From the NCBI GenBank assembly GCA_964415355.1, contig CAYPYS010000002.1, forward strand, positions 8,048 through 72,047: 64,000 bases of DNA. The letters are read 5' to 3'. Positions within the stretch are counted from its first letter, which is position 1; each line of letters begins with the position of its first letter. Made by a program: the position numbers and the translations under genes. Below the pieces are notes generated by a model. That model did not search any database and was not told the origin of the DNA. It saw only the letters and a program-made list of their open reading frames with translations. Positions 1 through 64,000 of this stretch are shown piece after piece. This DNA comes from an uncultured Planctomycetia bacterium (GTDB taxonomy: Bacteria > Omnitrophota > Gorgyraeia > Gorgyraeales > Gorgyraeaceae).

Positions 1-86
1 TTTTAACGGGCGCAGGCCTGGACAGAAAAGAGATAGAAGAGGTCTTTAAGAATTCTGAAAAGTTGGTGCGCCGTCTCCAGCCCTAA
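1..86 (+). CDS. 3' end of an upstream gene (partial; ...EKLVRRLQP*). Stop TAA at 84-86 lies inside repeat copy 1
   Basis: open frame running into window start; stop embedded in palindromic element. Confidence 0.3.
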   Translation, partial: LTGAGLDRKEIEEVFKNSEKLVRRLQP

Positions 87-127
87 GTTTACATTTTAAC
101 AATGTTAAAATGTAAACTTAGGGCTGG
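77..127. repeat. palindromic intergenic element copy 1 (51-bp perfect-palindrome variant ccagccctaagtttacattttaacaatgttaaaatgtaaacttagggctgg)
   Basis: read directly; self-complementary. Confidence 0.85.
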
Positions 128-191
128 TCTTGACACAGTGTATTTATTATAGTATGCTTTATGGAAAGTATAAATATAAATGGAGGGGAAT

Positions 192-656
192 ATGATTAAG
201 ATAAGTTCTGCATTTATCATCTTTTTATTTTCAGCCTTTGTTTTAGCTGGTTGCGCTACAGATTACCAGGGTCGTTCGTACAGCGATGATTCAACCAGAG
301 GGAGATCTCTGGGCGTAGCCTCTATATTGCGTTTTGATGATATCCCGGTTCCAGCGGGATTCAAGACGCTTAATAATGAATCCTTTGCGTTTCAAAATGA
401 CGTTACAAGGGTGGCTTTGATCAAGTATTCAGGCTCAAAAAACGCAGACCAGATGGTACTGTTTTTCAAAGAACAGATGCCCCTTTATAACTGGAGCCCG
501 ATCAATATAATAGAGTACGAGCGCAGGATATTGAATTACGAAAAAGGCTCGGAAAGCTGCATAGTGACCATTGAATCCAGAGGCATGAGGAGCATCGTAA
601 CTATAGCTATTTCACCAAAATCAAGGCCAATGAAGGTCGAAACAAAGATAAACTGA
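192..656 (+). CDS. hypothetical lipoprotein (signal peptide plus lipobox LAGC)
   Basis: RBS ggagggg before ATG at 192; N-terminal hydrophobic stretch and LAGC. Confidence 0.5.
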   Translation: MIKISSAFIIFLFSAFVLAGCATDYQGRSYSDDSTRGRSLGVASILRFDDIPVPAGFKTLNNESFAFQNDVTRVALIKYSGSKNADQMVLFFKEQMPLYNWSPINIIEYERRILNYEKGSESCIVTIESRGMRSIVTIAISPKSRPMKVETKIN

Positions 657-669
657 AGCCAATTAAGTC

Positions 670-698
670 TTGACAACGTTGTATATATAAGGTATACT
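670..698 (+). promoter_or_regulatory. sigma70-like promoter (TTGACA-17-TATACT)
   Basis: consensus hexamers with 17-bp spacer upstream of the OMP gene. Confidence 0.5.
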
Positions 699-889
699 TC
701 TTTTTTAATAATAGGGTATGTTTGGATATACCGCCGTAGGCTGCTTTAATCAGGGCGAAGAAGGGAGGGAAAATAAAAACTAGAAAGCCTGAAGTAGTCA
801 AAAAAATTGGCGATATATTTATAAATGAAAAAATAATTTAGGTAATAGCCTAAAGATTTAATAAAGCAATAACCAAGGAGGAAAACTAA

Positions 890-2326
890 ATGAAGAAATT
901 AATGACACTTTGCATAGCTCTTACTGCGATTGCTGTTATAGCAGCACCGGCATTAGCAGAAGTGCAGAATGTAAAGGTAAGCGGAGATATTTCTTCCGCT
1001 GGCGTTTATCGCAATAGCTATGACCTTTTCCCGGCAACCAGAAATTCCGTTACCGGTGATACCAATGAAGATGGTCAGGTTAGCGATAACGACAATTTCC
1101 TTTACACTATAGCAAGAATAAGAGTAGACGCAGATCTTACAGACAACGTAATGGCAACCATTCGTTTGCTCACAGAGTATGATTGGAACACAGAAGATAG
1201 CACATATGATGCTGGCGATGACCTGGATCTTGATCTCGCTAATGTTACTTTAAAGGAAGCTTTCTACGCTCCTTTGACAGTGACTGTTGGTAGGCAGGAA
1301 CTAAGGTATGGAAACGCGTTTATCGTTGGCGATCCAGATACCAATGGTACCTCAAAAGATGGCAATATAACATCAACAGATATGAGCAAACGTAAGTCTT
1401 TTGACGCTATAAGAGGTGTTTTGGATTACAACCCTTATACGATAGATGTTATCTTTGCCAAGATAGACGAAACAAACAACACAGAGGCTTCTGACGAAGA
1501 TCTGTTTGGTGTCAACGCAGCATGGGATGTCGGTAGCTACAACTCAGAAGTAGAAGGATACTGGTTCTATAACAGGGATCAGGATCAGGATACAGTTAAC
1601 GTTGCTAATGACAGCACGTCACCGGGCCACGATATTCACGTATTTGGCGTAAGAGGCAGCCTGGAGCCAATTGAAAATTTGACCTTAATTGGTGAATTCG
1701 CATGGCAGCGTGGTGATTTTGAAACTGCTTCAGATGATGGCACGACTACCAAGAGAGATCAGGATGCAAACGCATTCCAGATAGCTGGAGACTATGCACT
1801 TTCTGGCTGGAATTGGGAGCCGACTATCAGAGCTGGCTGGACGCATTATTCAGGAGAAGGTTATGCTGATGATGGTGATAATGGATCCTGGATACCTCTT
1901 TACGAAGACCAGAGTCATGGTATAGTTGCAAACTACGTATTGAGCGGTATCAATGGCGGACAGAACAGTAACGCTGATATTCTTAACATAGGCGCGACTG
2001 CTACGCCGATGGAAGACCTGACTGTAAGTATTGATTATTACAATTTCTTGTCAGATGAGAACATTGTTACATCTAATACTTCAGCCAATAACAACTCGGC
2101 GCTTAATTGGACCAATCTTACGGAATCCAGCTATAACATGACTGCAGATGACGAACTCGGTTATGAAATAGACATAGCTCTTAACTATGACTATACTGAG
2201 GACGTTCAGATGGGTCTTTCTGCTGGTTTCTTCGAACCTGGCAAGGCATTTGAAGGCGAATCTTCAGGTAACAGGAATGATGAAGACGCTGTTCAGGTGT
2301 TAGCAACATTAGACGTTGCTTTTTAA
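890..2326 (+). CDS. outer-membrane beta-barrel protein (porin-like), signal peptide, C-terminal aromatic residue
   Basis: AGGAGG RBS; N-terminal signal peptide ending ALA-EV; alternating beta-strand pattern; ends ...LDVAF. Confidence 0.5.
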   Translation: MKKLMTLCIALTAIAVIAAPALAEVQNVKVSGDISSAGVYRNSYDLFPATRNSVTGDTNEDGQVSDNDNFLYTIARIRVDADLTDNVMATIRLLTEYDWNTEDSTYDAGDDLDLDLANVTLKEAFYAPLTVTVGRQELRYGNAFIVGDPDTNGTSKDGNITSTDMSKRKSFDAIRGVLDYNPYTIDVIFAKIDETNNTEASDEDLFGVNAAWDVGSYNSEVEGYWFYNRDQDQDTVNVANDSTSPGHDIHVFGVRGSLEPIENLTLIGEFAWQRGDFETASDDGTTTKRDQDANAFQIAGDYALSGWNWEPTIRAGWTHYSGEGYADDGDNGSWIPLYEDQSHGIVANYVLSGINGGQNSNADILNIGATATPMEDLTVSIDYYNFLSDENIVTSNTSANNNSALNWTNLTESSYNMTADDELGYEIDIALNYDYTEDVQMGLSAGFFEPGKAFEGESSGNRNDEDAVQVLATLDVAF

Positions 2327-2360
2327 CATCTGCTAGGTTTAGTTGTTTTAGTTTTGAGAT

Positions 2361-2394
2361 TCCCCGGAGGAGTAATCCTCCGGGGAATTTTTTT
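2361..2394 (+). terminator. rho-independent terminator (tccccggagg agtaat cctccgggg plus T7)
   Basis: 9-bp GC stem followed by T-run. Confidence 0.75.
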
Positions 2395-2395
2395 G

Positions 2396-2436
2396 CCTAA
2401 CTTTACATTTCAACAACGTTAAAATGTAAAGTTAGA
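2396..2436. repeat. palindromic intergenic element copy 2
   Basis: gcctaactttacatttcaacaacgttaaaatgtaaagttagac. Confidence 0.85.
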
Positions 2437-2437
2437 C

Positions 2438-2466
2438 TTGAATTGTCGGATTTTTGTGGCATAATT
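2438..2466 (+). promoter_or_regulatory. promoter TTGAAT-17-ATAATT driving riboswitch leader
   Basis: hexamers with 17-bp spacing immediately upstream of the GEMM aptamer. Confidence 0.5.
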
Positions 2467-2485
2467 CTAATAGAGACAACTGAAT

Positions 2486-2585
2486 ATTTAGGAACGAAAA
2501 GGCAAACCACTTGAAAGGGTGGGGCGCAAAATCACAGGCCTAAAGTCAGGACAGACTAAGGTGGCTGGATCGCCGAAACCAAAAA
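2486..2585 (+). promoter_or_regulatory. c-di-GMP-I (GEMM) riboswitch aptamer
   Basis: GGCAAACCACUUGAAAGGGUGGGGCGCAAAAUCACAGGCCUAAAG matches the Vc2 core (GGCAAACC..GAAAG.GUGGGACGCAAAGCC...GGCCUAAAC); GNRA tetraloop hairpin. Confidence 0.7.
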
Positions 2586-2621
2586 GCCTATTCTCTTAAG
2601 TGGGGGATAGGTTTTTTTATT
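2586..2621 (+). terminator. riboswitch expression-platform terminator (cctat..atagg plus T-run)
   Basis: hairpin then ttttttt just before the start codon region. Confidence 0.55.
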
Positions 2622-2625
2622 TTAG

Positions 2626-3018
2626 GTGTCTCCCATGAAGATCCTAGCGGTTGCTTTAGTAGCTATGCTCTTGAGCTTGAGCATGCCCCTGACATACCTA
2701 TATAATACCCCTGTAGTGTTCAATGGCATGGCGTCTTGGTATTCTGAACAGGACCCAGGCGTTTTAAAGACAACTGCCAACATGGAAACATTTGATGATT
2801 CCAAGCTTACATGCGCTATGTGGGACATGCCCTTTAATGCCCTATTAAAGGTAACTAATGTAGAAAACGGTAAATTTGTCTATGTAAGAGTAAACGACAG
2901 AGGTCCGGCAAAGAGATTGGTTCAAGAGGGGAGGGTAATTGATCTTACAAAAAAGGCATTTTCTTATATAAATAGTTTAGAAACTGGCCTTATTGAGGTC
3001 GAGATTGAGATAATATAA
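2626..3018 (+). CDS. RlpA-like double-psi beta-barrel (DPBB) protein, secreted
   Basis: ASWYSEQ...TANME-FDDSKLTCAM...VRVNDRGP...VIDLTKKAF matches RlpA/3D-domain signature. Confidence 0.6.
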   Translation: MSPMKILAVALVAMLLSLSMPLTYLYNTPVVFNGMASWYSEQDPGVLKTTANMETFDDSKLTCAMWDMPFNALLKVTNVENGKFVYVRVNDRGPAKRLVQEGRVIDLTKKAFSYINSLETGLIEVEIEII

Positions 3019-3043
3019 AATTAAATAAACGGTAAAGTTATTA

Positions 3044-3075
3044 TTCCGGGACTCTTTGGTCTCGGATTTTTTATA
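3044..3075 (+). terminator. probable terminator (tccgggac..gtctcgga plus T-run)
   Basis: stem with one G-T wobble followed by tttttt. Confidence 0.4.
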
Positions 3076-3083
3076 TATGCCGG

Positions 3084-3124
3084 CTTAAGTATACATTTCA
3101 ACAATGTTAAAATGTATACTTAAG
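3084..3124. repeat. palindromic intergenic element copy 3 (gtatac variant)
   Basis: cttaagtatacatttcaacaatgttaaaatgtatacttaag; identical core to the copy at 34325. Confidence 0.8.
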
Positions 3125-3158
3125 AAGAGGAAAGGTGGAAATTTTTTTTATTTTTATG

Positions 3159-3187
3159 TTGACATAGATGTTTAATTAATTTATAAT
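3159..3187 (+). promoter_or_regulatory. consensus sigma70 promoter TTGACA-17-TATAAT
   Basis: perfect hexamers and 17-bp spacer, 45 bp upstream of the PKD-protein start. Confidence 0.65.
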
Positions 3188-3231
3188 ACTTAATAAATAT
3201 ATGAAATAACTTTATTCACAAGGAGGGGTTT

Positions 3232-5781
3232 ATGAGTAAGAAGATTCTGATTTGTGCGCTTGGTTTAATCATCTTTGTAAGTCTAATCGGTGTAAGAGAC
3301 GCTTTATGCTATAGAGTGCCACCTGAAGAGAGCAATGTTCGGTATCTATACGTATTTGGCGAGGATGGTAAAAAGAGTTACGGAGCAAAGGACGAGCCTC
3401 AGATCGTATTTCTAAAGGTCCCGGCAAATTATACAGGGACAGTAGAGATATCTGTTTACGACCCTGATGTCGGTGGATATGTTGACGAAAAGAGCGGGAG
3501 ATGGAATACTGAAACCCGCTTTTCTATTTTTGGAGGAAAGAAAGCGTTTTCGTCTTTAGAGGGTATAGTCGAGGCAGACGCGAGAGATCTTCTTCAGGGT
3601 ACTCTTTTAGACGCAAAGACTTTCGGAGAAGATAAAAAATACGACAAGAAATTTTATCATTTTACCCCGGTCAACGCAACGCAGGGAGAAAAGATAGGCG
3701 CTTTTAGATATTTCAAGATCGTTGCCGAAGGATTGTCAGGCGACGACAACAACGTCTTTTCATTAGACGTTTCTCCTGATGTGGCTGAGGCGTTCAGCTA
3801 TTCTTTATCACTCAGGCTTTCAGAGCGTCGCGGCACAAAGATGATGCTGTATCCTGATATACCTAAGAATGTAGCGCAGATTACTGAACACAATTTCGAT
3901 GTGGATCCTACAGGAGGCTCCATAGATCTTATAAGCGCTTCCAAGGCGTATAAAATAAATGCTTCAGGAACAGGCGCGTGGACTGACACCAAGATAAATG
4001 TTTCTCCATCTGAGGCAGGCAGGAGATGGGTTTATGAAATAACAAAAGATACGCAGCCCAACGCAAACATGGCTATGTACATAACTGCGGCCGATGGTTC
4101 CGCTGTTCCGGTATTTTTCAGGCCGGGAGAAGGCGGACCAAAGATGGTTTTTGTCGAAAGAAAAGCTGGGAAGGTCAAAGAGGCAGCGCCGTGGGAAGAA
4201 TCCAAGATATCATGCAGCACTTTTAAGTTCGATGGTTCTAAGTCATATGACCCGGATGATCAGCAACTGACATATTTTTGGGATTTCGGTGACGGCTCTA
4301 CGAGCAATCAGATCAGGTCAATGCATACCTATAAGGAAGCCGGTAAATATCTTGTTCGTTTAACTGTTACCGATGTATCCGAAGCAGACTGTAACACCGC
4401 GACTACCCAGCAGGTAGTCAAGGTTAACCAGCCTCCGTGCGCTATTGCCACCGGACCCGGTATTTCCTGTATAAACACAGAGATATCTTTTGATGGCAGT
4501 CAATCAACGGATAGCCCGGATGACAAGTTGACATACAGATGGGACTTTGGCGACGGAGAAACAGCTAAAGGAGCAAAGGTATCTCATAAGTATAAAAAGG
4601 GAGGCGATTACGTAGTCACGCTTACTGTAATAGATGATTCAGGCAGTATGTGCGATACAGGCGTAGACAAGTTGAATGTGGCTGTAAACACTCCTCCTGT
4701 AGCAGACGCTGGCGACAATATAATGATTTGTAAGGACAGCCCCTATGATTCGCTGGAGGTTACTTTTGACGCATCGAAATCCAAAGACGCAGACGGACAT
4801 AAGCTTACCTATATATGGGATTTCGGAGACGGAGAAACACAGGAAGGCAAGACAGTGATACATAAATACGAAAAGGGAGGCGACTACGTAGCAAAGCTAT
4901 TGGTTATAGATGAAACAGATACAGAGTGCAACAGGTCGACCCAGACAAAACTTGTCAAATTAAACAGAGCGCCTCTTGCTGATGCGGGCGGAAATTTAAA
5001 TATATGTTTGACGGAAAAGGCTGATTTCGACGCTTCTAATTCATTTGATAGCGACGGAGACGCCCTTACTTATAGCTGGGATTTCGGCGACGGACAGACA
5101 GCGACAGGCAAAAAGGTCTCGCATAAATACGGAAGAGGGGGAGTTTACAAAGCAACCCTTACTGTCAATGACAATACCAGGACAGATTGTTCTGCTGTTA
5201 AGGAGACGATAGTGGTGGACGTTAACTCTTCTCCTGCGGCAAATATTTCCGCAGATGATATCGCATGTGTCGACGAATTAGTGAAATTTAACGGGACCAA
5301 GTCGGCAGATCCGGATGGCGACAAATTGATCTACACTTGGGATTTCGGCGATGGCAATACTGCGAGCGGCAACAATGTAAAGCATTCCTATTTAAAAGGA
5401 GGTCTGTACAAGGCGACGCTTTTTGTTGATGATGGCAAGAACTCGGATTGCTCGGGTTCGACAAAAATGCATTACGTGAATGTAAATACGCCTCCTACGG
5501 CAGAAGCAGGCCCGGATCTTCTTATTTGCGTGAAAGATAAGGTTGACTTCGATGCCACAGCGTCCTACGATCCGGACAATGACAACCTTACTTACTCCTG
5601 GGATTTCGGGGACGGGACAACGGCAAGAGGTCCGAAAGCAAGTCATACCTACAGGGGTATAGGTATTTATAAAGTAGTTCTGACGGTTACTGATGATTCA
5701 GGCACAGAGTGTAACGTGTCGCAAGATACTCTGGTGGCGACTGTCAACGCAGAGCCAGTACCTGTCATAGAAGTTATTTAA
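3232..5781 (+). CDS. secreted/cell-surface protein with about 6 tandem PKD domains and an about 330-aa N-terminal domain
   Basis: repeated TYxWDFGDGxT...HxY...G.Y...LTV.D motif; signal/TM at N-terminus. Confidence 0.7.
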   Translation: MSKKILICALGLIIFVSLIGVRDALCYRVPPEESNVRYLYVFGEDGKKSYGAKDEPQIVFLKVPANYTGTVEISVYDPDVGGYVDEKSGRWNTETRFSIFGGKKAFSSLEGIVEADARDLLQGTLLDAKTFGEDKKYDKKFYHFTPVNATQGEKIGAFRYFKIVAEGLSGDDNNVFSLDVSPDVAEAFSYSLSLRLSERRGTKMMLYPDIPKNVAQITEHNFDVDPTGGSIDLISASKAYKINASGTGAWTDTKINVSPSEAGRRWVYEITKDTQPNANMAMYITAADGSAVPVFFRPGEGGPKMVFVERKAGKVKEAAPWEESKISCSTFKFDGSKSYDPDDQQLTYFWDFGDGSTSNQIRSMHTYKEAGKYLVRLTVTDVSEADCNTATTQQVVKVNQPPCAIATGPGISCINTEISFDGSQSTDSPDDKLTYRWDFGDGETAKGAKVSHKYKKGGDYVVTLTVIDDSGSMCDTGVDKLNVAVNTPPVADAGDNIMICKDSPYDSLEVTFDASKSKDADGHKLTYIWDFGDGETQEGKTVIHKYEKGGDYVAKLLVIDETDTECNRSTQTKLVKLNRAPLADAGGNLNICLTEKADFDASNSFDSDGDALTYSWDFGDGQTATGKKVSHKYGRGGVYKATLTVNDNTRTDCSAVKETIVVDVNSSPAANISADDIACVDELVKFNGTKSADPDGDKLIYTWDFGDGNTASGNNVKHSYLKGGLYKATLFVDDGKNSDCSGSTKMHYVNVNTPPTAEAGPDLLICVKDKVDFDATASYDPDNDNLTYSWDFGDGTTARGPKASHTYRGIGIYKVVLTVTDDSGTECNVSQDTLVATVNAEPVPVIEVI

Positions 5782-5876
5782 AAGTAGTAAGACATAAATG
5801 CTCAACCAAGAGAGGCCCCAGATGCAAAATTTAGGAATAATTTTGTGCGGGGCTTTTTTTGTGATATAATGTTCGC

Positions 5877-7973
5877 ATGTCGGGCACTGGTTATAAAATC
5901 ATGACAAAGAAAAAAGCAATTTTAACAACTTTCCTTTCAATAATGCTTCTCTTGATAGCGCGGCCGTCTTTTGCCCGTAATCTCACCATTGTCTTTACAG
6001 GCGATACGCGCGGGGAAATAGAGAATTGCCATTGCCCTAAAGAAGATTATGGCGGACTGCCCAGAAGGGCCAAGTATATAGACGAGGTCAAGGAAGAGGT
6101 GGGAGATCTATTGCTCCTTGATACAGGGGATGTCTTGCAGCTTTACGCGTCGGATCTCGAAAAGAAGGATACCCTGCATAAGGCAGTTATATCTTTTAAG
6201 GCAATGGATATGATGAACTATTCTGTCATGAATGTAGGCGAAAGCGACTTTGTCTTGGGAGAAGATTTTTTAAGCGAGAGAGAATCAGTTGTTTCTTTTC
6301 CGTTTATCTCAGCCAACATAGTAGACAAAAATACAAAAGAGCTCTTTTTTGAGCCATATTTTGTAAAAGAAATGGAAAATGGCCTTAAGGTGGGAGTGAT
6401 CGGTCTTGTGAATGAGCGGTATGTAGTTAATTCGGATAAGCTGTCCATAATTCCGCATAAAGATGCAATTGACAGGTTCTTGCCGGAGCTAAAGGCCAGG
6501 TCAGACATAGTTATTGCCCTGGCTCATCTGGGATTGCCGTATTCTATAGAGCTTGCAAATTACACCAAAGACATCGATGTTATACTTAGCGGGCACTGGG
6601 ACGCAAATAGCCAGGAACCCATGAAGGTAAACAACTCGTTGGTTATGCCCACGACTTATCATTCGAGGAAGATAGGCAGGCTTAATCTTGAGGTCGGGAG
6701 AAAAGGCGTTTACTCTTATAGATGGGAGTCTACGCCGCTCGACGAAGATTATGACGGAAATACTATTTTTGAAGAGCTTATCGCTACAATGCCAGACTTA
6801 GGAGGCATAGAAGAGAAAAATGTTTTAGGCGGAAGCGAGACGTTTAATGGGACGCCTTTAAGGGTCTTTGTTTTTTATTCTCCTGGCTGCAGGGCATGCA
6901 TTGAGATAGAAAAAGACTTTTTGCCCGGGATCGAGGAAAAATATGGACCCCGGATAGCTCTGGAGCAGTATGACGTGAGCGTGTTAAAAAATTACGAACA
7001 GATGTTAAGGCTTGAGGAACTGTACGGGGTAGAGGAAGGCGGGTATGTCCCGGAGGTCATAGTTTCAGAATATGTTTTAATGGGTAAAGAAGATATAGTG
7101 GCTAATTTAGATGAGACAATACAGAAGGCCTTGATAGAGGCTAGTGAGTTAAAAAAAAACAATAAGGATTCAAAGGTAGAAGCAGTCGAGTATCAGTTGC
7201 CCACCGGTTCTCTTGTTTTATCCAGATTTCAATCGTTTAGCTTGTTCGCCGTCATGATGGCTGGTTTGTTGGACGGCGTAAATCCATGCGCCTTTACCAC
7301 CATAGTATTTTTTATCTCATTTCTTTCTCTCGTAGGATATAAGAGGCGCGAGATGTTTGCCGCAGGCTCTTCTTTTACCGTCGCTGTATTTATAGCGTAC
7401 TTGTTGATCGGCCTGGGCATCTTTAGATTTTTAAGGTCATTGCAAGGTTTTGGCCACGTGATTTATGCTATAAATATATTCATAGGCGGTTCGGCTTTTA
7501 TTCTCGGCATATTGAGTCTGGTGGATTATTTCAAATTCAAAAAAACCAAGGATCCCAAAAGTATCATATTGAAGCTACCGCAGTCTATCAAGAACAAGAT
7601 ACATTCGGTCATAGGCTCTGATTTCAGGCCAGGTCGGAAATCAGGCAAGAGAACGCTGTTGGGTATAGTATGGATCGCGTTTACAGCAGGTTTTATGGTT
7701 TCTGTGTTGGAATCCTTTTGTACTGGGCAGGTATATTTACCCACAATAGCCTTTGTGCTCAAAATGCCGGATAAAAAGACCCCAGCCTTTATATATCTGA
7801 TTCTTTACAATCTCGCTTTTATCGTGCCTCTTATAGTGGTTTTCTTTTTAGGGTTTTTTGGCGCCACTTCAAAGGCCTTTTCAAAATTCATGGAAAGACG
7901 TCTTGGCGCTGTTAAGCTTTGCACGGCCGCACTGTTTTTCCTGCTCGCCTCCGCCCTAATACTCTTCCGTTAA
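5877..7973 (+). CDS. fusion protein: N-terminal periplasmic domain(s) (metallophosphoesterase/thioredoxin-like) plus C-terminal DsbD/CcdA-type transmembrane domain
   Basis: LLDGVNPCAF motif typical of CcdA/DsbD TM region; about 9 C-terminal TM helices; alternative start ATG 5901. Confidence 0.45.
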   Translation: MSGTGYKIMTKKKAILTTFLSIMLLLIARPSFARNLTIVFTGDTRGEIENCHCPKEDYGGLPRRAKYIDEVKEEVGDLLLLDTGDVLQLYASDLEKKDTLHKAVISFKAMDMMNYSVMNVGESDFVLGEDFLSERESVVSFPFISANIVDKNTKELFFEPYFVKEMENGLKVGVIGLVNERYVVNSDKLSIIPHKDAIDRFLPELKARSDIVIALAHLGLPYSIELANYTKDIDVILSGHWDANSQEPMKVNNSLVMPTTYHSRKIGRLNLEVGRKGVYSYRWESTPLDEDYDGNTIFEELIATMPDLGGIEEKNVLGGSETFNGTPLRVFVFYSPGCRACIEIEKDFLPGIEEKYGPRIALEQYDVSVLKNYEQMLRLEELYGVEEGGYVPEVIVSEYVLMGKEDIVANLDETIQKALIEASELKKNNKDSKVEAVEYQLPTGSLVLSRFQSFSLFAVMMAGLLDGVNPCAFTTIVFFISFLSLVGYKRREMFAAGSSFTVAVFIAYLLIGLGIFRFLRSLQGFGHVIYAINIFIGGSAFILGILSLVDYFKFKKTKDPKSIILKLPQSIKNKIHSVIGSDFRPGRKSGKRTLLGIVWIAFTAGFMVSVLESFCTGQVYLPTIAFVLKMPDKKTPAFIYLILYNLAFIVPLIVVFFLGFFGATSKAFSKFMERRLGAVKLCTAALFFLLASALILFR

Positions 7974-8008
7974 CTTTACATTTCAACAACGTTAAAGTGT
8001 AAAGTTAA
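7971..8008. repeat. palindromic intergenic element copy 4 (contains stop TAA of the upstream gene)
   Basis: taactttacatttcaacaacgttaaagtgtaaagttaag. Confidence 0.85.
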
Positions 8009-8079
8009 GCCTCTTCAATTTACCACTATTTAAAAATTATATTTGACGCGAGAATTGTTTTGACATACACTTATCCTAT

Positions 8080-8853
8080 ATGAGTCGTATATTGCTTCTT
8101 ATTTTACTTATGTGCGGGCTGTCTTCCTGTGTGAGCCAGGAGTACAATACTGCTACAGGCACAGAAGATATTATCTTTGTGTCTACCGAGAAAGAAATCG
8201 ATATGGGGCGTAACATAGCAGACGGTATTGAGAAAAACCCTGATATTACGCTGGATCCGGACCCTATAATGACAGAACGCGTCAAGCAGATCGGCGAAAA
8301 GATAGCGTCTGTTTCAGACAGAAAAGAGGTGTCTTATACTTTTAGGGTGATAGACGATGATGACGTTAACGCATTTGCTCTGCCAGGCGGGTATATATTT
8401 ATCTTCAGGGGCCTCATAGAGGAGACCGAGTCTGACGACGAACTCGCTTCGGTAATCGCTCATGAGATAGCGCATGTAGTAGCAAGGCATTCTGTCAAGC
8501 GCTTGCAAGGGGGGATCGGGTTTAATATTTTACAGATATTAATGGCAACCACGCGGGCGCAAAATACAAATAAGATCAACGCCGCTATCGGCCAGCTTGT
8601 AATGGCTTATTCAAGAGAAGACGAGGCGCTTGCTGATAAGATAGCGGTTAAATATTTAAGAGAATCAGGATACGACCCTATGGCAATGATATATTTTCTG
8701 GAAAAACTACAGGAGGTGCGAAGAAAGTCTCCTATCAGGACATACAGCGCGTATCGTTCGCACCCGCTTATTGCTAATCGCATACGAATGGTAAAGCAGG
8801 AGCTTACCGGAGAAGTAGAGTTTAGCGACTACATGAACAAGCCAATAGACTAA
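8080..8853 (+). CDS. M48-family zinc metallopeptidase lipoprotein (BepA/YcaL-like)
   Basis: HEIAHV HExxH motif; ALPGGYIFIFRGL; lipobox GLSSC. Confidence 0.7.
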   Translation: MSRILLLILLMCGLSSCVSQEYNTATGTEDIIFVSTEKEIDMGRNIADGIEKNPDITLDPDPIMTERVKQIGEKIASVSDRKEVSYTFRVIDDDDVNAFALPGGYIFIFRGLIEETESDDELASVIAHEIAHVVARHSVKRLQGGIGFNILQILMATTRAQNTNKINAAIGQLVMAYSREDEALADKIAVKYLRESGYDPMAMIYFLEKLQEVRRKSPIRTYSAYRSHPLIANRIRMVKQELTGEVEFSDYMNKPID

Positions 8854-8888
8854 CTTTACACTTTAACGTTGTTGAAATGTAAAGTTAA
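8851..8888. repeat. palindromic intergenic element copy 5 (opposite orientation; contains upstream stop TAA)
   Basis: taactttacactttaacgttgttgaaatgtaaagttaag. Confidence 0.85.
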
Positions 8889-8904
8889 GAGGAGGAGGAA
8901 GTTG

Positions 8905-9561
8905 ATGCCGAGGATAATAAAAGCGTCTGATTTTAGATCAGAAGACCCGTGGCGCATATTCAGGATCATGTCGGAATTCGTAGAAGGTTTTAACGAGCTA
9001 TCTCAGATCGGGCCAGCGGTTTCCATCTTTGGTTCTGCCAGGACAAAGCCAAAGGATAAATATTATAAGCTCGCTGAAAAAACAGCCGATCTTTTATGTA
9101 AAAATGGTTTCGCGATCATTACAGGCGCGGGCCCTGGCATAATGGAGGCAGCCAATAAGGGGGCTAAGGCTGCAGGCGGCCTTTCTGTAGGGCTTAATAT
9201 AGAGGTACCTATAGTCCAGAAGCCAAATAAGTTTATCACGAAGCTTATAAATTTCAGATATTTTTTCTCTCGCAAGGTCATGTTTTTAAAATACGCTAAG
9301 GCGTTCCTTGTTTTTCCCGGAGGCTTCGGTACTATGGATGAGTTTTTTGAAGCGATCACCCTTGTACAGACAAAGAGGGTAGAGGCGTTTCCGGTTATAT
9401 TAATAGGCAGGGAATACTGGAAAGGCCTTGTTGATTGGATCAAAGGCGACATGTTAAAAAAGGATCGCATAGTCAAGAAAGATCTGTGTATTTTTCAGGT
9501 AGTAGATAGTCCCGAAGAGGCCCTAAAAATAATAAAAGTTTTCTATTCAAACTCAGACTGA
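8905..9561 (+). CDS. LOG-family protein (cytokinin riboside 5'-monophosphate phosphoribohydrolase-like, TIGR00730)
   Basis: TGAGPGIMEAANKGA...PGGFGTMDE motifs; the ORF-track start at 8869 (MLKCKV) is a repeat artefact. Confidence 0.7.
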   Translation: MPRIIKASDFRSEDPWRIFRIMSEFVEGFNELSQIGPAVSIFGSARTKPKDKYYKLAEKTADLLCKNGFAIITGAGPGIMEAANKGAKAAGGLSVGLNIEVPIVQKPNKFITKLINFRYFFSRKVMFLKYAKAFLVFPGGFGTMDEFFEAITLVQTKRVEAFPVILIGREYWKGLVDWIKGDMLKKDRIVKKDLCIFQVVDSPEEALKIIKVFYSNSD

Positions 9562-9617
9562 TTTGTTATACAATGTTATCATTATTAAAGAGGTTCTTTA
9601 AGAGAGAGGGGGTGGCT

Positions 9618-10049
9618 ATGAAGAAGAAAAAAAAGAAGAAGGCCAGGAGACCCGTTAAGAGAAAAAAGAAGCCGGCTAAAAAGACAAAGAAGCGCAGGGT
9701 AGTTAAGAAGGCAAAGAAAAAGTCCATTAAAAGAAAGAAATCGACCAAGGCCAAGAAAAAAGTAGCCAGAAAGACTGTTTTGCCTCCGGGCGCATCGCTG
9801 GAAGAGATAGGGGTCGTGACTCATTATTTTTCTCATGTCGAGGCCGCTGTTATTAAAATGACCAGAGGTTCGCTTTCTCAGGGAGACACAATCGTTATTA
9901 AGGGGCACACGACTGATTTTAAGGAAAAGATAAACTCTATGCAGCTGGATCACGCGCCAATATCAAATGCAGTCGCGGGTCAGGAGATAGGCCTAAAGGT
10001 CAAGGCAAAGGTCAGAGAGCACGACACCGTCTATAAACTTATAGTCTAA
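9618..10049 (+). CDS. lysine-rich histone H1-like protein with C-terminal beta-barrel (EF-Tu domain-2-like) domain
   Basis: RBS gagagggggtgg; (K/R)-rich 60-aa N-terminus; the ORF-track start at 9573 is unlikely. Confidence 0.45.
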   Translation: MKKKKKKKARRPVKRKKKPAKKTKKRRVVKKAKKKSIKRKKSTKAKKKVARKTVLPPGASLEEIGVVTHYFSHVEAAVIKMTRGSLSQGDTIVIKGHTTDFKEKINSMQLDHAPISNAVAGQEIGLKVKAKVREHDTVYKLIV

Positions 10050-10119
10050 CTTTACACCCCGCTTTACTTCCTTAAGGACTCGCGGGGCATGCTTTAACGT
10101 TGTTGAAATGTAAAGTTAG
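10047..10119. repeat. palindromic intergenic element copy 6 interrupted by a 35-bp hairpin insertion (10057-10091)
   Basis: taactttaca [ccccgc...gcggggcatg] ctttaacgttgttgaaatgtaaagttag. Confidence 0.75.
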
Positions 10120-10265
10120 AGATGCTGTATCTTGAATTTCTCGTAGTCGTGTGATATAATTATAGCGAAGCCGATAAAGTTATAAAAATACGCCTGATAT
10201 AAGGCAAAGCCAGATCGCGCTATGCGATCAATCTTTATCGGCTTCTTTTTTTATCTAGCGAGGAA

Positions 10266-12050
10266 ATGGTAAATTACTCTAAAAGAGAAGATATAGGAGT
10301 AATCGAGTTTAACGATACGGATTCCAAGGTCAATCTCCTTTCGCGTGCAAATCTGGATGCATTAACGCATATCATAGATCGAATCATTGAGCAGGAAAAT
10401 CCCTTAAAATCTTTGTTTTTCGTCAGCAAAAAAGAGGATATATTCATAGCCGGCGCTGACATAAAGGAATTAGCAGAAATCCGCACGAGAGAACAGGCGC
10501 TTGAGCTGTGCAGGAAAGGCCAGGAGCTGTTCAATAAAATAGAAGGCCTGGATTTTCCTACCTTTGCGGTCGTAAACGGCGCATGTATCGGAGGGGGATT
10601 AGAGCTGGCTCTTTCTTGCAGGTATATTTTTTCCACTAATAACAAAAAAGTAAGATTCGGGCTTCCAGAGATAAAACTGGGGATTGTTCCAGGTTTTGGA
10701 GGGATCCATCGCCTGATACACAGGGTAGGGCTGCGTAGCGCCAACTCTCTTATTTTTTCAGGTAAGCTTATTAACGTAAAGGAAGCCCTGGATTTAGATC
10801 TTATAAGTCGAATCATCCCTGAGCCGCAGCAATTTTGTTACAAAAAACTCAACTCTTCTATGTGGCGGCCCGTTCACCGCGAAGAACCTGATCGGAAACT
10901 GACAGACGAGATCGAGAAGCATGAAAGAGAGATTTTAGCAGATAAGATACTTCAGGAGCATGCCAAAAATTCTTTTTCCGCGTATTTACTCGCAAGTAAA
11001 TATAAAAATTACAAGTGGGCTGACAATGGAACTGACAGAGAGTGTTCTGTGAATAGATGCGCGATCGCAGGCGCTGGCGCTATGGGCAGAGGTATTGCCT
11101 ATCTAGTAAGCTCTGAGATGGGCATATCAGTTGATTTAAGGGAAATAGACAAGGCTGCCCTGAAGAAAGCCAGGCTGTATATAAAAAGGGTTTATGATGA
11201 CGCGGTAGAAAGGGGCTTGTTGCGCCCGGCCGAAGCCAGGGGCAGATTCAAATGTATAGCCTTTGGAAACGGTTGCCTCAAGGAAGCAGATATAGTCATT
11301 GAAACAGTGACAGAGGACATTGCAACAAAAAAGAGTCTTTTTGCTAAAACAGAACCTGAGCTGCGGAAAAACTGTATCATAGCCTCAAACACATCCTGTA
11401 TCTCTATAAATGAATTAGCAAAATCTCTTGAACGGCCTGAAAATTTTATTGGAGTACATTTTTTTAATCCAGCTTATAAGATGAAACTGGTAGAAGTTGT
11501 TCCTTCAGAGCTTACAGACAGGTCGGTGATAGAGAGGACGATGCTTTTCTTGCAGAGACTCAGGAAAATACCTGTGATCGTAAAGGATAGCCCTGGATTT
11601 CTTGTTAATAGAATGCTCTTGCCTTACCTTAACGAGGCCCTGTTTATGTTGCAGGAAGGACATTCGGCAGAAGATATAGATGCTGCGATGCTTTGGTTTG
11701 GCATGCCGGTCGGACCGTTACGGCTTTTAAACGATATAGGGATAGGGGTGGTTTATAGGGCGAGCAGGATACTGGAGGATGGATTCGGGTCCAGGCTGAG
11801 AATGTCGAAGATGTTAGAGGAATTATTCGATCAAGGCAAGTCCTTAAATGCAAAAAATATTACCCATGACCTGAGGAAGACGCCTTTTCTTAAAAGTAAA
11901 TTATATCAAGACATTGTCAGTAGATTGCTTTTCCCTGTACAGAGAGAAGCTAGGCTTTGCCTGGAAGAGAAGGTCGTGGAGACCAAGGAGATCGTAGACC
12001 TGGCGTTGTTGCTTGGCGTCGGATTTCCCGGTTCCAAAAGGATCTGGTAA
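10266..12050 (+). CDS. fatty-acid oxidation multifunctional protein (enoyl-CoA hydratase plus 3-hydroxyacyl-CoA dehydrogenase), FadB/FadJ-like
   Basis: N-terminal crotonase fold; AGAGAMGRGIAY Rossmann motif; 3HCDH C-terminal domains. Confidence 0.75.
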   Translation: MVNYSKREDIGVIEFNDTDSKVNLLSRANLDALTHIIDRIIEQENPLKSLFFVSKKEDIFIAGADIKELAEIRTREQALELCRKGQELFNKIEGLDFPTFAVVNGACIGGGLELALSCRYIFSTNNKKVRFGLPEIKLGIVPGFGGIHRLIHRVGLRSANSLIFSGKLINVKEALDLDLISRIIPEPQQFCYKKLNSSMWRPVHREEPDRKLTDEIEKHEREILADKILQEHAKNSFSAYLLASKYKNYKWADNGTDRECSVNRCAIAGAGAMGRGIAYLVSSEMGISVDLREIDKAALKKARLYIKRVYDDAVERGLLRPAEARGRFKCIAFGNGCLKEADIVIETVTEDIATKKSLFAKTEPELRKNCIIASNTSCISINELAKSLERPENFIGVHFFNPAYKMKLVEVVPSELTDRSVIERTMLFLQRLRKIPVIVKDSPGFLVNRMLLPYLNEALFMLQEGHSAEDIDAAMLWFGMPVGPLRLLNDIGIGVVYRASRILEDGFGSRLRMSKMLEELFDQGKSLNAKNITHDLRKTPFLKSKLYQDIVSRLLFPVQREARLCLEEKVVETKEIVDLALLLGVGFPGSKRIW

Positions 12051-12086
12051 CTTTACACTTTAACGTTGTTGAAATGTAAAGTTAGG
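12048..12086. repeat. palindromic intergenic element copy 7
   Basis: taactttacactttaacgttgttgaaatgtaaagttaggg. Confidence 0.85.
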
Positions 12087-12095
12087 GATTGAGAT

Positions 12096-13634
12096 ATGCA
12101 TTCCAAAGTAATATCTATTTATAGTATTACGGAGAGGCAGAGCAAAAAAGAGTACGCTATCAATCTCGCAACAGCCCTGTCCATTGTTACCAAAGAAAAG
12201 GTCATGCTTATAGAGGCAGGCCAGCCTTCTGCAAGCATAAGGGAATCGCTCAAGATAGGTAACGGTATATTGAAAAACAGAGTACTACCTACTGACATAG
12301 GACTGGACATCTTAAGCTTAGAGCAGGTCAGATGGAATCAGCTGGGTCAATTTAAAAACAAATACAGATACATAGTTGTGGATGTTTATAGCGATCCTGC
12401 TGCGCTGGATTTTGGCGTATTTCATTTTTCTGATTCAGTTCATCTGTTTTTGGATTCCACCAAAGATGATCTCGAGGGCGGGTATAAGTTTTTTGAAGAA
12501 GTGCTCAATAGAGGGGAAAGAGATATAAATAGGGCGTTGAAGGTCATTGTAAACAGGCTGAATATATTTGATAAGCTTTCTGTCGAGGAGATGTCTTGGC
12601 TGGTCAGGAGGGACATATGGGGCGTAGTGCCTGAACCAGGCGCATTGGACGCGTCTGTAGATTTAAAGGGGAGACCTTTGGTTTTAAGATCCCATGTATC
12701 GGATTATTCTAAGTCAGTGCTAAGGCTGGCGAAGAGAGAGGCTGGGATGCTTTTGGGTCTGGCTCTTGGAAGCGGGGCTGCTTTTGGCCTTGCGCACATA
12801 GGTGTCTTGAATATCCTGGAAGAAAGAAATATCCCGGTGGATATTGTTTCCGGTTCTAGCATAGGCGCGCTTATTGCGAGTCTATGGGGGCTGGGATTTT
12901 CTCCTTCAGAGATGGAACTTATCGCGAGAAAACTTAAAAACAAGCTTAATATAATGAGGTTGATGGATTTTACAATACCTATATCTAGCATACTGGCCGG
13001 CAAGAGACTGAAGGTGTTTTTGATGAATATATTGGGAGAAAAAAGATTTGAAGATTTAAAAATACCTGTTAAGATAATGGTATACGACCTGGCCAACAGG
13101 GAAACACTTACGATAGAAAAAGGCAGACTGGTAGATGCTGTCTATGCCAGCATTGCGATACCAGGCATCTTTAAGCCGAAGGCGGACAGAGACAGATTGA
13201 TAGTTGACGGGGGAGTTTCGGATCCTGTGCCTGTCGACATATTATTAAAGCAAGGCGTTAAAAAAATAATAGCAGTAAATGTTTTGCCGGGCCCTAAGGA
13301 TATACACAAAAGGAATATGCTGTTAAAAAAGAGGGCAGCGAAAGAAACTGATGCGCTATGCCGGGCGCCGTTTTACATAAAATCGGCAGCCAATGTTCGA
13401 AAATTTTTTAGAAAAGTTTTTAACCCGAACATATTTGATATTATCATGACCAGCATGCAGTCGATAGAATACGTTCTTGCCGAGAATAGCTGCAAGAAGG
13501 CCAGCGTGGCGCTGCGCCCTGTATTAGCTGAAGCGACCTCTATAGATTTTCAATTAGTTAAGGATTTTATCAGGACAGGAGAGGGAGAGGCGTTGTCGCA
13601 TATCAAAGAGATAGAAGATCTGATCTCTAGATAA
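12096..13634 (+). CDS. patatin-like phospholipase with about 220-aa N-terminal degenerate ParA/MinD-like domain
   Basis: GSSIGA (GxSxG) and DGG catalytic dyad motifs; N-terminus resembles P-loop ATPase but lacks GKT. Confidence 0.6.
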   Translation: MHSKVISIYSITERQSKKEYAINLATALSIVTKEKVMLIEAGQPSASIRESLKIGNGILKNRVLPTDIGLDILSLEQVRWNQLGQFKNKYRYIVVDVYSDPAALDFGVFHFSDSVHLFLDSTKDDLEGGYKFFEEVLNRGERDINRALKVIVNRLNIFDKLSVEEMSWLVRRDIWGVVPEPGALDASVDLKGRPLVLRSHVSDYSKSVLRLAKREAGMLLGLALGSGAAFGLAHIGVLNILEERNIPVDIVSGSSIGALIASLWGLGFSPSEMELIARKLKNKLNIMRLMDFTIPISSILAGKRLKVFLMNILGEKRFEDLKIPVKIMVYDLANRETLTIEKGRLVDAVYASIAIPGIFKPKADRDRLIVDGGVSDPVPVDILLKQGVKKIIAVNVLPGPKDIHKRNMLLKKRAAKETDALCRAPFYIKSAANVRKFFRKVFNPNIFDIIMTSMQSIEYVLAENSCKKASVALRPVLAEATSIDFQLVKDFIRTGEGEALSHIKEIEDLISR

Positions 13635-13645
13635 AAAGGATCCAG

Positions 13646-14803
13646 ATGGAAAAAAAGACAATAAAGACACTATTAATAGAATTTGGCCCGCAGAATATAA
13701 CGAAGATAGAAAATGTCTTTGCGGGACAAATAGACGTTTCCTACGAGATCTTGTTATTGCAGAAGGAGGAAAAAGTCCTTAATAAAGTCGATAGAGGGGA
13801 CTTTGACGTAATTCTTCTTTCGTGCGACATCCCGGGGTCTAATGGCATTGAAATGCTTTCTGATCTGCAATACAAAGAGCTTAAGGGCCCGGTTATTATG
13901 ATGGCCAATAAGGAGGATGAGGAGTTTTCTGCTCAGGCAATGCGGTTGGGCGCATATGATTTTGTAATACGCAATGAAGGCTTCGAAAAAGGGCTGCCTC
14001 TGGTCATACATAATGCCCTTATAGCCTTTCGGGCAGCAAAAGAAAGAGAGAGATTACAGAATGAAATAGCCGCGAAGAAATCAGAATTAGAGTCGGCGAA
14101 CAAGAGATTAAAGGAGCTGGATAACCTAAAGTCCAGTTTTGTTTCAAATGTGGCCCATGAGTTCAGGACCCCTTTGACTATTATAAAGGGCAATGTTGAC
14201 ATGGTCGTCAAGGGCCGCCTCGGAAATGTATCGCCTGAACAGAAAGACATGCTTGATGGCGCCGTAAATATCGCCAATAGATTATCCAGGCTTGTAAATG
14301 ATCTGCTGGATATATCAAAGATAGAATCCGGAAAACTACAATTAAAGAAAAAACCTGTAAATATAAATGAGATAATCGAGCAGAACATCAATATTTTTGA
14401 TAAGATATTAAAAGACAAAAAGCAGACCCTTAAAAAAGAGCTTGCCAGGAAATCCTTGGTCGTAAATGCCGACCTGGATAAAACAACACAGGTCTTTGTA
14501 AATCTTCTCAGTAATGCCATAAAATACAGTCCAGAAGGCGGGACTATAACAGTAAAAAGCCTGGATTTAGAAAAAGAGATAATGGTGGAAGTCTCGGATG
14601 CCGGCGAAGGAATATGCCTGGAAGATATAGATAAGATATTCGACAAGTTCACGCGCGTGACTGCCGAGAAAAAAGAAGGCACAGGCTTGGGCCTTCCTAT
14701 AGCAAAAGATATCGTAGAGCTTCATAAAGGGAGGATGTGGGTGAAGAGTGAAGCTGGCAAGGGAAGCCAGTTTTACTTTACCCTTCCAAAGTCAGGCGCT
14801 TAA
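13646..14803 (+). CDS. hybrid response-regulator receiver plus histidine kinase (HisKA plus HATPase_c)
   Basis: receiver Asp in LLSCDIPG; H-box VAHEFRTPLT; G-boxes. Confidence 0.65.
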   Translation: MEKKTIKTLLIEFGPQNITKIENVFAGQIDVSYEILLLQKEEKVLNKVDRGDFDVILLSCDIPGSNGIEMLSDLQYKELKGPVIMMANKEDEEFSAQAMRLGAYDFVIRNEGFEKGLPLVIHNALIAFRAAKERERLQNEIAAKKSELESANKRLKELDNLKSSFVSNVAHEFRTPLTIIKGNVDMVVKGRLGNVSPEQKDMLDGAVNIANRLSRLVNDLLDISKIESGKLQLKKKPVNINEIIEQNINIFDKILKDKKQTLKKELARKSLVVNADLDKTTQVFVNLLSNAIKYSPEGGTITVKSLDLEKEIMVEVSDAGEGICLEDIDKIFDKFTRVTAEKKEGTGLGLPIAKDIVELHKGRMWVKSEAGKGSQFYFTLPKSGA

Positions 14804-14814
14804 AGGAGAAGCAG

Positions 14815-14949
14815 ATGAAGAAAGCATTGCTTATGATTTTATTGTTAATTTTGATCCCTGCTGTAGCAACGGGTTGTGCCCGTACGAAGCGCATTGCCAA
14901 TGACATCGATTGGGTTGTCTTTGACGGCGAACCCAAGAAAGACAACTAA
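14815..14949 (+). CDS. 44-aa lipoprotein-like peptide (MKKALLMILLLILIPAVATGCAR...), stop TAA inside repeat copy 8
   Basis: RBS aaggagaagcag; lipobox ATGC; not in ORF track (<60 aa). Confidence 0.25.
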   Translation: MKKALLMILLLILIPAVATGCARTKRIANDIDWVVFDGEPKKDN

Positions 14950-14985
14950 CTTTACATTTCAACAACGTTAAAGTGTAAAGTTAGG
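14947..14985. repeat. palindromic intergenic element copy 8
   Basis: taactttacatttcaacaacgttaaagtgtaaagttaggg. Confidence 0.85.
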
Positions 14986-15025
14986 GATTTTATTCTTAAT
15001 TATAGAGAGACAGAGGAGGACTTGC

Positions 15026-15739
15026 ATGTTTATAGACATGATGAAAGAAGATATAAAATCTGCCAAAGAAAAAGATCCGGCAGTAAAAAACGCTCTGGAA
15101 ATAATATTATGCTATCCAGGGCTTCATGCCCTATGGTTTCATAGAATAGCCAAATTTTTCTATCTGAAAAGGTTTTATGTGATAGCAAGGATCATCTCTC
15201 ATGCATCAAGATTTCTTACGGGGATAGAGATACATCCTGGAGCAAAAATAGGCCGCCGTGTCTTTATAGACCATGGCATGGGCGTTGTCGTCGGTGAGAC
15301 CGCTGAGATAGGGGACAATGTGCTTCTTTATAAAGGGGTGGTTTTAGGCGGCACAAGCCTTGAGAAAGGAAAACGTCACCCGACAGTTGGGAAAAACGTT
15401 GTCATAGGTTCCAACTCGTGTATCCTCGGACCGGTTACGATAGGCGACAATGCAAAGATAGGGTCCGGTTCTGTTGTTATAAAAGACGTTCCTGCAGGCG
15501 CGACTGTGGTGGGCGTGCCCGGCAAGGTCGTTGAGAAAAAGACAATGGAAAAATTAACCCTGGATTTCGAGCATGGTAATTTACCTGATCCTATAGCAGA
15601 TGTTGTGCGCATCATGCTAAAGATGCAGCACGAATTAGAAGAGAGATTAAAGACTATAGAGAAAGATCATAACATAAAGACGAGGGGCATTTTTCACGAT
15701 TACGAAGAGAAGGCCACTGAGGAGTTGCCAGGTCAATAG
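15026..15739 (+). CDS. cysE: serine O-acetyltransferase
   Basis: hexapeptide-repeat LbH region; characteristic N-terminal SAT helix domain ([13 protein letters not shown]...). Confidence 0.8.
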
Positions 15740-15843
15740 ATCGAGGAATTTGACAAAACTCCGACGGGGGTGCTATACTTATTTCGAATTTATACCTTGC
15801 GAAAAAAAGGGGTTTCGCGAGGTGAATGAAAAGGAGTAGAATC

Positions 15844-16044
15844 ATGAAAGGGAAGATCAAGTGGTTTGATAACAAAAAAGGTTATGGGTTTATTGTTCCT
15901 GAAAACGGCAAGGAAGTATTTGTCCATCACACAGCTATAAAGGCAGAAGGTTACAGGAGCCTTGCAGAGGGAGAAGAAGTGGAATTTGATATCGTTCAGG
16001 GCCCAAAGGGAGAGCAAGCAGCTAACGTAGTCAAGCTGTCGTAA
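15844..16044 (+). CDS. cspA: cold-shock protein (CspA family)
   Basis: [17 protein letters not shown]...FVHH RNP motifs; RBS aaggag. Confidence 0.85.
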
Positions 16045-16062
16045 TCTATATAGTAATTTTTT

Positions 16063-16101
16063 ATCCCCGCATCTTTTTATATAAGGTGCGGGGTATTTTT
16101 T
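16063..16101 (+). terminator. rho-independent terminator (ccccgca..tgcgggg plus T-run)
   Basis: GC stem then tattttttg. Confidence 0.65.
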
Positions 16102-16104
16102 GAT

Positions 16105-16392
16105 ATGTCTGATTTTATACGAGTATGGACAAAGATTGATATAAGCGATGTTATGGCCCATCTTCTTATAGTCGGTGAGTCCACGGGAGATTGTGCTAAG
16201 TGTCGGGAACTGGGTATAAATTATTCAGAAGCAACTACCTGCCCGAAATGCGGTACGCCTTTTAAATATATCACTTCCCGGACCAGAGAAGTAACAAGAA
16301 TAAAAAATAAAAGGCCTCATCTAGTATTTATTGATTTCGACGATTACAAAAAGGCAACAGGTAAGTTAAAAGCCAGGGGATTGTTCGGTTAG
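16105..16392 (+). CDS. hypothetical small protein with CxxC...CxxC zinc-ribbon
   Basis: CAKC...CPKC spacing. Confidence 0.3.
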   Translation: MSDFIRVWTKIDISDVMAHLLIVGESTGDCAKCRELGINYSEATTCPKCGTPFKYITSRTREVTRIKNKRPHLVFIDFDDYKKATGKLKARGLFG

Positions 16393-17087
16393 CCTGTTAT
16401 GGGATATTTTATTACAGACCAGAGTACATTGAGCGAACAAAGAGGGTGGAATTTTTTCCCTTCCTTGAAAGTCCTCGCCTTATAAGGGACAGCTGTTTCT
16501 TTTATCTTAAAACCTCTCTTGGTAACTTTCGTAGTAAGCTCGGCGTCGGTTCCAAAGCCTTTGCAGGTAAGCTTCATGCCTTCCAGCGTCTTTTTTCTAA
16601 AAACTTTAAAGCATGTCATGGGGTCAGTGAGATGTATGCCGTTTAGAAGGTTCATCAGGAGCGTCCCGAAGCGATTGGCGAAAAAATATAACGTACTCAT
16701 GTTTTCCGGATGAGCTTTATATAAGAACCTGGACCCATATACGATGTCAGCATTTCCTTCGACAATCGGTTTTAAAAGCACAGGATAGAGAGATGGCCTG
16801 TATTCCAGATCTGCGTCCTGGATTATTATTATGTCTCCGGTGGCGTGCGGTATGCCTGAGGTAAGCGCGGCGCCTTTACCTTGATTTTTTATATGGTGTA
16901 TGACTTTCATGTCTGGAATGACATTTAGAGCCTTTTCAACTGTTTTGTCAGTGGAACCGTCGTTTATGAGAATGATCTCTTTTTCCCGTATACCCATGTT
17001 CGAGAGGTCGAGAGATTTTATTTCTGACAGTATCTCTTGTATGAAAAGCTCTTCATTATACGCGGGAATCAAAATCGAAAGTTTCAT
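16389..17087 (-). CDS. family-2 glycosyltransferase (polyprenol-phosphate/dolichol-phosphate mannosyltransferase-like)
   Basis: MKLSILIPAYNEE..., DxD (QDADLEY); start trimmed to MKLSIL. Confidence 0.65.
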   Translation of the reverse strand: MKLSILIPAYNEELFIQEILSEIKSLDLSNMGIREKEIILINDGSTDKTVEKALNVIPDMKVIHHIKNQGKGAALTSGIPHATGDIIIIQDADLEYRPSLYPVLLKPIVEGNADIVYGSRFLYKAHPENMSTLYFFANRFGTLLMNLLNGIHLTDPMTCFKVFRKKTLEGMKLTCKGFGTDAELTTKVTKRGFKIKETAVPYKARTFKEGKKFHPLCSLNVLWSVIKYPITG

Positions 17088-17169
17088 AGCCTTTATTATA
17101 ACAGAGTATATTTTCTTTGCAACAATATGATTAGTAAAACTTATAAAGGCACTATGAATCATTCTCGGC

Positions 17170-17206
17170 TAACTTTACACTTTAACGTTGTTGAAATGTA
17201 AAGTTA
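17170..17206. repeat. palindromic intergenic element copy 9
   Basis: ctaactttacactttaacgttgttgaaatgtaaagtta. Confidence 0.85.
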
Positions 17207-17247
17207 TTCTGGTTGACCGTGGATTTTTTTTAATCTATAATAATAAT

Positions 17248-18705
17248 ATGGCAACGAGAAAGGTATTGCTAGCCGAGCACGACAAAAACATCGTAGATAT
17301 ATTGACTTATTTGTTGAAGGCATGGGATTACGAGGTCGTCACTGCAACGGGTGGATTGTCAGTCCTTGGAACAGTAAGACGCGAGCAGCCGGACATAATC
17401 ATTGTTGATTTTAACTTGCCGGAAATAGACGGACTGCAGCTTTCCAAACTCCTAAAAGAAGATTTCCTTACTGCCCATATCCCCGTAATAATACTCATAG
17501 ACAAAAAGCAGATCAGAAAGAAGATGCTCGAGATAGAACAGGGCGTAGATGATTATATCGTAAATCCGCCTGATCCTATTGATCTGGAAGTGAGGATGGA
17601 AATGGCGTTGCGCAGGATAATGCACCAGCTCCACGCGAACGCATTGACGAGACTGCCTGGGAATCGCCAGATAGAAAAGATAATCCAGACGAAGCTTGAG
17701 GAGGGCAAGATTTTTTCAGTGGCATATTATGATATTGATAATTTTAAATCCTTCAATGACAAATATGGATACAGAAAAGGGGATAGCGTGATAAGGCATA
17801 CGGCCTATATCATATCAAATACCGTGAAGAAATATGGAAATAAAAATGATTTCGTAGGGCACATAGGCGGGGATGATTTTGTCGTTGTTACTACGCCTAA
17901 GCGGGAAAGATTGATAGCGTCAGAATCAATACTGGATTTCAACAGGTTGACCTCTTTTCATTATAACGCGAATGACAGGGAGAGGGGTTGCATTGTCGCT
18001 AAAGATCGCAAAGGGAAAGTGGTGGAGATGCCGCTCATGAGTATCTCCGTGGCCATAGCAAGCAACAACGAGTGCAAGATACAGAACATCGTGGAGCTCA
18101 TGGAAATAATAACAGAGATAAAGCGACATTTAAAGACGCTTCCGGGTAGCAATTTTTTAATAAATCGCAGGAAGGAAATAAAAAAGGAGTTTACTCCCGT
18201 AGAAGAGTCGTCTGGCAAGGCCCCTCGCAAAGAATATCGAGCGGAGCCGAAATTTAACTACAGACCTTTAGGCCAGATTCTTCTGGAATCCCAGATTTTA
18301 GATCGTAATCAACTTGAGATGGCTTTGGATAAACATTGGAGCACGGGCCAGAAGATAGGCCAAAGCATCATAGATCTTGGTTATGCTTCGTCAGGTGACA
18401 TTGTGAGGGCATTGGAATCACAGCTTAATATACCGCATTATGACATTAGATCTCTGGATAAAAATAATAAGTTAGAGGAGTGCGCAAAGAACATACCGGA
18501 AAGGCTTATCAAGGAGCGCAGAGTTATTCCTATTGACCAGGAAAAGGATGTGATAAGCGTTGTCATGCTAAATCCCAAGGATATTGAGGCCTTAAACGAA
18601 ATAAGAAGTTTTACTGGATGCAATGTTGCGCCGTTTTTTGTTCTTGAAGGTGAATTTGACGAGATATATAAGAGGGTAATGAAAAAAGCCGATAAAGGCC
18701 AGTAG
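17248..18705 (+). CDS. response regulator: REC plus degenerate GGDEF (GGDDF) plus T2SS-E N-terminal (MshEN-like) domains
   Basis: receiver Asp in IIIVDFNLP; GGDDF in place of GG(D/E)EF; C-terminal tandem GspE_N-like segments; the ORF-track start at 17188 (MLKCKV) is a repeat artefact. Confidence 0.55.
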   Translation: MATRKVLLAEHDKNIVDILTYLLKAWDYEVVTATGGLSVLGTVRREQPDIIIVDFNLPEIDGLQLSKLLKEDFLTAHIPVIILIDKKQIRKKMLEIEQGVDDYIVNPPDPIDLEVRMEMALRRIMHQLHANALTRLPGNRQIEKIIQTKLEEGKIFSVAYYDIDNFKSFNDKYGYRKGDSVIRHTAYIISNTVKKYGNKNDFVGHIGGDDFVVVTTPKRERLIASESILDFNRLTSFHYNANDRERGCIVAKDRKGKVVEMPLMSISVAIASNNECKIQNIVELMEIITEIKRHLKTLPGSNFLINRRKEIKKEFTPVEESSGKAPRKEYRAEPKFNYRPLGQILLESQILDRNQLEMALDKHWSTGQKIGQSIIDLGYASSGDIVRALESQLNIPHYDIRSLDKNNKLEECAKNIPERLIKERRVIPIDQEKDVISVVMLNPKDIEALNEIRSFTGCNVAPFFVLEGEFDEIYKRVMKKADKGQ

Positions 18706-18914
18706 CGTCGGCTTTTCATCGCTCGGTAACCCAGCCACCTTATTACTTCTGATCGCCTAACTAACCCTTTGAAATATAATAGGTTACGGCTTATCACTAG
18801 TAACTTAGGTCTGTTGGCTTTGCGCCCCCTGATTTCTCTAGGGTTCGCCCTTATCGGCTACTATAAGTTTATCATAGATTAGAGGTGTTTTCAAGCCATA
18901 CGAGGAGGAGATGA

Positions 18915-19976
18915 ATGGAGAGAAAAAGTTTTAGCATCTTGGTGTTTTTATTGTTTCTCGCGGTATCATTTTTTATTTTTGACAAAGGTTTTGCGTTTGC
19001 AGATGACTGGGATGAGGAAAATGATTACATGAACGGCGGACCCTTAAGAATAAGGAATCAGATGCCTTTGCACCTGATTTATTTGCAGATGGTCCCGGAT
19101 AAGGCGTCAGTCAGAGAGCGTAATAGATTTACTGCGAATGCAAATTATACAGTTTCAAATATTACAGTAAGCGCTTTTACGCCTATTTCATCGCTTTACG
19201 ATATAGATATAGACATGGAGGTTTCAACCGTGACCTTGGATTTCAGGTACGGGCTTTACGATAATCTTGAAATAGGGCTGGAGGTGCCGTATACAAGTTT
19301 TTCCAGCGGATATCTGGATGATTTTATAGAGAGCTTTGAGGATGGGATCGGGGCCAGGACGCCTCGGTCAAGGGAAAGACAGGGCTCGAACGAATTTGAT
19401 TATTCTTTTATATACAACTCCAGAAGCGTGATCTCCATTAAAAAATCCGTAGAAGGCATTGGCGATGTGGTGCTTAACGCGAAATATCAATTTCTGCGGG
19501 ATGAAGGTTGGTTATGGCCAAATTTCTCCTTAAGGTCAGCTGTTAAATTTCCAACAGCAGAAGAGGATGACATGCTGGGCAGCGGGAAATTTGATTATGG
19601 TTTTGGCATTTTGCTGGACAAGCGTCTTTTTAACAGGTTCTTTATATATGGAGGCGCTAATATCGTAGCCATAGAAAAACCCAAGGTTTTTGATGAGCTG
19701 GGCATAGGCGAACATATCTATTCGTATCTCCTGGCATTGGAATATTGTTTTACAAAAAGATTTTCTATATTGACTCAGGTCACAGGAAACACGACCCCTT
19801 ACCCGTATAGCGACACAAATCCATTAGATAATGACAGTCATGACTTTGGCATAGCGTTTAATTATACATGGAAGGAGAAGAGTGACGTATCCTGTCATTT
19901 TGGGATAACGGAGAATATAAGCGCTGCTTCAAGCCCGGATGTTAGTCTGCAGACCGGGTTGACATGGAAATTCTAA
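18915..19976 (+). CDS. outer-membrane beta-barrel protein (unknown family)
   Basis: signal peptide; ends ...LTWKF. Confidence 0.45.
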   Translation: MERKSFSILVFLLFLAVSFFIFDKGFAFADDWDEENDYMNGGPLRIRNQMPLHLIYLQMVPDKASVRERNRFTANANYTVSNITVSAFTPISSLYDIDIDMEVSTVTLDFRYGLYDNLEIGLEVPYTSFSSGYLDDFIESFEDGIGARTPRSRERQGSNEFDYSFIYNSRSVISIKKSVEGIGDVVLNAKYQFLRDEGWLWPNFSLRSAVKFPTAEEDDMLGSGKFDYGFGILLDKRLFNRFFIYGGANIVAIEKPKVFDELGIGEHIYSYLLALEYCFTKRFSILTQVTGNTTPYPYSDTNPLDNDSHDFGIAFNYTWKEKSDVSCHFGITENISAASSPDVSLQTGLTWKF

Positions 19977-20000
19977 AGTAAAAGTATTATAACAAGATTC

Positions 20001-20037
20001 TAACTTTACACTTTAACGTTGTTGAAATGTAAAGTTA
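20001..20037. repeat. palindromic intergenic element copy 10
   Basis: taactttacactttaacgttgttgaaatgtaaagtta. Confidence 0.85.
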
Positions 20038-20052
20038 ATCGCGGGAGGAGAT

Positions 20053-21057
20053 ATGCAATTTAACACACCAGAAGATCTTTTGGGACCCGGAGGGAAGAAA
20101 AAAGAAGGGGCTAACTTTCCTGATATTAAGAAGTATATAGTTCCGGCAGTGGGCGGTTTTTTTGCGCTGATATTTGTTTTTTCAGGCCTGTATTCAGTGG
20201 GGCCTGACGAGGTCGGGGTCATAAGGCGTTTCGGCAAATATATTCGCACGACAAACCCGGGCTTGCACTTTAAGGTCCCGATGGGGGTCGAAAAGGTCAA
20301 TAAGGTCAAGGTGCGTTATATTTTCAAAGAAGAGTTTGGGTTTAGGACGCTGAAGGCAGGGGTAAAGACCAGGTATTCGCCAAGGGAGTATTTTGACGAG
20401 TCTTTGATGCTTACAGGAGACTTAAATGTGCTGGTCGTGGAGTGGATAGTGCAGTTCAAGATAAAGGACCCTGTGAAATTATTGTTTAACATAAGAGACC
20501 CGCGTGAGACGATCCGCAATATATCAGAGGCGGTGATGAGACAGACCGTGGGAAACAGCTCTGTAAGCGAAGTCCTGACCACGAGACGAGTGGAAATAAA
20601 TCAGGAGGTCCAGGATGATCTTCAGAAAATACTCGATTCTTACGAAAGCGGCATCCAGGTCGTGACGGTTAAACTGCAGGATGTCAATCCAGCGGATGAG
20701 GTAAAGCCGTCTTTTAACGAAGTAAACGAGGCAAAGCAGGAAAAAGAGAAAGTGATAAATCAGGCGTGGGAGGCCTATAATAAAGCCATTCCAGCTGCCA
20801 AAGGCGAAGCCGAGAAGACTGTAAGAGAAGCCGAGGGTTATGGCTTAAATAGAGTAAACAGGTCTAAAGGGGACGCCCAAAGATTCATAGACATGCGGGA
20901 GTCTTACGACAGAGCAAAAGACGTGACCCGCAAGAGATTGTACTTGGAGACCATGAACGAGGTGTTGCCAAAGGCAGGCCATAAATACATAATAGATTCT
21001 TCTGCTCAGGGTATATTGCCTCTTCTGAAACTGAATAAAGAAGGGGGTGCAAGATGA
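20053..21057 (+). CDS. hflK: FtsH protease modulator HflK (SPFH/band-7)
   Basis: TM anchor then SPFH domain; overlaps start of hflC by 4 nt. Confidence 0.75.
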   Translation: MQFNTPEDLLGPGGKKKEGANFPDIKKYIVPAVGGFFALIFVFSGLYSVGPDEVGVIRRFGKYIRTTNPGLHFKVPMGVEKVNKVKVRYIFKEEFGFRTLKAGVKTRYSPREYFDESLMLTGDLNVLVVEWIVQFKIKDPVKLLFNIRDPRETIRNISEAVMRQTVGNSSVSEVLTTRRVEINQEVQDDLQKILDSYESGIQVVTVKLQDVNPADEVKPSFNEVNEAKQEKEKVINQAWEAYNKAIPAAKGEAEKTVREAEGYGLNRVNRSKGDAQRFIDMRESYDRAKDVTRKRLYLETMNEVLPKAGHKYIIDSSAQGILPLLKLNKEGGAR

Positions 21058-21992
21058 AGTTATTTATAAATATTGCAATAGGTTTTTTTGTCCTATCATT
21101 GTTGCTTTTTATGAGTGGCGCGCTTTATATTGTCGATGAGACGCAGCAGGTGGTCATTACCCAATTTGGCAGGCCTATGGGCGATCCGATAATAAAAGCA
21201 GGCCTGTATTTCAAATTGCCTTTTATTCAGCACGCGAATTATTTCGATAAAAGGCTTCTCCAGTGGGACGGGAATCCCAATCAGATCCCGACCAAAGATA
21301 AAAGATATATATGGGTCGATACAACAGCGAGATGGAAGATCAGCGATCCTCTCAGGTTCATGCAATCTGTCACAAATGAGACAGGCGCACATGCTAGATT
21401 GGACGATATAGTAGACTCTGCGACAAGGGATTATATAACAAATCACAATTTAGTGGAAGTGGTCAGGAATTCAAACAGGATCATCGAATCAAAAGTCATA
21501 AGCGAACAAGATGAGATAAAGGCTTCTGATGATGCCCTTGATGCTGTCGTGGTCGGTAGAGAAGAGATCACGAGAGGTATATTGGAACAGGCCTCGGTGA
21601 TGGCCCCTCAGTATGGAATCGAACTGGTAGACGTCAGGATAAAGAGGATAAATTACGTAAAAGAGGTCAGGGATAAGGTGTACGAAAGGATGATATCTGA
21701 GAGAAAAAGGGCAGCAGAGAGATATCGTTCGGAAGGGCAGGGAAAGAAGGCAGAGATATCAGGTCAGATGGGAAAGGAATTAAAAAAGATACGGTCAGAG
21801 GCATATAAGACAGCGGAGGAGATAAAAGGCAAGGCAGATGCAGAGGCTATTAGTATATACGCGGACGCCTACAACAGAGACCCCGAGTTTTATTCTTTCT
21901 TAAAGACACTGGATACATATAAAAATACGATCGATGATGAAACTACTGTGATCTTCAGTTCAGACAGCGAGTATTTCGAGTATTTTCAGTGA
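21054..21992 (+). CDS. hflC: FtsH protease modulator HflC (SPFH/band-7)
   Basis: paired with hflK; TM anchor plus SPFH plus coiled coil. Confidence 0.75.
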   Translation: MKLFINIAIGFFVLSLLLFMSGALYIVDETQQVVITQFGRPMGDPIIKAGLYFKLPFIQHANYFDKRLLQWDGNPNQIPTKDKRYIWVDTTARWKISDPLRFMQSVTNETGAHARLDDIVDSATRDYITNHNLVEVVRNSNRIIESKVISEQDEIKASDDALDAVVVGREEITRGILEQASVMAPQYGIELVDVRIKRINYVKEVRDKVYERMISERKRAAERYRSEGQGKKAEISGQMGKELKKIRSEAYKTAEEIKGKADAEAISIYADAYNRDPEFYSFLKTLDTYKNTIDDETTVIFSSDSEYFEYFQ

Positions 21993-22003
21993 CGGGTACG
22001 GTG

Positions 22004-22044
22004 CCTAAGTTTACACTTTAACGTTGTTGAAATGTAAAGTTAGG
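22004..22044. repeat. palindromic intergenic element copy 11
   Basis: cctaagtttacactttaacgttgttgaaatgtaaagttagg. Confidence 0.85.
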
Positions 22045-22053
22045 CGGGCAAAG

Positions 22054-22743
22054 ATGCGGTTACAGACTTTTTTATCTAAGGCTGGGATAGCGTCGCGGCG
22101 GGGCGCGGTCGATATTATAAAATCCGGCAGGATAAGCGTCGACGGCAAAAAAATTTTTGAACCATCGTTTAAAATAGATCCTGAAAAAAATACCGTCCTC
22201 TATGATAAAAAGAGGGTGTTTTTAAAAGAAAAAAAGTACGTAATGCTTAACAAGCCCAAAGGGGTTACGAGCACAAGAAAAGACCCTTTTGCGGAAAAGA
22301 CAGTAATGGATTGTCTGCCTCAGGACTTGAGATATTTAAATCCTGTTGGCAGATTGGATAAAGATACGACAGGTTTGCTTTTATTGACAAATGACGGCGA
22401 ACTAATCAACAAGCTCACTCATCCTAGATTCAATATAAAGAAGCTATATATAGTAGAGCTTGATAAAAGATTGGATCTTGGGCATAAAAATAAGCTGGAA
22501 AAAGGCGTTTTGATAGACGGAAAACCTACGGCGCCTTGCAGTATAGGATATAGAGAGAAAAACAAGGTAGAGATAACGCTGCGCGAAGGCAGGAAGCGCC
22601 AGGTAAAGAGGATGTTTAAAAAAGCAGGCTATAAGGTCGTGGGTCTAAAGAGATCAGGAGAAGGGGCTTTGAGCTTAGGGGCCTTGCCTTTGGGCAAATG
22701 GAGGTTTCTTACAAAGGAAGAGGTGTCCGGGCTTAAAAAATAA
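22054..22743 (+). CDS. pseudouridine synthase, RsuA/RluB family (S4 domain plus catalytic domain)
   Basis: S4 motif; GRLDKDTTGLLLLTNDG catalytic-Asp motif; the ORF-track start at 22024 is a repeat artefact. Confidence 0.7.
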   Translation: MRLQTFLSKAGIASRRGAVDIIKSGRISVDGKKIFEPSFKIDPEKNTVLYDKKRVFLKEKKYVMLNKPKGVTSTRKDPFAEKTVMDCLPQDLRYLNPVGRLDKDTTGLLLLTNDGELINKLTHPRFNIKKLYIVELDKRLDLGHKNKLEKGVLIDGKPTAPCSIGYREKNKVEITLREGRKRQVKRMFKKAGYKVVGLKRSGEGALSLGALPLGKWRFLTKEEVSGLKK

Positions 22744-22940
22744 AATCTTCAATCACCCTTGACTATTCTCCGAACAGTGTGTAAACTATTACATTAAGAA
22801 TTATTGTCTTTTGCTATCTTGTATAAAAAAGAAAGGGGGGAGGAAATAGCAGTTTATACTAGATAGGATTTTTTAAATACCTAGATAATTTTAATAATAT
22901 AAAAATATACTTTTAAGAAAATATATCAAGGAGGGAACAG

Positions 22941-23720
22941 ATGAGATTATTATTAGCAGCACTAATGGTAATTGGTTTCGCAGGCGCAGCTTACGCTGCT
23001 CCGGTAGGACTTACTTCAGAGGCAGACGCAACGAGCGCAGAATGGGCGTATAATGATGTTACTGCGAGCATAGGATTTATCGGTGACTCACTTGAAAGAA
23101 ACATTGACATGGATAGTGGTAATTTTGAAGCATCAGTATACGCAGCTAGGCTCGGGTTGAATATTACAGAAAAATTCAATATCTATGTTGATCTTGGCCA
23201 GGCTCAGGATATGGAAATAAGTGCCATGATTAAAGGTGAAACCATAAAATATGATTTTGATGATGATTTTTTATGGGGAATAGGCGGAAACGCATTGATC
23301 TATCGCTGGGACAATGGCCTTGAGGTAGGCGTGAATGCAGCTTACAGGCAAGCTGATATGACACTCAATAAAGCTGATGTAGACTCCCAGCAGTATGATA
23401 GAGTAGACTTGACCAATGTAAAAGACGGGGAATACTCAGATTGGCATCTAGCTTGTGAACTGGCTTGGAAGACAGAATATCTAATACCATATGTTGGCGT
23501 AAGATATTCAGATATAGAAGTAGATGGATATTTTGAAGAAGGTGGCGAAGCAAAAGATGCCTCAGGAAAGAATTCTTCAGAGAACGTAGGCGCTTTTGTT
23601 GGCTTGACTATTACACCTAAAGTAGAAGGATCTCCAAAGAGCGAGCAGATATCAATAAATGTAGAAGGCAGGTTTATTGATGAAGAAGCCTTTAGCGTAG
23701 GAGTAAATTATAGGTTTTAA
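22941..23720 (+). CDS. outer-membrane beta-barrel protein (OmpA-like N-terminal barrel / porin)
   Basis: signal peptide AYA-AP; ends VNYRF. Confidence 0.5.
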   Translation: MRLLLAALMVIGFAGAAYAAPVGLTSEADATSAEWAYNDVTASIGFIGDSLERNIDMDSGNFEASVYAARLGLNITEKFNIYVDLGQAQDMEISAMIKGETIKYDFDDDFLWGIGGNALIYRWDNGLEVGVNAAYRQADMTLNKADVDSQQYDRVDLTNVKDGEYSDWHLACELAWKTEYLIPYVGVRYSDIEVDGYFEEGGEAKDASGKNSSENVGAFVGLTITPKVEGSPKSEQISINVEGRFIDEEAFSVGVNYRF

Positions 23721-23754
23721 GCAGAGAATTATACACGTGAATAGTTTTTAACAA

Positions 23755-23791
23755 AAAGCGTAGCGGGTTAAAAAGGCCCGCTACGCTTTTT
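23755..23791 (+). terminator. rho-independent terminator (agcgtagcgggt..gcccgctacgct plus T5)
   Basis: 12-bp stem plus T-run. Confidence 0.75.
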
Positions 23792-23815
23792 ATGTTTACA
23801 TAGGGGTGCACTATT

Positions 23816-24877
23816 ATGGAATTAAAGACGTTATTAAAAGGCATGATTGAAAAAAAAGCGTCTGACCTGGTTATTAAGGCGGGCAGTCCGGCATGCATGA
23901 GGATCAATGGGTCTCTTTTTAAGGACGGGGCTGAACTGACAGATAAGTGCGTTAGCGGATTGGTCGATGAGATACAAAAAAGAAGCGGGCTTAATACTTT
24001 AAAAGAGAAAAGCGAATCAGTCCTATCTTTTGGCGTGGAGGATATGGGAAGATTCAGGACTACTGTTTTTAGAGAGAAGGGTAGTTTTGTAATTGTGGTG
24101 CGGGCCGTAAATACCGCTATCCCCACATTCGCGGATTTGAATCTTCCGGCAAAGGTGCTAGAGAGGCTGTGTACTGAAAAGCGCGGCCTGGTCTTGATCA
24201 CCGGCACGACTGGAAGCGGAAAATCCACCAGCGTGGCCAGTATGCTGGAATACATAAATAAAAACATGGCTCGCCACATAATAACGCTTGAGGATCCGAT
24301 CGAATTTATGTTTGAGGATAAGAAATCTATCGTGACCCAGAGAGAAATCAGGGTAGATACAAATAGTTTCCAGAGTGCGCTCGAATTCATAATGCTGCAG
24401 ACGCCTGACACGATATTTATAGGAGACATAAGAAATTCAGAGGTCATGTCAACGGCCCTAACGGCTGCAGAGACAGGGCAGCTGGTAATAGCGAACCTGC
24501 ACACGATAAATACTACTCACACCATAGAGAGGATCGTTAATTTTTTCCAGCCGCACCAGCATGCAGAGATCAGGATGCAGCTCTCTCTATTGTTAAAGGG
24601 CATTTTGTCGCTGAGATTAATGCCTCTTCTGGATGGCAGCGGTCGGGTTCCGGCTTGTGAGGTCCTTATATCAACGCCTACTATAGTGGAGTTGATCAGG
24701 GAAGGAAAGATCGACGAAATAGAATATTATATCAAAGACGGGGGCCTTTATGGCATGCAGACCTTTGACCATGCCTTGCTTAGCCTGTACAAGGAAAAGA
24801 AGATATCGGAAGAGACGGCCCTGGCTTACGCAGACAGAAGAAATGAACTCATAATGAACATAAAAGAACTAAGCTAA
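23816..24877 (+). CDS. pilT: type IV pilus retraction ATPase
   Basis: Walker A GTTGSGKST; PilT-family length and motifs. Confidence 0.8.
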   Translation: MELKTLLKGMIEKKASDLVIKAGSPACMRINGSLFKDGAELTDKCVSGLVDEIQKRSGLNTLKEKSESVLSFGVEDMGRFRTTVFREKGSFVIVVRAVNTAIPTFADLNLPAKVLERLCTEKRGLVLITGTTGSGKSTSVASMLEYINKNMARHIITLEDPIEFMFEDKKSIVTQREIRVDTNSFQSALEFIMLQTPDTIFIGDIRNSEVMSTALTAAETGQLVIANLHTINTTHTIERIVNFFQPHQHAEIRMQLSLLLKGILSLRLMPLLDGSGRVPACEVLISTPTIVELIREGKIDEIEYYIKDGGLYGMQTFDHALLSLYKEKKISEETALAYADRRNELIMNIKELS

Positions 24878-24912
24878 CTTTACATTTCAACAACGTTAAA
24901 ATGTAAAGTTAG
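24875..24912. repeat. palindromic intergenic element copy 12 (contains pilT stop TAA)
   Basis: taactttacatttcaacaacgttaaaatgtaaagttagg. Confidence 0.85.
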
Positions 24913-24920
24913 GAAGGGCT

Positions 24921-26723
24921 ATGAAGAAATTATTTATTTTTTTGTTTTTTATCCTCATAATTGCCGCAGTAACCCTTCTCGTATTCCTTTTGACATTTGA
25001 TGCGAATAAATACAAACCCTTGTTAACAGAAAAAATAGAGCAGGCTATAGATAAAGACGTTAAAATAGGAAATATATCGCTGGGTTTTTTGCCTGCGATC
25101 AAGCTGCGGCTAGACGGAGTTTCTATAAAAGGCCGCAATGAGACATGGGAGGATTCTGATCTGAGGACTTCCTCTATAGAGGCTAATATCAAGCTTCTGC
25201 CGCTCCTGAAGAAGGATGTTCAGATCGAGCACATCGCGGTCAGGGGCATGGATATAACTATTGCAAGGGGTTTTGAACCAGCGTCAGTTAGTAAGGCAGT
25301 CACAGGAGAGGATGAGGATATCGGGTTAGCTGCGATAGGTGCGTTGAATTTTTTGGCAAAATCAGTATCTATAATAGATTCGAGTATTCAATATGACAAT
25401 ATAAAGGTGGATGTCGCAAAAGCCGTGCTTGAAAATATATCGTTATTCGGACCTGTGAATGCCAATGCCAGGCTGTCTCTCTTTGCGAGGGGGGCCGAGA
25501 ACGTGGATTTAAAAGCCGTGTTCTATCCTGAATTAGAAACTAAAAAACCTTATATCAAAAATCTTGACCTAAAGATAGACCTGGCCAGGCTTGACCTTAG
25601 GGGAGCCCTGGATGCGCTTGGGCAGGATGATATTGCAGATAAGATCATTGGGAAGGAATTCAAGGGAGATCTGGTTATAAACTCAGAAAAGATGTACCTT
25701 GATCCAAGGCGGATCTACGAATCGAATCTATATGTCAATCTGTCCGATGTTGAAACAGACCTTGTCCCTGTAAAAGGAGGCATTAGAGACATAGTGCTTA
25801 AAGCTGAGATAGAACGCGGCGACCTGATTATGCAAAAGCTCAGTGGTTCGCTTTCCAGAGGTTCTTTTATAGCCAAAGGCAGCATTAAAGATATTTTGTC
25901 CAGCCAATATTCTAGCCTGGACATCGAATTGAGTGATATTGAGATATCCTCGTTATTTTTTGCTATATCACCTGACAGGCCATACCTGGAAGGGCGCCTG
26001 AGCGCGGATATCCTTTCCTCTGTCAGAGGATTGTCAAAAGAGAAAATCTTTAATACGTTAAAGGCGAAAGGCGCTGTCAGGATAAACGAGGCTGTGTTGA
26101 AAAACATGAACCTTCTGACTGTCGCGCTTGATAAGCTTGATATGCTGCCGGGCCTGGTGCGGAAATTAAAAAGTAATCTGTCTGCTCGTTACAGGGAGCT
26201 CTTGAGGCAAAATTTCACGGTCTTCGAACCTATAGACCTGAATTTTAATGTCGAAGGCGATACATTGTTTCTGCAGGAGACGGTTATAGAGTCGGATGGT
26301 TTTTACATTATATGCGACGGCTATTTGAAAGCGAACGGAGATTTTATAATGGATTCCGATCTGTTTATAGCAGCTGACCTTTCAGATGCCTTTGTGGACG
26401 CGGTCCGTGAGTTTAAGTATTTACAGAATAGACAGGGCATGATAACGATGCCGCTGGATATCTATGGTAAATTTCCCGATGTTGTAGTAAAACCGGATCT
26501 AGACTATGTAATACAGAGACTGGCTGTCTCAAAGGGCCAGGAATTGCTGGAGGATATTTTTAAAGTAAAAAGGCGAAGAAAGCCGGATGATGTGCCTGGC
26601 ACAGAGACAGAGCCTGGATCTGAGCAAGAGGACAGCCAGAGACAAGAGCAGGACGAAGAGATTAGCCCGGAAGAAGCGATCATAAGGACGATATTCGACA
26701 TAATCAGCCCTCCAAGCAATTAA
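24921..26723 (+). CDS. AsmA-family protein (N-terminal TM anchor, acidic C-terminus)
   Basis: N-terminal AsmA-like region following a single TM helix. Confidence 0.55.
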   Translation: MKKLFIFLFFILIIAAVTLLVFLLTFDANKYKPLLTEKIEQAIDKDVKIGNISLGFLPAIKLRLDGVSIKGRNETWEDSDLRTSSIEANIKLLPLLKKDVQIEHIAVRGMDITIARGFEPASVSKAVTGEDEDIGLAAIGALNFLAKSVSIIDSSIQYDNIKVDVAKAVLENISLFGPVNANARLSLFARGAENVDLKAVFYPELETKKPYIKNLDLKIDLARLDLRGALDALGQDDIADKIIGKEFKGDLVINSEKMYLDPRRIYESNLYVNLSDVETDLVPVKGGIRDIVLKAEIERGDLIMQKLSGSLSRGSFIAKGSIKDILSSQYSSLDIELSDIEISSLFFAISPDRPYLEGRLSADILSSVRGLSKEKIFNTLKAKGAVRINEAVLKNMNLLTVALDKLDMLPGLVRKLKSNLSARYRELLRQNFTVFEPIDLNFNVEGDTLFLQETVIESDGFYIICDGYLKANGDFIMDSDLFIAADLSDAFVDAVREFKYLQNRQGMITMPLDIYGKFPDVVVKPDLDYVIQRLAVSKGQELLEDIFKVKRRRKPDDVPGTETEPGSEQEDSQRQEQDEEISPEEAIIRTIFDIISPPSN

Positions 26724-26725
26724 GG

Positions 26726-27055
26726 ATGATTAGAATGGGATCTTACATCTCGATTTTTATTACAGCGCCTGATAAGCGAGAGGCAAAAAAGATCAGCAGC
26801 GCGCTTCTTGATATGCGCATGATAGCATGCGCCAACATAATAGATAATATAGAGTCTTATTTTTGGTGGAAAGGCAAGAAAGAAAAAACCAGAGAGTGCC
26901 TTGTTATCGCCAAGACAAAAAAGTCTCGCCTCAGCAAGATCATTAAAAAGGTAAAATCTATCCATCCTTACGAGGTGCCTGAAATAATAGCCTTGCCGAT
27001 CATAGGCGGGTATAAACAATATTTAGAGTGGATAGATAGGGAGGCCCGGCCATGA
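26726..27055 (+). CDS. cutA: divalent-cation tolerance protein CutA
   Basis: size and conserved CutA1 motifs (IACANI...). Confidence 0.65.
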   Translation: MIRMGSYISIFITAPDKREAKKISSALLDMRMIACANIIDNIESYFWWKGKKEKTRECLVIAKTKKSRLSKIIKKVKSIHPYEVPEIIALPIIGGYKQYLEWIDREARP

Positions 27056-27486
27056 AACTTTCAAGTCCAGAATTCGAGCACAATGGACATATCCCTAAAA
27101 AATTTACGTGTCAAGGAGATGATATAAGCCCTGCGCTGATCGTTGAAGATATTCCTGAAGGCGCGAGGACGCTAGCTTTAGTAGTAGATGATCCGGACGC
27201 GCCAATGGGGACATGGGTGCATTGGGTCGTGTACAATATCTCCCCTGCGATGTCCAGGATCAAGGAAGACAGTATTCCCGGAATACAGGTTATGAATAAT
27301 TTTGGCCGGATTGAATACGGAGGTCCTTGTCCGCCGTCCGGCACTCACCGTTATTTTTTTAAGGTATACGCATTAGATACAGAGCTTAGCCTGAAAGAAA
27401 ATTCTAGAAAAAAAGACCTGGAAAAGGCCATGGAAGGCCGTATATTGGGCAAGGCTGAATTAATAGGTCTTTATAAAAAGCAATAG
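27052..27486 (+). CDS. YbhB/YbcL-family phosphatidylethanolamine-binding (PEBP) protein
   Basis: DDPDAP...HW...GPCPPSG.HRY motifs. Confidence 0.7.
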   Translation: MKLSSPEFEHNGHIPKKFTCQGDDISPALIVEDIPEGARTLALVVDDPDAPMGTWVHWVVYNISPAMSRIKEDSIPGIQVMNNFGRIEYGGPCPPSGTHRYFFKVYALDTELSLKENSRKKDLEKAMEGRILGKAELIGLYKKQ

Positions 27487-27489
27487 GCA

Positions 27490-27993
27490 ATGGATACTTT
27501 AGACGCGATAAGACAAAGACGCTCTGTAAGGCAATACAAGAAGAAATTGCCGTCGGAGAATGATATAAAAACGATCCTTGAGGCTGCGAGGTGGGCGCCA
27601 TCGGGTTTAAATAATCAACCGTGGAGATTTTTGATCATAAAGGATAAGGTCAAGAAAGACGGCCTGGCAAAGTTTACAAAATATGGTGAGATAATAAAAG
27701 ATGCCCCGCTGACTATCGTTGTGTTTATAGATAACGCTGATTCTTACAACAGGGAAAAGGATTTAATGGCCATAGGCGCCTGTATCCAGAATATGATGCT
27801 CGAGGCATATTCTAAGGGCTTAGGGGCGTGCTGGCTGGGAGAGATATTAAATAGGAAAAAAGAGGTAATAGAGTATTTAGATCTTAACGAAGATCTGGAA
27901 TTAATGGCTGTCGTGACATTGGGTTACGGCGACGAAGAGATCACCAAGTCCTGCAGGAAGCCTCTAAAAAATCTCATTCTCAATCTCAAGTAA
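27490..27993 (+). CDS. nitroreductase-family protein
   Basis: RRSVRQY...APSGLNNQPW motifs. Confidence 0.65.
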   Translation: MDTLDAIRQRRSVRQYKKKLPSENDIKTILEAARWAPSGLNNQPWRFLIIKDKVKKDGLAKFTKYGEIIKDAPLTIVVFIDNADSYNREKDLMAIGACIQNMMLEAYSKGLGACWLGEILNRKKEVIEYLDLNEDLELMAVVTLGYGDEEITKSCRKPLKNLILNLK

Positions 27994-28029
27994 CTTTACA
28001 TTTCAACAACGTTAAAGTGTAAAGTTAGG
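27991..28029. repeat. palindromic intergenic element copy 13
   Basis: taactttacatttcaacaacgttaaagtgtaaagttaggc. Confidence 0.85.
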
Positions 28030-28031
28030 CA

Positions 28032-29012
28032 ATGGAGTACTCAATGGCAGAAGGTTTTTATAATTTTCATTCTATAGCGTATGGGATATTAAAGATATTC
28101 TTTTTGCTCGCTATAGGATTTGCGCTTTATACGAAAAAGATCGTAAAAAAAGATTCTCTGGAGGGCCTTAGCAATATATTGATCTGGGCGTGTATTCCTG
28201 CCTTGATCTTTACTAAAATAACGTCTGCGTTTGATCCTTTTTCGTTTCCGAAATGGTGGATCTTACCCCTAAGCTCGATGATCATGGCTTTTACAGGCAT
28301 GGGCATCGGGTATTTATTCCAAAAGCCATTAAAGGGTTTTAAGTCGGGTCGGGAATTTATGATGTCCTGCGCATTCCAGAACTCAGGGTATCTGCCCATG
28401 GCCCTTGTGGCCTTTGTCTGCACAGGCCCGTTCTGCGACAAGGTCCTTGTTTATATATTTCTCTTTCTTATGGGATTTAATATACTTATATGGTCGTTCG
28501 GCCCCGCGTTTCTTTCGAAAAATTTCAGGGGAGATTTTAAGCTCAGCGCTATTTTAAATCCGCCTGTCACAGTTACCATCTTTTCGATCTCATGGGTTTT
28601 TTTAATGGGTAAAGGCAGCGTCCATGATCTAGTTTTTGATCCGTTGGTTATGCTGGGTAATTCGAGTTTTCCTCTGGCGTTGATAGTGCTTGGTGCGCAG
28701 CTCGCAGCTTATCGTGGATTTAAGGCTGAGAACTGGAGCGCATTGGCAAGCTGTTTGTCCGCTAAGCTTATAGCATTGCCTATTATAGCGCTTGGCCTGG
28801 TCAGGTATCTGCCGCTGCCGTACGCCTTGAAGTTTTTTATTTTTTTAGAGGCTACAATGCCTGCAGCCGTAAGTCTCGTTGTGATAGGGCAATATGTCAA
28901 CGCTGACAATAGATTTTTAAGCGGCATTATAGTATATTCGCACTTGCTCGCCGTCATAACTATACCTGCGTGGCTATTGATATTCCGCCTGACCGTTAAC
29001 TTTACGTTTTAA
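28032..29012 (+). CDS. polytopic membrane protein, probably auxin-efflux-carrier (AEC) family transporter; last 5 codons encoded by the repeat arm
   Basis: about 10 TM helices, about 320 aa; C-terminal ...NFTF* from taactttacgttttaa. Confidence 0.4.
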   Translation: MEYSMAEGFYNFHSIAYGILKIFFLLAIGFALYTKKIVKKDSLEGLSNILIWACIPALIFTKITSAFDPFSFPKWWILPLSSMIMAFTGMGIGYLFQKPLKGFKSGREFMMSCAFQNSGYLPMALVAFVCTGPFCDKVLVYIFLFLMGFNILIWSFGPAFLSKNFRGDFKLSAILNPPVTVTIFSISWVFLMGKGSVHDLVFDPLVMLGNSSFPLALIVLGAQLAAYRGFKAENWSALASCLSAKLIALPIIALGLVRYLPLPYALKFFIFLEATMPAAVSLVVIGQYVNADNRFLSGIIVYSHLLAVITIPAWLLIFRLTVNFTF

Positions 29013-29192
29013 CACAAGTTACTCTCTCCGCTCGTAACTTGTTTCAAAGGGGTTTCACCCCTATGACGCTACGCAATGCTCCTCTGCGTCGCATTGCTCC
29101 ATTGTTACCCCTCGAGGGGATGCAGGCATTCCCTCGAGCTCCCCAGTTGCATGGAATTAAAATTCCATGCAATGTTGAAGTGTAAAGTTAGG
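28997..29192. mobile_element. expanded (about 196-bp) structured variant of the palindromic element (MITE-like), copy E1
   Basis: repeat arms at both ends; internal hairpins caagttac/gtaacttg, ggggtttcacccc, gcaatgc/gcattgc, ccctcgag x2, gttgcatggaatt..aattccatgcaa; about 90% identical to copy E2. Confidence 0.7.
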
Positions 29193-29225
29193 CTTTTATT
29201 GACTATTCGCACAAAAAGGTGTAAA

Positions 29226-29777
29226 ATGAATATAATGGATAATAAAGGTATATTGAAACTTTCAATAATGGTCTTGTTTGCCTTGCTTATAGGCACGTAT
29301 GTCATAGGATATTTTATGTATAAAGATTATAGTGAAAAAACCGCGTATTTAAATGACCAGGCCCAGCTTGCCACGGATAGATTTAAGGAGATGGAAGACG
29401 GCATGAGGGATATTGATGTTGTCTTGTCGAACGCGACAGACGAGAACAAGATAGAGATAAGAAAGATGTTGTCACAGTTGGATTCGATGCAGGGGATCCT
29501 TAAAGATTGGGAAACGGAATACAATAAAACTGTTTCAGATCTCAAGGGTGAGATCAGCGATTTAAAAGTCAGCAGGCTCAGGAGGAGAATGGAAAAGCTG
29601 CAGGATGAGATAGATGGTTTCAAGATGGCGATGCAGGATTGGGACCTGAAGATATACGATGACAACAGGGCGTTGACCTATAAAGAAGGCATTGAAGGCG
29701 TGGACCTCGGCAAGATCTCGGTTAAAAAAAAGAGTGACGGCAAGAGAGAGCAGGAACGAGAGACCAAGAAAAAGTAA
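29226..29777 (+). CDS. membrane-anchored coiled-coil protein (unknown)
   Basis: TM helix then heptad-rich region; the upstream portion of the ORF-track call lies in element E1. Confidence 0.4.
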   Translation: MNIMDNKGILKLSIMVLFALLIGTYVIGYFMYKDYSEKTAYLNDQAQLATDRFKEMEDGMRDIDVVLSNATDENKIEIRKMLSQLDSMQGILKDWETEYNKTVSDLKGEISDLKVSRLRRRMEKLQDEIDGFKMAMQDWDLKIYDDNRALTYKEGIEGVDLGKISVKKKSDGKREQERETKKK

Positions 29778-29855
29778 AAACGCGAATTGAGAGCATACTT
29801 ACCTTTTAATATCATCAATCCACAAGTTTTAAAATAAATTAGGCTCTAGGCTTAG

Positions 29856-31388
29856 ATGAGGGATATGGGGAAGTCCGGAGTTACAGGCATAGCGCGGGAT
29901 TATTTTGATTATATGGCGAGGAATTATCCTGTGATGTGCATGAGCGATGAATTTTATTTCTTCCCGAGGGCGAAGAAGGCAATTGAATATCCGGATATCC
30001 TGGATAGCCTTGATGAAGACAAGATCAAGCAGGATGTCTCGCGCATAAAAAGTCTTAAAAGTAGACTCGAAAAAATAAACCTTCCTGGTACAGACATCGA
30101 AGCGCATATCGATTTTTCTCTCCTCAAACAAAGCATGTCGACATTTTTAAGGGAATTCGGCCAGGTCAAGATATGGCAGACAGATCCTAGTATTTACTTG
30201 AAGATTTCCCTTTTGGGTTGTTGTCTATCAATCAAAAGAATTTCTCAAATACCGCGCTTACTGCAAGAGGGAAAGAGGAATTTAAAAAATGTTCCCGCGG
30301 CCTACCTTGAAGTTGCCAGAGAAATGACAGATGCTTCAATAGCATACCTAGGTTTTGTTGATTTTTCTGGCATAGAGACCAGGTCGATAAAAAAGGCAAT
30401 AGAGGCATTGGAGGAGTTTAAAAGATTTTTGATAAAAATGCCTTCGAGAGACATTATTATTAAAGATAAGAGTCTTATAGAAAGCATATTGAGGGATTCT
30501 TTTTCTTGCGATAAGGATCTTAATGAGATCTTTGAGATAGCATACGAAGAATATCGCAGGACGCTCGAAGAATTAAAGGATGTTGCGGGTAGCGTGAAGG
30601 CTGGGGCGGGATGGAAAAATATACTCTCCGAACACAATATGACTGCAAAGACGCCTGAAGCGCTGTTGACTATGTATACTGATGAAATAAAAAAATTAAA
30701 GGGATTTATTAAAGAAAAAGATGTGATCACTATCCCTGAGATGCAGGACATAGCCGTTGAGTTTACCCCTAAATTTCTGAGGCCTATAAGGGCTTCGGCG
30801 TCCTATAGATCTCCGGTCACAGGGGACAGGCGCGAAGCCGCTTATTTTTACATAACAGCTGATTTCAGCAACGTACACAATGAGTACATATTTGTAAGTG
30901 CGCATGAGACATATCCAGGGCATCACTTATTGGATTCTATAAGACGAGGCATGGAGAACCCTGTCAGGCAGCAGGTCGAATCTCCTTTGTTTTACGAAGG
31001 CTGGGCTTCTTATAGCGAAAGGCTTATTGATAGATTAGGGTATATAAAGGATCCTGTGCATAAGTTATTGGGATTAAAACGCCAGGCGTGGAGGGCTGTA
31101 AGGGCAATGCTGGATGTTGGCATCAGGATCGATAAATTAAAATTTAAAGAGGCTGAGGGCCTGCTTATAGATTTAGGCTATGAACCAAAGATAGCCAGGT
31201 TTATGTTCAGGCATTACGCGCTTTCGCCGGGATATCAGCTGTGCTATACTGTTGGTAAATTCGAGATCGACAGGTTAAGGCAGAAATTTTCTTCTAAGCT
31301 GGGCCTGAAAGGATTTCACGATCTACTTTTGCAGGGCGGCGAGGCTCCGTTCGAGTTGATCGAAAAGAGATTAGAAAGACAAAGTTAG
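29856..31388 (+). CDS. DUF885-family protein (putative metallopeptidase)
   Basis: HETYPGHH motif typical of DUF885. Confidence 0.5.
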   Translation: MRDMGKSGVTGIARDYFDYMARNYPVMCMSDEFYFFPRAKKAIEYPDILDSLDEDKIKQDVSRIKSLKSRLEKINLPGTDIEAHIDFSLLKQSMSTFLREFGQVKIWQTDPSIYLKISLLGCCLSIKRISQIPRLLQEGKRNLKNVPAAYLEVAREMTDASIAYLGFVDFSGIETRSIKKAIEALEEFKRFLIKMPSRDIIIKDKSLIESILRDSFSCDKDLNEIFEIAYEEYRRTLEELKDVAGSVKAGAGWKNILSEHNMTAKTPEALLTMYTDEIKKLKGFIKEKDVITIPEMQDIAVEFTPKFLRPIRASASYRSPVTGDRREAAYFYITADFSNVHNEYIFVSAHETYPGHHLLDSIRRGMENPVRQQVESPLFYEGWASYSERLIDRLGYIKDPVHKLLGLKRQAWRAVRAMLDVGIRIDKLKFKEAEGLLIDLGYEPKIARFMFRHYALSPGYQLCYTVGKFEIDRLRQKFSSKLGLKGFHDLLLQGGEAPFELIEKRLERQS

Positions 31389-31428
31389 CCTAAGTTTACA
31401 CTTTAACGTTGTTGAAATGTAAAGTTAA
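31389..31428. repeat. palindromic intergenic element copy 15
   Basis: cctaagtttacactttaacgttgttgaaatgtaaagttaacg. Confidence 0.85.
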
Positions 31429-31440
31429 CGAGGTGTAAGA

Positions 31441-32817
31441 ATGACAAAGGAGTTTTTAGGGTATCACTCTGAATGGAATCTGGGCAGCCCCGGTGGCTGG
31501 GATTACCAGAAAATGGCCCAGGAGATCGGCAAGATCGCATGGGCGAGGATAAAAAAGAACAGCGGCGTGGATGTCGAGCTGGATTTCGATGACCCGATAT
31601 TAAACCCTGTGCCAAATTTTGCAGAGCTTCTTATGAGGGCGCATCAGAGGAATTTTCCCAAAGAAGACGCTTTTATTGCTATTGTGGCGGAGAAAGAGAC
31701 ACTGGATAAAGTAGGAGAAAATATAAGATTTACCGGGTATCTCAACAGCCTTCCGGGCGTCAAGGCGGTTTTGGTCGACCCGACCAGATTAGAACTGAAA
31801 GATGGCAAGGTTTGCGTCGGTGGGGATAGGTTGACAGCTGTTTTTTTGGATTTTAACAACAATGTCATTGTGAGGTTGAAAAAAACGCATAATATCAATG
31901 GGCTTCTGTCAGCTATAGAGCAGGACTTGGTCACGAATCCAAGAGGCATGGAGCCTGTAGGTGCAAAAGGCGTCTTTGAGATAGTGACTTCAGAGTATAA
32001 AGACAAGCTGTCAGATACGACTGTCAGTAGGACGCCGTGGACAAGGCAGTTTTATAAGCGCGCTACGATAGGGCCTGATGGCAAAGATATCCCTGATCTA
32101 GTGAAATGGGTCAAGGATAATTGGGCTGAAATTATATTAAAACCAGTCCACGGCTATTCCGGAAAAGGCATTATTATAGGACACAAGGAACCTGATAAAG
32201 AAGCAGCCTGTGAGCGCGCGCTAAAAGCCGGCGATTACATTGTGCAGCCACTTGTGCCTATGGATCTGTGGGCTGAGGAATTTCCGTGGATAGACAGAGA
32301 CAAGAAAAGACTTTTTATAAAGCGCTGGCAGACTGATTTTCGCTGCTTTATAACAGATGTCGGGCTCATCGGTTTTGTGACAAGATTCGGCGGGATTCCT
32401 ACGAATGTCGGCTGTGGCGGAGGCGTCCAGAGCAGCGCGATACTGCGCTCTAAGATATCCATAAAAGATGCGGTCAAAAGGGTCAATGAGGCGATTTTGA
32501 ATCTTGGGTTTGATTTTGCCTTGGAGCTGCAGCAGGAGATGGACAAGAGATCCGTAGAGATAGGCAATGTTTATTTGCTAGGGCCTTTGATGAACACATT
32601 AAGGCCGCGTATTATTAATGAGGCGCATGTTGGGCAATTAAAAGAATACGCTCAAAATCTATGGAAGGACGCATTGGTTTTAGAGAAATTATGGATAGAA
32701 GGCAAACTTACTAAGTATGCGCAGATCAGCAAAGCAGAGGAGGACATAGCAAAGCTGGCCTCGTGGAGGGGCAAGCCGGCTTTGCTAGCCTCGGATGGCT
32801 TATTCGGCTTTATCTAA
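31441..32817 (+). CDS. ATP-grasp-fold protein (RimK/glutathionylspermidine-synthase-like), function unknown
   Basis: KPVHGYSGKGI and DFRCFITDVG...GGIPTNVGCGGG resemble ATP-grasp motifs. Confidence 0.4.
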   Translation: MTKEFLGYHSEWNLGSPGGWDYQKMAQEIGKIAWARIKKNSGVDVELDFDDPILNPVPNFAELLMRAHQRNFPKEDAFIAIVAEKETLDKVGENIRFTGYLNSLPGVKAVLVDPTRLELKDGKVCVGGDRLTAVFLDFNNNVIVRLKKTHNINGLLSAIEQDLVTNPRGMEPVGAKGVFEIVTSEYKDKLSDTTVSRTPWTRQFYKRATIGPDGKDIPDLVKWVKDNWAEIILKPVHGYSGKGIIIGHKEPDKEAACERALKAGDYIVQPLVPMDLWAEEFPWIDRDKKRLFIKRWQTDFRCFITDVGLIGFVTRFGGIPTNVGCGGGVQSSAILRSKISIKDAVKRVNEAILNLGFDFALELQQEMDKRSVEIGNVYLLGPLMNTLRPRIINEAHVGQLKEYAQNLWKDALVLEKLWIEGKLTKYAQISKAEEDIAKLASWRGKPALLASDGLFGFI

Positions 32818-32853
32818 CTTTACATTTCAACAATGTTAAAGTGTAAAGTTAGG
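32815..32853. repeat. palindromic intergenic element copy 16
   Basis: taactttacatttcaacaatgttaaagtgtaaagttaggg. Confidence 0.85.
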
Positions 32854-32860
32854 GAGGGGT

Positions 32861-33625
32861 ATGAAGGACTGGTGGAAGAAGTTTTTTAATGAGATATATC
32901 TGATCACAGATTCCAGGAGTGTCTGCGATAATGATTTGACGCGCAGGGAAACGGAATTACTGGAAAACATCCTGAAGCTGAACAAGAACGATAGAATTCT
33001 AGATCTCTGCGGGGGGCACGGAAGGCATTCTTTGGAATTAGTGAAGCGAGGTTATAGCGATCTGACGGTACTGGATTTTTCAGATTATCTCATAAGGTTA
33101 GGCAAGAAAATGGCAAAAGAGGCGCGCTGCAAAGTAAAATTTGTGCGTCGCGACGCGCGCTTCAGCGGGCTAAAATCAGACGATTACTCCGCGATATTCA
33201 TAATGGCCAATTCATTCGGTTATTTTCCGGACGAGAAAGAAAATAGCCGTATTTTAAAAGAGGTTCATAGATTATTAAAAAAAGGAGGCAGGTTATTATT
33301 GGACATAGTCGATCCCAGCCATGTAAAAAATAACCTTAAGTCTATTTCCTGGCACGAGGCTAATAGTGACGTGTTGGTGTGTCGGCAGAGGCAGCTCGAA
33401 GGTGATATTGTAAAAGCCAGAGAAATAGTGCTATCGAAAAAAAGGGGGCTTTTGAGAGACGGTTTTTATTGCGAAAGGATTTATAATAAGGATACAATCG
33501 CGCGTCTTTTAAAAACCGCCGGTTTTAGCGCGGTTTCCGTAAAAAAAGGAGTGTCTTTACATAGGCAGAAGAGAGACTATGGTTTTCTGACATCCAGGAT
33601 GTTTGTAACAGCGGTTAAAAAATAA
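32861..33625 (+). CDS. class I SAM-dependent methyltransferase
   Basis: motif I ILDLCGGHGRH. Confidence 0.65.
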   Translation: MKDWWKKFFNEIYLITDSRSVCDNDLTRRETELLENILKLNKNDRILDLCGGHGRHSLELVKRGYSDLTVLDFSDYLIRLGKKMAKEARCKVKFVRRDARFSGLKSDDYSAIFIMANSFGYFPDEKENSRILKEVHRLLKKGGRLLLDIVDPSHVKNNLKSISWHEANSDVLVCRQRQLEGDIVKAREIVLSKKRGLLRDGFYCERIYNKDTIARLLKTAGFSAVSVKKGVSLHRQKRDYGFLTSRMFVTAVKK

Positions 33626-33635
33626 GGAGTCAGAC

Positions 33636-34313
33636 ATGAAGCTATGCAAGGTTTTTATTTTTGCGATATTTTTAATAAGCTTCGCGCTTAGCGGTCGCGC
33701 GACGGCTGGCGAGAACAAATGGGTTGATCTAGTAGAGGAATGCGGCAAGGTTCTGGGCGAGATACAGAAGATGCCTGACCAGAGCATCCCGGAAGATCTT
33801 ATTTTTAAATGTGAGGCTATTGCTATTTTCCCGAATACAATATCTGCTGGCTTGGGCATTGGCGGTAAATATGGCCAGGGCGTAATCATGGTGCGCAATA
33901 AAAGCGGTTCTGGTTGGTCGAGCCCAGCTATCTTCACTCTGGCAGGAGGGAGCCTTGGTTGGCAGATAGGAGGTCAGGCAACAGATATAGTCCTCCTTAT
34001 AATGAACAGACGTAGCGTAGACGGGATATTGCAGGGTAAATTCAAACTTGGCGCAGATGCTGGCGTGTCAGCAGGGCCTGTTGGCAGGAATGCCGAGGCA
34101 TCGACAGATGCGCAGTTAAGAGGCGGGATTCTTTCTTACTCCAGGAGCAGGGGGTTGTTTGCCGGAGTCAAACTAGAAGGAGCTGTTATTAAAGAGCACA
34201 AGGACGGCAATGCTACTCTTTACGGCCAGGCCTTGTCAGCAGACGAGATCTTGATTCGGGGCAAAGGTAGCATGCCTAAAGAGGCAGGCCAGATCGTGAG
34301 GATTTTAAGATAG
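33636..34313 (+). CDS. SYLF (Ysc84/DUF500) domain lipid-binding protein, secreted
   Basis: signal peptide; LSYSRSRGLFAGVKLEGAVI SYLF signature. Confidence 0.6.
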   Translation: MKLCKVFIFAIFLISFALSGRATAGENKWVDLVEECGKVLGEIQKMPDQSIPEDLIFKCEAIAIFPNTISAGLGIGGKYGQGVIMVRNKSGSGWSSPAIFTLAGGSLGWQIGGQATDIVLLIMNRRSVDGILQGKFKLGADAGVSAGPVGRNAEASTDAQLRGGILSYSRSRGLFAGVKLEGAVIKEHKDGNATLYGQALSADEILIRGKGSMPKEAGQIVRILR

Positions 34314-34324
34314 CGCTTCCCTGT

Positions 34325-34361
34325 TAAGTATACATTTCAACAATGTTAAAATGTATACTTA
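34325..34361. repeat. palindromic intergenic element copy 17 (gtatac variant)
   Basis: taagtatacatttcaacaatgttaaaatgtatactta. Confidence 0.8.
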
Positions 34362-34401
34362 TGAGGTGCGGTTGTAGGCTGAAAATGTGAAATTGTGCAA
34401 T

Positions 34402-34429
34402 TTGACTATTTCGCAAAATATGGTATACT
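34402..34429 (+). promoter_or_regulatory. promoter TTGACT-16/17-TATACT driving second GEMM leader
   Basis: hexamers read directly. Confidence 0.55.
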
Positions 34430-34451
34430 TATAGTAGACAATTAAATAAGT

Positions 34452-34545
34452 GCTCCGTAAAAGGGCAACTTATCTGAAAGGGTAAGGCGCAAAGCCAGGT
34501 GCCTAAAGCCGCATGAAGCGGACAAGGTCGACCAGCTGCCGTAGA
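34452..34545 (+). promoter_or_regulatory. c-di-GMP-I (GEMM) riboswitch aptamer no. 2
   Basis: GGGCAACUUAUCUGAAAGGGUAAGGCGCAAAGCCAGGUGCCUAAAGCCGC matches the GEMM core; GNRA hairpin. Confidence 0.7.
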
Positions 34546-34555
34546 GAAGATATTG

Positions 34556-34609
34556 AGCCTTATCCTTTCAGACGGCTATCTAGCTTGAAAGAATAAGGCG
34601 TTTTTTTTG
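34556..34609 (+). terminator. intrinsic terminator of riboswitch expression platform (gccttatcctttc...gaaagaataaggc plus T8)
   Basis: 13-bp stem plus T8. Confidence 0.7.
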
Positions 34610-34635
34610 AAATAAATAAAAGGGAGTGATGAGTC

Positions 34636-35268
34636 ATGGTAGGCAAGACTAATAATAATGGTAATGGCGGGTTAAAGGCAGGCCGCGTGGTAGTAAATCT
34701 CACCCGCGAAGAGCTCGAATTCATAGACAATATAGGCAGGGATGCCTTGTTTACTACAGGGAAACGCCTGACCAATAATAAGATTATCTGTGCCTTTATC
34801 AGTGTTATGAGAGAGATAAAGATAAAGGGTGATGGTTTGTATAATGCCAAGGAGCTGAAAAATAGGATACTTGTGAAATTAAGAATAAAGGAAGAACAGA
34901 GGATATATCCTAGATTTAAAAAAGAAGTGACGGTTTCATGGCGCAAGGCGTCATCGGACGAGAAGCATGAAGAAGGCCTTGCATCTGATATATGTGAAGG
35001 CGGATTTAGGATAGAGTTAAAAGAAGAGAGAAAAATCGGAGAACTTCTTGAATTTGCGATAAATGACCCTGACGAGCCATACAGCCCTATTACGCTATTT
35101 GGTCATATCTGCTGGATAAAAAAACGAGACGAAGATAGCGGATTAGAGGCAGGCATTAAAATAACCGAGCTCGCCGAGAAAGACAGGCCTAGATTTAGCA
35201 GGCTGCTTTACAAGGAATTTTACCCTGGTTTTTATTCTACCAAAAGAAAAGACCTCTCTAAGAAATAA
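34636..35268 (+). CDS. PilZ-domain c-di-GMP receptor protein
   Basis: RIYPR (RxxxR) and DICEGGFRI (DxSxGG) PilZ motifs. Confidence 0.55.
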   Translation: MVGKTNNNGNGGLKAGRVVVNLTREELEFIDNIGRDALFTTGKRLTNNKIICAFISVMREIKIKGDGLYNAKELKNRILVKLRIKEEQRIYPRFKKEVTVSWRKASSDEKHEEGLASDICEGGFRIELKEERKIGELLEFAINDPDEPYSPITLFGHICWIKKRDEDSGLEAGIKITELAEKDRPRFSRLLYKEFYPGFYSTKRKDLSKK

Positions 35269-35290
35269 ATCTCTTTTGATTTTACCCCGC

Positions 35291-35329
35291 TAACTTTACA
35301 ATTTAACGTTGTTGAAATGTAAAGTTAGG
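35291..35329. repeat. palindromic intergenic element copy 18
   Basis: taactttacaatttaacgttgttgaaatgtaaagttaggc. Confidence 0.85.
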
Positions 35330-35368
35330 CGTTGTCTTTGCTCTCCCCGTGTGCTAATATAATGAAAT

Positions 35369-35785
35369 ATGAAGACGTGCACAGAGTACCTGACGTTTAA
35401 TACAAAAAATCGATACGAGATTATAAATATCACTCCTCATGTTGAGCAGGCCCTCAGAAAGAGCAAGGTAAAAGAGGGCCTTTGCCTTGTAAACAGTATG
35501 CATATTACATCCAGTATTTTTATCAATGATAACGAAAGCGGGCTGCACCAGGATTTTATGGAGTGGGTCGAAAAGCTCGCACCTTACAATGTAAAAAAAT
35601 ACAAACACAATCTGACTGGCGAAGATAATGCTGACGCGCACTTAAAAAGGACTCTGATGGGAAGAGAGGTCGTGGTTGCCGTCACTGGCGGCGAGCTTGA
35701 TTTTGGGCCATGGGAGCAGATATTCTATGGCGAATTCGACGGCCAGCGCGACAAAAGGATCCTTGTAAAGATTATAGGCGAATAA
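35369..35785 (+). CDS. YjbQ/UPF0047 family protein
   Basis: conserved YjbQ motifs ([12 protein letters not shown]..., [22 protein letters not shown]). Confidence 0.7.
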
Positions 35786-35795
35786 GGAGGTACTC

Positions 35796-36212
35796 GTGGT
35801 GAAGAATTTGGTGAGGACAAAAGAAATCAGTGTAGGGCTTAGAAATGAAGTCGGCGTATTGGCGCGCATGATGTCATTTTTAGTCAATCACGGGATAAAC
35901 GTAGAGGCGATAGCAGGGTATTCTGACAGGACCGGCACGCAAGGCAGCCTTATATTTATAACCAATAACAATCGAAAAACTATCGCTGAATTGATAAATA
36001 ACGGGTATGATGATATCGAGGAAAGAGACGTAATCGTCGCAGAGCTTGAGAATAAACCAGGGACACTGAAGAATCTTTCCGAGCTCCTTGCCTCTAACGG
36101 CGTGAATATAGAATATATGTATTGTACGACCTGTTCAGGCGGCTGTGCGGCCAAGATAGTATTCGCTGCTTCGAATAATGACGTGGCGTTCGGGCTTCTG
36201 AATTCGAAATAG
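35796..36212 (+). CDS. tandem ACT-domain protein
   Basis: two beta-alpha-beta-beta-alpha-beta-like regulatory repeats. Confidence 0.45.
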   Translation: MVKNLVRTKEISVGLRNEVGVLARMMSFLVNHGINVEAIAGYSDRTGTQGSLIFITNNNRKTIAELINNGYDDIEERDVIVAELENKPGTLKNLSELLASNGVNIEYMYCTTCSGGCAAKIVFAASNNDVAFGLLNSK

Positions 36213-36252
36213 AAATAAAAACACGGGTTAAAAACCAGAAGGAGGGATTATT

Positions 36253-36363
36253 ATGAGTTGGGGATTATTTGGACAGATAGTGTTATTGATAGTGATCCAT
36301 TCATTTGCGAAGTGCTTTGTAAGGTGCATGCACGATACTCTTTGCAAGGTCTGCAAGAAATAA
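36253..36363 (+). CDS. 36-aa Cys-rich hydrophobic peptide (speculative)
   Basis: RBS aggaggg; MSWGLFGQIVLLIVIHSFAKCFVRCMHDTLCKVCKK. Confidence 0.2.
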   Translation: MSWGLFGQIVLLIVIHSFAKCFVRCMHDTLCKVCKK

Positions 36364-36401
36364 CCAGGAAGGCTGAGGCAGAAAACAGAAAGGGAGCGCA
36401 G

Positions 36402-36441
36402 CCTAAGTTTACACTTTAACGTTGTTGAAATGTAAAGTTAG
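36402..36441. repeat. palindromic intergenic element copy 19
   Basis: gcctaagtttacactttaacgttgttgaaatgtaaagttag. Confidence 0.85.
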
Positions 36442-36486
36442 AGAGCTTTCTGCTTACAAAGCGAAGATCGACGCTGGGGAGGCGTT

Positions 36487-37017
36487 ATGCAGGACCAGGG
36501 ATTAAAAGAAACACTTAAAAAGGCGCTGGAGATGGAGGAAAAGGGTTACCGTTTCTACAGAGATTCTTCGAATAAGATAGAAAATGAGATAACGAAAAAG
36601 ACCTTTAAGTTTCTAGCTAATAATGAGCTCTTGCATATAAAGAGCATCAAGGATTTTTACGAGACCCTGGTGAAAAGCGGAGAATTCCCAAAGCTAGCTA
36701 TTGATAAGTTAAGAGACAAGAGAATAGAGGAGCTGAGTATATTTTCAAAGAATATCAATGAGTTAAAGGAGAAAATAAAGCCAAGCGACAGTGACAAGGA
36801 AGCGTGTGAGTTTGCGATAGATTTTGAAAATGCAGGCTACGCTTACTACGAGAAAATGCTAAAAGAGGCGAAGGATGACAATCTGAAGAGGCTTTTGGAA
36901 TTTTTGCTGGGAGAGGAAAAGAAGCACTGTGAGGCTATTATGACATTGCATTCGTTTATAACGGACTCAGCCAACTGGTACATGTATGAAGAAGGGTCTT
37001 TTCCCCAGGGAGGGTAG
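36487..37017 (+). CDS. ferritin-like / rubrerythrin-like di-iron four-helix-bundle protein
   Basis: two E..(H) helix pairs (NELLH, EEKKH). Confidence 0.45.
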   Translation: MQDQGLKETLKKALEMEEKGYRFYRDSSNKIENEITKKTFKFLANNELLHIKSIKDFYETLVKSGEFPKLAIDKLRDKRIEELSIFSKNINELKEKIKPSDSDKEACEFAIDFENAGYAYYEKMLKEAKDDNLKRLLEFLLGEEKKHCEAIMTLHSFITDSANWYMYEEGSFPQGG

Positions 37018-37018
37018 C

Positions 37019-37531
37019 GTGAAAAGCATAGGCAAGGTAACTCTTAAAGGTAATTCCCTCACGCTGGTAGGCGACGGAGGGCGGATCGGAGAAAAAGCGC
37101 CTGAATTCAAGGCGTTAAATAACAGCCTTGAAGAGGTGACCCTCGATAAGTTTAAGAATAAGATCAAGCTGATCGCGTCGGTTCCGTCTTTGGATACGCC
37201 TGTCTGCGACTCGGAAATAAAGAGATTCAATGACGAGGCAGCGGCATTGAGCAAAGACATTGCTATAATTTTTATTTCCATGGATCTTCCTTTTGCGCAG
37301 AAAAGGTTCTGTCAGGATTTTGACATAAGCAAGGTGGAGACCCTCTCTGACCATAGAGATGCTGACTTTGGAGAGAAATACGGGATCCTTATAAAGGAGC
37401 TCAGGCTTTTGGCCAGGGCTATTTTTATCATCGATAAAAAGGACGTGATACGGTATATAGAGCTTGTGCCTGAGGTATCCTCGCCGCCGGATTACGAAAA
37501 GGCATTAAAGGCGTTAAAGGAAAATTTATAG
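37019..37531 (+). CDS. tpx: thiol peroxidase (atypical 2-Cys peroxiredoxin)
   Basis: GTG start after GGAGGG; SVPSLDTPVC catalytic Cys motif. Confidence 0.7.
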   Translation: MKSIGKVTLKGNSLTLVGDGGRIGEKAPEFKALNNSLEEVTLDKFKNKIKLIASVPSLDTPVCDSEIKRFNDEAAALSKDIAIIFISMDLPFAQKRFCQDFDISKVETLSDHRDADFGEKYGILIKELRLLARAIFIIDKKDVIRYIELVPEVSSPPDYEKALKALKENL

Positions 37532-37544
37532 AAAGGGGTCGCGC

Positions 37545-37694
37545 ATGGCTGGATCTACGATACGGGTATTTAAGATGAAGAACCGCAGGGGGTTTGCAGC
37601 GATCTGCTGTGGACATTTGACAGAAGGCCGGACGCGCGAGCAGGCAAAGGACAGGATGCAAAAGGCGTTAAAGAGAAAGAAAAAGAGAATTTAA
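37545..37694 (+). CDS. 49-aa UPF0150/HicB-like small protein (speculative)
   Basis: CCGHLTEGRTREQAKDRMQKAL resembles the HicB/UPF0150 N-terminal motif. Confidence 0.2.
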   Translation: MAGSTIRVFKMKNRRGFAAICCGHLTEGRTREQAKDRMQKALKRKKKRI

Positions 37695-37717
37695 CCTTAC
37701 CAATATTACTACGGATC

Positions 37718-38749
37718 ATGCCTTCCTTTCCCGATATAAAAGATTTCACCTTAAGAGAACTGGAAAAAGATTTTTTGGATCTTGGCGAGCCACGTTATAG
37801 AGCGAAGCAGGTCTTCGAGTGGCTTTATAAAAAGGGTGTGTCTGATTTTGGAAGAATGAAAAACCTGCCATCAGGTTTTATAGACACATTAAATAAGAAT
37901 TATTCCGCGGGCGATATGGGGCTGGAGGAGCGGCGCAGGTCAAGAGAGGGCGCTGAGAAATTTGTGTTTAGGTTGGAAGACGATAAGCTTATAGAGACGG
38001 TTGTGCTATATGCCGGGAAGAGAAAGACAGTCTGTATTTCCACGCAGGTGGGCTGCAAATTTGCCTGTCCTTTTTGCGCGAGCGGGAAGCAGGGCTTTAC
38101 GAGAAACCTCAGGCCTTCTGAGATAACAGGGCAGGTACTTTTTTTAAAGAGCAATTTGCGCTATGATCTTACCAATTATGTCTTTATGGGCATGGGCGAG
38201 CCGCTGGACAACTATGAAAACCTGGCAAGGTCTATAATCATCATGAATTCAGAAGAAGGGCTCGGTATAGGCTCGAGAAGATTCACTGTGTCGACCTGCG
38301 GGATCGCACCCGGCATCGACGAGCTAAAGGGTCTGGGTCTGCAGGTAAATCTCTCGATATCCCTTCACGCGACAAATGACCCTCTCAGGAACATCCTTGT
38401 GCCTGTGAACAGGCGTTATCCGCTCGAGAAGCTTTTTAGGGCGTGCGAGAGGTATATAGAAGGCGTAGGGAGGCTTATAACGCTCGAGTATGTTTTGATA
38501 AAGGGTATAAATGATTCTACAAAGGATGCCTTGAGGCTTGGCGATATAGCGTGGAGGCTGCACGCCAAGGTAAATCTCATAAGATGCAGCGTGGTCGAGG
38601 GATGCGGCTACGAACCGCCTTCTGAAGACAGGGTGGATTTATTCACGAACACGCTTAAAAGGAAAAAGATAAAGGTTACATTGCGTAAATCCAAGGGCAG
38701 TGACATAGGTGCTGCGTGCGGCCAATTAGCCGGCTCTCTTCCCAGGTAA
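37718..38749 (+). CDS. rlmN: 23S rRNA/tRNA (adenine-C2)-methyltransferase RlmN (radical SAM)
   Basis: GCKFACPFCASG CxxxCxxC; conserved RlmN N-terminus. Confidence 0.8.
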   Translation: MPSFPDIKDFTLRELEKDFLDLGEPRYRAKQVFEWLYKKGVSDFGRMKNLPSGFIDTLNKNYSAGDMGLEERRRSREGAEKFVFRLEDDKLIETVVLYAGKRKTVCISTQVGCKFACPFCASGKQGFTRNLRPSEITGQVLFLKSNLRYDLTNYVFMGMGEPLDNYENLARSIIIMNSEEGLGIGSRRFTVSTCGIAPGIDELKGLGLQVNLSISLHATNDPLRNILVPVNRRYPLEKLFRACERYIEGVGRLITLEYVLIKGINDSTKDALRLGDIAWRLHAKVNLIRCSVVEGCGYEPPSEDRVDLFTNTLKRKKIKVTLRKSKGSDIGAACGQLAGSLPR

Positions 38750-38758
38750 TTTTGCTCG

Positions 38759-38956
38759 CCTAAGTTTACAATATAACACAAGTTACTCGCTTCGCTCGTA
38801 ACTTGTTTCAAAGGGGTTTTACCCCTATGACGCTACGCAATGTTTCTTTTCGTCACATTGCTCCACTGTTACCCCTCGAGGGACTGCCTGCAGCCCCTCG
38901 AGCTCCCCAGTTGCATGGAATTTTAATTCCATGCAATGTTGAAATGTAAAGTTAGC
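38759..38956. mobile_element. expanded (about 196-bp) structured variant of the palindromic element (MITE-like), copy E2
   Basis: collinear with E1; compensatory change gcaatgt/acattgc vs gcaatgc/gcattgc. Confidence 0.7.
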
Positions 38957-39144
38957 ACATAATCCCCCTCCTTGAAAGTAAGCGCTTTCTATGGTATACT
39001 AATAATATAAAAGATCATCCACATTCTTTCGGAAATAGTTGTTTTTGTTTCTGACATATCTAAGACAGAGTTAAGTTTTATTTAATATTTTTAGAGAAAA
39101 AATAATACAAAAGGTCGCTTTTTCTTAAGGGAGGTTTTTTCTCT

Positions 39145-41307
39145 ATGAAAACCAAGCGCAGCGTTACTAAGCGCTCTGTGAACGAAGCAGTACGCATGCA
39201 CAAACGTATTGTTGCTGCTTATAACATGACAGAGCGCCCTAGGGACCAGCTAAAAAAACTAAGTGAATGCTTTGCTAATTTCGGCGTAAACCCTGAGGAA
39301 AATATAAATCATCTGGTAAAGGTATGCGGGGAATTAATGGGCGCTGACTGCGCGCTCTATAATCGTCTGGAGGAAGACGCGCTTTATTCAATAGGCGTAT
39401 GGAATGTGCCTGATGGATTCAACCCCTGCATGAAGCCCCCTGAGGGATACATATGTTACGATTTAATCAAAAAAGAAGATGTCCAGATGTTTGTACTCCG
39501 CAATCTCTTAAAGACGAAATATGCGAAGACAGATCCGTATGTAAAAGAATACGGGCTCCGGACATATATAGGGCATGTGGTTAAATTAGGAGATATTCGT
39601 TTTGGCGCGCTATGCGTTGTTTACCAGAAAGACTTTGTTCCTCATAATGAAGAAAGACAGCTGATGGGAGCTATTGCCTCGGCAATTGCAACAGAGGAAC
39701 AGCGCAGGAAAGAAGAAAGCTATATTCGGAGGAGCGAAGAGGAGTTCAGGCTGGCTTTTGAGAGCGCCAAGGATGCCATATTTTGGGCAGATCCAAAGAC
39801 AGGCATTATAATAAGATGCAATAAGGCGGCAGAACTCCTTTTGGAAAAAACAAGAGATGAAATAATAGGCATCCATCAAACAGACCTTCATCCTGCGTCG
39901 ATGAAAAAGTATCACGCTTCTCAATTCAAGGACCACATAAAAATGAAAAGCGCGATTGATGCCTATGCAGAAGTAATAACCAAGTCAGGCAAGATCAAAC
40001 CCGTCCACATAACATCCTCTACTACTATTGTAGCCGGGCGAGATGTTATACAGGGCATCTTCCGGGATATTACAGAAATCAAGCGCAACGAGATGACCTT
40101 AAAACGTATGAACAGGAAACTGTTAGCGTTTAACCGCAGGCTGCATAAATTATCCCTTAAGGATCCTCATACAGGTCTATATAATCATAATTATTTCGGA
40201 GAGATCATAGAATCAGAATTTTATCGCGCCAAGAGAAACGTCCAGCCGCTTTCCATGATAATGATAGATATAGATTATTTCAAATCACTGAATGACGCAT
40301 ACGGGCATTCGTTCGGAGACTTCATCTTAAAACAATTTTCAAGGAAACTCAGGAAGTCCGTGCGGCTGCATGACCATGTCATAAGATTTGGCGGAGAGGA
40401 ATTTGCGATAGTGCTGCCAATGGCCAACAGGACTGATGCCCTGACCCTGGCAAAAAGGATAGCTGGTTTTATGAAAGGGCATAGTTTCGGGAACAAGAAA
40501 AACAGCATCAAATTAAAATTGAGCCTTGGTGTTTGTTCCTATCCTGACGATAACAGCATTTTTAAGAGTTCTGATTTTATCGAGGTGGCAGAGCGTATAT
40601 TGTCGAAGGCGAAGGAACTGGGAGGGGACAGGATATGCGATGTCAAGGATATAAAGGATAACGGATATTTTCCAAACAAGGTGCCGGAAGGATTGAGCGT
40701 ATCATTCATGAAACGAAAGCTTTCAGACATCACTATGCAGGTAAATCAGAGCCTTACAGAATCCATATTTGCTTTTGCAAAAACCATTAAATGTAAAGAT
40801 AGGTATGCCGGGCAGCATGTAGAGAAGACTGTTTTTTATGCCACAGAGATAGCGAAGAAGTTAGCGTTGCCCGAGGAGGATATCAGGATTATCGAGCAGG
40901 CAGCTATATTGCACGATCTGGGCAAGATAGGGATAAGTGAAAAGATCCTGCTCAAGAAAAAAAATCTTACAACTAAGGAATTCAGAAAGATAAAAGACCA
41001 CCCAAAAATAGCAATCGATATAATAAGGCCTATAAAATCCCTGCATGGTTTGATACCGTTGATCCTTTATCATCACGAGAGGTGGGATGGTAATGGTTAC
41101 CCCAGCGGTCTAAAAGGCAGAGAGATCCCGGTCGGCGCGCGCATAATCGCTATAGCGGATGTCTATCAGGCATTGACTTCAGACCGGCCATACCGCAAGG
41201 CGTTTTCAGAAAAAAAGGCGCTTAGTATAATCAGAGATAATTCTGGTACACAATTTGATCCTGAAATCGCATATGAGTTTTTGAATATCTTAGGAGAAAA
41301 GGAATAG
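39145..41307 (+). CDS. multidomain c-di-GMP turnover protein: N-terminal sensor plus PAS plus GGDEF (RFGGEEF) plus HD-GYP
   Basis: RFGGEEF; HDLGK...HHERWDGNGYP. Confidence 0.7.
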   Translation: MKTKRSVTKRSVNEAVRMHKRIVAAYNMTERPRDQLKKLSECFANFGVNPEENINHLVKVCGELMGADCALYNRLEEDALYSIGVWNVPDGFNPCMKPPEGYICYDLIKKEDVQMFVLRNLLKTKYAKTDPYVKEYGLRTYIGHVVKLGDIRFGALCVVYQKDFVPHNEERQLMGAIASAIATEEQRRKEESYIRRSEEEFRLAFESAKDAIFWADPKTGIIIRCNKAAELLLEKTRDEIIGIHQTDLHPASMKKYHASQFKDHIKMKSAIDAYAEVITKSGKIKPVHITSSTTIVAGRDVIQGIFRDITEIKRNEMTLKRMNRKLLAFNRRLHKLSLKDPHTGLYNHNYFGEIIESEFYRAKRNVQPLSMIMIDIDYFKSLNDAYGHSFGDFILKQFSRKLRKSVRLHDHVIRFGGEEFAIVLPMANRTDALTLAKRIAGFMKGHSFGNKKNSIKLKLSLGVCSYPDDNSIFKSSDFIEVAERILSKAKELGGDRICDVKDIKDNGYFPNKVPEGLSVSFMKRKLSDITMQVNQSLTESIFAFAKTIKCKDRYAGQHVEKTVFYATEIAKKLALPEEDIRIIEQAAILHDLGKIGISEKILLKKKNLTTKEFRKIKDHPKIAIDIIRPIKSLHGLIPLILYHHERWDGNGYPSGLKGREIPVGARIIAIADVYQALTSDRPYRKAFSEKKALSIIRDNSGTQFDPEIAYEFLNILGEKE

Positions 41308-41368
41308 TTTTTATCCCTCCCTTGTCTTTAATTCCTTCTTATGATAACATGATAAAAAGGCGTTTGCC

Positions 41369-41410
41369 CCTAACTTTACATTTCAACAACGTTAAAGTGT
41401 AAAGTTAGGC
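41369..41410. repeat. palindromic intergenic element copy 21
   Basis: cctaactttacatttcaacaacgttaaagtgtaaagttaggc. Confidence 0.85.
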
Positions 41411-41417
41411 GAGGAAT

Positions 41418-41708
41418 ATGGACGAAAATCTCTATAATCAGATCCAGGATAGGAAGCTTCATGAGCACGAGGCCTTATGCAAACGTTGCGGTAGCTGCTG
41501 TGGTGTTTTAGAGGGTGACCTTTGCGAACATCTGCAAAAAACGCCTGACAAAGGGTATTTCTGCGATATTTACGAGAATCGTTTCGGGCTGCGAAAGACT
41601 GTAAAAGGCGAACCAGTGCTGTGTGTCCCGATACGTGACATGCTCCACAGGACATGGTGGGGTCGCACCCAGTGCGCTTACGTGAGGCAAGGAGGAGAGA
41701 TAAGATGA
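41418..41708 (+). CDS. YkgJ/UPF0153-family Fe-S/zinc-binding protein
   Basis: CKRCGSCC cluster. Confidence 0.45.
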   Translation: MDENLYNQIQDRKLHEHEALCKRCGSCCGVLEGDLCEHLQKTPDKGYFCDIYENRFGLRKTVKGEPVLCVPIRDMLHRTWWGRTQCAYVRQGGEIR

Positions 41709-42331
41709 GGAAAATATTGCATATTATTGCGACACCGAGAGGCGGGGAGTCGAGGACGCTTAAGGTGAGCTGGGCGTTTTTGGAGACATTGCAGTCAAAA
41801 GGGCATGACTGGGACGTAGACACGCTGAATCTGTTCGAGGAAGAACTTCCAGAGCTTACAGTCAAGAGGGTCGACGGGAAATACGCGCTTCTTGGCGGCA
41901 AAGATTTGTCAGGAGAACTGAAAGCGTCATGGCAGGAGATCGTCGCGGTTATCGAGAGATTTTTATCAGCAGATGCTTATCTGATAAGCTCTCCGATGTG
42001 GAACTTCGGGATCCCCTATCGCTTGAAACATTATATAGACGTGATCATGCAGCCAAGATATCTCTTTAGTTATACTGCCAGCGGGCCTGAAGGGCTGGCA
42101 AAAAATAAGAAGATGGTAGTCGTGACAAGCCGGGGAGGGGATTATAGCTCTAAAGAGATGTCGAAGATGGATCTCGAGGAGCCCTATCTTCGTACTATTT
42201 TTGCATTGGCTGGCATCGAGGATATTGATTTTATAAACGCGCAGCCCATGGACGCGATGGGGCTGGATGTTCAGAAGCAAAAAATAGAAGAAGCTAAAAA
42301 GCTGGCAAGAAGCATGGCAGCGAGTTTATAA
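41705..42331 (+). CDS. azoR: FMN-dependent NADH-azoreductase-like flavodoxin-fold protein
   Basis: N-terminal ILHIIATPRGGESRT; about 200 aa; start trimmed to RBS-preceded ATG. Confidence 0.6.
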   Translation: MRKILHIIATPRGGESRTLKVSWAFLETLQSKGHDWDVDTLNLFEEELPELTVKRVDGKYALLGGKDLSGELKASWQEIVAVIERFLSADAYLISSPMWNFGIPYRLKHYIDVIMQPRYLFSYTASGPEGLAKNKKMVVVTSRGGDYSSKEMSKMDLEEPYLRTIFALAGIEDIDFINAQPMDAMGLDVQKQKIEEAKKLARSMAASL

Positions 42332-42332
42332 A

Positions 42333-42524
42333 ATGCCAGGATATATCTGTCCGAATTGTAAAAAGCCTATTTATGATGACGAGGCCTTGCTGTGCCTTTA
42401 TTGCGGAGACAGCCTTAAGCGCAGCGTAGGCTTTATGGGGAAGTTTAAATATCCGACGCCAAGAGTGATGCTGCTGATTATTATTGCGCTGACGCTCCTG
42501 GCTTTTTTATTATTAATATTATAG
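42333..42524 (+). CDS. small zinc-ribbon protein with C-terminal TM helix
   Basis: CPNC...CLYC. Confidence 0.3.
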   Translation: MPGYICPNCKKPIYDDEALLCLYCGDSLKRSVGFMGKFKYPTPRVMLLIIIALTLLAFLLLIL

Positions 42525-42537
42525 AAAGGAGTGGCGC

Positions 42538-43002
42538 ATGAAAAGAATCGTGCTTTTAGCTTTTGGTTTGGTTTTAATTGTTGCTGCGACAGCAATGGCT
42601 ATTCAACTGCCCGGTGTCGAGAACATTAAGGAAGATATGCCCGTTGGAGCTAAAAAGATCGCAGAGTCTTTTTCCAAGGCAGTGCTGGATAGGATTAGCG
42701 ACAAAACAGGGGTCCTTGAAAAAGATATCGAGGCGTATTTTCTTAGTATGGCCGTGATATTGATAAACGGAGGATTGGAGGTTAAAGAAGCAGAAGAGGT
42801 AATTGATAGGTCACTGCCTCTATATGAGACTTTTCTTGCAGAGATCATGGATGGAAACAAGCCAGATCCTTATATAAATACTTATATTGACAGGGTCCAG
42901 AAATTACTCAAAGAGTTTGGTTTTAGCAATGACGATACAACCAAGCTACTCATTCTTATAAAAAACCATTTCTTTAAACTATGGGAATCTATCGGTAGGT
43001 GA
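42538..43002 (+). CDS. secreted hypothetical protein
   Basis: signal peptide AMA-IQ. Confidence 0.4.
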   Translation: MKRIVLLAFGLVLIVAATAMAIQLPGVENIKEDMPVGAKKIAESFSKAVLDRISDKTGVLEKDIEAYFLSMAVILINGGLEVKEAEEVIDRSLPLYETFLAEIMDGNKPDPYINTYIDRVQKLLKEFGFSNDDTTKLLILIKNHFFKLWESIGR

Positions 43003-43028
43003 TAAGGTGTAAACTTAAGTGAGTAAAT

Positions 43029-44258
43029 ATGAAGAGAAATATTTTAAAACCTGAGCTTGTTTCGCCTGCAGGGGATTGGCCTTCATTGGTCGCTGCAGTG
43101 GAGGGCGGGGCGGATAGTGTATATTTTGGCGTAAAGATCCTCAATATGAGGAACCTGGCGGCTAACTTTGACGTAACAGAGCTTCCGAAGATAATGAAAT
43201 TCCTACGCGATAATGATAAAAAAGGCTATCTGGCTCTTAACGTGATAGTCATGGATAAGGAGCTTGCCAAGGTAGAGAGGATATTGCGCGCTGCGAAAAA
43301 AGCAGACGTAGACGCGGTTATATTATGGGATATGGCTGTTTTTTCTATAGCGAAGAGACTAGGCTTAAAGATCCATCTTTCAACGCAGGCCAGTGTCTCC
43401 AATAAAGAGGCGCTTTTGTTTTTTTCCAAGCTAGGCGCCAGAAGGGTAGTGCTGGCGAGAGAATGTTCCTTGGGGGATATAAAGGAGATCTCGAATTATA
43501 TCGCGAAAAAGCGCTTGAACTGCGAAATAGAAACGTTTATTCACGGCGCCATGTGCGTGAGCGTCTCAGGTAGATGTTTTTTATCCGAACATTCGTTTGG
43601 GAGGTCAGCGAATCGAGGCCAGTGCCTCCAGCCGTGCCGCAGGGAATATTATATTTCCGATGTAGAGGGGGAGGTTTCTTATCGCTTAGGCAAAGATTAT
43701 ATTTTAAGCCCAAAGGATTTGTGCGTGATCGATTTTATTGATGAACTGCTCGCGGCGGGCATGCACGCGCTTAAGATAGAAGGAAGGATGAAGTCTGCGG
43801 AATACACGAGAGTAGTGACGTTTGTTTATAGAAAAGCGATAGATCTTGCTTTAAAAGGTGCGCTTTCAGAAAAGCTAAAAAAGGATCTTAAAAAAGAATT
43901 AGAGGCAGTTTATAACCGCGGATTTTCAAAGGGGTTTTTATTTGGCGTTCCCGTGGGAGAGATAAGTAAAGGCGGAGAACATACTCACGAGAAAGTCTTT
44001 ATAGGCGAGGTGACAAAGTTTTTCAAGAAGATAAGCGTTGCCCGGATAAAGATATTTGATCATGCTTTTAAGGTGGGAGACGATATAATGTTTATCGGGA
44101 AAAACACGCCTGCCCGGGCTGCCTCGGTAAGCCAGATCGAACACAGGCATAAGCCCAGAAAAAAGGCCTTAAAGGGCGAGGAAGTCGGCGTAAAACTCCC
44201 TTTTTTTGTAAGGCAGAACGACAAAGTATTTCTCTGGCGTAAGAAACTTAGATCATGA
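43029..44258 (+). CDS. peptidase U32 family protein
   Basis: EIETFIHGAMCVSVSGRCFLS U32 signature. Confidence 0.75.
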   Translation: MKRNILKPELVSPAGDWPSLVAAVEGGADSVYFGVKILNMRNLAANFDVTELPKIMKFLRDNDKKGYLALNVIVMDKELAKVERILRAAKKADVDAVILWDMAVFSIAKRLGLKIHLSTQASVSNKEALLFFSKLGARRVVLARECSLGDIKEISNYIAKKRLNCEIETFIHGAMCVSVSGRCFLSEHSFGRSANRGQCLQPCRREYYISDVEGEVSYRLGKDYILSPKDLCVIDFIDELLAAGMHALKIEGRMKSAEYTRVVTFVYRKAIDLALKGALSEKLKKDLKKELEAVYNRGFSKGFLFGVPVGEISKGGEHTHEKVFIGEVTKFFKKISVARIKIFDHAFKVGDDIMFIGKNTPARAASVSQIEHRHKPRKKALKGEEVGVKLPFFVRQNDKVFLWRKKLRS

Positions 44259-44668
44259 CTATATTCAATGTAACCAGCGAAAAAGAAGACGTTTTAAAAG
44301 CTAAGATGGAGTCTCTCAACATAAAAGAAAGAGACATAGAGGAAAGGTTTATCCGCGCGAGCAAGAAGGGCGGACAAAAGGTCAATAAGACTTCCTCGTG
44401 CGTTTATCTTAAGCACAGGCCTACGGGAATAGAGGTCAAGTGCCAGAGAGAGCGCTCCCAGGCATTAAACAGGTTTCTGGCCAGAAGGATACTCGCTGAT
44501 AAGATCGAGTCGCTCGTCCTGGGCAAAAAGGCAGCGGAGCAAAAGAGAATAGAAAAGATAAGGCGCCAGAAGAGGAGGCGCTCCCGCCGCGCAAAAGAAA
44601 AGATGCTCAGGTATAAAAAAATCCGATCTCAAAAAAAGGAGCTGCGCAGGCCGCCCGCGCTGGCCTAA
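44255..44668 (+). CDS. arfB: alternative ribosome-rescue factor ArfB (GGQ peptidyl-tRNA hydrolase with basic C-tail)
   Basis: GGQKVNKT motif; about 137 aa; K/R-rich C-terminus; stop TAA inside repeat copy 23. Confidence 0.7.
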   Translation: MTIFNVTSEKEDVLKAKMESLNIKERDIEERFIRASKKGGQKVNKTSSCVYLKHRPTGIEVKCQRERSQALNRFLARRILADKIESLVLGKKAAEQKRIEKIRRQKRRRSRRAKEKMLRYKKIRSQKKELRRPPALA

Positions 44669-44703
44669 GTTTACACTTTAACGTTGTTGAAATGTAAAGT
44701 TAG
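44664..44703. repeat. palindromic intergenic element copy 23 (last copy in window)
   Basis: gcctaagtttacactttaacgttgttgaaatgtaaagttag. Confidence 0.85.
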
Positions 44704-44758
44704 TGTTATGATATTATTGTAAATAAAATGCAGTAAGCAAACAAAAGGAGGAATACCA

Positions 44759-44992
44759 ATGCCATATGATGCTTCTTTAGACAAGGAAATCTTTGGTAAG
44801 GCTGTTGAGAATGACATGGGGAGATTGTCAGTAAAGGTTATGGCTTACAATGAAGGCGTCAAGAAATTGCAGATATCCAGGGAGAGACGCGACGCGGAAG
44901 GCGAATATAAATTTGCCAAATTAGGGAGAATGACAAAGGAAGAGGCGGAGAGTATTGTTCCTTTGATCCAAGAAGCCCTGCCGCAGATGTAA
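44759..44992 (+). CDS. hypothetical small protein
   Basis: RBS aaaggagg. Confidence 0.35.
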   Translation: MPYDASLDKEIFGKAVENDMGRLSVKVMAYNEGVKKLQISRERRDAEGEYKFAKLGRMTKEEAESIVPLIQEALPQM

Positions 44993-45018
44993 GGATTCCG
45001 AAGACAGCTATAAGATAT

Positions 45019-45444
45019 ATGAGAATCAGGGTATTTTTGTTATTGGCTATGGTTTTGTTTTTGAAAAACCCGGCCTTGGCTGAAGCTGGCGTGGGAGAAA
45101 AGCTGGCCGGCGTGACCATTAAAAGCACGGTTAAGGTATATGTAGCAATAACAAACATTGAAAAGACAAAGAAGAAGATCGTTGATAAGATACAAAAAAC
45201 AGATAAAAAAGAATTCAGGGAACGATATGCCAAGCTTTATGAGCTGGTAAAGGATTTGCCTTCGGATATAAAGACTACTTACAGGATCACCCCTGGCATG
45301 ACCATGGAGCAGATGGTTGAAAATGTAAGATCAGTAGATAAGAAGGCGGTATATAAAATAATAAATAGCATGTCCGATAGAACTGTTACAGAGCTTTTTA
45401 AGCAATATCTTAAGGAGATGGGCAAAAAATCCAAAAAAATGTAA
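45019..45444 (+). CDS. secreted hypothetical protein
   Basis: signal peptide ALA-EA. Confidence 0.4.
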   Translation: MRIRVFLLLAMVLFLKNPALAEAGVGEKLAGVTIKSTVKVYVAITNIEKTKKKIVDKIQKTDKKEFRERYAKLYELVKDLPSDIKTTYRITPGMTMEQMVENVRSVDKKAVYKIINSMSDRTVTELFKQYLKEMGKKSKKM

Positions 45445-45470
45445 ACTATGATTACAATTAAATGCGGAAA

Positions 45471-45510
45471 GTAAAACCTTCACGGCGAAAGCTGTGAGGG
45501 TTTTTTATTT
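45471..45510 (+). terminator. terminator cassette copy 1 (ccttcacggc gaaa gctgtgaggg plus T-run)
   Basis: hairpin with G-U wobbles plus tttttt; near-identical copies at 45972 and (minus strand) 55371. Confidence 0.6.
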
Positions 45511-45567
45511 TTGACCCCGTCGCCATAAATCCTGAGATATTGGCCGATTGGTGATCCCTGCGACTTA

Positions 45568-45596
45568 TTGACTATTTTGAAGACAGGGTGTAGAAT
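45568..45596 (+). promoter_or_regulatory. promoter TTGACT-17-TAGAAT (promoter cassette copy A, 45523-45617)
   Basis: about 95-bp block nearly identical to 47284-47387. Confidence 0.6.
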
Positions 45597-45617
45597 GAAA
45601 TTAAGTGGGAGGTGCAT

Positions 45618-45890
45618 ATGGACTGGAAGATATTTTTGGCAACGTTTAGCGCTATATTTCTTGCAGAACTTGCAGATAAGACACAGTTTGTTGGTATTGG
45701 CATGTCAGCGAAGTCAGGGAAACCTTTATCGGTTTGGCTTGGCTCTATATCCGCGTATATCATTGTTACTGCTATCACGGTTTTGATCGGAGCTACTCTA
45801 GGAAAGTACATAAAACCCGAGATCGTAAGATATACTGGCGCATCGCTATTTGTAATAATCGGAATTTTGATGTTTTTCGGGAAAATATGA
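45618..45890 (+). CDS. UPF0016 (GDT1/TMEM165) family membrane protein, single-repeat form
   Basis: ELADKTQ motif; 3 TM helices; ATG 45618 after GGGAGG. Confidence 0.6.
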   Translation: MDWKIFLATFSAIFLAELADKTQFVGIGMSAKSGKPLSVWLGSISAYIIVTAITVLIGATLGKYIKPEIVRYTGASLFVIIGILMFFGKI

Positions 45891-45971
45891 AACCTTGACA
45901 AACCTGTGATCCCGATGTAAACTATGACTACAATTAAATAATGTCCCGTGTTTGAAGGATGAAATCCCGGA

Positions 45972-46012
45972 CAATAATAAAGTAAAACCTTCACGGCGAA
46001 AGCTGTGAGGGT
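45972..46012 (+). terminator. terminator cassette copy 2
   Basis: same hairpin plus T-run as 45471-45510, preceded by the same gtaaactatgaYtacaattaaat block. Confidence 0.6.
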
Positions 46013-46038
46013 TTTTTGTTTTATATAACTCCGTGCTA

Positions 46039-46139
46039 TTACCTAACAAATATATTAGAAGTACTGTTTGTTAGGTAACTTTCCTTATTGACATTTGTTA
46101 CCTAACAATGTATACTATTTAATAGAGTGTTAGGTAACA
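46039..46139 (+). promoter_or_regulatory. operator array: four TTACCTAACAA half-sites forming two inverted-repeat pairs overlapping promoter TTGACA(46088)-17-TATACT(46111)
   Basis: 46039-46050/46067-46078 and 46097-46108/46128-46139 read directly. Confidence 0.55.
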
Positions 46140-46151
46140 AGGGGGTGCAAT

Positions 46152-46469
46152 ATGGGCGTTATAAAAGGAGCCTTGAAAGAAGAGCTTGAAAATTCTCTGC
46201 GCATGAAGAAGGAATATGAAAAGGCCTTAAAGGAGCTTCCGGATGGATGCTTGGCCGAAAAGAAGATACGCGGCCATAAATATTATTATTTAGTCAAAAG
46301 GTTCCATAAGAAGGTCAAATATATCTATAAAGGTAAGCTTTTAAAGGAAGAGGTCGCTAAATACAACGACGCTAAGATCCTAAGGGCTAAATACAGAAAA
46401 TTGCTGTCGCAGGTTAAAAAGCAGATAAGGTTTTTAAGGAGTAGTCTACGTGGAAAAGAATCAATATAA
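46152..46469 (+). CDS. small basic hypothetical protein (candidate regulator/antitoxin of the downstream nucleotidyltransferase)
   Basis: overlaps downstream gene by 20 nt; strongly regulated promoter. Confidence 0.35.
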   Translation: MGVIKGALKEELENSLRMKKEYEKALKELPDGCLAEKKIRGHKYYYLVKRFHKKVKYIYKGKLLKEEVAKYNDAKILRAKYRKLLSQVKKQIRFLRSSLRGKESI

Positions 46470-47124
46470 ACTATGCCTCGAGGTCCTCAAGCGGTTTAAT
46501 AAAGCAGGTATTCTGGACGGATTCATTTTGATAGGCAGCTGGTGCCTGTATTTTTACAAGGCCTATTTCAAGAAAACCCCATATATAGATGTTTCTACGC
46601 TTAGAACCAGGGATATAGATTTTTTAATACCTATTCCGCCAAAGATTAGGAAAAGCGTTGATGTGCCAGAGCTACTCAAGGATCTTGGATTTGTGACGGA
46701 TTTTAAAGGAAGCAGAGGCTACATAAAGCTCGATCACCCTGACCTTATATTGGAATTTTTAGTACCGGAAAAAGGCAGAGGGGATGACAGGCCTTACAGG
46801 TTGCCACAATTAGGTATGAACGCTACGTCATTAAGGTTTCTAAGTTTTTTAATGGATAACGTTATCCGAATCAAGGTAGAAGATTTTTATATCAATGTAC
46901 CGCATCCCGCGAATTTCGCATTGCATAAACTTATTATTTTTCAGAGGAGAACAAAGGAGTATAAGGTTTTAAAAGATAAAAATACAGCTATTGGAGTTCT
47001 AAGGGCATTGCTCGATAAAGGCGAAGGCCATATAATCAAAAAGACACTGGGATCTGTTCCTCAGAAGTGGAAGAAAAAGATTATCAAAGGATTGGAGGGA
47101 GAGAAAGCGCTTCATATTTTCTAA
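46450..47124 (+). CDS. nucleotidyltransferase-fold protein (AbiEii/MNT-like GS...RxxDIDF motif)
   Basis: LIGSW...TLRTRDIDFLIP. Confidence 0.4.
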   Translation: MEKNQYKLCLEVLKRFNKAGILDGFILIGSWCLYFYKAYFKKTPYIDVSTLRTRDIDFLIPIPPKIRKSVDVPELLKDLGFVTDFKGSRGYIKLDHPDLILEFLVPEKGRGDDRPYRLPQLGMNATSLRFLSFLMDNVIRIKVEDFYINVPHPANFALHKLIIFQRRTKEYKVLKDKNTAIGVLRALLDKGEGHIIKKTLGSVPQKWKKKIIKGLEGEKALHIF

Positions 47125-47220
47125 TCTCATCTCAGTCGTACGTTCGAAGGGGTTCACTGCGACTCTAAACAATTAAAACCTTCTTTTGTCAACCGTACCA
47201 CCAAACAAAAGGAGGTTTTA

Positions 47221-47322
47221 ATGCTTATAGCCAAGGTTTTCCGACTTATCCTGATAACCATAATCTTCATAATAGCTTACCTTCCGATCACTATAAATCC
47301 TGAGATATTGGCCGATTGGTGA
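47221..47322 (+). CDS. 33-aa hydrophobic peptide (MLIAKVFRLILITIIFIIAYLPITINPEILADW), type I toxin-like or leader peptide
   Basis: RBS AGGAGG sequestered in hairpin aaaaccttcttttg..caaaaggaggtttt; paralogue on minus strand at 54869-55030. Confidence 0.35.
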   Translation: MLIAKVFRLILITIIFIIAYLPITINPEILADW

Positions 47323-47335
47323 TCCCTGTGACTTA

Positions 47336-47364
47336 TTGACTATTTTAGAGGATGAGGGTAGAAT
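47336..47364 (+). promoter_or_regulatory. promoter TTGACT-17-TAGAAT (promoter cassette copy B, 47284-47387)
   Basis: near-identical to copy A. Confidence 0.6.
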
Positions 47365-47372
47365 GAAATTAA

Positions 47373-48161
47373 ATGGGCAGCGCATATATGAATAAGAAAC
47401 CATTAAGCAAGATGACTCAAGATGAAATAAAAGAGGCAGTTAAAGAAAAATACAGCAAAGTGGCAAAAGAACCCTGCGTTTCGTTTAACTTCCCGGTAGG
47501 AAAGGCTTTTGCTTTAAAAGTAGGTTATCCTAAAGATATACTTGGCAGACTTCCTCGATCCATGTATGAATCCTTTACAGGCGCCAATAATCCTCAACCT
47601 TTTGTGGAGTTAAAAGAGGGAGAAACAGTCTTAGATTTAGGGTGTGGGGCAGGATTAGACCTTTATTTTTATGCAAAAGCAGTAGGAACTAATGGTAAGG
47701 TCTATGGCTTAGATATTTCGCAAGATATGATCAGTAAGGCAAGAGATAATATGGAAGCAGCAGGAGTTAAGAATGCAGAAATTAAATGCGGCCACTCCGA
47801 TAGCCTTCCTTTTGAAGATAATTTTTTTGATATTGTAGCCTCAAATGGAATCTATAATCTATCACCTAACAAAGAAAAAGTTATGAAAGAAGTATTCAGG
47901 GTATTGAAGCCCGGAGGTAGAACTGTTTTTAGTGAAGTTGTTCTAAAAGACAGCCTCCCGGAAAGCATAAAAAAGAATATTGATGACTGGTTTCGGTGTA
48001 TAGGTGGCGCATTGCCTGAAAGAGATTTTTTAGCACTTATGGAAAAGGTTGGATTTAGGAATATAGAGGTTATATCAAAAGTCAGGAATGCCAGAACAGG
48101 TCATAAGTTAGCCATTTGTGCCAACATCCGCGGTTATAAGGGAGGAGTTTTAAATGGATAA
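47373..48161 (+). CDS. ArsM-like class I SAM-dependent methyltransferase
   Basis: VLDLGCGAGLD motif I; DIVASNGIYNLSPNKEKVMKEVFRVLKPGGR matches the ArsM/UbiE-like core, but the GCGNP Cys motif is replaced (TGANNP); alternative start 47388. Confidence 0.55.
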   Translation: MGSAYMNKKPLSKMTQDEIKEAVKEKYSKVAKEPCVSFNFPVGKAFALKVGYPKDILGRLPRSMYESFTGANNPQPFVELKEGETVLDLGCGAGLDLYFYAKAVGTNGKVYGLDISQDMISKARDNMEAAGVKNAEIKCGHSDSLPFEDNFFDIVASNGIYNLSPNKEKVMKEVFRVLKPGGRTVFSEVVLKDSLPESIKKNIDDWFRCIGGALPERDFLALMEKVGFRNIEVISKVRNARTGHKLAICANIRGYKGGVLNG

Positions 48162-48489
48162 GCTTGCAGGAGAAGCGCTTAAATTGGTTGATATGGTGGA
48201 TTATCAAGCTGGGTCTGTGGTGAGCAAGCAGATAATAAAGAAAGACACAGGAACAGTGACTTTGTTTGCCTTTGATAAGGGACAGGGGTTGAGTGAACAT
48301 ACGGTGCCGTTTGACGCCCTGGTTTATATTTTTGACGGTGAGGCAGAGATCACTATAGATGGCAGGCCTAACTTAGTAGGGTCAGGCAATATGATAATCA
48401 TGCCGGCTAATAAACCGCATTCTGTAAAAGCAGCAAAGCGGTTCAAGATGCTTCTTGTAATGATAAAGGAAAAGAACTTAGGTATCTAA
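48154..48489 (+). CDS. cupin-domain protein
   Basis: G(X)5HXH-like EHTVPFDALVYIFDGEA...PANKPHS pattern. Confidence 0.55.
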   Translation: MDKLAGEALKLVDMVDYQAGSVVSKQIIKKDTGTVTLFAFDKGQGLSEHTVPFDALVYIFDGEAEITIDGRPNLVGSGNMIIMPANKPHSVKAAKRFKMLLVMIKEKNLGI

Positions 48490-48881
48490 TGAAAAGACTG
48501 ATAGTATTAATGATAATATTATTATCTATATTTGGATTTTTATTATTTAATAGCAAGGCGCTTCTGATCTACAGGGTAACTGAAGTCAGAGAAGGGGATG
48601 TTCATACGTCGCGCAAGGTGTTCTTTGATTGGGAGACGTTTTTGGATTACCTGAAAGATATTCCTGATAGAGTCATGGGGAGAGTTTTTTTAAAGGGCGT
48701 CAAAGCATCCGGAGATATTAAATTGACCGACAGGGAGCAGGAAAGCATTGGAGAGATAATAAAAGACGTGGGAGTATTGACAGATAAAATAGAAGATAAG
48801 GAAATCGCTGAAGAGATAAATAAGTTGATGGAGAATTACAAGGGCCTGGATGGCCTGATGGAAGAACTTGAACAAAAATAA
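48489..48881 (+). CDS. membrane-anchored hypothetical protein
   Basis: N-terminal TM helix. Confidence 0.35.
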   Translation: MKRLIVLMIILLSIFGFLLFNSKALLIYRVTEVREGDVHTSRKVFFDWETFLDYLKDIPDRVMGRVFLKGVKASGDIKLTDREQESIGEIIKDVGVLTDKIEDKEIAEEINKLMENYKGLDGLMEELEQK

Positions 48882-49422
48882 CAAACGAAGATCAGCTAGG
48901 GGTATCATGAATAAGAAAGGAAATAGCTCTATTATGTTTATATCTACGGTTATCATGGGAATATTGGCTGTGGTGTTGTTATTAGTAGCTTATTATAAAG
49001 GCGTGCATATGACAGGGCTGAATCAGGCCATGCGCATGACCATGCAGATATTGCCTTTGCTTATCTTTGCCTTTATAGTGGCAGGCATGGCGCAGGCGCT
49101 TTTGCCTCACGAGACCATATCCAGATGGATAGGTGAGGAGTCAGGTATGAAGGGCGTATTGATCGGGACAGTGGCCGGGGCAATGACACCTGGCGGGCCG
49201 TATTTGAGTTTACCGATAGTCGCGGGGCTTTTGAAGTCCGGCGCGAGCATAGGCGTGATGGTGGCGTATATTGCCGGCTGGAGTCTTTTGAATATCAGCA
49301 GATTGCCTATGGAGATAGGTATACTCGGGTGGAGATTTACTTTGGTGAGATTTTTGAGCGTTTTAATACTTCCGCCCATAGCCGGGGCCTTCGCGCATTA
49401 TATCAGCAAGGTTTTGAGATAG
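48868..49422 (+). CDS. DUF318-type permease subunit (half-size membrane permease)
   Basis: multi-TM; TPGGPY motif. Confidence 0.45.
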   Translation: MNKNNKRRSARGIMNKKGNSSIMFISTVIMGILAVVLLLVAYYKGVHMTGLNQAMRMTMQILPLLIFAFIVAGMAQALLPHETISRWIGEESGMKGVLIGTVAGAMTPGGPYLSLPIVAGLLKSGASIGVMVAYIAGWSLLNISRLPMEIGILGWRFTLVRFLSVLILPPIAGAFAHYISKVLR

Positions 49423-49916
49423 ACAGATCGTCATTGCGAGATCAATTGCATTGATCCTGCCAGAGTAACTAATAAAGCAAAAGATTAGTATATAGGGGGA
49501 GATTAAGGTTTGCGTAGAGGGTTTTAGCCATATAAACTTGGTTTCTTTATGATTAAGCCTAACCGCCTATAATGTATCTTATGTTAACTTGGTTATATGA
49601 GAAGAAAAGCCATAAGTCTATATGGCTCAATGAGTTGCGTATTTTTGTTAATTGTCTGTGAATAACTCTTTTTCTTCTTTGGTTGGTATATTGCTTGTCA
49701 TTCCCGCTTACACGGGAATCTTAATAGGTAGGTTATTATTACGCGTGTTTTGGCTTATTATAGCCCTTTATAGACCAGATTATTACTAGGTATAGCCTAA
49801 TTACTGCTTCTCCCCCGCTTGTCATCCTCGCGAAAGCGGGGATCCATTAGAAGCTATATTTTTACCCCTTATAAACCCATCGACCCCTAAAAACCAGTAG
49901 TCGATATAAACCTATA

Positions 49917-50453
49917 TTAATCTAATATCAGACGAAATGATTTTGTTCTCTCAAAAACAGTATTCCTTAGCTCCCTATGAACTCTTTGCAAAATTGGCAA
50001 TAGTCTAATTCTTCTAAAGTTATCCCAATCGTCAAATGTTCGATAATCATTATTAAAAACCATATTGTTTAATTCAGATTGCAATTGGGCGATTAAATCT
50101 ACTATCTCTGTACCATAATACAATCCCATCAGACCAAGCTGTAAATAGCTTTCTCTCGTAGCTCTATTAAAATTATCCAAAGAGACTTGTCTTCTTTGGA
50201 TAATTTCAGGATTATTGTTAGTTATGCTACCCTGTTGTATCTGTAGATTAATATTGGCAAGTTCCCACATCGAAATCAACATGAGACACAGACTATTCAA
50301 AATGTTTGTAGCTGTGTTATCCTTAGCAATAAGGTATTTAGTCTTTATGTCTCTTTCAAAGTGAAATTTGGCAATTTGTATAGTAGTGTAAGCAACAATA
50401 ATAGGCGATATAAGGCCGAATACTATTGTTTTAATAATTGCATCGGAAAACAT
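49917..50453 (-). CDS. hypothetical protein with N-terminal TM helix
   Basis: no recognisable motifs. Confidence 0.35.
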   Translation of the reverse strand: MFSDAIIKTIVFGLISPIIVAYTTIQIAKFHFERDIKTKYLIAKDNTATNILNSLCLMLISMWELANINLQIQQGSITNNNPEIIQRRQVSLDNFNRATRESYLQLGLMGLYYGTEIVDLIAQLQSELNNMVFNNDYRTFDDWDNFRRIRLLPILQRVHRELRNTVFERTKSFRLILD

Positions 50454-50571
50454 AATATCCCTACCAATCCTTTTTTAAATACTTATAGTGTTTGTAATAC
50501 TACCTAACAACCCCGCCCCTATCAACCTCTTCCTTGCTGTAAGCTGTGCTAAAATAAGACACTGCTATCGA

Positions 50572-51420
50572 TCACGCTTTAATATTACTGACCTCCCGAA
50601 CAAGTCTAATCCCAGTATACATTCTATCTAAGAATTGTCTTTCTAGTTTCATTTTCTCATACCTATTCCTTGGATGATGGGAAAGATTACGTACTCCTTT
50701 GTAAGATATTAAATCATTGCATAGCGTAACATCAAAATACTTCTTTTGCTTCTTTCGAGCACCGCCTTTATTCCTCCAATTAGGAGCCGATAACAGCTTA
50801 ATTTTTGTTTCAAAATTGTAATTTTGCACCTCTCCAATTGTCGGCACTATTTTTTTTGCCCTTGCCGCTGCTTCCGCTAATGTATCCACTAATCCTTCTA
50901 TTAGCTCAGTTATATCTCTAATCGCATCGATAAAGTTACCTTCGTTGAATTTTTCGCAAATCTTAACAATGTCTTTCCTGTATCTGCCCGGACGATGCAT
51001 CTCTGCTTCTCCGATTCTCATATTGCATTGCACGGCATTGCGATGCACGATAACGTTATTATCACACACCAATAAGATGCCTAAGCCATATTTCTTGGCT
51101 AACGTTAAAAAGCTATGAGAAAAAGAAGTTTCCTTATCATCTGTAGAATGAGGAAAGGCCAAAAATATTTCAATTCTTTCTTGGTTGATCAAGCATTCCT
51201 TAACAAAAGTCTCAAAATATTCTTGTAATTGTGGTTTTTCTTGTATTTCTATAACTAATACTGCTGAGCCGCGTTTATGACACACTAACGCTGGTTTGAA
51301 TTGATATTGGGGAGCAAGTGGTTTTTCGAATGAAATTCTTCTATAGGTTTTCTTTTCATAATATTTAATGAGCGTCTTAGCAATAGACCAAAGATTCTCG
51401 CTTAAAAATTGAAATTTCAT
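50572..51420 (-). CDS. hypothetical protein (unknown; co-operonic with ParB-like gene)
   Basis: 3-nt gap to upstream gene. Confidence 0.4.
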   Translation of the reverse strand: MKFQFLSENLWSIAKTLIKYYEKKTYRRISFEKPLAPQYQFKPALVCHKRGSAVLVIEIQEKPQLQEYFETFVKECLINQERIEIFLAFPHSTDDKETSFSHSFLTLAKKYGLGILLVCDNNVIVHRNAVQCNMRIGEAEMHRPGRYRKDIVKICEKFNEGNFIDAIRDITELIEGLVDTLAEAAARAKKIVPTIGEVQNYNFETKIKLLSAPNWRNKGGARKKQKKYFDVTLCNDLISYKGVRNLSHHPRNRYEKMKLERQFLDRMYTGIRLVREVSNIKA

Positions 51421-51422
51421 AA

Positions 51423-52364
51423 TTAAATAATTTTAGTTATAATCTTATATAATTCTTTCAGCTTATTTGCAACTTCTTTGTCTTCTTTGATCTTGCTGTC
51501 CATCCTTTTTAATTTATTAACTAGAGACTCTATTTCTTTTTTTAAATTCCTTTCTTGGTAAGCATCGGCGACAGATTCATTGTAAGCATCTTCTATCCTA
51601 TATTTTGGATTGTTTATTAACTTTTTAATTATAGGGATTGCTTTTTTACTTGGAACGCCTGCTTTCTCAGAACGAGCTATTTTGCTAACATCTCTTAATT
51701 TAACAATGTTAGATATTACACCATCTTTATACTTTTTAAAAAATCTTTGCATTATTTTTTCTTTAGAGTTACTTTCTAAAACTTCGGGCATATATCTTTC
51801 TATTGCCCTGCTTGCTTTCATGGCCTCCAAAAAGAAATCCTCCGAAAATTTTTGTTCTGCCTTGGGTTTTGAAAGCTCTTTTCTTAATAGATTTAAATAT
51901 TTCGTGGGCAAACTTAGTATATCAAAAGCTCTTTTTGCAGTTGCGGGAGTAATGCCTGTTACCGCTGTTATGTCTTTCAAAGAATAAGGCTTATTTTCTT
52001 TTTTTAATAAATTCTCTATTTCTTTAAGTTTCAGTGCTGTTGCAAACAAGTCCCATTGAACACGAACATTATGTATATTGAACATTCTTAAAATATTCTC
52101 TAGCCTAGTTGGCCTTGGTTCAATTATGGTAGGAACGCGAGATAAATTTAACTTCTTAGCACACAACCAGCGCCTTTCCCCATCAAGTAATATATACCTA
52201 TTACTTTTAACATCTTCATAAATAGCTAAAGGAACTCTAATGCCTACTTTTTGTATAGAATTTAATAGGACTTGGAGCTCTTCTTCTCTAAAAATTATAC
52301 GTGGATTATCTGGATTTCTCTTGATTTTGTCTGGATTAATATTGGCTAATCTGGTTCCTGACAT
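51423..52364 (-). CDS. ParB/Srx-fold (ParB-like nuclease domain) protein
   Basis: NPDNPR...LLNSIQKVG...RYILLDGERRWLCAKKL...VP ParB N-terminal signature. Confidence 0.6.
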   Translation of the reverse strand: MSGTRLANINPDKIKRNPDNPRIIFREEELQVLLNSIQKVGIRVPLAIYEDVKSNRYILLDGERRWLCAKKLNLSRVPTIIEPRPTRLENILRMFNIHNVRVQWDLFATALKLKEIENLLKKENKPYSLKDITAVTGITPATAKRAFDILSLPTKYLNLLRKELSKPKAEQKFSEDFFLEAMKASRAIERYMPEVLESNSKEKIMQRFFKKYKDGVISNIVKLRDVSKIARSEKAGVPSKKAIPIIKKLINNPKYRIEDAYNESVADAYQERNLKKEIESLVNKLKRMDSKIKEDKEVANKLKELYKIITKII

Positions 52365-52384
52365 AACCTGTCTCCTTATTTAAT

Positions 52385-53191
52385 TTAAAAATTTGTTATT
52401 ACTAATTCTGGGACTTTTTTTCTCTTCTTTACATTCCCTGCTATCAAGCTTCTTCTTTTAACAAGAGTTAAATTGAAATTCTTATACAACCTTCTTATAT
52501 AATCGTGCTCTGCATTGCTCATGATAATCTTGCATCCTTTTTTATCAAGCTCAACAACAGCATCTTTTAAGCGATTTTGATCTTTTAATGAAAATATTCT
52601 CGAATTATATTCTATAAAACCATTATTTTTATGTGAAGTAGTATAGGGAGGGTCTAAATAAATTAAATCACCTTCCGTAGTATCTTTTACTGCTTTTTCA
52701 AAATCAAGACCTCTTATAGTTACATTTTTTAATATCTTACTAACATTTTTTAATTTCTCTTCGTCGCAAATCGTCGGATTATCATATCGGCCTATAGGAA
52801 CATTAAATCTACCTTTGGGATTAACTCTATACAAACCGTTCCAGCATGTTTTATTAAGGTAGATAAATCGGGCAGCCCTTCTTAAATTATTTGACAATCT
52901 CTGTGAACGAATGTTGTAATAGTATTTCTTCTGGTAGGGCATATTTTTTAAAAATTTTATAACTCCGCCAACATTTCTTTTTATTTGTTGATAGCTATTT
53001 ATTAATTCTGAATTTAAGTCTGATAAATATGCTTCTTTAGGTTCTAATGCAAAAAACAAAGCACCACTACCCAAAAAGGGCTCAAAATAGCGGTTGTAAT
53101 TTTTTGGAATAATTTTTAGTAGTTCAGGTAATAGAGCTTTTTTGCCACCTGCCCATTTCAAAAAAGGCCTAGTAGTAACTTTTTTACTCAT
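52385..53191 (-). CDS. Dam-family (alpha-class) N6-adenine DNA methyltransferase
   Basis: FLKWAGGKK...EPFLGSGA motif I; DPPY motif IV. Confidence 0.85.
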   Translation of the reverse strand: MSKKVTTRPFLKWAGGKKALLPELLKIIPKNYNRYFEPFLGSGALFFALEPKEAYLSDLNSELINSYQQIKRNVGGVIKFLKNMPYQKKYYYNIRSQRLSNNLRRAARFIYLNKTCWNGLYRVNPKGRFNVPIGRYDNPTICDEEKLKNVSKILKNVTIRGLDFEKAVKDTTEGDLIYLDPPYTTSHKNNGFIEYNSRIFSLKDQNRLKDAVVELDKKGCKIIMSNAEHDYIRRLYKNFNLTLVKRRSLIAGNVKKRKKVPELVITNF

Positions 53192-53242
53192 TTTTGTTTT
53201 TTTAGTCTATTTTTAAAATAAATAGAGCTATGGTTCCGTCTG

Positions 53243-53878
53243 TTAAGGCTCTACTCCTAAAATTAACAAAGGTACTGGTGGGTTATTACGGCCATGACGT
53301 AGAATATTGTATACTTCTCCTTCATAATAAGCTACGCCACTTGACATCTGAGACTGCATTTTCTTTGTTGGTAGGATTTCAACACCAAGATTTATGACCC
53401 CGCCAGAATAAAAAAGCAAGTGCTTAACAAATAAGTCAAAAGCAACAAAGGCATATTTGCCAAACTGTACTTCTACGGCAACTTGTTTTTTTACAAAATC
53501 AGTTTGCTTATATGATGCAATTGGGTGCTTAGTACCGTTTTTAATCAGAAATTCTTTCTGTTTTTTGTAAGATAAAGGAACTAATTCTTGCATTATTTTA
53601 TAATCGGTTGTTACATAGTACTGATAGCGACTTTCTTTCCACCCATGAGTTCTAAATTTATTCCTGAATTTTTCATTAAGCGCTATAGGGCTATATAGAG
53701 GCTTGCCTTTCATGGTTTTCTCTTTGCTGATCTTTGTCATTAGCTTTTTAGCGTCTATGCTGTTTATGGTTTTGATAATCTCATTATACAAACTCTTGTG
53801 ATGGACTATTAAATACTCTTCTCCGTTTAGGTGGGAATGTTTCTGTGCTATACGCATACATAGGCTCCTTTCATCCAC
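53243..53878 (-). CDS. putative type II restriction endonuclease (BglII/BamHI-like arrangement EVQFGK..LGVEILP)
   Basis: position between two MTases; E-x-Q / hydrophobic pattern similar to the BamHI E111-E113 region. Confidence 0.4.
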   Translation of the reverse strand: MDERSLCMRIAQKHSHLNGEEYLIVHHKSLYNEIIKTINSIDAKKLMTKISKEKTMKGKPLYSPIALNEKFRNKFRTHGWKESRYQYYVTTDYKIMQELVPLSYKKQKEFLIKNGTKHPIASYKQTDFVKKQVAVEVQFGKYAFVAFDLFVKHLLFYSGGVINLGVEILPTKKMQSQMSSGVAYYEGEVYNILRHGRNNPPVPLLILGVEP

Positions 53879-54852
53879 TCTTTAGGAATTCTGGCCATTT
53901 TGTCATTAGGAGAAGGATTGTGTATGGGTTTATTGATAGGCCGAAGCTTTAGTTTATTGTTTTTTAACATTAATAAGCGTTTTTTGGCGGTTTCTATATA
54001 TTTTTTGTTGCTGTCTATTCCTATAGCATTTCTGTTGTTTTTCATAGCTGCGATTAATGTCGAGCCAACACCTGCATATGGATCTAATACCCAGCTGCCT
54101 TCTTTTGTTAAAGCGAGGATGCACCGTTCTACAAGTTCGACAGGAAATTGACAAGGATGAGTAGTTTTTTCAGGATGGTTTGCTTTAACATTTGGTATGT
54201 TCCAAAAGCCTTTTTCCCAATCTTTGCTTAAAATCTCCCATACATCAGAAGGATTTTTTCCATTAGGATTTCCAGAAAGCTTTCCTCTCTTGGGGCCCTT
54301 GAAATGTTTTTTTCCAGGATATTTTGCAGGTATACGTACATTATCTAAATTGAAAATATAGTCATTTGATTTAGAAAACCATAGGATTGTTTCGTACCTG
54401 CCTGAGAATCTCTTGGATGCATGTAGTCCGTGCCCAAAATGCCAAATTAATCTATTTCTAAGTTTTAAGCCGTGTTTTTTAAATATATTATAATAAAAAA
54501 TATCAAGTGGGAATATCTCTCCTTTATTAACGTAATTGCCTATTTGCCAACAAATACTGCCTCTTTTAGACGTTAACTTAACAAGCTGCTCGATGACTCT
54601 ACCTTGTTTATCTAAATACCGCTCTATTGATTCTTTATTTTCGTATTCCTTCCCTAGGTTATAAGGGGGAGAAGTAATTATTAGATCGAATTTTCCTTTA
54701 TCTAGTTTCTCTAAATTTCTGAGAGTGTCTCCTAGTATAAGCTTGGTCTCTGTATTTTTATACATATTGTTTATTTTAGTTAAATTAGAGCTCGCCATTT
54801 TCTTGGATTCTCCTGCTGAAGCTTGCCCAAAAAGATCATTAATTAATGTCAT
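53848..54852 (-). CDS. beta-class N6-adenine/N4-cytosine DNA methyltransferase
   Basis: SPPY motif IV near N-terminus; DPYAGVGST motif I near C-terminus; start set at second Met after AGGAGG. Confidence 0.75.
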   Translation of the reverse strand: MTLINDLFGQASAGESKKMASSNLTKINNMYKNTETKLILGDTLRNLEKLDKGKFDLIITSPPYNLGKEYENKESIERYLDKQGRVIEQLVKLTSKRGSICWQIGNYVNKGEIFPLDIFYYNIFKKHGLKLRNRLIWHFGHGLHASKRFSGRYETILWFSKSNDYIFNLDNVRIPAKYPGKKHFKGPKRGKLSGNPNGKNPSDVWEILSKDWEKGFWNIPNVKANHPEKTTHPCQFPVELVERCILALTKEGSWVLDPYAGVGSTLIAAMKNNRNAIGIDSNKKYIETAKKRLLMLKNNKLKLRPINKPIHNPSPNDKMARIPKEWMKGAYVCV

Positions 54853-54868
54853 TTTACACCTCCTTAGG

Positions 54869-55030
54869 TTAATAGTCAATAGCGCTGACTATATTATCTA
54901 ATTCTATATAATAGGACATACTATCTCTTGGGTTTCTTTCAAATGTTTTTGGATTTATTGTTATAGGCAGGTAGGTGATTATAAAGATAGCTGTTATTAG
55001 GATGCTTTTAATAAACTTGGTTAGAAACAC
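54869..55030 (-). CDS. 53-aa hydrophobic peptide (VFLTKFIKSILITAIFIITYLPITINPKTF...), paralogue of 47221-47322
   Basis: GTG start after AGGAGG inside hairpin aaaaccttctttac..gtaaaggaggtttt; shares LIT-IIFII-YLPITINP. Confidence 0.3.
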   Translation of the reverse strand: MFLTKFIKSILITAIFIITYLPITINPKTFERNPRDSMSYYIELDNIVSAIDY

Positions 55031-55223
55031 AAAAACCTCCTTTACGGTTATGTAAAGAAGGTTTTAATTATTTTATAGTCGCAGTTCCCCCTTCCTTAAC
55101 GTACGACTTGAGGATTTTCTTCTCAGGCATATATTGAAGACTAAAGCCACAGGCATCCTGCAAGGGTACGCACTACTATAAGTTGCACCAAAATAGGACG
55201 CCTGCTATTCCGCGTTCTATTGC

Positions 55224-55346
55224 TTATGCTTTTTTGATTCTTTCAACAACAGCGGTTCTTTTCTGCCTTCTCGCTCTTGCTACAGGAATAAATCTACCTG
55301 TTATAGCGCTTCTTCCAGCCAGCCTTGTTTTACTTTTCTTGCTCAT
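55224..55346 (-). CDS. 40-aa basic peptide MSKKSKTRLAGRSAITGRFIPVARARRQKRTAVVERIKKA (speculative)
   Basis: RBS gaaaggaggtgg; directly follows terminator cassette copy 3. Confidence 0.25.
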   Translation of the reverse strand: MSKKSKTRLAGRSAITGRFIPVARARRQKRTAVVERIKKA

Positions 55347-55370
55347 TGCAATCCACCTCCTTTCTCAAAA

Positions 55371-55410
55371 AACAGAAAAACCCTCACAGCTTTCGCCATG
55401 AAGGTTTTAC
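55371..55410 (-). terminator. terminator cassette copy 3 (minus strand)
   Basis: reverse complement = gtaaaaccttcatggcgaaagctgtgagggtttttctgtttttt. Confidence 0.45.
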
Positions 55411-55614
55411 TTTTTTAACGTCCGGGATTTACCCCTTCTTAACTCGGGACTTTATTTGATTATACTTATATTTTACATGCCAGGGGTGGGTTTGTCAAGG
55501 ATTTGCACTCTCGTTAACTCATTTGCAAATCACTTTTTAACCCCGTCTGCCCTCGCCTACCCTTTTCTCTCTATCTAAGACACTGCATCATCGAAGCCTT
55601 AAAGCTTTTCCTCG

Positions 55615-55661
55615 CCCTGTAGTGTTTCGGAGGTCTCTCACGCCTCCGAAACACTACAGGG
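55615..55661. repeat. perfect 19-bp-stem hairpin (ccctgtagtgtttcggagg-N9-cctccgaaacactacaggg), no T-run
   Basis: read directly. Confidence 0.6.
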
Positions 55662-55797
55662 CTCCCAAACCCAAAACACCTAAATGAGATCGCTTCGTCG
55701 CCTACGGCTCCTCGCAATGACGTTCTTCTCGACTCGCTTCGCTCGCTCGAAGAATATTACCTTTCTCTACTACCCCCCCCTATCTCTTCCCCTCCTA

Positions 55798-56160
55798 CTA
55801 CAATATACTAAACATAACCACTACCCCTAAAACCACTGTAAAAACCCCATATACCCGCCAGGCGATGAGAGGGCGGCTGGTGAAGTAGTTGAATGTGGAT
55901 ATTAGGGTGTTCCTGGGGGATATGAGTATGAATAGGGCTTTTATTAGGGATATTATGCCTAAGAGCTTTATGAAGAGCTGGAGGCGTGATGCAGGGTGAG
56001 CCCAGAGGAATAATATGCCTGCTAGTAAAGGCAGTATGAATAGGGGTTTTGTTGGCTTTATTAGCTTGGTATAAAAGGTTTTTGATTTTAAGGGGAATAT
56101 GAGAAATACTAGGCCTGCGAGGAGCCAGAAGACGGAAATTACTAATAGAAATATTTTCAT
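55798..56160 (-). CDS. small polytopic membrane protein (4 TM helices)
   Basis: hydrophobicity pattern. Confidence 0.45.
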   Translation of the reverse strand: MKIFLLVISVFWLLAGLVFLIFPLKSKTFYTKLIKPTKPLFILPLLAGILFLWAHPASRLQLFIKLLGIISLIKALFILISPRNTLISTFNYFTSRPLIAWRVYGVFTVVLGVVVMFSIL

Positions 56161-56168
56161 ATGTCACT

Positions 56169-56804
56169 TTACTCTTTTGGTTCAGTCAAAGTTTCTATTT
56201 CTTCATGGACTGTCTCTGCAGCTTCGGTTGCGACTTCTGCTGGCTCGGGTATGCTTTTTGCTGCAGGTCTCGTTCCCCCAGAGATTTCATGTAAAATAAT
56301 TTTCTTGGTTGCTTCATACTCTGTTTCCGTGATCAATTTCTTATCATATAAAGACTGTAATTGAACTAATTTATCTTCAAGCGTCGCATCTTTTTTTACT
56401 GCTCTTGAAGCGGAAGTCGCTGTAGCATTAGTTAATCTCTTCATCTCTACATGGACGCTTTCCGGGACAAGTTTCCATTGAGCGCCTGTCATAGCATCTA
56501 CTCCCCATCCTATCAAACCACCAAGAAGAATGTTTCCAGCAACAGCACCGCTTATAACATGCATCAATAACACATGTTCTGTTTCATAACCTTCTTTGGT
56601 AAATATAAGGTTATGATCTGTTTTTCTTCGCAGTTTTAAAGTCGTGGGTGTCTTATGGGAACCTGTTCCATCTACGCTAACTGTAGCACCTGGAGGATTA
56701 GTAGAAACCGGGACTCTTTGGTTTGGACCACAAGTAATTGTAGCACAACCAGACATGGTGAGAATAAAAACCATCAAGACTGCACAGATGAAGATTTTCT
56801 GCAT
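56169..56804 (-). CDS. lipoprotein with PEGA-like and C-terminal SHOCT domains
   Basis: lipobox MSGC; LVQLQSLYDKKLITETEYEATKKIIL SHOCT-like; start trimmed to MQKIF after RBS. Confidence 0.5.
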   Translation of the reverse strand: MQKIFICAVLMVFILTMSGCATITCGPNQRVPVSTNPPGATVSVDGTGSHKTPTTLKLRRKTDHNLIFTKEGYETEHVLLMHVISGAVAGNILLGGLIGWGVDAMTGAQWKLVPESVHVEMKRLTNATATSASRAVKKDATLEDKLVQLQSLYDKKLITETEYEATKKIILHEISGGTRPAAKSIPEPAEVATEAAETVHEEIETLTEPKE

Positions 56805-56948
56805 ATAGTGTTCCTTTCTTTTTATCTTCATTATGATATAACAACAAAAAGCAACCCCGACATTATGCCAAGATTGCTTTATATTATAGAAATATTGACT
56901 TCTTTCCCACTCCCACCCCATTGTGGTTATTGTATATATGATACTACG

Positions 56949-56977
56949 TTAGGCTTATTGAGTCAAGGTGAGGCGTG
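56949..56977 (-). promoter_or_regulatory. minus-strand promoter TTGACT-17-TATCAT within a conserved 45-bp module (copy 1)
   Basis: near-identical module at 60950-60998. Confidence 0.5.
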
Positions 56978-57042
56978 TTATGTACTAAATGTGGATAGCG
57001 GAAGACAGTGAGTAAAGGTTAGGTTAACTGTGTAGATAGAAT

Positions 57043-59277
57043 TTATTTGGCATATAAATGTTTTCTAACCAGGTCAAAATCATCTAATGCATCATGCGGC
57101 ATTGCAGCGCCATATCTTTCTATAATAGCTATATACTCCTCCCTTGTATCTCCTTGGACATTATCAGCTATTATAAAAACCGTTCTTTCAGGGATTTCAA
57201 TGCGTTTTCTTATTTCATCTTCTTGAGTCTTGAAATATACAATAATGACCGGAACTTCGTGCGGAGAAATATTACTAATTCCATGTCTAATTTTTTCTAA
57301 TCCAGCTTCATCCGCTAATATGTTACCTTCAAATAAGCTTGCTCCATTAAATAAGACAGGAGTTGCTTCTATTAAAGAAGAAGCGTGTTTATCATATTGC
57401 AGCTCAATATCCTTTTGAACAAAAGCAAGAACCATGGCAGCAATAAGCATTGGCGTGACTTCTTCTTTCGCTACAAGTTCTTGCATTAAAGGCAATTCAG
57501 ATGGACTAAGACCGATATCGTTAAGAACCTCTTGCGGTAATTCAGATAGGTCTAAATCAAAACCTGCAAAGTCTGCTGGTGAAAATTCAAATAAGTTTAG
57601 ACCAAAGCCAGCCCTGTACGCATGCCCTCCGCCCCATCTTCCTTTAGGTCCATTTATACATAAGAAGCTGACATCGATTTCATCAAAATCAGATCTCCGC
57701 GCCAAAAGTACAGCCATGCTATTATCTTCTGCTATATAATAATGTACCAATACTCTGTTGCCAAACTGACCATTATCATTAAGAAGGCCGAATACTATCT
57801 TGTGCACGAGAAGGGTAACGTTACCTTTTTCTGCCGGAATTTTATAAAAATAAACCTTCCTGTTAGAAGCAAGGAATTCTTTTATAGAGCCATCAACCTC
57901 GTTCATGATACCTCTGGACCACTCAAAGAAATCATCTCCGAATCTCCTCTGCATCGTTTCTTCAAGCCCTCTCCTTAAATCTTCAAAGGAACCGCTAGAA
58001 GAGATAACCTGAATGATTTCTTTCATTGCTCCGCGCCTTTTCGCGAGTTCTTCCGGTTTCCAATTAAATAAATAAGTCCCGCATAGATTAAGTAGCCCTG
58101 AAACATGCCTAGCTTCTTCTGAATCAAGATCTTTGTTTAGACTTGGGAAATTTGAAGAAGAATAATCGGCGTAAAGAGACAGTTGTTTTAAGAAATGATA
58201 CCAAGGATCACCTTCTGTCTTCATCAGGTCTGCTTCAAATGCACCTGAAGCATAGCTATCAGGATCCGCTACTTCTCCGATAATAAGGTGGACATTTATA
58301 AGAAATATTTTATCTCTTTCGTATTTATCAATACAATTGTTAAATGTTCCGATGTTATTAGCAGCTATAAACTCCTTGCTCCATTTATGGTGATCCTGCA
58401 CAATGATAGTATCGAAACCAAAAGAATCGCTTAAACTGCCTCTTTTATATCTATCAGGCTCGGGAAGAAAAACATCCCCTACAAAAAGAGCCCTTTTACC
58501 CTTTAATTCTGAAAAATCAATCATCCTTTCATCTTCTTTATAGTGTGACAAAGGCAAAAGACATATATAAAGCTTCCCGTCGTGCCTCGCATCATTAGGG
58601 TCAGTGATGAATTCTACGTCTCTACCTTTGCCTCCTGCTTCATGAACCAGTCTGCGGTATACTGCTGCAGAAAAAGTAAAAGAATCTCCATCTATCGGTA
58701 TTTTTTGATTGTCATGGGGCGATATAACGACAATAGAATACTCATCAATAATTTTCTCTATCAAGTTGTCCAATAGCTGCTTTATCTTATTAAGATTACT
58801 AGCTTTATTTTCCCATTCATGCGCCAGATACTCTTCTGTTTCTATGACACCCTTGTCCCTATTCTGAATCCTGCGAAACTCACTTTCTTCTTTAGGCCAA
58901 AATAATCCATCTTTATATATTGCATAAGTATTTGTTTCAGCGTGATGTATCCAGGCATTTCCATGGACATCCTCTATCACTTGAAGATCTTCATCTTCTA
59001 TAAACTTAGATAACTCAGGGTCTTTTCTTAAACTTTCAAGAAACTGCTGAGGCGAAATGTTTGTTTTATTCTTCAGTATTTTTTGATAAGCGGCTGATAG
59101 TGATGCCCAGAAATATCTAGAGATTGTATTGCTATCACTATTATTAAAATCAAGCTCTTTTCTAAGATGGGTTTTATTGGATAACTCTATACCATAGACT
59201 GCAGCGTTAAAGAAAAGTACTCCAGCTGCAATTATTGATATAATTTTATAAGTTAAGGGTTTACTAAAGTTTTTCAT
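57043..59277 (-). CDS. large exported/membrane-anchored DHH-DHHA1 family phosphoesterase with about 250-aa N-terminal extension
   Basis: DGD, DHH (IVQDHHKW) and GGGH (GRWGGGHAYRAG) motifs; N-terminal TM/signal. Confidence 0.5.
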   Translation of the reverse strand: MKNFSKPLTYKIISIIAAGVLFFNAAVYGIELSNKTHLRKELDFNNSDSNTISRYFWASLSAAYQKILKNKTNISPQQFLESLRKDPELSKFIEDEDLQVIEDVHGNAWIHHAETNTYAIYKDGLFWPKEESEFRRIQNRDKGVIETEEYLAHEWENKASNLNKIKQLLDNLIEKIIDEYSIVVISPHDNQKIPIDGDSFTFSAAVYRRLVHEAGGKGRDVEFITDPNDARHDGKLYICLLPLSHYKEDERMIDFSELKGKRALFVGDVFLPEPDRYKRGSLSDSFGFDTIIVQDHHKWSKEFIAANNIGTFNNCIDKYERDKIFLINVHLIIGEVADPDSYASGAFEADLMKTEGDPWYHFLKQLSLYADYSSSNFPSLNKDLDSEEARHVSGLLNLCGTYLFNWKPEELAKRRGAMKEIIQVISSSGSFEDLRRGLEETMQRRFGDDFFEWSRGIMNEVDGSIKEFLASNRKVYFYKIPAEKGNVTLLVHKIVFGLLNDNGQFGNRVLVHYYIAEDNSMAVLLARRSDFDEIDVSFLCINGPKGRWGGGHAYRAGFGLNLFEFSPADFAGFDLDLSELPQEVLNDIGLSPSELPLMQELVAKEEVTPMLIAAMVLAFVQKDIELQYDKHASSLIEATPVLFNGASLFEGNILADEAGLEKIRHGISNISPHEVPVIIVYFKTQEDEIRKRIEIPERTVFIIADNVQGDTREEYIAIIERYGAAMPHDALDDFDLVRKHLYAK

Positions 59278-59423
59278 AATGTAGGTAAAAAAATAGCCTC
59301 TCCTTTTTGACTATAAAGGAGAAAGGCTTGCCCTGGTTAATACTTAATCTTATCTTATTATATCATATATGGCTTATATCTCCAAGCCATCTCTTCTTAA
59401 ATTTAAGCTTTATCGGATCCGAT

Positions 59424-60779
59424 TTAATGCCGTTTGAAAGAAAATTTGGGCGTTACCTTTACCAGCTTGCCAGCTATTTCCAACACCGGATATGCAAGAA
59501 AGTTAATCGGACCTGAATCAGGGCCCGGCTCGATCGTAAGGTCCCTGCCGCGGCTGAGTTCGAAACGGTTTGCAGGATGATGTCCGAAGTAGTAGGTCGA
59601 AAGGCTCGAATACTTATCGGCCTCGGAAATATCGATAGGGCGCCACTTTTCTTCGGCATAGAACTCCACCCAACAGTGATAACCGTCTATTCCTCCATTA
59701 TTGCGTTCCGAAGGGATTGCCGCGCCTATAGCAAAGCGGGCTGGGATGCCAACAGCCCTTGCCAAAGATATAAAGTAAGCGTGAAAGTCAGTGCAGTTTC
59801 CTGTGCGGACATTGCATGCATAAACAGCGTCCCCCTTACCCCAGCCAGAGCCGTATTTCATGTAGCGCATGCGGTCGATGACGTGATCGTAAATGGCACG
59901 GGCTCGCACAAGGTTGCCCTTCTTGCCTTTGATAATTGTCTTGGCTATGTCTTTAAAATTTTCATCAATTGGGACGAGGCGGTCTGGCTCAAGACTTTTT
60001 TCCCGATCATCGGACTGCGGACTGTATGCGGATTTTTCAATGCGTTCTACCCGATAATGGATATCGATAGTCTTTGCGCTGTCTTCCGGCCCGAGCTCAA
60101 AGAAAAAAATCTTATTACCGTATTCGGTTTCCTCTAGTATGCGGTAATTTTTAGGTGAATCGATGCTGTCTATATTGACTTTCTGGAATGCGTCTGTTGC
60201 CGGAAAAGGAAGCCACATGCGGGCGATATCGCTTATCTCAGGAAGTTTTACTCTATATGTAAACTCAAACGCGTCTTGGCCCGTGATCACCCCGAGCAAT
60301 TGCGGTGCGGCGCCTTCTATGGGGACTCGTTTCCATGTGCCTCTCCAGTTTTGCTTCCACGCGTAGAACGGGATGCCGTTGAGCTTATGGAGGGTCGTCT
60401 CGGTTACAGTCATGGCGCCGGGGTCACCGGAAAGAAAAAAATCCATGTCATATACATCGCCGGATGTGTCTACCATGTCCACGCAGGCAAAATGGCGGCG
60501 CGGACCAAGGTTCGCCAGGTATTCAGTATGAACGCGTACCAGTTTAAACGAATGTTCCTTGTCGCTCGAGGAGAATTTAAAATAGCCTTCTCCTTGCACG
60601 GTCTGCTCTTCGATGTGTTTCTCTATGCCGGTTTGTATGTCCGATGTTACTACATTGGGCGTAGTTTTGCTTGCTTCTACCGGACTACACCCTTCAAGAG
60701 CAGCGCATAGTACGATTGCCACTGCTATTGTTATATGTCGAATGACAGCATATATTTCTAGCATATATTTTTGTAACAT
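59424..60779 (-). CDS. transglutaminase-like cysteine-protease-domain lipoprotein
   Basis: GNCTDFHAYFISLARAVGIPAR plus downstream His/Asp; lipobox LEGC. Confidence 0.65.
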   Translation of the reverse strand: MLQKYMLEIYAVIRHITIAVAIVLCAALEGCSPVEASKTTPNVVTSDIQTGIEKHIEEQTVQGEGYFKFSSSDKEHSFKLVRVHTEYLANLGPRRHFACVDMVDTSGDVYDMDFFLSGDPGAMTVTETTLHKLNGIPFYAWKQNWRGTWKRVPIEGAAPQLLGVITGQDAFEFTYRVKLPEISDIARMWLPFPATDAFQKVNIDSIDSPKNYRILEETEYGNKIFFFELGPEDSAKTIDIHYRVERIEKSAYSPQSDDREKSLEPDRLVPIDENFKDIAKTIIKGKKGNLVRARAIYDHVIDRMRYMKYGSGWGKGDAVYACNVRTGNCTDFHAYFISLARAVGIPARFAIGAAIPSERNNGGIDGYHCWVEFYAEEKWRPIDISEADKYSSLSTYYFGHHPANRFELSRGRDLTIEPGPDSGPINFLAYPVLEIAGKLVKVTPKFSFKRH

Positions 60780-60802
60780 GTATATGACAGTGAAATCAAT
60801 CT

Positions 60803-60928
60803 TTATTCAGGGTGGTCTGACTTTGGATGATCATGCGAAGGATGTTCTGCCCCAGAGTGTTTTTCGCAGCCTACAAGAGACAAGCTGATAACTGTGCACA
60901 TGAGCGCAAGCAACAATAATTTTTTCAT
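60803..60928 (-). CDS. 41-aa His-rich lipopeptide MKKLLLLALMCTVISLSLVGCEKHSGAEHPSHDHPKSDHPE
   Basis: strong RBS gagggggtag; lipobox LVGC; not in ORF track. Confidence 0.4.
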   Translation of the reverse strand: MKKLLLLALMCTVISLSLVGCEKHSGAEHPSHDHPKSDHPE

Positions 60929-60958
60929 GTCTACCCCCTCTCTGTGTTGATCATATAT

Positions 60959-60987
60959 ATGATACTACTTTGGGTTTATCAAGTCAA
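60959..60987 (-). promoter_or_regulatory. minus-strand promoter TTGACT-17-TATCAT (conserved 45-bp module, copy 2)
   Basis: 24-nt leader to the lipopeptide start. Confidence 0.5.
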
Positions 60988-61008
60988 GATGGGGAAAGCT
61001 CGGGGGAT

Positions 61009-64000
61009 CTATAGCGAGGTATCGGTAGGTTTAATATTTTCGATATGTCCAAATGGCTCAAATGTCATTGGGTTGACTAAAATATCTTCTACAAGAAATT
61101 TTTCTCCAGAATCAGTCACCTCGATCCTGTAGCTTCTAATCGGGTTTCTCAAGTTTGGATCTTCTGATCCCTCAGAAAAACCAAAGGTCTCGAGCAGCCA
61201 ATCCGAGGCTTTGATACCGGGCAGTAAGTTTCGTCTTATCATCTCTATTATAGTCGAAAGATTAAAATATCCTCTATTGCCTGCATAATCTGCCGGGCCT
61301 TTCAGCGCAACAGGCCTGCCGTCGTCTTCCCATGTTAGCCCTTCTACTGTAAATTCGCCTTGCACGTCAGGATTTCTATAGCCTATTTTTATCTCACTTT
61401 TGTCATCTGTTCTTACGATTCTTATAGGATAAGCCTCTCTGTCATTCCTTGTTTTATTATCTTCCGATCTTTGCCCTTCAAAAGAAATAATGCTAACGTC
61501 TCTTTCAGTTCTGAATGAAAACCTGCCTGTGCCTATAGAAATCTGAAATAAACGCTTATCGCCCGGGGCTGCGATGCCAGCTTCTATGCTTCTTTCCAAT
61601 GACTCATCGAAGTCTCTAAAAACACTTGATTCATGAAGATCGTAACCAGGCATCTCATCGCCATTAATAGATATGGTCCTGGTAATTTTTAATTTCGAGT
61701 CTTCTTCTAAAGGAATTATCTTTCCCTCTCTCCATTCATATCCAACTATATTGTCAGGATTAGCTATATCTTCGAACACAAGAAAACGAGCCTCATTTTC
61801 CCTGTCCCGGTAAATCCTTATCCTTCCTGGATGGGTCTCGTGCCACGATGGTAAATAAAGACGCCCGTGAAAATTTATGTATCTTTCTTTCTGCTCGTAA
61901 TCAACGCCAAACGTCTTATCCCTAAGATGTTGCGCTACAGCTAGCAATCTCTCTTTGCCCTGATCAAGTGGTATTGAAAATACAGTATCATAAAAATCAG
62001 AAAAAACAGGCATTAAAGTAAGCGTCAATGATGTCTTTCCTTCAATATCTGTCATATCTTCTGTAACCTTTTTTCCTGAAGGTCGAATATAAGTAAGTCT
62101 TAATATACCTTTTTCTTTGATGCACTCCAAGGTCAGCCTGTTTTTAGGATTTTTTATGTCCACAATATCTATTTTTGCCTCGTTTGAAATAGGTGTTTTT
62201 TGGGCAGATATTCGCACCCTTCCGTCTAGCTGACGCGGCAAGCGTATCCTTGCCCCGGCAAAAAGAAAATTCCTTCCAATCGTGATATTAGCCTTTCCGG
62301 AAAACTTTCCTATGCCATAATCAGAAGGATCAAGGTCGTTCGCTTGAAAATGTTTATATAATAATGCTACTGGATTACGGCTTATTCTCAAGCTTGGCAT
62401 AGCTTCTGCTGTTTCTCGTATATTAGGCGGTCTTTTTAATTGTTTTCTCAGTCTAGAAGCAATTCTTTTTATTTCGGAATCGAGCGCTTTTCTCGAATCC
62501 GGACCCCTTACTACTTTTACCAATATTCGACGGCCCTGTTCAAATATTGCCTCGTCAATATTCTTGACCTCGCCATCGACTATTTCAAAATATTCACCGC
62601 CTGCCCGCACATAAAAATTGTTATTATCCCCTATCCTTATCCGCTCCTGCAAATGATGCTCGGATTCATTGAATTCTTGCTTAATCTTTCTGTTTATAGT
62701 ATCAGCCTTAATGCCCGTAGCTTGAAGTTCCTGTATTCTTCGTATTACTATCAATCCCTTGGTCTTTGTTTTTATAGTAAGGATACCATCTTCTACTTCG
62801 AAGGAAATATTTATTAAGGCAGGATATTCTGTTAGAACTTTTTCTTTGCTGATACTTTTAATTCCATCTTCGTTTTTGTTAAAATCCAGGCAAGCTTGCA
62901 TGTACTCTTTGAATAAAAAAGGAGGCATGCTCTCGAAGTTCACTTCTCTAAAACCTTCTTTAGAGCTATCCCATAGGCCATAAAGAAGGCGTAATAAATA
63001 ATACATTTGCTCAAGATCAAGTTCTCGAAGATATTCAAATCCATTATCGAATCTGATATTTGACAGGAATTTATCAAATCTATCGTTCCAATCTAGGTCT
63101 AACTCGTCGTCGATAAAATTAAACGGGTTGTCACGATGGTAAGGGTTAGAATTCGCATGCTTTAGAAAGACTCCATAGAGCCTATAAAAATCTGTCCCAT
63201 TTTTAGTAATGTCATCGAGTATTTCTTTTCTTCTGCTTCCGGGAAGAGACGAATGGGCATTGAGAATCAAATCAACCACAGCTGCTAATCGAAGCGTGCT
63301 CATATATGCCTGTGACTCACCGATAATTATATTTTCTCCCGCAAGTTCTCTTTGCAAAACCGTTGCCTTGTTTATCCCGTTCAAGCAACTCATTGCCAAA
63401 GTAATTTCATCAGTTGTTAAGCTATCGGTTTCCGTTTGTAATTCAGAATGTAAATCTGCCAGGTCGGAAAGCACTCTTATTGGACCATTGTTATTTGGAT
63501 CGAAATATCTGCTTCCAGGGTATGGAATAGTTCTAAAAACAGAGGCCATATAAGAACCTGATTTCATCAAAAAATGTGCAGTCTTGATTATTGAACCAAA
63601 GCTCTGTCCGGGCAAGCCAACCTGTAAATATGAGACAACCACTATCCGGAGTTCTTCGGCAATTGCAATATTTTCAAGTACTTTGTCCATAGCAATTTTA
63701 GAGTCTTTGACGGCATTCATTAGTCCTTCATCTCCGCTTTCTATTCCCAAATATATCGTTGTAAGCCCAGAGTCCTTCATTGCTTCAAGCATTTCTCTGT
63801 CAAGCAAATCCGCTCTTGTGGTGCATGACCAGTAAAAATTATCACCTTCTTTCTCGGCTCGTAATTTATATTCTTTCATTATTGCTATGATTTGCATTGC
63901 TCTTTCTCTGACAAGGCTCCATGTTTCATCTCTGAATGAAAAAGCCCGGACACCCGTGCTATACAATTCCTCTATTTCTTGTCGCATAAGCTCAACGTCG
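61009..64000 (-). CDS. giant radical-SAM-domain protein, 5'-truncated by window end; C-terminal half of rSAM core followed by about 850-aa extension of unknown function
   Basis: ...WSCTTRADLLDREMLEAMKDSGLTTIYLGIESGDEGLMNAVKDS...GLPGQSF matches rSAM strands 4-6; ORF open to window edge. Confidence 0.5.
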   Translation of the reverse strand, partial: DVELMRQEIEELYSTGVRAFSFRDETWSLVRERAMQIIAIMKEYKLRAEKEGDNFYWSCTTRADLLDREMLEAMKDSGLTTIYLGIESGDEGLMNAVKDSKIAMDKVLENIAIAEELRIVVVSYLQVGLPGQSFGSIIKTAHFLMKSGSYMASVFRTIPYPGSRYFDPNNNGPIRVLSDLADLHSELQTETDSLTTDEITLAMSCLNGINKATVLQRELAGENIIIGESQAYMSTLRLAAVVDLILNAHSSLPGSRRKEILDDITKNGTDFYRLYGVFLKHANSNPYHRDNPFNFIDDELDLDWNDRFDKFLSNIRFDNGFEYLRELDLEQMYYLLRLLYGLWDSSKEGFREVNFESMPPFLFKEYMQACLDFNKNEDGIKSISKEKVLTEYPALINISFEVEDGILTIKTKTKGLIVIRRIQELQATGIKADTINRKIKQEFNESEHHLQERIRIGDNNNFYVRAGGEYFEIVDGEVKNIDEAIFEQGRRILVKVVRGPDSRKALDSEIKRIASRLRKQLKRPPNIRETAEAMPSLRISRNPVALLYKHFQANDLDPSDYGIGKFSGKANITIGRNFLFAGARIRLPRQLDGRVRISAQKTPISNEAKIDIVDIKNPKNRLTLECIKEKGILRLTYIRPSGKKVTEDMTDIEGKTSLTLTLMPVFSDFYDTVFSIPLDQGKERLLAVAQHLRDKTFGVDYEQKERYINFHGRLYLPSWHETHPGRIRIYRDRENEARFLVFEDIANPDNIVGYEWREGKIIPLEEDSKLKITRTISINGDEMPGYDLHESSVFRDFDESLERSIEAGIAAPGDKRLFQISIGTGRFSFRTERDVSIISFEGQRSEDNKTRNDREAYPIRIVRTDDKSEIKIGYRNPDVQGEFTVEGLTWEDDGRPVALKGPADYAGNRGYFNLSTIIEMIRRNLLPGIKASDWLLETFGFSEGSEDPNLRNPIRSYRIEVTDSGEKFLVEDILVNPMTFEPFGHIENIKPTDTSL

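Follow-up and report, generated by a model that had tools for sequence, protein, structure and literature searches.

The repeats scattered through the analysed stretch of DNA (64,000 nucleotides, hereafter the window) from an uncultured Omnitrophota bacterium very probably constitute a lineage-specific family of REP type, that is, short non-autonomous DNA folding into an imperfect hairpin with an 18-bp stem when single-stranded, and their arrangement is that of a REP/RAYT system (“REPtron”). The family is new, but its kind is already known, as related genomes have one tyrosine (HUH) transposase gene with these repeats on its flanks, and only the density and the placement are unusual. The first-pass annotation, which could match the family to nothing nameable, is superseded here by a REP-type assignment with a Y1/HUH transposase whose gene lies outside the window.

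A dispersed palindromic repeat

Within the window, the 18-nt arm CTAACTTTACAYTTYAAC returned 38 matches at no more than two mismatches, against 0.01 expected from shuffles, and both GTATAC-type copies were picked up as well once three mismatches were allowed. Between positions 77 and 44703 lie 19 compact 39-bp copies, three interrupted copies and one decayed remnant (Table 1), giving the 22 copies counted earlier when the decayed half-copy is set aside; the repeat is absent 3′ of 44703 (~20 kb at the right end of the window), and the low-GC island at 50–64 kb holds zero copies. Conservation of the copies was borne out on realignment, with 92% mean pairwise identity among oriented window copies. 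The proposed consensus likewise stood, with its one C.A and one G.T irregularity and with the loop of compact copies reading AAC or AAT in one orientation and GTT in the other. Exactly this pair of irregularities is present in 13 of the 19 compact copies, and the arm is 18 nt counting both irregular positions, which leaves 16 Watson-Crick pairs. As had been described, the GTATAC copies (3085, 34324) have identical 37-bp cores, and the palindrome at 77–127 spans 51 bp with perfect 24-bp arms.

Interrupted copies keep the family arms around an insert, which at 10046–10119 is a 34-nt GC hairpin within the left arm and at 28996–29191 and 38760–38955 is ~157 bp of structured sequence in place of the loop; the latter two composites are ~89% identical to each other. 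Variants of 39, 62, 74, ~120 and 196 bp share termini and differ in their interiors, a MITE-like appearance that counts against a REP/RAYT reading. Each subfamily with changes in both arms (TTCACA/TGTGAA; GTATAC) is represented at several loci that are not linked. The repeats end in TA on both sides in the window and in TTAA on both sides in the metagenome-assembled genome (MAG) of a sister species, with C...G outside, and do not carry the GTAG/CGTC tag of the two described REP super-families (PMC3733652). TTTT follows within 12 nt on the + strand at copy 14946 only, and on the other strand at copies 12047 and 24874; the earlier reading that the repeat is not a classic terminator stands. The classic terminators of this genome look unlike the repeat hairpin. 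The exclusion of CRISPR was upheld, this being a dense, dispersed intergenic palindromic family. The density here, about one copy per 2–3 kb, is very high and would stand at the top of the range for REP-rich genomes such as those of Stenotrophomonas and Pseudomonas fluorescens, so that the earlier claim of a density above that of REPs is upheld only in part.

Table 1. Copies of the repeat in the window.
Position	Form	Context
77..127	copy 1, core 83-121, loop AAT	flanks extend to 51-bp palindrome, 24-bp arms
2397..2435	compact, loop AAC	after GC-rich terminator hairpin (2357-2390), before c-di-GMP-I riboswitch at 2491
3085..3123	compact, GTATAC subtype	same subtype borders the transposase gene of L064 and L065
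7970..8008	compact, loop AAC	TAA 7971-7973 is the stop of ORF 5877-7973
8850..8888	compact, loop GTT	TAA is the stop of ORF 8080-8853; then SD GAGGAGG and ATG at 8905
10046..10119	interrupted, 34-nt GC-rich hairpin in left arm	synteny with strain contig L053 ends exactly at 10046
12047..12085	compact, loop GTT	stop of ORF 10266-12050; next ATG 10 nt past copy end
14946..14984	compact, loop AAC	
17169..17207	compact, loop GTT	sole copy in a divergent gap
20000..20038	compact, loop GTT	
22005..22043	compact, loop GTT	G.G mismatch at pair 4/34
24874..24912	compact, loop AAC	stop of ORF 23816-24877
27990..28028	compact, loop AAC	stop of ORF 27490-27993; sister-species orthologous gap holds that species' own subtype
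28996..29191	196-bp composite, arms around five internal hairpins	RNA dG -81.6, z -10.5; sister gap holds a 62-bp variant
31390..31428	compact	between DUF885 gene and 458-aa gene (overlapping in L056, L057, L058); sister copy 37/39 identical
32814..32852	compact	stop of 458-aa gene; missing in L056, L057, L058; sister copy with inverted core
34324..34362	compact, GTATAC subtype	
35290..35328	compact, loop GTT	
36403..36441	compact, loop GTT	
38760..38955	second 196-bp composite	left border of gene 39145-41307, missing from sister species
41370..41408	compact, loop AAC	right border of extra gene 39145-41307
43001..43017	decayed remnant, right half only	full copy here in sister species
44665..44703	compact	stop of ORF 44255-44668; sister orthologous gap occupied

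Hairpin folding and covariation

Predicted folding energies are -13 to -22 kcal/mol as RNA and -8 to -9 kcal/mol as DNA, with zero shuffles folding as well, and paired cells amount to 95.7% against 89.6% in shuffles (0/500). Stem pairing is preserved by compensatory changes: both-sided changes are found at 6 of 17 stem pairs, among them pair 4/34 (G-C/C-G) and pair 7/31 (U-A/C-G/A-U). A rival reading, in which the repeats form an array of sites that a dimeric protein binds, either to structure the nucleoid or as another DNA-binding protein (an insulator, or a gyrase/IHF-like site), and that are selected as double-stranded DNA, could account for the symmetric 18-bp half-sites, their fixed 3-bp spacing and their quasi-regular dispersion, as well as for the HTH domain on the associated protein discussed below, and has a parallel in the BIMEs of E. 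coli, which bind IHF and gyrase. However, the compensatory changes keep the pairing and not a fixed motif, inserts as long as 157 bp are accommodated, and copies are missing from close relatives and from the right-hand 20 kb of the window, so that such an array appears very unlikely.

Placement between genes

All copies in the window are intergenic, as are all 128 compact copies of the window and the sister MAG (CAYULJ01, ~82% nucleotide identity). Before 45 kb, 21 of 45 inter-gene gaps are occupied, in agreement with the earlier estimate of about half; when only gaps of 30 bp or more are counted, the figure is 21 of 31. Nearly all copies sit in co-directional gaps, exactly between the stop codon and the SD, and mostly 10–26 nt before the next start codon; the terminal TAA of the element is the stop of the upstream gene for 7/17 copies in the window and 29/88 in the sister MAG, where an internal TAA is so used in five more. 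Orthologous sites without a copy have one CTTA(A/G) motif. Copies occur in both orientations, as noted previously, and without preference in the window (9 vs 8); asymmetric copies of the sister MAG do show a preference, the sense strand having U.G in 37 of them and C.A in 14.

It may be argued that the repeat is primarily a selected RNA element of polycistronic transcripts (one that stabilises 3′ ends, is processed by RNase III/E or decouples translation) which spread by its usefulness, the association with a transposase being incidental. The position of nearly all copies in co-directional, probably transcribed gaps between stop and SD would fit such an element, as would the stable predicted RNA hairpin, the orientation bias in the sister MAG, the different look of the classic terminators and the RNA-level effects that REPs have in E. 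coli. However, orientation preference is missing in the window species, and replication or mutation could also produce the bias; the same junctions are copy-free in close relatives, copies decay, and identity between copies at shared sites mostly does not exceed flanking divergence, save at 31390. Clustering at the Y1 gene in low-copy genomes would also be left unexplained, and on balance selection as RNA is considered quite unlikely to explain the family.

A Y1/HUH transposase gene accompanies the repeat

The Y1 gene count is one in the 326 kb of the sister MAG, and no transposase gene was found in the 64-kb window. The sister-MAG gene (ORF 1560-2351 of L040) encodes 263 aa with the motifs HIHLLL and YIHHNP and a C-terminal HTH, and matches Pfam Y1_Tnp above the cut-off (E = 1.2e-8); its sole NCBIfam match is “REP-associated tyrosine transposase” (E = 1e-17), at 64 bits and thus below the 80-bit cut-off of the NCBI RAYT equivalog. 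Sequence searches of the PDB gave no significant match for the catalytic domain. An AF2 model (pLDDT 86.5) finds its best PDB match in 4ER8 (E = 1e-6, TM 0.75), a structure of the E. coli RAYT with a bound REP hairpin; the transposases of IS200, IS608 and ISDra2 come next. Residues H76, H78 and Y135 are invariant among 32 homologues.

The repeat is physically associated with this RAYT-like gene in five lineages. In L040 a copy lies 20 nt upstream and the 3′ end of the gene reads into another; the L064 homologue (75%) has GTATAC-type copies on both sides; and the L065/L066 homologue (78%) has an upstream GTATAC copy with window-type ends and an AAC loop. The last, whose contigs are <1 kb and whose ORF ends at 229 aa, before the HTH, is probably the window species' own gene, judged by its repeat subtype and its sample series, which is that of the window strain's contigs. 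In the two dense genomes about every third gap holds a copy, so the flanking of any one gene there could be chance, and the argument from association rests on low-density genomes. Of these, L068 has 4 of ~6 copies in 21 kb clustered at the transposase gene and L069 has 3–4 of 5, the two having the context hom-thrC, RAYT, HTH_3 in common; the L067 gene has two full copies of its own hairpin family (three full and two half-arms in 16.6 kb). Homologues in four other Omnitrophota lineages are flanked by clustered copies, either of this family or of a second 39-bp hairpin family, and this holds also where copies are otherwise rare.

Among the roles offered by the first-pass annotation, a TIR-only MITE came closest: a miniature mobile element is retained, but not its TIR-only, DDE-dependent nature, as the only co-localising transposase is of the hairpin-recognising, single-strand HUH type. 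A MITE of this kind would be moved by a DDE transposase (IS630/Tc1-, IS5- or piggyBac-like) duplicating TA or TTAA, the 39-bp form being the minimal two-TIR derivative of longer elements, e.g., the 196-bp form. It would be consistent with identical termini around interiors of 3, ~26, 34, ~80 and 157 nt, with TA (window) or TTAA (sister MAG) at both ends and C...G outside, with the single CTTA(A/G) at unoccupied sites, and with copies in both orientations. However, ~0.5 Mb were examined without a long element bearing these arms or a DDE transposase beside an arm, the sole co-localising transposase being the Y1/HUH enzyme, in five lineages including low-copy genomes, and the compensatory changes in the two arms are more in keeping with recognition of a hairpin than with two TIR sites bound independently. 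Further, the conserved palindrome spans the putative duplication (CTTAAG in the sister MAG), so that an improbably specific 6-bp target would be needed at one per 3 kb. Mobilisation by a DDE enzyme is thus unlikely, although the palindromic ends (TA, TTAA, CTTAAG) make a DDE target-site duplication indistinguishable from Y1-type insertion beside a target motif.

Spread and turnover in relatives

The family is not confined to the window locus, as its copies number at least 109 over the 326 kb of the sister MAG and are spread there across more than 45 contigs. Single copies are present in Omnitrophota UBA10183 and another MAG, and single or few in other Omnitrophota; relatives at 74% amino acid identity have zero copies in 21 kb. 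Presence or absence at orthologous gaps, a comparison suggested at the outset, revealed gain, loss and decay of copies among relatives. At junctions 31390 and 32814 both the window and the sister species have a copy, whereas L056, L057 and L058 are copy-free, the first junction being a gene overlap in these three and the second a gap of at most 18 nt. One copy is confined to the sister species, and one in the window has decayed. At shared sites the identity of copies is mostly no higher than flanking divergence, the exception being 31390. Among strains >99.9% identical no insertion polymorphism was found, and hence no sign of current activity.

The order of housekeeping genes around copies is conserved in relatives without repeats. 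An integron-like cassette array, in which every cassette would be followed by a repeat serving as its attC recombination site, was treated as refuted by this conserved order and the dispersal of copies over more than 45 contigs among such genes. Co-directional genes of unrelated functions, each followed by an imperfect palindrome, do recall such an array, and YAAC...GTTR at the palindrome centre is a faint echo of attC core sites; however, copies lie in both orientations, no integrase was seen, and AAC/GTT is central in the element and not terminal, leaving cassette recombination with almost no likelihood.

A model for repeat dispersal

In the preferred REP/RAYT model, a Y1/HUH RAYT encoded in single copy elsewhere in the genome would recognise, cut and re-join the repeats, acting on single-stranded DNA, and new copies would insert beside a (C/T)TAA motif as the putative target. 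Only harmless insertions would survive, and in a tightly packed, co-directional genome the surviving sites may be those between a stop codon, often the repeat's own TAA, and the next RBS. Copies could later split into subfamilies, gain internal inserts, decay or be replaced. Atypical of such a system are the missing GTAG/CGTC tag, the C-terminal HTH on the transposase, the very high density and the use of the element's own TAA as the upstream stop in about a third of copies.

Comparison with known systems

The REP/BIME elements of E. coli with their RAYT were reportedly described as a “REPtron” by Ton-Hoang et al. in 2012, and the repeat density here is several-fold above that in E. coli. Both systems have high-copy, 20–40-bp imperfect extragenic palindromes, hairpins with conserved irregularities and a single Y1/HUH gene flanked by repeats, and the E. 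coli RAYT (TnpA_REP, 4ER8; PMC3479197) is the best structural match of the modelled Omnitrophota protein. In contrast to E. coli, the Omnitrophota repeat is without a 5′ GTAG tag, its stem is AT-rich, 18–19 bp and almost fully symmetric, and the protein carries an additional HTH at its C terminus and scores under the RAYT cut-off of NCBIfam. RNA-level effects of the E. coli REPs are noted in PMC3733652. With the REPINs and RAYTs of P. fluorescens (PMC3116915, PMC5581495) the family shares non-autonomous repeat populations, master-sequence-like subfamilies, persistence across species with orthologous sites retained, and a single-copy, vertically inherited RAYT at a conserved locus (here the hom-thrC context of L068 and L069). 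However, a REPIN is two inverted REP hairpins around a spacer, whereas the common unit here is a single hairpin, neither arm of which is a palindrome in itself; the 62–196-bp variants can be read as “arms plus spacer”, but are a minority.

Compared by description, TIRtrons/TIRYTs (PMC3733652) and TnpA_Y1 subclass 2.1 (PMC6006769) resemble the present system in the Y1 transposase with its class-2 Y---NP signature, a serine-containing motif that follows the catalytic Tyr (here YRWSS) and an HTH_23/HTH_28-like domain at the C terminus, and also in inverted flanking sequences, some of which are self-complementary and moderately repeated by the account of PMC3733652. The Omnitrophota flanks differ in being complete stand-alone hairpins present in hundreds of copies and in being without GGGGWSAS, a motif that most TIRYT flanks are reported to carry. 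TnpA_REP proteins with an HTH (subclass 2.1) reportedly have no REPs or REP-like sequences nearby (PMC6006769), whereas the sister-MAG gene has repeats at both sides.

Bacterial MITEs (Correia/NEMIS, RUP, Nezha) are likewise small, abundant and intergenic, with terminal inverted repeats and TA-containing ends, and sometimes provide stop codons or alter expression of their neighbours, but are 100–400 bp, DDE-IS-derived and bounded by true target duplications; the partner here is a Y1 enzyme, and no DDE partner was found. IS200/IS605 and their PATE derivatives similarly depend on an HUH/Tyr single-strand transposase recognising imperfect hairpins, and IS200/IS605 insert beside a short target motif without duplication, which would fit the (C/T)TAA association. 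Unlike theirs, the Omnitrophota transposase is neither multi-copy nor part of a mobile unit whose left and right ends are distinct, and its predicted fold matches RAYT more closely than it does IS608 or ISDra2.

Structure and Conservation of the Repeat

The intergenic repeat is a real, well-delimited feature of the window and is of the known REP/RAYT kind, with some variant traits. At up to two mismatches the arm CTAACTTTACAYTTYAAC is matched 38 times in the window, against 0.01 matches expected from dinucleotide shuffles, and two GTATAC-type copies join the list once three mismatches are permitted. Nineteen compact units of 39 bp, each with two 18-nt arms around a 3-nt loop, and three interrupted units with the same arms (see Table) give the 22 copies in 44.7 kb that the first-pass annotation had claimed, and the 51-bp palindrome and the identical cores of the two GTATAC copies were found as it had described them. 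It had allowed that the copies might prove not to be conserved on exact realignment; oriented window copies are 92% identical on average, and exactly one C.A and one G.T irregularity are common to 13 of the 19 compact copies. Its estimate that about half of the intergenic gaps are occupied agrees with the 21 of 45 gaps upstream of 45 kb that hold a copy. To the right of 44703 the window contains no copy. The right-hand ~14 kb include a low-GC (32-40%) minus-strand block (see Table), likewise free of copies and probably an island of recent acquisition; among its products are ParB_N, a Dam-type D12 methyltransferase, an N6/N4 methyltransferase, PEGA/SHOCT, a transglutaminase and a 992-aa radical-SAM protein.

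The unit forms a hairpin; its RNA dG lies between -13 and -15 kcal/mol in the window type and between -18 and -22 kcal/mol in the sister type, and its DNA dG is -8 to -9 kcal/mol. Among 44 distinct variants, 95.7% of stem cells are paired vs 89.6% in shuffles (0/500) and both-sided changes occur at 6 of 17 stem pairs, which points to hairpin potential having been maintained in evolution, although template switching can likewise maintain palindromes. In the TTCACA/TGTGAA and GTATAC subfamilies both arms are altered together, and each recurs at unlinked loci. Longer forms of 62, 74, ~120 and 196 bp have common termini and different interiors; the 196-nt form folds as a closing stem with five hairpins (dG -81.6, z -10.5), and has no Rfam match at E <= 0.1 and no phage or plasmid match. 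In the sister-species MAG, a second palindromic repeat, AAATAGGGACAGACACCTATTT...AAATAGGTGTCTGTCCCTATTT, adjoins a lone right arm of the family (L006 6830-6913); it could represent one more small family of repeats, or else a chimera.

Several readings of such a structure were weighed. Intrinsic termination, already doubted in the first-pass annotation, was rejected: the stem is AT-rich and TTTT lies downstream of 1 of the 19 copies, while the real terminators of the window are GC-rich with T-runs, unlike the repeat. A CRISPR array, also set aside in that annotation, would need spacers that are whole genes of 0.6-4.8 kb, and an integron attC array would have to account for copies in both orientations, scattered between syntenic housekeeping genes over more than 45 contigs. 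Both readings are rejected because of this orientation, dispersal and conserved gene order. The whole window, searched against Rfam at gathering score, returned only three c-di-GMP-I riboswitches and no match for the repeat. The riboswitches are accompanied in the 64-kb window by several GGDEF, PilZ and MshEN genes, which suggests that c-di-GMP signalling is heavy in this Omnitrophota genome.

Table. Coordinates of repeat copies, orthologous sites and associated features (window positions unless a locus, L-number, is named; L040 and L070 are sister-species sequence, L067 and L069 are loci of relatives)
Feature	Position	Window	Sister species
Palindrome, 51 bp	77-127		
Interrupted copy	10046-10119	34-nt GC hairpin within left arm	
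Interrupted copy	28996-29191	196-bp composite, ~157 bp insert in place of loop	62-bp variant, different interior, opposite orientation (L070 1003-1060)
Interrupted copy	38760-38955	196-bp composite, ~157 bp insert in place of loop	
Half-copy remnant	43001-43017	remnant only	full copy
Shared site	27990	occupied	occupied
Shared site	31390	occupied	occupied, 37/39 identical
Shared site	32814	occupied	occupied, central part inverted
Shared site	35290	occupied	occupied
Shared site	44665	occupied	occupied
Sister-species site	L070 1768	one CTTAG motif, no copy	occupied
Bracketing sites	38760 + 41370	bracket PAS-GGDEF-HD gene 39145-41307	gene absent
Y1 gene	L040 1560-2351		263 aa
Second hairpin family	L067 5674-5712		
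Second hairpin family	L067 6620-6662		
Second hairpin family	L067 15749-15799		
Second hairpin family	L069 20547-20587		
c-di-GMP-I riboswitch	2491-2577 (+)	73 bits	
c-di-GMP-I riboswitch	34454-34543 (+)	62.5 bits	
c-di-GMP-I riboswitch	18722-18859 (-)	54.4 bits	
Low-GC block	49917-63987	minus strand, no copy	

Distribution among Genomes

The best named homologues of the window proteins belong to Candidatus Omnitrophota, an uncultured and often ultra-small-celled phylum, and contigs near-identical to the window are present in several JGI and ENA metagenomes. CAYULJ01, a MAG labelled "Planctomycetia" in error, is by sequence comparison a sister species of the window's organism (458-aa protein 86% identical, DNA ~82%, gene order conserved). 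In 326 kb of its loci there are 109 compact copies, which have a consensus of their own, CTTAAGTTTACACTTYAAC-AWT-GTTRAAGTGTAAACTTAAG. A core-pattern scan of one genome per species found at least 51 stretches; among the matches listed, 49 were in CAYULJ01, one in Omnitrophota UBA10183 and one in another MAG. Confinement of the element to this locus, which the first-pass annotation had named as the outcome that would count against it, is contradicted by copies on more than 45 contigs and in other Omnitrophota. More distant relatives, at 74% amino acid identity, have no copy in 21 kb, and together with the copies spread across CAYULJ01 contigs this makes the family genome-wide and lineage-specific. 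Copy number among related species ranges from a handful up to one per 2-3 kb, and this range constitutes a natural experiment on what permits the explosive growth of a REP population when the genome is compact. A protein-anchored metagenome scan for orthologous loci yielded one, uninformative match, and searches of phage, plasmid and IMG/VR collections yielded none. The searchable literature contains no description of the repeat family, and nothing relevant on palindromic, MITE or intergenic repeats of Omnitrophota/Omnitrophica.

Placement between Genes

All 128 compact copies of the window and CAYULJ01 are intergenic, and 105 of the 115 that can be classified lie between co-directional genes, a class of pair that makes up 88% of all pairs in these genomes. 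The upstream gene ends on the terminal TAA of the element at 7 of 17 copies in the window and at 29 of 88 in the sister MAG, and an internal TAA serves as stop at five further sister-MAG copies. From the end of the element to the next start codon there are usually 10-26 nt, room for little beyond a Shine-Dalgarno sequence (SD). Both orientations occur, as had been claimed, at 9 vs 8 in the window and at 31 vs 57 in the sister MAG (p = 0.007); the asymmetric copies of that MAG have U.G in the sense strand in 37 cases and C.A in 14.

A Y1 Transposase Associated with the Repeat

A screen for an HUH motif followed by a Y...NP motif, run over all 409 proteins predicted from the window and the loci, left a single one, encoded at locus L040 of CAYULJ01 (see Table). 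The evidence on the transposase thus comes from proteins of related genomes: one Y1 gene in 326 kb of CAYULJ01 and none in the window. The L040 protein matches Pfam Y1_Tnp (PF01797) at E = 1.2e-8 (35.6 bits vs a cut-off of 23) and has a C-terminal HTH at residues 229-260 (HTH_23, E = 5e-5; HTH_7, E = 1.3e-3; HTH_28, E = 2e-3); precomputed HTH Pfam matches exist for many of its homologues. The motifs NHIH and YIHHNP are invariant in 32 homologues, and H76, H78, Y135 and the YxWSS motif (YRWSS in the L040 protein) are invariant or nearly so. Its only NCBIfam match is NF047646, "REP-associated tyrosine transposase" (E = 1e-17); three proteins score 64 (the L040 protein), 56.7 and 53.1 bits (E = 1e-17 to 3e-14), all below the 80-bit cut-off, so the transposase is a relative and not an equivalog. 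An AlphaFold model built with 32 homologues in the alignment (pLDDT 86.5) has as its top Foldseek match in the PDB 4ER8 (E = 1e-6, target TM 0.75), which is the REP-associated tyrosine transposase of E. coli in complex with a REP hairpin (PMC3479197), followed by the IS200, IS608 and ISDra2 transposases; single-protein and profile sequence searches of the PDB did not reach these HUH transposases, and the fold search did. The clade, with ~1,200 database matches and Omnitrophota on top, is widespread in the phylum, and the cluster of the L040 protein is seen on one contig.

Copies of the repeat are associated with the Y1 gene. In L040 one copy lies 20 nt upstream of the ATG and a second, at the 3' end, supplies the last six codons and the stop. 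With a third of gaps occupied in so dense a genome this flanking could be chance, and homologues of other genomes were therefore compared. The L064 homologue (75% identical) has GTATAC-type copies on both sides. That of L065/L066 (78% identical) has upstream a copy of the GTATAC type whose CTAAG...CTTAG ends and AAC loop are those specific to the window, the upstream flank being the one covered before the contigs end. These contigs share their sample series with L053 and L055, contigs of the window strain; by sample series and copy subtype the L065/L066 gene is a candidate for the transposase gene of the window's own species. Its ORF (L065 274-963, L066 163-852) stops at 229 aa, before the HTH, with 5 nt more in each of the two independent assemblies; either repetitive sequence has disrupted the gene or the contigs simply break there. 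Locus L068 has ~6 copies in 21 kb, three of them in the gap directly upstream of the Y1 gene and one immediately downstream, and in L069 three to four of the five copies adjoin it. In L067 the homologue lies within the atp (ATP synthase) operon and is flanked by a second 39-bp hairpin family, TAATGAAACAAAACAGGTA-ATA-TACCTGTTTTGTTTCATTA, which also occurs elsewhere in that locus as a third full copy and two half-arms. The chromosomal context of the Y1 gene is common to L068 and L069, and the sequence upstream of it is conserved among L040, L064 and L065; these data on vertical inheritance, like those on one or few gene copies, come from incomplete genomes. As read from these loci, the arrangement of repeat and transposase would be the REPtron picture of PMC3733652 and PMC6006769. 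The system has the structure of the REP/RAYT kind and probably works like one.

Within that kind, membership of the established REP super-families, which are defined by a GTAG or CGTC tag at one palindrome end (PMC3733652), was rejected: position-frequency tables of 19 + 109 copies with 12-nt flanks contain no unpaired tag, and the conserved ends, (C)CTAAC / CTTAAG, are themselves paired. The transposase resembles TnpA_Y1 subclass 2.1 (TIRYTs), to judge from its YRWSS motif and its HTH tail, which is like the HTH_23/HTH_28/Bac_DnaA_C-like C-terminal tail described for that subclass (PMC6006769). No REP-like hairpins have been reported near subclass 2.1 genes (PMC6006769). TIRYT genes are mostly flanked by GGGGWSAS terminal inverted repeats (TIRs), whereas the Omnitrophota Y1 genes are flanked by complete 39-41-bp hairpins of a dispersed family; GGGGWSAS is absent within the hairpin copies, and the G run that separates the ATG from the upstream copy in both L040 and L064 does not fit it. 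A DDE-transposase MITE would be expected to have an autonomous insertion sequence with the same TIRs; in ~0.5 Mb of loci from incomplete genomes there are no kb-scale arm pairs and no arm-adjacent transposase but Y1.

Gain, Loss and Turnover of Copies

Alignment of the window with CAYULJ010000002.1 over 20 kb reveals a population of copies that turns over (see Table). At four of five shared compact sites the resident copy carries the subtype of its own genome, pair 4/34 being G-C in the sister species vs C-G or G.G in the window; at 31390 the subtype is the same in both, and at 32814 the core is inverted. Concerted evolution was suggested by the first orthologous pair (44665), and the wider comparison is mixed; homogenisation or turnover of resident copies is likely on these alignments. 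The gap at 28996 holds the 196-bp composite in one genome and the 62-bp variant in the other; a resident copy can thus exchange its interior or acquire one.

Copies 31390 and 32814 are missing from the corresponding junctions of L058, a third, equidistant lineage, and of the more distant L056 and L057, in which the genes overlap or abut. The second junction carries a single GTGCTTAAGG in these three lineages, and each empty orthologous site has one CTTA(A/G). Empty and filled sites suggest that copies were gained at pre-existing (C)TTAA/TAA motifs, often the stop codon. TA / TTAA at both ends of the element is palindromic, and the empty-site CTTA(A/G) fits either duplication or insertion next to the target; as TA, TTAA and CTTAAG are palindromic, a target-site duplication is inseparable from the inverted repeat. 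Taken together, the comparisons indicate that copies outlast speciation, are probably homogenised or replaced by others, and decay. Eight same-species contigs from other samples, 99.7-100% identical, exhibit no gain or loss of copies, and strains above 99.9% identity are not polymorphic for them.

Against L058 3040-3140, the stretch 31360-31452 and its sister-species counterpart are longer by ~56 bp, not by 39: the hairpin is preceded by 5 nt that bring in a new TAG stop and followed by 11-12 nt, which contain a new SD in the window. In relatives without this copy the DUF885 gene and the 458-aa gene overlap (ATGA). Where the window has, within 38760-41408, its PAS-GGDEF-HD gene bracketed by a 196-bp composite copy on one side and a compact copy on the other, the sister species has an unrelated small ORF (L070 11016-11460); the repeats may be markers of gene gain and loss or may bring them about. 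In a 99.7%-identical strain, L053 1-2618 departs from window synteny exactly at 10046, the left end of the interrupted copy, and contig L055 ends at that base as well; the L053 break reflects either rearranged DNA or contigs joined across the repeat during assembly.

A Model for Repeat Dispersal

The present data allow a model in which, by analogy with the E. coli RAYT-REP complex and IS200/IS605 (PMC3479197, PMC6006769), the Y1 enzyme would recognise the hairpin folded from single-stranded DNA, with the conserved irregularities, C.A and G.T, as plausible recognition features. The Y1 tyrosine would then cleave near the (C)TTAA ends, and the unit would be joined next to a similar motif elsewhere. 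This three-step scheme is the most likely mechanism, with Y1 catalysis, the single-strand substrate and the target motif inferred from the related systems. Selection would leave copies only where they are harmless, which in this compact, co-directional genome means between a TAA stop and the SD that follows it. Secondary effects at the RNA level, such as transcript stabilisation and the uncoupling of formerly overlapping genes, are possible, and are hinted at by the orientation bias in the sister MAG. An alternate and rather improbable scenario holds that the REP population has been co-opted as inter-cistronic punctuation under RNA-level selection, with the HTH-bearing Y1 protein as its domesticated maintainer. 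Each copy would then contribute a stop codon (TAA), a hairpin and a fixed spacing of 10-26 nt ahead of the next start codon, and genes that overlap in relatives would be uncoupled; the preference for U.G over C.A (37 vs 14) and the 37/39 identity of copy 31390 at ~82% genomic identity hint at RNA-level selection of this type.

REP/RAYT systems have, in the searchable literature, been characterised in cultured bacteria and sequenced isolate genomes, with Omnitrophota unmentioned, and the kind is now extended to this phylum. The pairing of an HTH-bearing transposase with untagged, symmetric hairpins bears on the substrate of the large HTH subclass of TnpA_REP proteins; if the Y1 protein falls in TnpA_Y1 subclass 2.1, it would provide the first link of this large REP-less subclass to a hairpin repeat. 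The repeats also matter for annotation and assembly, as they break contigs, shift start-codon calls and donate stop codons. Public gene calls begin within repeat copies at 8872 (229 aa) and, for a 326-aa transposase call, at L069 10001; the SD-preceded downstream ATG is the likelier start in each case, at 8905 and at L069 ~10070.

Follow-up and report, generated by a model that had tools for sequence, protein, structure and literature searches.

The locus examined here raises the question of whether a hairpin-rich repeat, present twice in the window (the whole stretch of 64,000 nt that was analysed), is a transcribed structured RNA, a full-length MITE from which shorter repeats derive, or a nest of two separate repeats. 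The original prediction described two expanded copies of about 196 bp, each enclosing a core of about 157 bp at the centre of a palindrome with standard arms. Using a repeat finder, we recovered a single 195-nt family with 89% identity covering both copies, which in fact measure 194 nt each and are 89% identical, with coordinates at most 2 nt away from those predicted (copy A, 28997-29190; copy B, 38761-38954). Both ends of these composites are formed by the arms of a 37-nt palindrome (TAACTTTACr...; ...GTTGAArTGTAAAGTTA), between which lies a five-hairpin core of ~157 nt, and copies A and B each gain a net 157 nt in the middle of the palindrome, in line with the expected core size. Ten metagenome contigs from the same population carry both copies exactly as in the window, with zero added variation. 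The composites and their immediate context are laid out as follows:

28997-29190, + strand: composite copy A, palindrome arms with nested core
28997-29013, + strand: left arm of the 37-nt palindrome in copy A (TAACTTTACGTTTTAAC), somewhat degenerate
29015-29172, + strand: core of copy A (CAAGTTAC...CCATGCAA), delimited here to 158 nt with a junction ambiguous across the dinucleotide CA; 51% GC versus 43% in the host; 187.7 bits
29174-29190, + strand: right arm of copy A (GTTGAAGTGTAAAGTTA)
29199-29227, + strand: promoter-like box (TTGACT-17-TAAAAT) 9 nt past copy A, serving the downstream gene; context, outside the element
38761-38954, + strand: composite copy B
38761-38777, + strand: left arm of copy B (TAAGTTTACAATATAAC), degenerate
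38779-38936, + strand: core of copy B, 158 nt, 192.2 bits
38938-38954, + strand: right arm of copy B (GTTGAAATGTAAAGTTA)
38972-39000, + strand: promoter-like box (TTGAAA-17-TATACT) 18 nt past copy B, also conserved in the element-free relative; context

The imperfect palindrome itself has the consensus TAACTTTACAyTTyAAC-NNN-GTTrAArTGTAAAGTTA, and numbers 22 copies over the first 45 kb and 7 over the next 10 kb, all of them intergenic (17 matches within 3 mismatches, versus 0 in 100 shuffles). The palindromes occur at a density of about one per 2 kb and at a large share of the gene junctions of this genome, probably that of an Omnitrophota bacterium, where they lie between housekeeping genes, often provide a TAA stop codon, and point in either orientation (10 F, 9 R). 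A relative with an 86% identical RlmN (L017) also keeps them at orthologous junctions, with hardly any change. Being a short imperfect palindrome of high copy number in both orientations, the 37-mer is a REP-like intergenic repeat. No RAYT (Y1 transposase, PF01797-type) was detected among the scanned ORFs in ~84 kb of genome. The following members were mapped (no strand assigned; F and R give the orientation):

84-120: 37-nt palindrome of the short (host or target) family, with flanks lengthening the palindrome by 7 nt
2398-2434: short 37-nt palindrome, F
3086-3122: short palindrome of the TAAGTATACA...TGTATACTTA variant, with concerted changes in the two arms
7971-8007: short palindrome, F; TAA serves the upstream gene as stop codon
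8851-8887: short palindrome, R; TAA is a stop codon
10047-10118: 72-nt variant of the R-type palindrome, whose left arm contains an unrelated hairpin insert of 35 nt
12048-12084: short palindrome, R; TAA is a stop codon
14947-14983: short palindrome, F
17170-17206: short palindrome, R
20001-20037: short palindrome, R
22006-22042: short palindrome, R
24875-24911: short palindrome, F; TAA is a stop codon
27991-28027: short palindrome, F; TAA is a stop codon
31391-31427: short palindrome, R; orthologous copy kept in L017
32815-32851: short palindrome with AAT apex, F; TAA is a stop codon
34325-34361: short palindrome, TAAGTATACA variant
35291-35327: short palindrome, R
36404-36440: short palindrome, R
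41371-41407: short palindrome, F
43001-43017: right-arm remnant of a short palindrome; L017 has the full copy
44666-44702: short palindrome, R; TAA is a stop codon; final copy before a low-GC stretch

Further copies of the core had been anticipated, and two were found elsewhere, so that four are known: A and B in the window, C on contig L016 and D on contig L024. Copy C stems from another metagenome and is located upstream of a tRNA-Met gene, inside canonical R-type arms. A profile built from the six-frame translations of the element retrieved one protein, P0138, and the corresponding contig L024 (NCBI PNNS01000849.1; 2517 nt; 35% GC, or 34% outside the element) carries copy D at 323-484 without palindrome arms. 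Here the core constitutes an in-frame, stop-free insert of 162 nt (54 codons) in a PpiC-rotamase/FGE-sulfatase ORF, before the rotamase domain. It lies in a linker of P0138 that is shorter in its homologues (54% and 47% identity), which have ~50-58 residues fewer precisely at this position. Because copy D carries the core without arms inside a protein gene, the core is an element distinct and separable from the palindrome arms. The assembly to which this contig belongs is labelled a 'Flavobacterium sp.' MAG, a putative assignment.

The core is thus present in at least three genomic backgrounds, at 83-89% identity (A-B, 89.2%; B-C, 88.3%; C-D, 88.4%), with identity within a genome not above that between organisms, and its GC content of 49-54% contrasts with the 43%, 45% and 34% of its hosts. 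For the gene flanking copy C on L016, compared so as to locate an orthologous tRNA-Met locus, the best homologue was 55% identical, and its locus was devoid of elements. IMG/VR scans for the core and for the 37-mer yielded zero matches. A scan for the hairpin-5 pattern across GTDB representative genomes returned only four hairpins, all unrelated, and the source species therefore probably lies outside these representatives.

Folding of the composites as RNA yielded -82.2 and -75.4 kcal/mol (z of -8.2 and -8.8, with 0 of 200 shuffles as good), and all four cores folded alone into the same five hairpins at ~-62 kcal/mol, which bears out the multi-hairpin architecture originally proposed. In copy A these hairpins are:

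29015-29041, + strand: hairpin 1 (CAAGTTAC-11 nt-GTAACTTG), invariant in all four copies
29044-29066, + strand: hairpin 2 (TCA.AGGGGT-TTC-ACCCCT.TGA), two covarying pairs, T-A to C-G
29073-29097, + strand: hairpin 3 (GCAATGC-11 nt-GCATTGC), C-G to T-A in copy B and T.G in copy C
29111-29138, + strand: hairpin 4 (CTCGAG GGGATGC-AG-GCATTCC CTCGAG), tip inverted relative to copy B
29148-29171, + strand: hairpin 5 (TGCATGGAATT-AA-AATTCCATGCA), C-G to T-A in copy D, loop inverted relative to copy B

Across the four copies, five of the 52 pairs changed on both sides, spread over four hairpins, with one pair in hairpin 4 varying between A-T, C-G and G-C. In the alignment 98.6% of cells were paired (unpaired at 3 of 208 pair positions), the covariation score was reached by 0 of 500 shuffles, and shifting the structures by 1-3 columns brought pairing down to 32-40%. 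The folding and covariation check suggested by the original prediction thus revealed stems kept by compensating changes, including the compensatory pair that it had pointed out (gcaatgC..Gcattgc to gcaatgT..Acattgc). Other details required revision. The proposed gacgc..gcgtc stem, whose pairing would be pseudoknotted with hairpin 3, is absent from copies B, C and D and was rejected for this lack of conservation, while the two ccctcgag boxes are present but pair together as one hairpin instead of forming two. The loops reported as different (aa vs tt; tgcaggca vs tgcctgca) indeed differ in sequence, but the hairpin-4 tip and hairpin-5 loop of copy A are the reverse complements of those in copy B, and the six apparent substitutions between A and B in hairpin 4 reduce to one inversion plus one compensated pair. 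These two inverted hairpin tips point to DNA-level palindrome dynamics, as tip flipping is the usual behaviour of DNA palindromes and unexpected in a conserved RNA. None of the single hairpins was found as an independent mini-repeat beyond the four copies in 148 kb searched by motif and covariance model.

The arm/core junctions are the same in copies A, B and C (AACA/CAAGTTAC ... CCATGCAA/TGTTGAA), and taking 157 nt out of the armed copies leaves AAC-AAT-GTT and a canonical 37-mer (with the junction ambiguous over CA), the AAT apex being found among ordinary short palindromes as well. This restoration fits a second element having inserted in a pre-existing palindrome. Every copy bears the core landing motif yAAC-N2-3-GTTrAA. 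The empty site reconstructed in L024 (ACTCAAC-AA-GTTAAAGAAC) agrees at 12 of 12 arm positions with the F-type palindrome around its centre (TTTCAAC-AAC-GTTAAAG), and the target of copy D hence mimics the palindrome centre (TCAAC-AA-GTTAAAG). At the boundaries, CA is possible at both junctions in copies A-C, whereas copy D instead shows an 11-nt flanking direct repeat (CAACAAGTTAA) that takes in the first 8 nt of the element, and AACA lies 5′ of the element in A-C, but in D only if the boundaries are moved by 2 nt. Together with one extra A in hairpin 1 of copy D, this repeat gives no clean fit to a simple 2-nt-core model or to an HUH model lacking duplication, and none of the boundary models considered (2-nt core, no duplication, or 8-11-nt duplication) accounts for all four copies.

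An empty orthologous site, of the kind that the original prediction proposed looking for, was found at locus B, where a relative (L023; RlmN 90% identical) has homologous flanks and lacks the entire element. Because the filled and empty loci differ by ~225 nt and not by 194 nt, the history of locus B is not one clean insertion. At locus A, L017 carries a left arm and unrelated sequence. For target duplication in general, one filled/empty comparison with L017 is compatible with a TTA/TA target duplication, although inexactly so, the TAA.../...TTA ends being themselves palindromic. The core can therefore be missing at orthologous sites.

Taken together, we consider it likely that each 194-bp copy consists of two unrelated repeats nested in one another, with a mobile, non-autonomous core devoid of terminal inverted repeats (TIRs) being aimed at the palindrome apex. 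The proposal that the long form is a MITE was right in treating it as repetitive or mobile DNA, and would turn the 194-bp form into a full-length non-autonomous transposon with 17-nt arms as TIRs, and the 37-nt copies into internally deleted and subsequently amplified derivatives. The inverted repeats at both ends would agree with this, as would the identical arm/core junctions in three copies from at least two organisms and the joint absence of arms and core from locus B in a close relative, which would allow for arrival of the whole composite in a single step. However, the arms do not bound copy D (L024 323-484), the excision of 157 nt leaves a 37-mer of perfect length with a normal AAT apex, and short copies outnumber long ones by ~15:1 in 84 kb. 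Moreover, the syntenic L017 (RlmN 86% identical) has short copies and no core in the 17.5 kb examined, unrelated inserts occur in the palindrome as well (the 72-nt variant), and the resemblance of the copy D target to the palindrome centre is predicted by nesting and not by a MITE. We thus regard a 194-bp full-length form with arms-only derivatives as improbable. The palindromes might alternatively be taken for integron attC sites, with the long forms having a large variable terminal structure, given that several of them read GCCTAAC...GTTAGGC (resembling R''/R' boxes), that they abut stop codons and come before ribosome-binding sites, and that the long forms are branched at the centre as in VCR-type attC sites. 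Both orientations are equally common nonetheless, the palindromes have symmetric mismatches and no extrahelical bases, and their flanking genes are housekeeping genes syntenic with a relative (glyQS, recO, rlmN, ppdK, sigma factor), with one palindrome even sitting between glyQ and glyS. In view of this mixed orientation and gene content, and with no integrase in 84 kb, we rejected an attC identity, which is hardly credible.

A functional structured RNA, either a small RNA or a 3′-UTR processing or stability module cut from read-through transcripts at the long outer stem, with spread being secondary, would account for the strong covariation in four hairpins and for the sense orientation of all four copies to neighbouring transcription. 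The armed copies also lie in 3′ UTRs, shortly before the promoter that follows, and three one-sided changes lead to G-U on the plus strand, albeit two of these in a weak 4-bp helix. Yet the complementary strand of the composite and its single-stranded DNA fold equally well (z of -7.3 and -7.7, respectively), the core has no promoter or terminator of its own and is absent from orthologous loci in relatives, and copy D lies in frame within a protein gene. Tips of hairpins are inverted from copy to copy, and a mismatch seen as G.T in one copy is A x C in others. In quasipalindrome mutagenesis, templated correction can produce compensating changes in DNA palindromes with no selection acting on RNA. 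We consequently find such an RNA unlikely, and infer that RNA function is not required to explain the core. The best Rfam match to the element had E = 0.45 (16 bits versus a threshold of 80), assigning it to no family, and the window-wide Rfam scan returned c-di-GMP-I riboswitches only. A small protein was also considered, since the +1 frame is open in copies A, B and D. It was rejected, given 9 amino-acid changes to 2 synonymous ones between A and B (by inspection), indels and an early stop in copy C, and no ribosome-binding site.

In the favoured scenario of nested repeats, the ~157-nt non-coding core, GC-richer than its hosts and without TIRs, would integrate exactly at the palindrome apex, presumably mobilised in trans by a recombinase that is specific for sequence or structure. 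Candidate enzymes would belong to classes that do not require TIRs, being either of the IS110/IS1111 type, in parallel to orphan ssr9 modules in Pseudomonas REPs, or of the IS200/IS605 HUH type, which acts on single-stranded hairpins. The hairpins might be the recognition feature of either enzyme or self-maintaining DNA palindromes, and the nested composite may also move along with the palindrome. With only four copies known, of which three have identical junctions, a single nesting event followed by composite movement could explain the latter. No recombinase or transposase gene was linked to any copy or present among the ~60 window ORFs (Pfam scan), and a known IS fragment, a possibility raised in the original prediction, was rejected, as the element found no blastn match among 72,556 plasmids and 50,697 phage records. 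Because the unpaired core loops are C/T-rich and (by inspection) not complementary to the AT-rich target, the core has little semblance of a bridge RNA matched to the palindrome site. In a bolder and improbable version, the core would be the non-autonomous form of an undescribed mobile class targeting hairpin apices, with terminal hairpins that pair with or mimic the target so that the site is picked by nucleic-acid complementarity, and with the 37-mer as a dedicated landing pad donating stop codons genome-wide. In copy D, two stretches of the element, the CAAGTTA arm of hairpin 1 and the final CAA of hairpin 5, either derive from the target by duplication or share its sequence.

The element is a previously undescribed family of a familiar type of bacterial selfish DNA. 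IS1397 and ISKpn1 insert in the loops of enterobacterial palindromic units, and the core resembles them as a mobile element specifically entering the loop of a REP-type hairpin. Unlike the core, these are 1.4-kb IS3-family elements with a transposase, TIRs and 3-4-bp duplications. Rickettsia palindromic elements (RPEs), reportedly the subject of Ogata et al. (2000), differ from the core in host phylum and sequence, and the core has only one known coding insertion, a defined target motif, a nested position in another repeat and a low copy number (2 in 84 kb). Core and RPEs are nevertheless both palindrome-rich selfish repeats of ~100-160 bp with no known transposase, found in non-coding locations as well as in frame and stop-free in a protein-coding gene (PMC1166351), copy D in P0138 being such a protein-tolerated ORF insertion.

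As in IS200/IS605-derived PATEs and REP/RAYT systems, the core lacks TIRs and has hairpins (1 and 5) at both extremities; armed copies show no obvious target duplication, activity is plausibly on single-stranded hairpin DNA, and the 37-mer host repeat itself resembles a REP (PMC3333891, PMC2817692). In contrast to these systems, the core hairpins begin at the very ends instead of subterminally, copy D has its 11-nt flanking direct repeat, no Y1 transposase or RAYT was seen in the scanned ORFs, and the 37-mer is without the 5′ tetranucleotide of GTAG type that REPs usually have. REPs are favoured IS targets (PMC1525189), and an IS110 transposase mobilises orphan sRNA modules into REPs, where the two junctions share a dinucleotide and the left end of the module has a palindrome similar to the target (PMC12288879). 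Like these orphan ssr9 modules and ISPpu9 (IS110 family, Pseudomonas putida REPs), the core is a small TIR-less non-coding module at a fixed position in a high-copy REP-type palindrome (PMC12288879; PMC1525189), with the same dinucleotide possible at both junctions (AG in ssr9, CA in the core), a target-like palindrome at its left end and no transposase of its own (PMC12288879). Unlike ISPpu9/ssr9, it has hosts for which no IS110-type (DEDD) recombinase is known, enters the hairpin apex and not between REP positions 9 and 10, has neither A/B-box similarity (not alignable) nor guide-like loops complementary to the target, and has one copy in coding sequence.

For annotation, these data caution that compensatory changes in palindromic DNA alone are not evidence for a structured RNA. 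Rather than a new RNA gene, the locus offers a natural case of repeat-in-repeat nesting in an uncultured phylum, in which a second, TIR-less element reads the palindrome centre precisely enough to enter a look-alike site in a protein gene of another organism. Should the enzyme be found, a site-specific integration system with a defined target of 15 nt and a cargo of 157 nt would be at hand, and complementarity-based site choice, if true, would represent a new programmable integration mechanism in candidate phyla.

Alignment and folding of the two expanded copies bore out how the original prediction had described them. Both ends of each consist of the arms of a 37-nt imperfect palindrome, with a core between them, and the two align without gaps at 89% identity.

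Copy A composite: window 28997-29190, 194 nt
Core of A: window 29015-29172, between the arms
Copy B composite: window 38761-38954, 194 nt
Core of B: window 38779-38936, between the arms

The palindrome (consensus TAACTTTACAyTTyAAC-NNN-GTTrAArTGTAAAGTTA) is a genome-wide REP-like repeat. The window held 17 copies with at most three mismatches, versus none in 100 shuffles, and additionally two compensated TAAGTATACA...TGTATACTTA variants, a 72-nt variant and a half copy. Seven more were located in the adjoining 10 kb of the left flank (recO, glyQ, glyS, ppdK and a sigma-70 factor gene), including one between glyQ and glyS. Genes beside the window palindromes were housekeeping genes, among them rlmN, a pseudouridine synthase gene, arfB, asmA and a pilT-like gene. 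The first three bases of the palindrome (TAA) served as the upstream stop codon at eight window sites (7971, 8851, 10047, 12048, 24875, 27991, 32815 and 44666) and at glyQ in the left flank (L020 2724), and the ribosome-binding site and start of the next gene often followed 4-15 nt past the palindrome, the glyQ-glyS junction included, so that the palindrome is transcribed within operons. Copies reading GCCTAAC...GTTAGGC resemble R''/R' boxes and prompted us to consider integron attC sites. This reading fails because orientations F (centre AACAAyGTT) and R (centre AACGTTGTT) are about equally common (10 vs 9), because mismatches are symmetric and not extrahelical, and because the neighbours are housekeeping genes, with their order conserved in a relative.

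In that relative (contig L017, RlmN 86% identical), many short palindromes occupy the same junctions, little altered. Such near-constancy of orthologous palindromes suggests selection on the repeat or its concerted evolution; two pairs (window 31391-31427 and L017 3354-3390; window 32815 and L017 4777) share about 35-36 of 37 nt. Decayed palindromes comprised a right-arm remnant (window 43001-43017), a 3'-truncated copy (contig L026, 2960-2989) and one with its loop filled in and its right arm disrupted (L017 1003-1060). The core is not the only kind of insert in these palindromes: in the 72-nt variant (window 10047-10118), the left arm, and not the apex, holds another sequence of 35 nt that forms a CCCCGC...GCGGGG hairpin of its own. 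At window 84-120 and L017 6418-6454, the flanks add 6-7 complementary bases (CCAGCCC...GGGCTGG; CTCCCC...GGGGAG), as though the 37-mer itself had been inserted into an older GC-rich hairpin at its loop.

The source organism, an uncultured diderm, turns up in many metagenomes, and its best named RlmN relatives are Omnitrophota (57-61% identity). No palindrome copies were found at 45-64 kb of the window, and GC is 32-39% across 50-60 kb; positions 45000-64000 are probably an acquired island. Gene direction is switched there, and the genes include a BglII-like endonuclease with an N4/N6 methylase, a Dam-like methylase and a ParB-like protein. There is a TTGACT...TAGAAT promoter-like box within a 100-nt direct repeat (45520-45619 and 47288-47387, 86% identical), and a terminator-like GC-rich hairpin with a T-run occurs three times on the minus strand (45468-45511, 45979-46022 and 55372-55415). 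A protein of 849 aa with six PKD domains (3232-5781) has coding repeats of 261-276 nt that form tandem DNA repeats. Three riboswitches lie among GGDEF, PilZ, MshEN and HD-GYP-type genes:

2491-2577, plus strand, c-di-GMP-I riboswitch, 73 bits
34454-34543, plus strand, c-di-GMP-I riboswitch, 62.5 bits
18722-18859, minus strand, c-di-GMP-I riboswitch, 54.4 bits

In ten metagenome contigs from this organism's population, the copies were identical to those in the window. Further copies, for which the original prediction had proposed a search, were found outside this population. A metagenome scan yielded copy C (L016 1447-1644, WGS JACKQG01), upstream of a tRNA-Met gene, with canonical R-type arms and arm/core junctions as in A and B. 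Coding copies were sought by comparing six-frame translations of the element with a 5.8-billion-protein collection, for ORFs called across a copy, which returned one protein, P0138; its contig (L024, NCBI PNNS01000849.1, labelled Flavobacterium MAG) has 34% GC outside the element and carries copy D at 323-484. One scan of representative genomes gave unrelated hairpins only, a covariance model from the four copies revealed no fifth core in 148 kb of contigs scanned, and neither plasmid, phage and IMG/VR searches nor Rfam families matched the element. Core hosts have 43%, 45% and 34% GC, core identity across these backgrounds is 83-89%, and the copy pair within one genome is no closer than copies from different organisms.

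Palindrome arms are missing from copy D, a stop-free insertion of 162 nt (54 codons) in a PpiC-rotamase/FGE-sulfatase protein. The insertion lies in the linker preceding the rotamase domain, and at exactly this place homologues of P0138 (54% and 47% identity) fall short by about 50-58 residues. The direct repeat CAACAAGTTAA flanks it; once reconstructed without the insertion, the site reads ACTCAAC-AA-GTTAAAGAAC, reproducing the F-type palindrome centre TTTCAAC-AAC-GTTAAAG. Because D is armless and its site mimics the palindrome centre, the core is a separable unit targeting that centre, and it can enter a look-alike site outside the palindrome. The arm/core junctions of A, B and C are identical (AACA/CAAGTTAC ... 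CCATGCAA/TGTTGAA). Deleting 157 nt from the armed copies (boundary ambiguous over CA) leaves AAC-AAT-GTT within an ordinary 37-mer, a type present among the short copies, as precise insertion into a pre-existing palindrome would predict. The short copies had been proposed, in one of two readings, as arms-only derivatives of a full-length MITE; the restored 37-mer points the opposite way, and this MITE reading is not supported. The stem of hairpin 1 (29015-29041), AAGTTA/TAACTT, equals the outermost 6 bp of the 37-mer in flipped order, and AAGTTA also lies within the repeat flanking D. Coincidence or a common recognition motif could account for this.

Empty sites in relatives had also been proposed as a check. 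In contig L023 (RlmN 90% identical), both flanks of locus B are homologous (the rlmN 3' end and the TTGAAA...TATAAT promoter region) and the element is wholly absent; the window has about 225 extra nt, with the RlmN C-terminus and stop codon changed. At locus A, L017 retains the left arm only, beyond which lie some 40 nt of unrelated sequence. With the core absent from both, it is not a conserved locus-specific gene.

Folded as RNA, the composites reached -82.2 (A) and -75.4 kcal/mol (B), with z of -8.2 and -8.8 and five hairpins within an outer stem; each of the four cores, folded alone, formed these five hairpins at about -62 kcal/mol. Of the stems originally listed, gacgc/gcgtc is not conserved, and the ccctcgag boxes are two sides of one hairpin, not two palindromes. 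Dropping seven unpaired indel bases of C and D gave an alignment of 158 columns, in which 205 of 208 cells were paired. Two-sided changes affected five pairs, spread over four of the five hairpins, and one pair takes the form A-T, C-G or G-C depending on the copy. No shuffle reached the covariation score, structures slid along the alignment fell to 32-40% paired, and variable columns made up 16 of 104 paired and 14 of 54 unpaired positions.

Structure is conserved, as had been claimed, but its RNA nature is not thereby indicated. The opposite strand folded with z -7.3 and single-stranded DNA with z -7.7. Compared with B, copy A has its hairpin-4 tip and hairpin-5 loop in inverted form, so that the loops noted as different are mutually reverse complementary. 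Reading hairpin 4 as an inversion turns six A/B differences into one flip and one compensated pair, with G.T of A as the counterpart of A x C in B and C. Flipped tips and paired changes arise in DNA palindromes through intrastrand templating. Given the similar folding of either strand and of single-stranded DNA, together with the flipped tips, the kept structure does not imply RNA. Within the element there was no promoter or terminator, and its open +1 frame showed no coding selection; a promoter-like box of the next gene lies 9-25 nt downstream of A, B and C. A structured-RNA reading of the core is less likely and is not needed to account for the data.

The core is separable, with a fixed target motif and precise junctions, and its presence varies among orthologous sites. 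It would be a non-autonomous element that a recombinase needing no terminal inverted repeats mobilizes in trans. No enzyme gene was linked to any core copy, the core loops do not resemble guides for the palindrome target, and no single cut-site model fits A-C and D together. The nearest documented behaviour is that of ISPpu9 and its orphan ssr9 modules in Pseudomonas putida, where an IS110-type enzyme is involved, insertion is at one fixed position in REP sequences, both junctions share a dinucleotide, and the element's left end holds a palindrome resembling the target (PMC12288879). REP sequences act as IS targets (PMC1525189), and Rickettsia palindromic elements insert in frame as copy D does (PMC1166351). 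The core represents a previously undescribed family of selfish DNA, of a kind already known, and it is nested in another undescribed family, a REP-like one, in a candidate phylum. Its interest lies mainly in a target specificity clean enough to make a search for the core's integration enzyme worthwhile.

What the first reader, a model, noticed from the sequence alone, without database searches (positions are those of the whole stretch)
44704..64000. Element-free 19-kb right-hand segment with cassette-like architecture: likely accessory/horizontally acquired region
After 22 copies in 44.7 kb the palindromic element is completely absent from the last 19.3 kb; by chance this is expected with probability below 1e-3. 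The same stretch instead uses its own duplicated promoter and terminator modules. It also carries a restriction-modification system, toxin-like peptides, a nucleotidyltransferase pair and many unknown genes, and shows mixed strand orientation.
Basis: partly seen in the sequence, partly recalled or inferred. Interest (0 to 1): 0.6.

Follow-up and report, generated by a model that had tools for sequence, protein, structure and literature searches.

The report
Repeat-free zone around the replication terminus
The stretch that lacks this genome's abundant 37-base palindrome is a 23-kb zone around the replication terminus (dif site) of an Omnitrophota bacterium; it mixes native but reshuffled genes with one clearly imported restriction-modification cassette, so it is an ordinary "repeat desert" and not one acquired island.

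Summary
There are 22 palindrome copies up to 44,702 and none after. Overlapping metagenome contigs show the gap runs to about 67,784, where copies resume, so it is one 23.1-kb desert. All 30 other gaps are 4.9 kb or less (P about 6e-6).

The desert straddles the replication terminus. A unique dif-like XerCD site (49,562-49,589; 21/28 to E. coli dif, 22/28 to B. subtilis dif) sits where GC skew and gene orientation flip. Its 22-nt core is single-copy in 86 metagenome contigs, and skew has the same polarity in 22 of 27 of them. The "mixed orientation" is therefore two replichores meeting.

Only about 50,561-55,172 is clearly foreign. It has 33% GC and tetranucleotide z = 9.5. It encodes a BstYI-like endonuclease plus two methylases, with 75-81% identical homologues in other phyla. 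A relative carries a K+ channel gene in the same slot.

Genes at 44.7-48.2 kb are syntenic in a sister species, apart from a GDT1 gene and a nucleotidyltransferase pair inserted between duplicated promoter/terminator modules. Genes flanking dif differ in every relative. This is a known phenomenon (a REP desert in a plastic terminus) in a new phylum.

The parts
44666..44702 (.). Last copy of the 37-nt palindromic element. It marks the left edge of the desert, and its first TAA is the stop codon of the ArfB-like gene (44255-44668).
   Evidence: The orthologous copy after ArfB in sister species L007 is at L007:11657-11685.
44703..64000 (.). Element-free stretch inside the window. It continues to about 67,783 beyond the window, 23.1 kb in all.
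44759..45444 (+). Two small native genes with no family match: a 77-aa protein (44759-44992) and a 141-aa protein (45019-45444). Both are conserved after ArfB in the sister species (98.7% and 87% aa).
45468..45511 (+). Terminator module, copy 1 (14-bp stem followed by a T run). The same module occurs at 45979-46022 and, inverted, at 55372-55415. It is also present in L007 and L126.
   Evidence: (D8).
45520..45619 (+). Promoter module, copy 1 (TTGACT-17-TAGAAT). It is preceded by a 3' remnant of the small-peptide ORF and is 86% identical to 47288-47387.
   Evidence: (D6).
45618..45890 (+). Single-domain GDT1/UPF0016 cation transporter gene (90 aa). It is absent at this place in L007.
45979..46022 (+). 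Terminator module, copy 2.
   Evidence: (D8).
46152..47124 (+). Overlapping two-gene module, TA-like by inference only: a 105-aa protein of unknown family plus a 224-aa NTP_transf_8 nucleotidyltransferase. It is preceded by GTTAGGTAAC/GTTACCTAAC operator-like repeats and a strong promoter (46088-46116). It is absent in L007.
47134..47322 (+). Leader with two hairpins, the second sequestering the Shine-Dalgarno sequence, followed by a 33-aa hydrophobic peptide ORF (47221-47322). A homologous copy lies at 55108-54869 (-).
47288..47387 (+). Promoter module, copy 2, upstream of the ArsM-like gene.
   Evidence: (D6).
47373..49422 (+). Four-gene operon: ArsM-like SAM methyltransferase, a cupin, a 130-aa unknown protein, and a 184-aa ArsP_1-type permease. 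The methyltransferase and cupin are 82-89% identical in relatives. The permease-type protein is 58-61% identical to a 181-aa homologue in L016, so it is a natural short form and not truncated.
49562..49589 (+). dif-like XerCD site ACCGCCTATAA-TGTATC-TTATGTTAACT. It lies in the 494-nt convergent gap where cumulative GC skew peaks.
49917..50453 (-). 178-aa protein of unknown family. It is native: a relative (L057) has a 90% identical copy in the same position next to dif.
50561..55172 (-). Horizontally acquired cassette, 33% GC. It carries a 282-aa unknown protein (50572-51420), a ParB_N-domain protein (51423-52364), a Dam-like D12 methylase (52385-53191), a BstYI-like endonuclease (53243-53878), an N4/N6 methylase (53848-54879), and the small-peptide/leader/promoter module (54869-55108). 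It is flanked by an imperfect ~35-nt direct repeat (50525-50560 and 55173-55209).
55372..55415 (-). Terminator module, copy 3, downstream of the 120-aa gene.
   Evidence: (D8).
55798..64000 (-). Right-replichore block of lineage-specific genes. It holds a 120-aa protein, a PEGA/SHOCT protein (56169-56921), a 744-aa orphan (57043-59277), a transglutaminase-like protein (59424-60779), and a B12-binding radical SAM protein of 1398 aa (61009 to beyond the window). Duplicated promoter module D11 lies at 56910-56973 and 60931-60994.

Best explanation
The window crosses the replication terminus of a Candidatus Omnitrophota chromosome. The element-free stretch is a bounded 23-kb 'repeat desert' (44,703 to about 67,783) around the dif site at 49,562-49,589.

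Shown:
(1) The dif-like site lies at the point where GC skew and gene orientation flip.
(2) The palindromic element is dense on both replichores outside the desert, at about one copy per 1.9 kb.
(3) The desert is a mosaic. It contains native genes shared with a sister species. It contains small lineage-specific insertions (GDT1 and the nucleotidyltransferase pair) set between duplicated promoter/terminator modules. It contains one 4.6-kb low-GC BstYI-type R-M cassette in a slot that holds a different gene in a relative. It also contains a block of orphan or rare Omnitrophota genes.
(4) The genes next to dif differ in every relative examined.

Inferred:
- The palindromes are old residents of stable operon junctions, because they sit at orthologous junctions in the sister species.
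- The terminus-proximal zone turns over by insertion, replacement and rearrangement faster than the elements spread.
- DNA in that zone is therefore either younger than the element expansion or has lost its copies through replacement.
- Genes in the zone instead carry portable promoter and terminator modules.
For: Terminus and dif:
- GC skew is +0.09 to +0.26 up to about 49 kb and negative in nearly every window after that. The cumulative maximum is at 48-50 kb.
- Genes run + up to 49422 and - from 49917.
- A unique 28-mer matches E. coli dif at 21/28 positions and B. subtilis dif at 22/28 (reference sequences from PMC3025954).
- Its 22-nt core occurs once per contig in 86 metagenome contigs, some 378-833 kb long, and their flanks have diverged.
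- In 22 of 27 contigs with at least 1.5 kb on each side, GC skew is + on the left and - on the right, as here.
- At least six independent contigs cross the junction, so it is not a chimera.

Desert:
- Searches give the single 23,118-nt gap against a maximum of 4,885 nt elsewhere, and 0/22 against 32/66 junctions.

Mosaic structure:
- L007 keeps g44759, g45019 and ArsM after ArfB and the element, but lacks GDT1 and the nucleotidyltransferase pair.
- GC3 in the R-M block is 0.24-0.33, against 0.475 +/- 0.056 in the left part. Tetranucleotide z is 9.5 at 49.9-54.9 kb only.
- The endonuclease matches BstYI (PDB 1sdo) at E = 2e-69. Its homologues are 75-81% identical in Bacteroidota, WWE3, WOR-3 and Ignavibacteriales, whereas the U32 peptidase is only 57-63% identical in most other Omnitrophota loci.
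- L057 has dif and the 178-aa gene (90% aa), then a K+ channel-like gene in place of 50561-55172, then sequence matching 55173-55209.
- The 744-aa protein is an orphan and carries a nonsense variant and a 42-nt deletion in some strains. The radical SAM protein has few homologues.

Plasticity around dif:
- Searches show a different neighbour of dif in L057, L058, L063, L073, L075, L094, L105 and L126.

Old elements:
- L007 has six copies, mostly at junctions orthologous to those carrying copies here, with compensatory arm changes.

Precedent:
- Loper et al. 2012 report REP deserts that hold mobile elements and strain-specific genes, and rearrangements concentrated near the terminus (PMC3390384).
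Against: - The cause of the desert is inferred, not shown.
- At least 3.4 kb of the desert (g44759 to ArsM) predates the split from the sister species and is element-free there too, so not all of it is young DNA.
- The desert is asymmetric around dif: 4.9 kb on the left and 18.2 kb on the right.
- Only 84 kb of this genome was seen, so I cannot say whether similar deserts occur away from the terminus.
- No xerC or xerD gene was seen in the sequence available.
- Composition beyond about 57.9 kb is normal, so that part could be native DNA that lacks elements for another reason.
Confidence: 0.6

Rival explanations
1. One reading: the whole 19-23 kb is a single horizontally acquired genomic island that arrived after the palindrome had spread.
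For: The elements are absent. Mean GC is lower at 45-60 kb. The stretch contains an R-M system, a TA-like pair and orphan genes.
Against: There is no integrase, recombinase or tRNA. The sister species L007 has g44759, g45019 and ArsM in the same place at 87-99% aa identity. The 178-aa gene next to dif is 90% identical in L057. Composition is strongly atypical only at about 50-55 kb. The stretch contains the chromosome's own dif site.
Confidence: 0.05
2. Positional exclusion: long perfect-stem palindromes are selected against close to dif and the terminus, for example because hairpins or cruciforms interfere with fork convergence, FtsK translocation or Xer synapsis. The zone would then stay free of them whatever the age of the DNA.
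For: The desert contains dif and is bounded on both replichores. Its left edge, after ArfB, is the same in the sister species although the gene content behind it differs. Native, conserved genes inside the desert also lack elements.
Against: The desert is asymmetric around dif (4.9 kb against 18.2 kb). Other long hairpins are tolerated inside it, such as the 20-bp stem at 55614-55662 and the 14-bp terminators. I know of no precedent or mechanism. Only one locus was seen.
Confidence: 0.15
3. Transcription-unit architecture: the palindrome serves as, or survives only as, the spacer between cistrons of long housekeeping operons. Genes in the desert are short units with their own promoters and intrinsic terminators, so there is no niche for it.
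For: Outside the desert, 28 of 37 junctions of 38 nt or more consist essentially of the element, and 13 of 32 copies supply the upstream stop codon. Long-stem terminators (14-15 bp) and the 10-11/12 promoter matches in intergenic positions are concentrated in the desert. The equally long left stretch has terminator-like stems of 9 pairs or fewer.
Against: The desert also has tight co-directional junctions of 2-51 nt in the R-M cassette and in the PEGA/120-aa and epimerase/RNase T pairs, all without elements. This idea describes the pattern rather than explaining why units of this kind cluster here. It is compatible with the turnover model.
Confidence: 0.18
4. Chance clustering of a randomly scattered repeat.
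For: Only one region of the genome was examined, and it was chosen after the fact.
Against: P is about 6e-6 per gap. The junction test gives p = 7.7e-6. The gap coincides with dif, the skew switch and the compositional anomaly.
Confidence: 0.02

Closest known systems
REP deserts in Pseudomonas genomes (Loper et al. 2012, PMC3390384; read)
   Same: A genome-wide intergenic palindromic repeat is missing from discrete stretches of tens of kb. Those stretches hold mobile elements, strain-specific genes and atypical composition. Unique genes and rearrangements concentrate near the replication terminus.
   Different: The phylum (Omnitrophota) and the repeat family are different: a 37-nt AT-rich palindrome, MITE-like, that often supplies the stop codon. 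No RAYT transposase was seen. This desert is smaller than the 25-kb cut-off used in that paper, and it is centred on dif.
dif / XerCD chromosome dimer resolution site (Kono et al. 2011, PMC3025954)
   Same: It is 28 bp long with two 11-bp arms and a 6-bp spacer. The XerD-side arm TTATGTTAA is nearly identical to that of E. coli. The site is single-copy and lies at the GC-skew shift point.
   Different: The XerC-side arm has diverged (ACCGCCTATAA). The recombinases were not seen and activity was not tested.
BstYI (R^GATCY) and DpnII-type R-M systems with two methylases
   Same: The endonuclease aligns end to end with BstYI (PDB 1sdo, E = 2e-69). A D12 Dam-like methylase plus an N6_N4 methylase flank it, which is the arrangement I recall for DpnII (dpnM and dpnA; from memory).
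   Different: A ParB_N-domain protein and a 282-aa unknown protein ride in the same cassette. Specificity was not tested. The host shows no avoidance of GATC or RGATCY.
IMEX elements (integrative elements exploiting Xer, such as CTX phage and the gonococcal island; from memory)
   Same: A foreign cassette lies within 1 kb of dif.
   Different: No second dif or pseudo-dif flanks the cassette. A native gene lies between dif and the cassette. The flanking repeat is a promoter-like module.
Putative mobile promoters / promoter propagation (Matus-Garcia et al. 2012; from memory, not checked here)
   Same: Near-identical promoter-bearing segments of 40-100 nt stand upstream of unrelated genes: GDT1, ArsM, the R-M methylase, a gene at 29.2 kb, and the PEGA and transglutaminase-like genes.
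   Different: Here the duplicated modules bracket the inserted genes, so they look like scars or substrates of cassette insertion. Some carry a small peptide ORF and a structured leader.
Integron gene-cassette arrays
   Same: The region has a cassette-like look, with short units separated by repeated modules.
   Different: There is no IntI integrase and no attC sites. The repeated modules are promoters and terminators. The array is not in a single orientation, because it spans the terminus.

Membership tests
Repeat (REP) desert | An abundant interspersed repeat is present at high density on both sides of the stretch | tested here: met
   28 copies to the left and 4 to the right in the 84-kb super-window. 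Mean spacing is 1.9 kb.
Repeat (REP) desert | The gap is far longer than the repeat's spacing distribution allows | tested here: met
   The gap is 23,118 nt against a maximum of 4,885 nt elsewhere. 0/22 junctions inside carry an element against 32/66 outside, p = 7.7e-6.
Repeat (REP) desert | Atypical composition and/or strain-specific content | tested here: met
   The composition is strongly atypical only at about 50-55 kb (z = 9.5), mildly atypical at 45-50 and 55-60 kb, and normal beyond 57.9 kb. Variable content is shown.
Classical genomic island | Integrase or recombinase gene | tested here: not met
   No such domain was found in any ORF of 44.7-64 kb that was submitted to the Pfam, NCBIfam, PADLOC or PHROGs searches.
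Classical genomic island | Insertion next to a tRNA/tmRNA gene, with flanking att direct repeats | tested here: not met
   There is no tRNA in the window. No repeat flanks the whole stretch. Only the 4.6-kb cassette has a ~35-nt imperfect direct repeat.
Classical genomic island | Absent as a block from close relatives | tested here: not met
   The sister species L007 keeps three of the genes in place. L057 keeps the 178-aa gene.
dif site (XerCD target) | 28 bp with two 11-bp arms and a 6-bp spacer, similar to experimentally verified dif sites | tested here: met
   It matches E. coli dif at 21/28 and B. subtilis dif at 22/28. The core ATAA-N6-TTATGTTAA is exact.
dif site (XerCD target) | Single copy per chromosome | tested here: inconclusive
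   It is unique in the 64-kb window. Its core occurs once per contig in 86 contigs of up to 833 kb. The whole genome of this organism was not available.
dif site (XerCD target) | Located at the GC-skew shift point, where the replichores converge | tested here: met
   One search shows this for the window. One search shows the same polarity in 22 of 27 independent contigs.
dif site (XerCD target) | Cognate XerC/XerD (or XerH/XerS) recombinase encoded in the genome, and recombination at the site | not testable with these tools
   The rest of the genome could not be reached, and no experiment was possible.
Type II R-M system, BglII/BstYI family | Endonuclease homologous over its full length to a characterised enzyme | tested here: met
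   PF09195 at 4.8e-25. PADLOC REase_II at 8.7e-74. BstYI 1sdo at 2.3e-69, residues 8-211 against 1-203.
Type II R-M system, BglII/BstYI family | Adjacent cognate DNA methyltransferase | tested here: met
   A D12 methylase (PF02086, 9e-60) and an N6_N4 methylase (PF01555, 2e-54) flank the endonuclease.
Type II R-M system, BglII/BstYI family | Recognition of RGATCY and protection by methylation | not testable with these tools
   Only site counts could be made, and they show no avoidance.
IMEX (Xer-exploiting integrative element) | Element flanked by dif and a second dif-like site | tested here: not met
   No second site within 9 mismatches of the E. coli, B. subtilis or window dif was found in the desert. 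The only two other such matches lie at 35.9 and 43.1 kb, outside it, and no credible core match was found in 49.6-56 kb.
Integron cassette array | IntI integrase and attC recombination sites | tested here: not met
   There is no integrase. The repeats are promoter and terminator modules.
Type I toxin-antitoxin (small hydrophobic peptide) | Short conserved ORF encoding a single transmembrane helix | tested here: met
   Three copies share the core ILITxxFIxAYLPITIN, with differences mainly at third codon positions.
Type I toxin-antitoxin (small hydrophobic peptide) | mRNA fold that occludes the ribosome-binding site | tested here: met
   The predicted hairpin pairs GGAGG in all three copies, with z from -3.0 to -7.1. 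This is in silico only.
Type I toxin-antitoxin (small hydrophobic peptide) | Antisense RNA antitoxin and toxicity of the peptide | not tested
   There was no Rfam match and no experiment was possible.

The most novel reading that the evidence does not exclude
The terminus zone of these Omnitrophota may be an organised cassette-exchange site. In this reading, genes enter and leave next to dif by recombination between portable promoter/terminator/leader modules, which are found duplicated on both sides of each inserted unit (here and in L057, and as single copies in other gene contexts in L126 and L100). At the same time the genome's palindromic MITE-like element would be actively excluded from about 20 kb around dif. 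That would be a new, integrase-free way of building a defence and accessory gene slot at the terminus.
Probability: 0.1. Interest if true: 0.55.

Novelty: new member of a known kind. Interest (0 to 1): 0.3.

Why it matters
It gives a replication-terminus landmark for an uncultivated phylum. The conserved dif core, CTATAATGTATCTTATGTTAAC, occurs in 86 metagenome contigs and could be used to orient and check MAG assemblies.

It also shows that the absence of a genome-wide repeat marks a plastic terminus zone, not a single island. That is a caution for island-calling by repeat deserts.

The R-M cassette is a clean example of inter-phylum transfer into a slot next to dif. None of this changes current concepts.

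Tried and rejected
- tRNA and integrase search: nothing found.
- I first thought the ArsP-like gene had been cut by the insertion of the island. I rejected this because L016 has a 181-aa homologue, so the short form is natural.
- IMEX idea: no second dif-like site flanks the cassette.
- Rfam at gathering and at E <= 1 on 44.6-64 kb gave no credible family for the leader or for the intergenic hairpins.
- PADLOC, PHROGs and NCBIfam gave nothing for the 77-, 141-, 105-, 130-, 178-, 282-, 120- and 744-aa proteins.
- The window's 282-aa protein and the 281-aa protein in the same slot in L057 are not homologous.
- The GTCAT...-type hairpins near dif are few and also occur outside the desert, so they are not a replacement repeat family.
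- I looked for host avoidance of GATC and RGATCY as a sign of long residence of the R-M system and found none.
- The context of the only 744-aa homologue (L136) and of a distant radical SAM homologue (L047) showed no shared synteny.
- I tried to explain the different position of RNase T in L007 by one inversion between the two bordering palindromes. The gene orders do not fit a single event, so this is left open.

Full report
OBSERVATION

The palindromic element is TAACTTTACACTTTAACGTTGTTGAAATGTAAAGTTA, and it occurs in both orientations. The window holds 19 intact copies, against none expected in shuffles. One copy is split by a 34-nt insert (10047-10118). Two composite copies have arms separated by a ~160-nt multi-hairpin insert (28996-29192 and 38760-38956). 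The last copy is at 44666-44702, and nothing resembling the element follows in the window.

I extended the window using identical overlapping metagenome contigs of the same population. L134 covers the left and L046 the right, and the overlaps are 100% identical. Four further copies lie at about 67784, 68759, 71228 and 72996. The element-free stretch is therefore a bounded gap of 23,118 nt. The other 30 gaps in the 84-kb super-window average 1,929 nt and never exceed 4,885 nt.

Under an exponential model the probability of such a gap is about 6e-6 (my arithmetic). Counted by gene junctions, 32 of 66 outside the gap carry the element and 0 of 22 inside do (Fisher p = 7.7e-6).

ORGANISM

The U32 peptidase at 43029-44258 finds its best relatives in Candidatus Omnitrophota genomes. 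L007 gives 86% and the single-cell genome AM-311-J02 (L016) gives 81%. Most other Omnitrophota loci give 57-63%.

The left 44.7 kb is ordinary chromosome. It encodes an RlmN-like radical SAM methyltransferase, a U32 peptidase, an RF-1 domain (ArfB-like) protein, AhpC, a GGDEF-HD protein and three c-di-GMP-I riboswitches. The palindrome is thus a genome-wide intergenic repeat and not a local array.

Six independent metagenome contigs carry the same gene order across 44-52 kb, so the region is not an assembly chimera.

THE REPLICATION TERMINUS

GC skew is +0.09 to +0.26 from the start of the window to about 49 kb, and negative in nearly every window after that. The cumulative skew peaks at 48-50 kb. 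All sizeable genes run on the + strand up to 49422 and on the - strand from 49917.

In the 494-nt convergent gap lies ACCGCCTATAATGTATCTTATGTTAACT (49562-49589). It matches the experimentally defined dif of E. coli at 21 of 28 positions and that of B. subtilis at 22 of 28. The core ATAA-N6-TTATGTTAA is exact, and the site is unique in the window. The reference sequences come from Kono et al. 2011, PMC3025954.

Its 22-nt core occurs in 86 metagenome contigs, always once, including contigs of 378-833 kb. The core plus a few bases on each side is conserved while the flanks diverge.

I oriented those contigs like the window and took the 27 with at least 1.5 kb on both sides. In 22 of them, GC skew is positive to the left of the site and negative to the right. 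About a quarter would do so by chance.

This is what a dif site at the terminus should look like. The sign change from + to - excludes an origin. The 'mixed strand orientation' is simply the two replichores meeting.

ANATOMY OF THE DESERT

(a) 44.7-49.4 kb, the end of the left replichore. In sister species L007, ArfB and the orthologous palindrome are followed by an RNase T gene. After that come the orthologues of g44759 (98.7% aa), g45019 (87%) and the ArsM-like methyltransferase (89%). That part is native.

The window additionally has a single-domain GDT1 transporter gene (45618-45890). It also has an overlapping two-gene module: a 105-aa unknown protein and a 224-aa NTP_transf_8 nucleotidyltransferase, with its own promoter and repeated GTTAGGTAAC operators.

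These extra genes sit between duplicated modules. One is a 44-nt terminator, at 45468-45511 and 45979-46022, with a third inverted copy at 55372-55415. The other is a 100-nt promoter segment, at 45520-45619 and 47288-47387, 86% identical. L007 has one copy of each.

The ArsM-like gene (NCBIfam arsenite methyltransferase models) heads an operon with a cupin, a 130-aa protein and a short ArsP_1-type permease. That permease-type protein has a 181-aa homologue in L016, so it is not truncated.

(b) dif, followed by a 178-aa gene (49917-50453). Relative L057 has a 90% identical copy in the same position.

(c) About 50561-55172, a cassette of 33% GC against 43% in the left part. Its GC3 is 0.24-0.33, against 0.475 +/- 0.056. 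Its tetranucleotide deviation reaches z = 9.5, the only strong anomaly in 84 kb.

The cassette encodes a 282-aa unknown protein, a ParB_N-domain protein, a Dam-like D12 methylase, an N4/N6 methylase and an endonuclease. The endonuclease aligns end to end with BstYI (PDB 1sdo, E = 2e-69). Its homologues at 75-81% identity occur in Bacteroidota, WWE3, WOR-3 and Ignavibacteriales. That is higher than the 57-63% identity of a housekeeping protein across most other Omnitrophota loci, so the cassette moves between phyla.

In L057 the same slot holds an unrelated K+ channel-like gene. In both genomes the slot is bracketed by a direct repeat of a promoter-like module, about 35 nt here and 75 nt in L057.

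The host shows no avoidance of GATC or RGATCY.

(d) 55.2 kb to about 67.8 kb, the end of the right replichore. This block holds a 120-aa protein, which has a 60% homologue about 2 kb from dif in L063. It also holds a PEGA/SHOCT protein and a 744-aa orphan. The orphan has a single partial homologue among 5.8 billion proteins, and some strains carry a nonsense variant or a 42-nt deletion in it.

The block continues with a transglutaminase-like protein and a 1398-aa B12-binding radical SAM protein. That protein has only a handful of homologues at 45-68% identity. An epimerase and an RNase T follow. GC3 is mixed across the block (0.29-0.51), and tetranucleotide usage is normal beyond about 57.9 kb.

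No integrase, transposase or tRNA is present anywhere in the stretch.

PLASTICITY AROUND dif

In the relatives recovered through the dif core, the gene next to dif is different almost every time:
- the w41418 homologue in L058, L073, L094 and L063;
- the cupin in L075;
- g45019 in L105;
- g44759 plus an ACT protein about 4 kb from dif in L126.

In L100, a more distant organism, another N4/N6 methylase cassette lies within 2 kb of dif. It is preceded by the same leader motif as here.

The RNase T gene that follows ArfB in L007 lies on the other side of dif in this genome.

WHY THE PALINDROME IS MISSING

This part is inferred. Outside the desert the element is the usual spacer between cistrons. 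It fills 28 of the 37 junctions of 38 nt or more, and 13 of 32 copies supply the upstream TAA stop.

L007 has six copies, mostly at junctions orthologous to those carrying copies here, and some have compensatory changes in both arms. L016 has none. The copies are therefore old and stably inherited within a narrow clade.

The zone around dif is where content changes fastest. Genes there come with portable promoters and long-stem terminators, which are rare in an equally long stretch of the left part.

The simplest account is that turnover in the terminus zone outpaces the spread of the element. This matches what has been described for REP deserts and terminus-biased rearrangement in Pseudomonas (PMC3390384).

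Two alternatives cannot be excluded with one locus:
- Active exclusion of long palindromes near dif. In its favour, the left edge of the desert is the same in L007, and native genes inside the desert also lack copies.
- A purely architectural effect, in which the element has no operon-spacer niche among short transcription units.

Chance is excluded. The single-island reading is contradicted by synteny, by composition and by the presence of dif itself.

COMPARISON AND VERDICT

The finding is a real feature that was partly misread. It is a repeat desert at a plastic replication terminus. It contains a promiscuous BstYI-type R-M cassette and small insertions bracketed by duplicated regulatory modules.

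Each ingredient is of a known kind: dif/XerCD sites, REP deserts, mobile R-M systems and propagated promoters. What is new is the phylum and the particular sequences.

Interest is modest. The leads most worth following are the module-bracketed cassette slot next to dif, the small-peptide leader, and the palindromic element itself, which is a separate topic.

Noticed in passing
window 84-44702 (32 copies between -7994 and 72996 in the extended sequence); L007:884-11685: The 37-nt palindrome behaves like a MITE family. 13 of 32 copies supply the TAA stop codon of the upstream gene, and both orientations are equally common. Three copies carry inserts between the arms (34 nt, and about 160 nt twice at 89% identity). 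The sister species keeps most of its copies at orthologous junctions, with compensatory arm changes (TTCACA..TGTGAA and TTAACA..TGTTAA). A more distant relative (L016) has none.
   Followed up: partly
window 47134-47322 (+), 55108-54869 (-); L126:7380-7670 (-); leader only at L100:7882-7930 (-): This is a conserved module: hairpin P1, then a second hairpin that pairs the Shine-Dalgarno sequence, then a 33-53 aa single-helix peptide with the core ILITxxFIxAYLPITIN. It stands upstream of unrelated genes: ArsM, the R-M methylase, and g44759 in L126. It has no Rfam match. It could be a type I toxin-like gene or a portable leader.
   Followed up: partly
window 50525-50560 and 55173-55209; L057 (dif-oriented) 2711-2785 and 3665-3740: The variable slot next to dif is bracketed by a direct repeat of a promoter-like module in two genomes that carry different cargo: the R-M cassette here and a K+ channel-like gene in L057.
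   Followed up: partly
window 57043-59277 (-): This 744-aa protein has essentially no homologues; the only one covers 19% of it at 65% identity. Some metagenome strains carry a premature stop (L042) or a 42-nt deletion (L041). It looks like a dispensable or fast-evolving surface protein.
   Followed up: partly
L007:11691-12524 versus extended window 66236-67012 (-): The RNase T-like gene lies directly after ArfB and the palindrome in the sister species. In this genome it lies 22 kb away, on the other side of dif and on the other strand (78% aa identity). A single inversion does not explain it.
   Followed up: partly
window 2491-2577 (+), 34454-34543 (+), 18722-18859 (-): Three c-di-GMP-I riboswitches lie in 45 kb, alongside PilZ and GGDEF-HD genes. 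This suggests heavy use of c-di-GMP signalling in this Omnitrophota genome.
   Followed up: no
window 49430-49845 and 55614-55760: The two long intergenic regions of the desert contain other hairpins: GTCATTGCGAG, GTCATTCCCGC..GGGAATC, GTCATCCTCGCGAAAGCGGGGATCC, and a 20-bp perfect stem at 55614-55662. Several metagenome contigs end at about 55.6 kb, probably because of these repeats.
   Followed up: partly
window 3232-5781 (+): An 849-aa protein carries five tandem PKD repeats with a period of about 261-276 nt (repeat families D5 and D7). One metagenome strain (L135) has this gene split in two.
   Followed up: no
L100:5379-8540: In a different organism, on a 114-kb contig, the genes right of dif are a small radical SAM protein, an N6_N4 DNA methylase, a 189-aa unknown protein and an ORF6N/Rha-like phage regulator. 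This is another mobile-looking cassette beside dif.
   Followed up: partly
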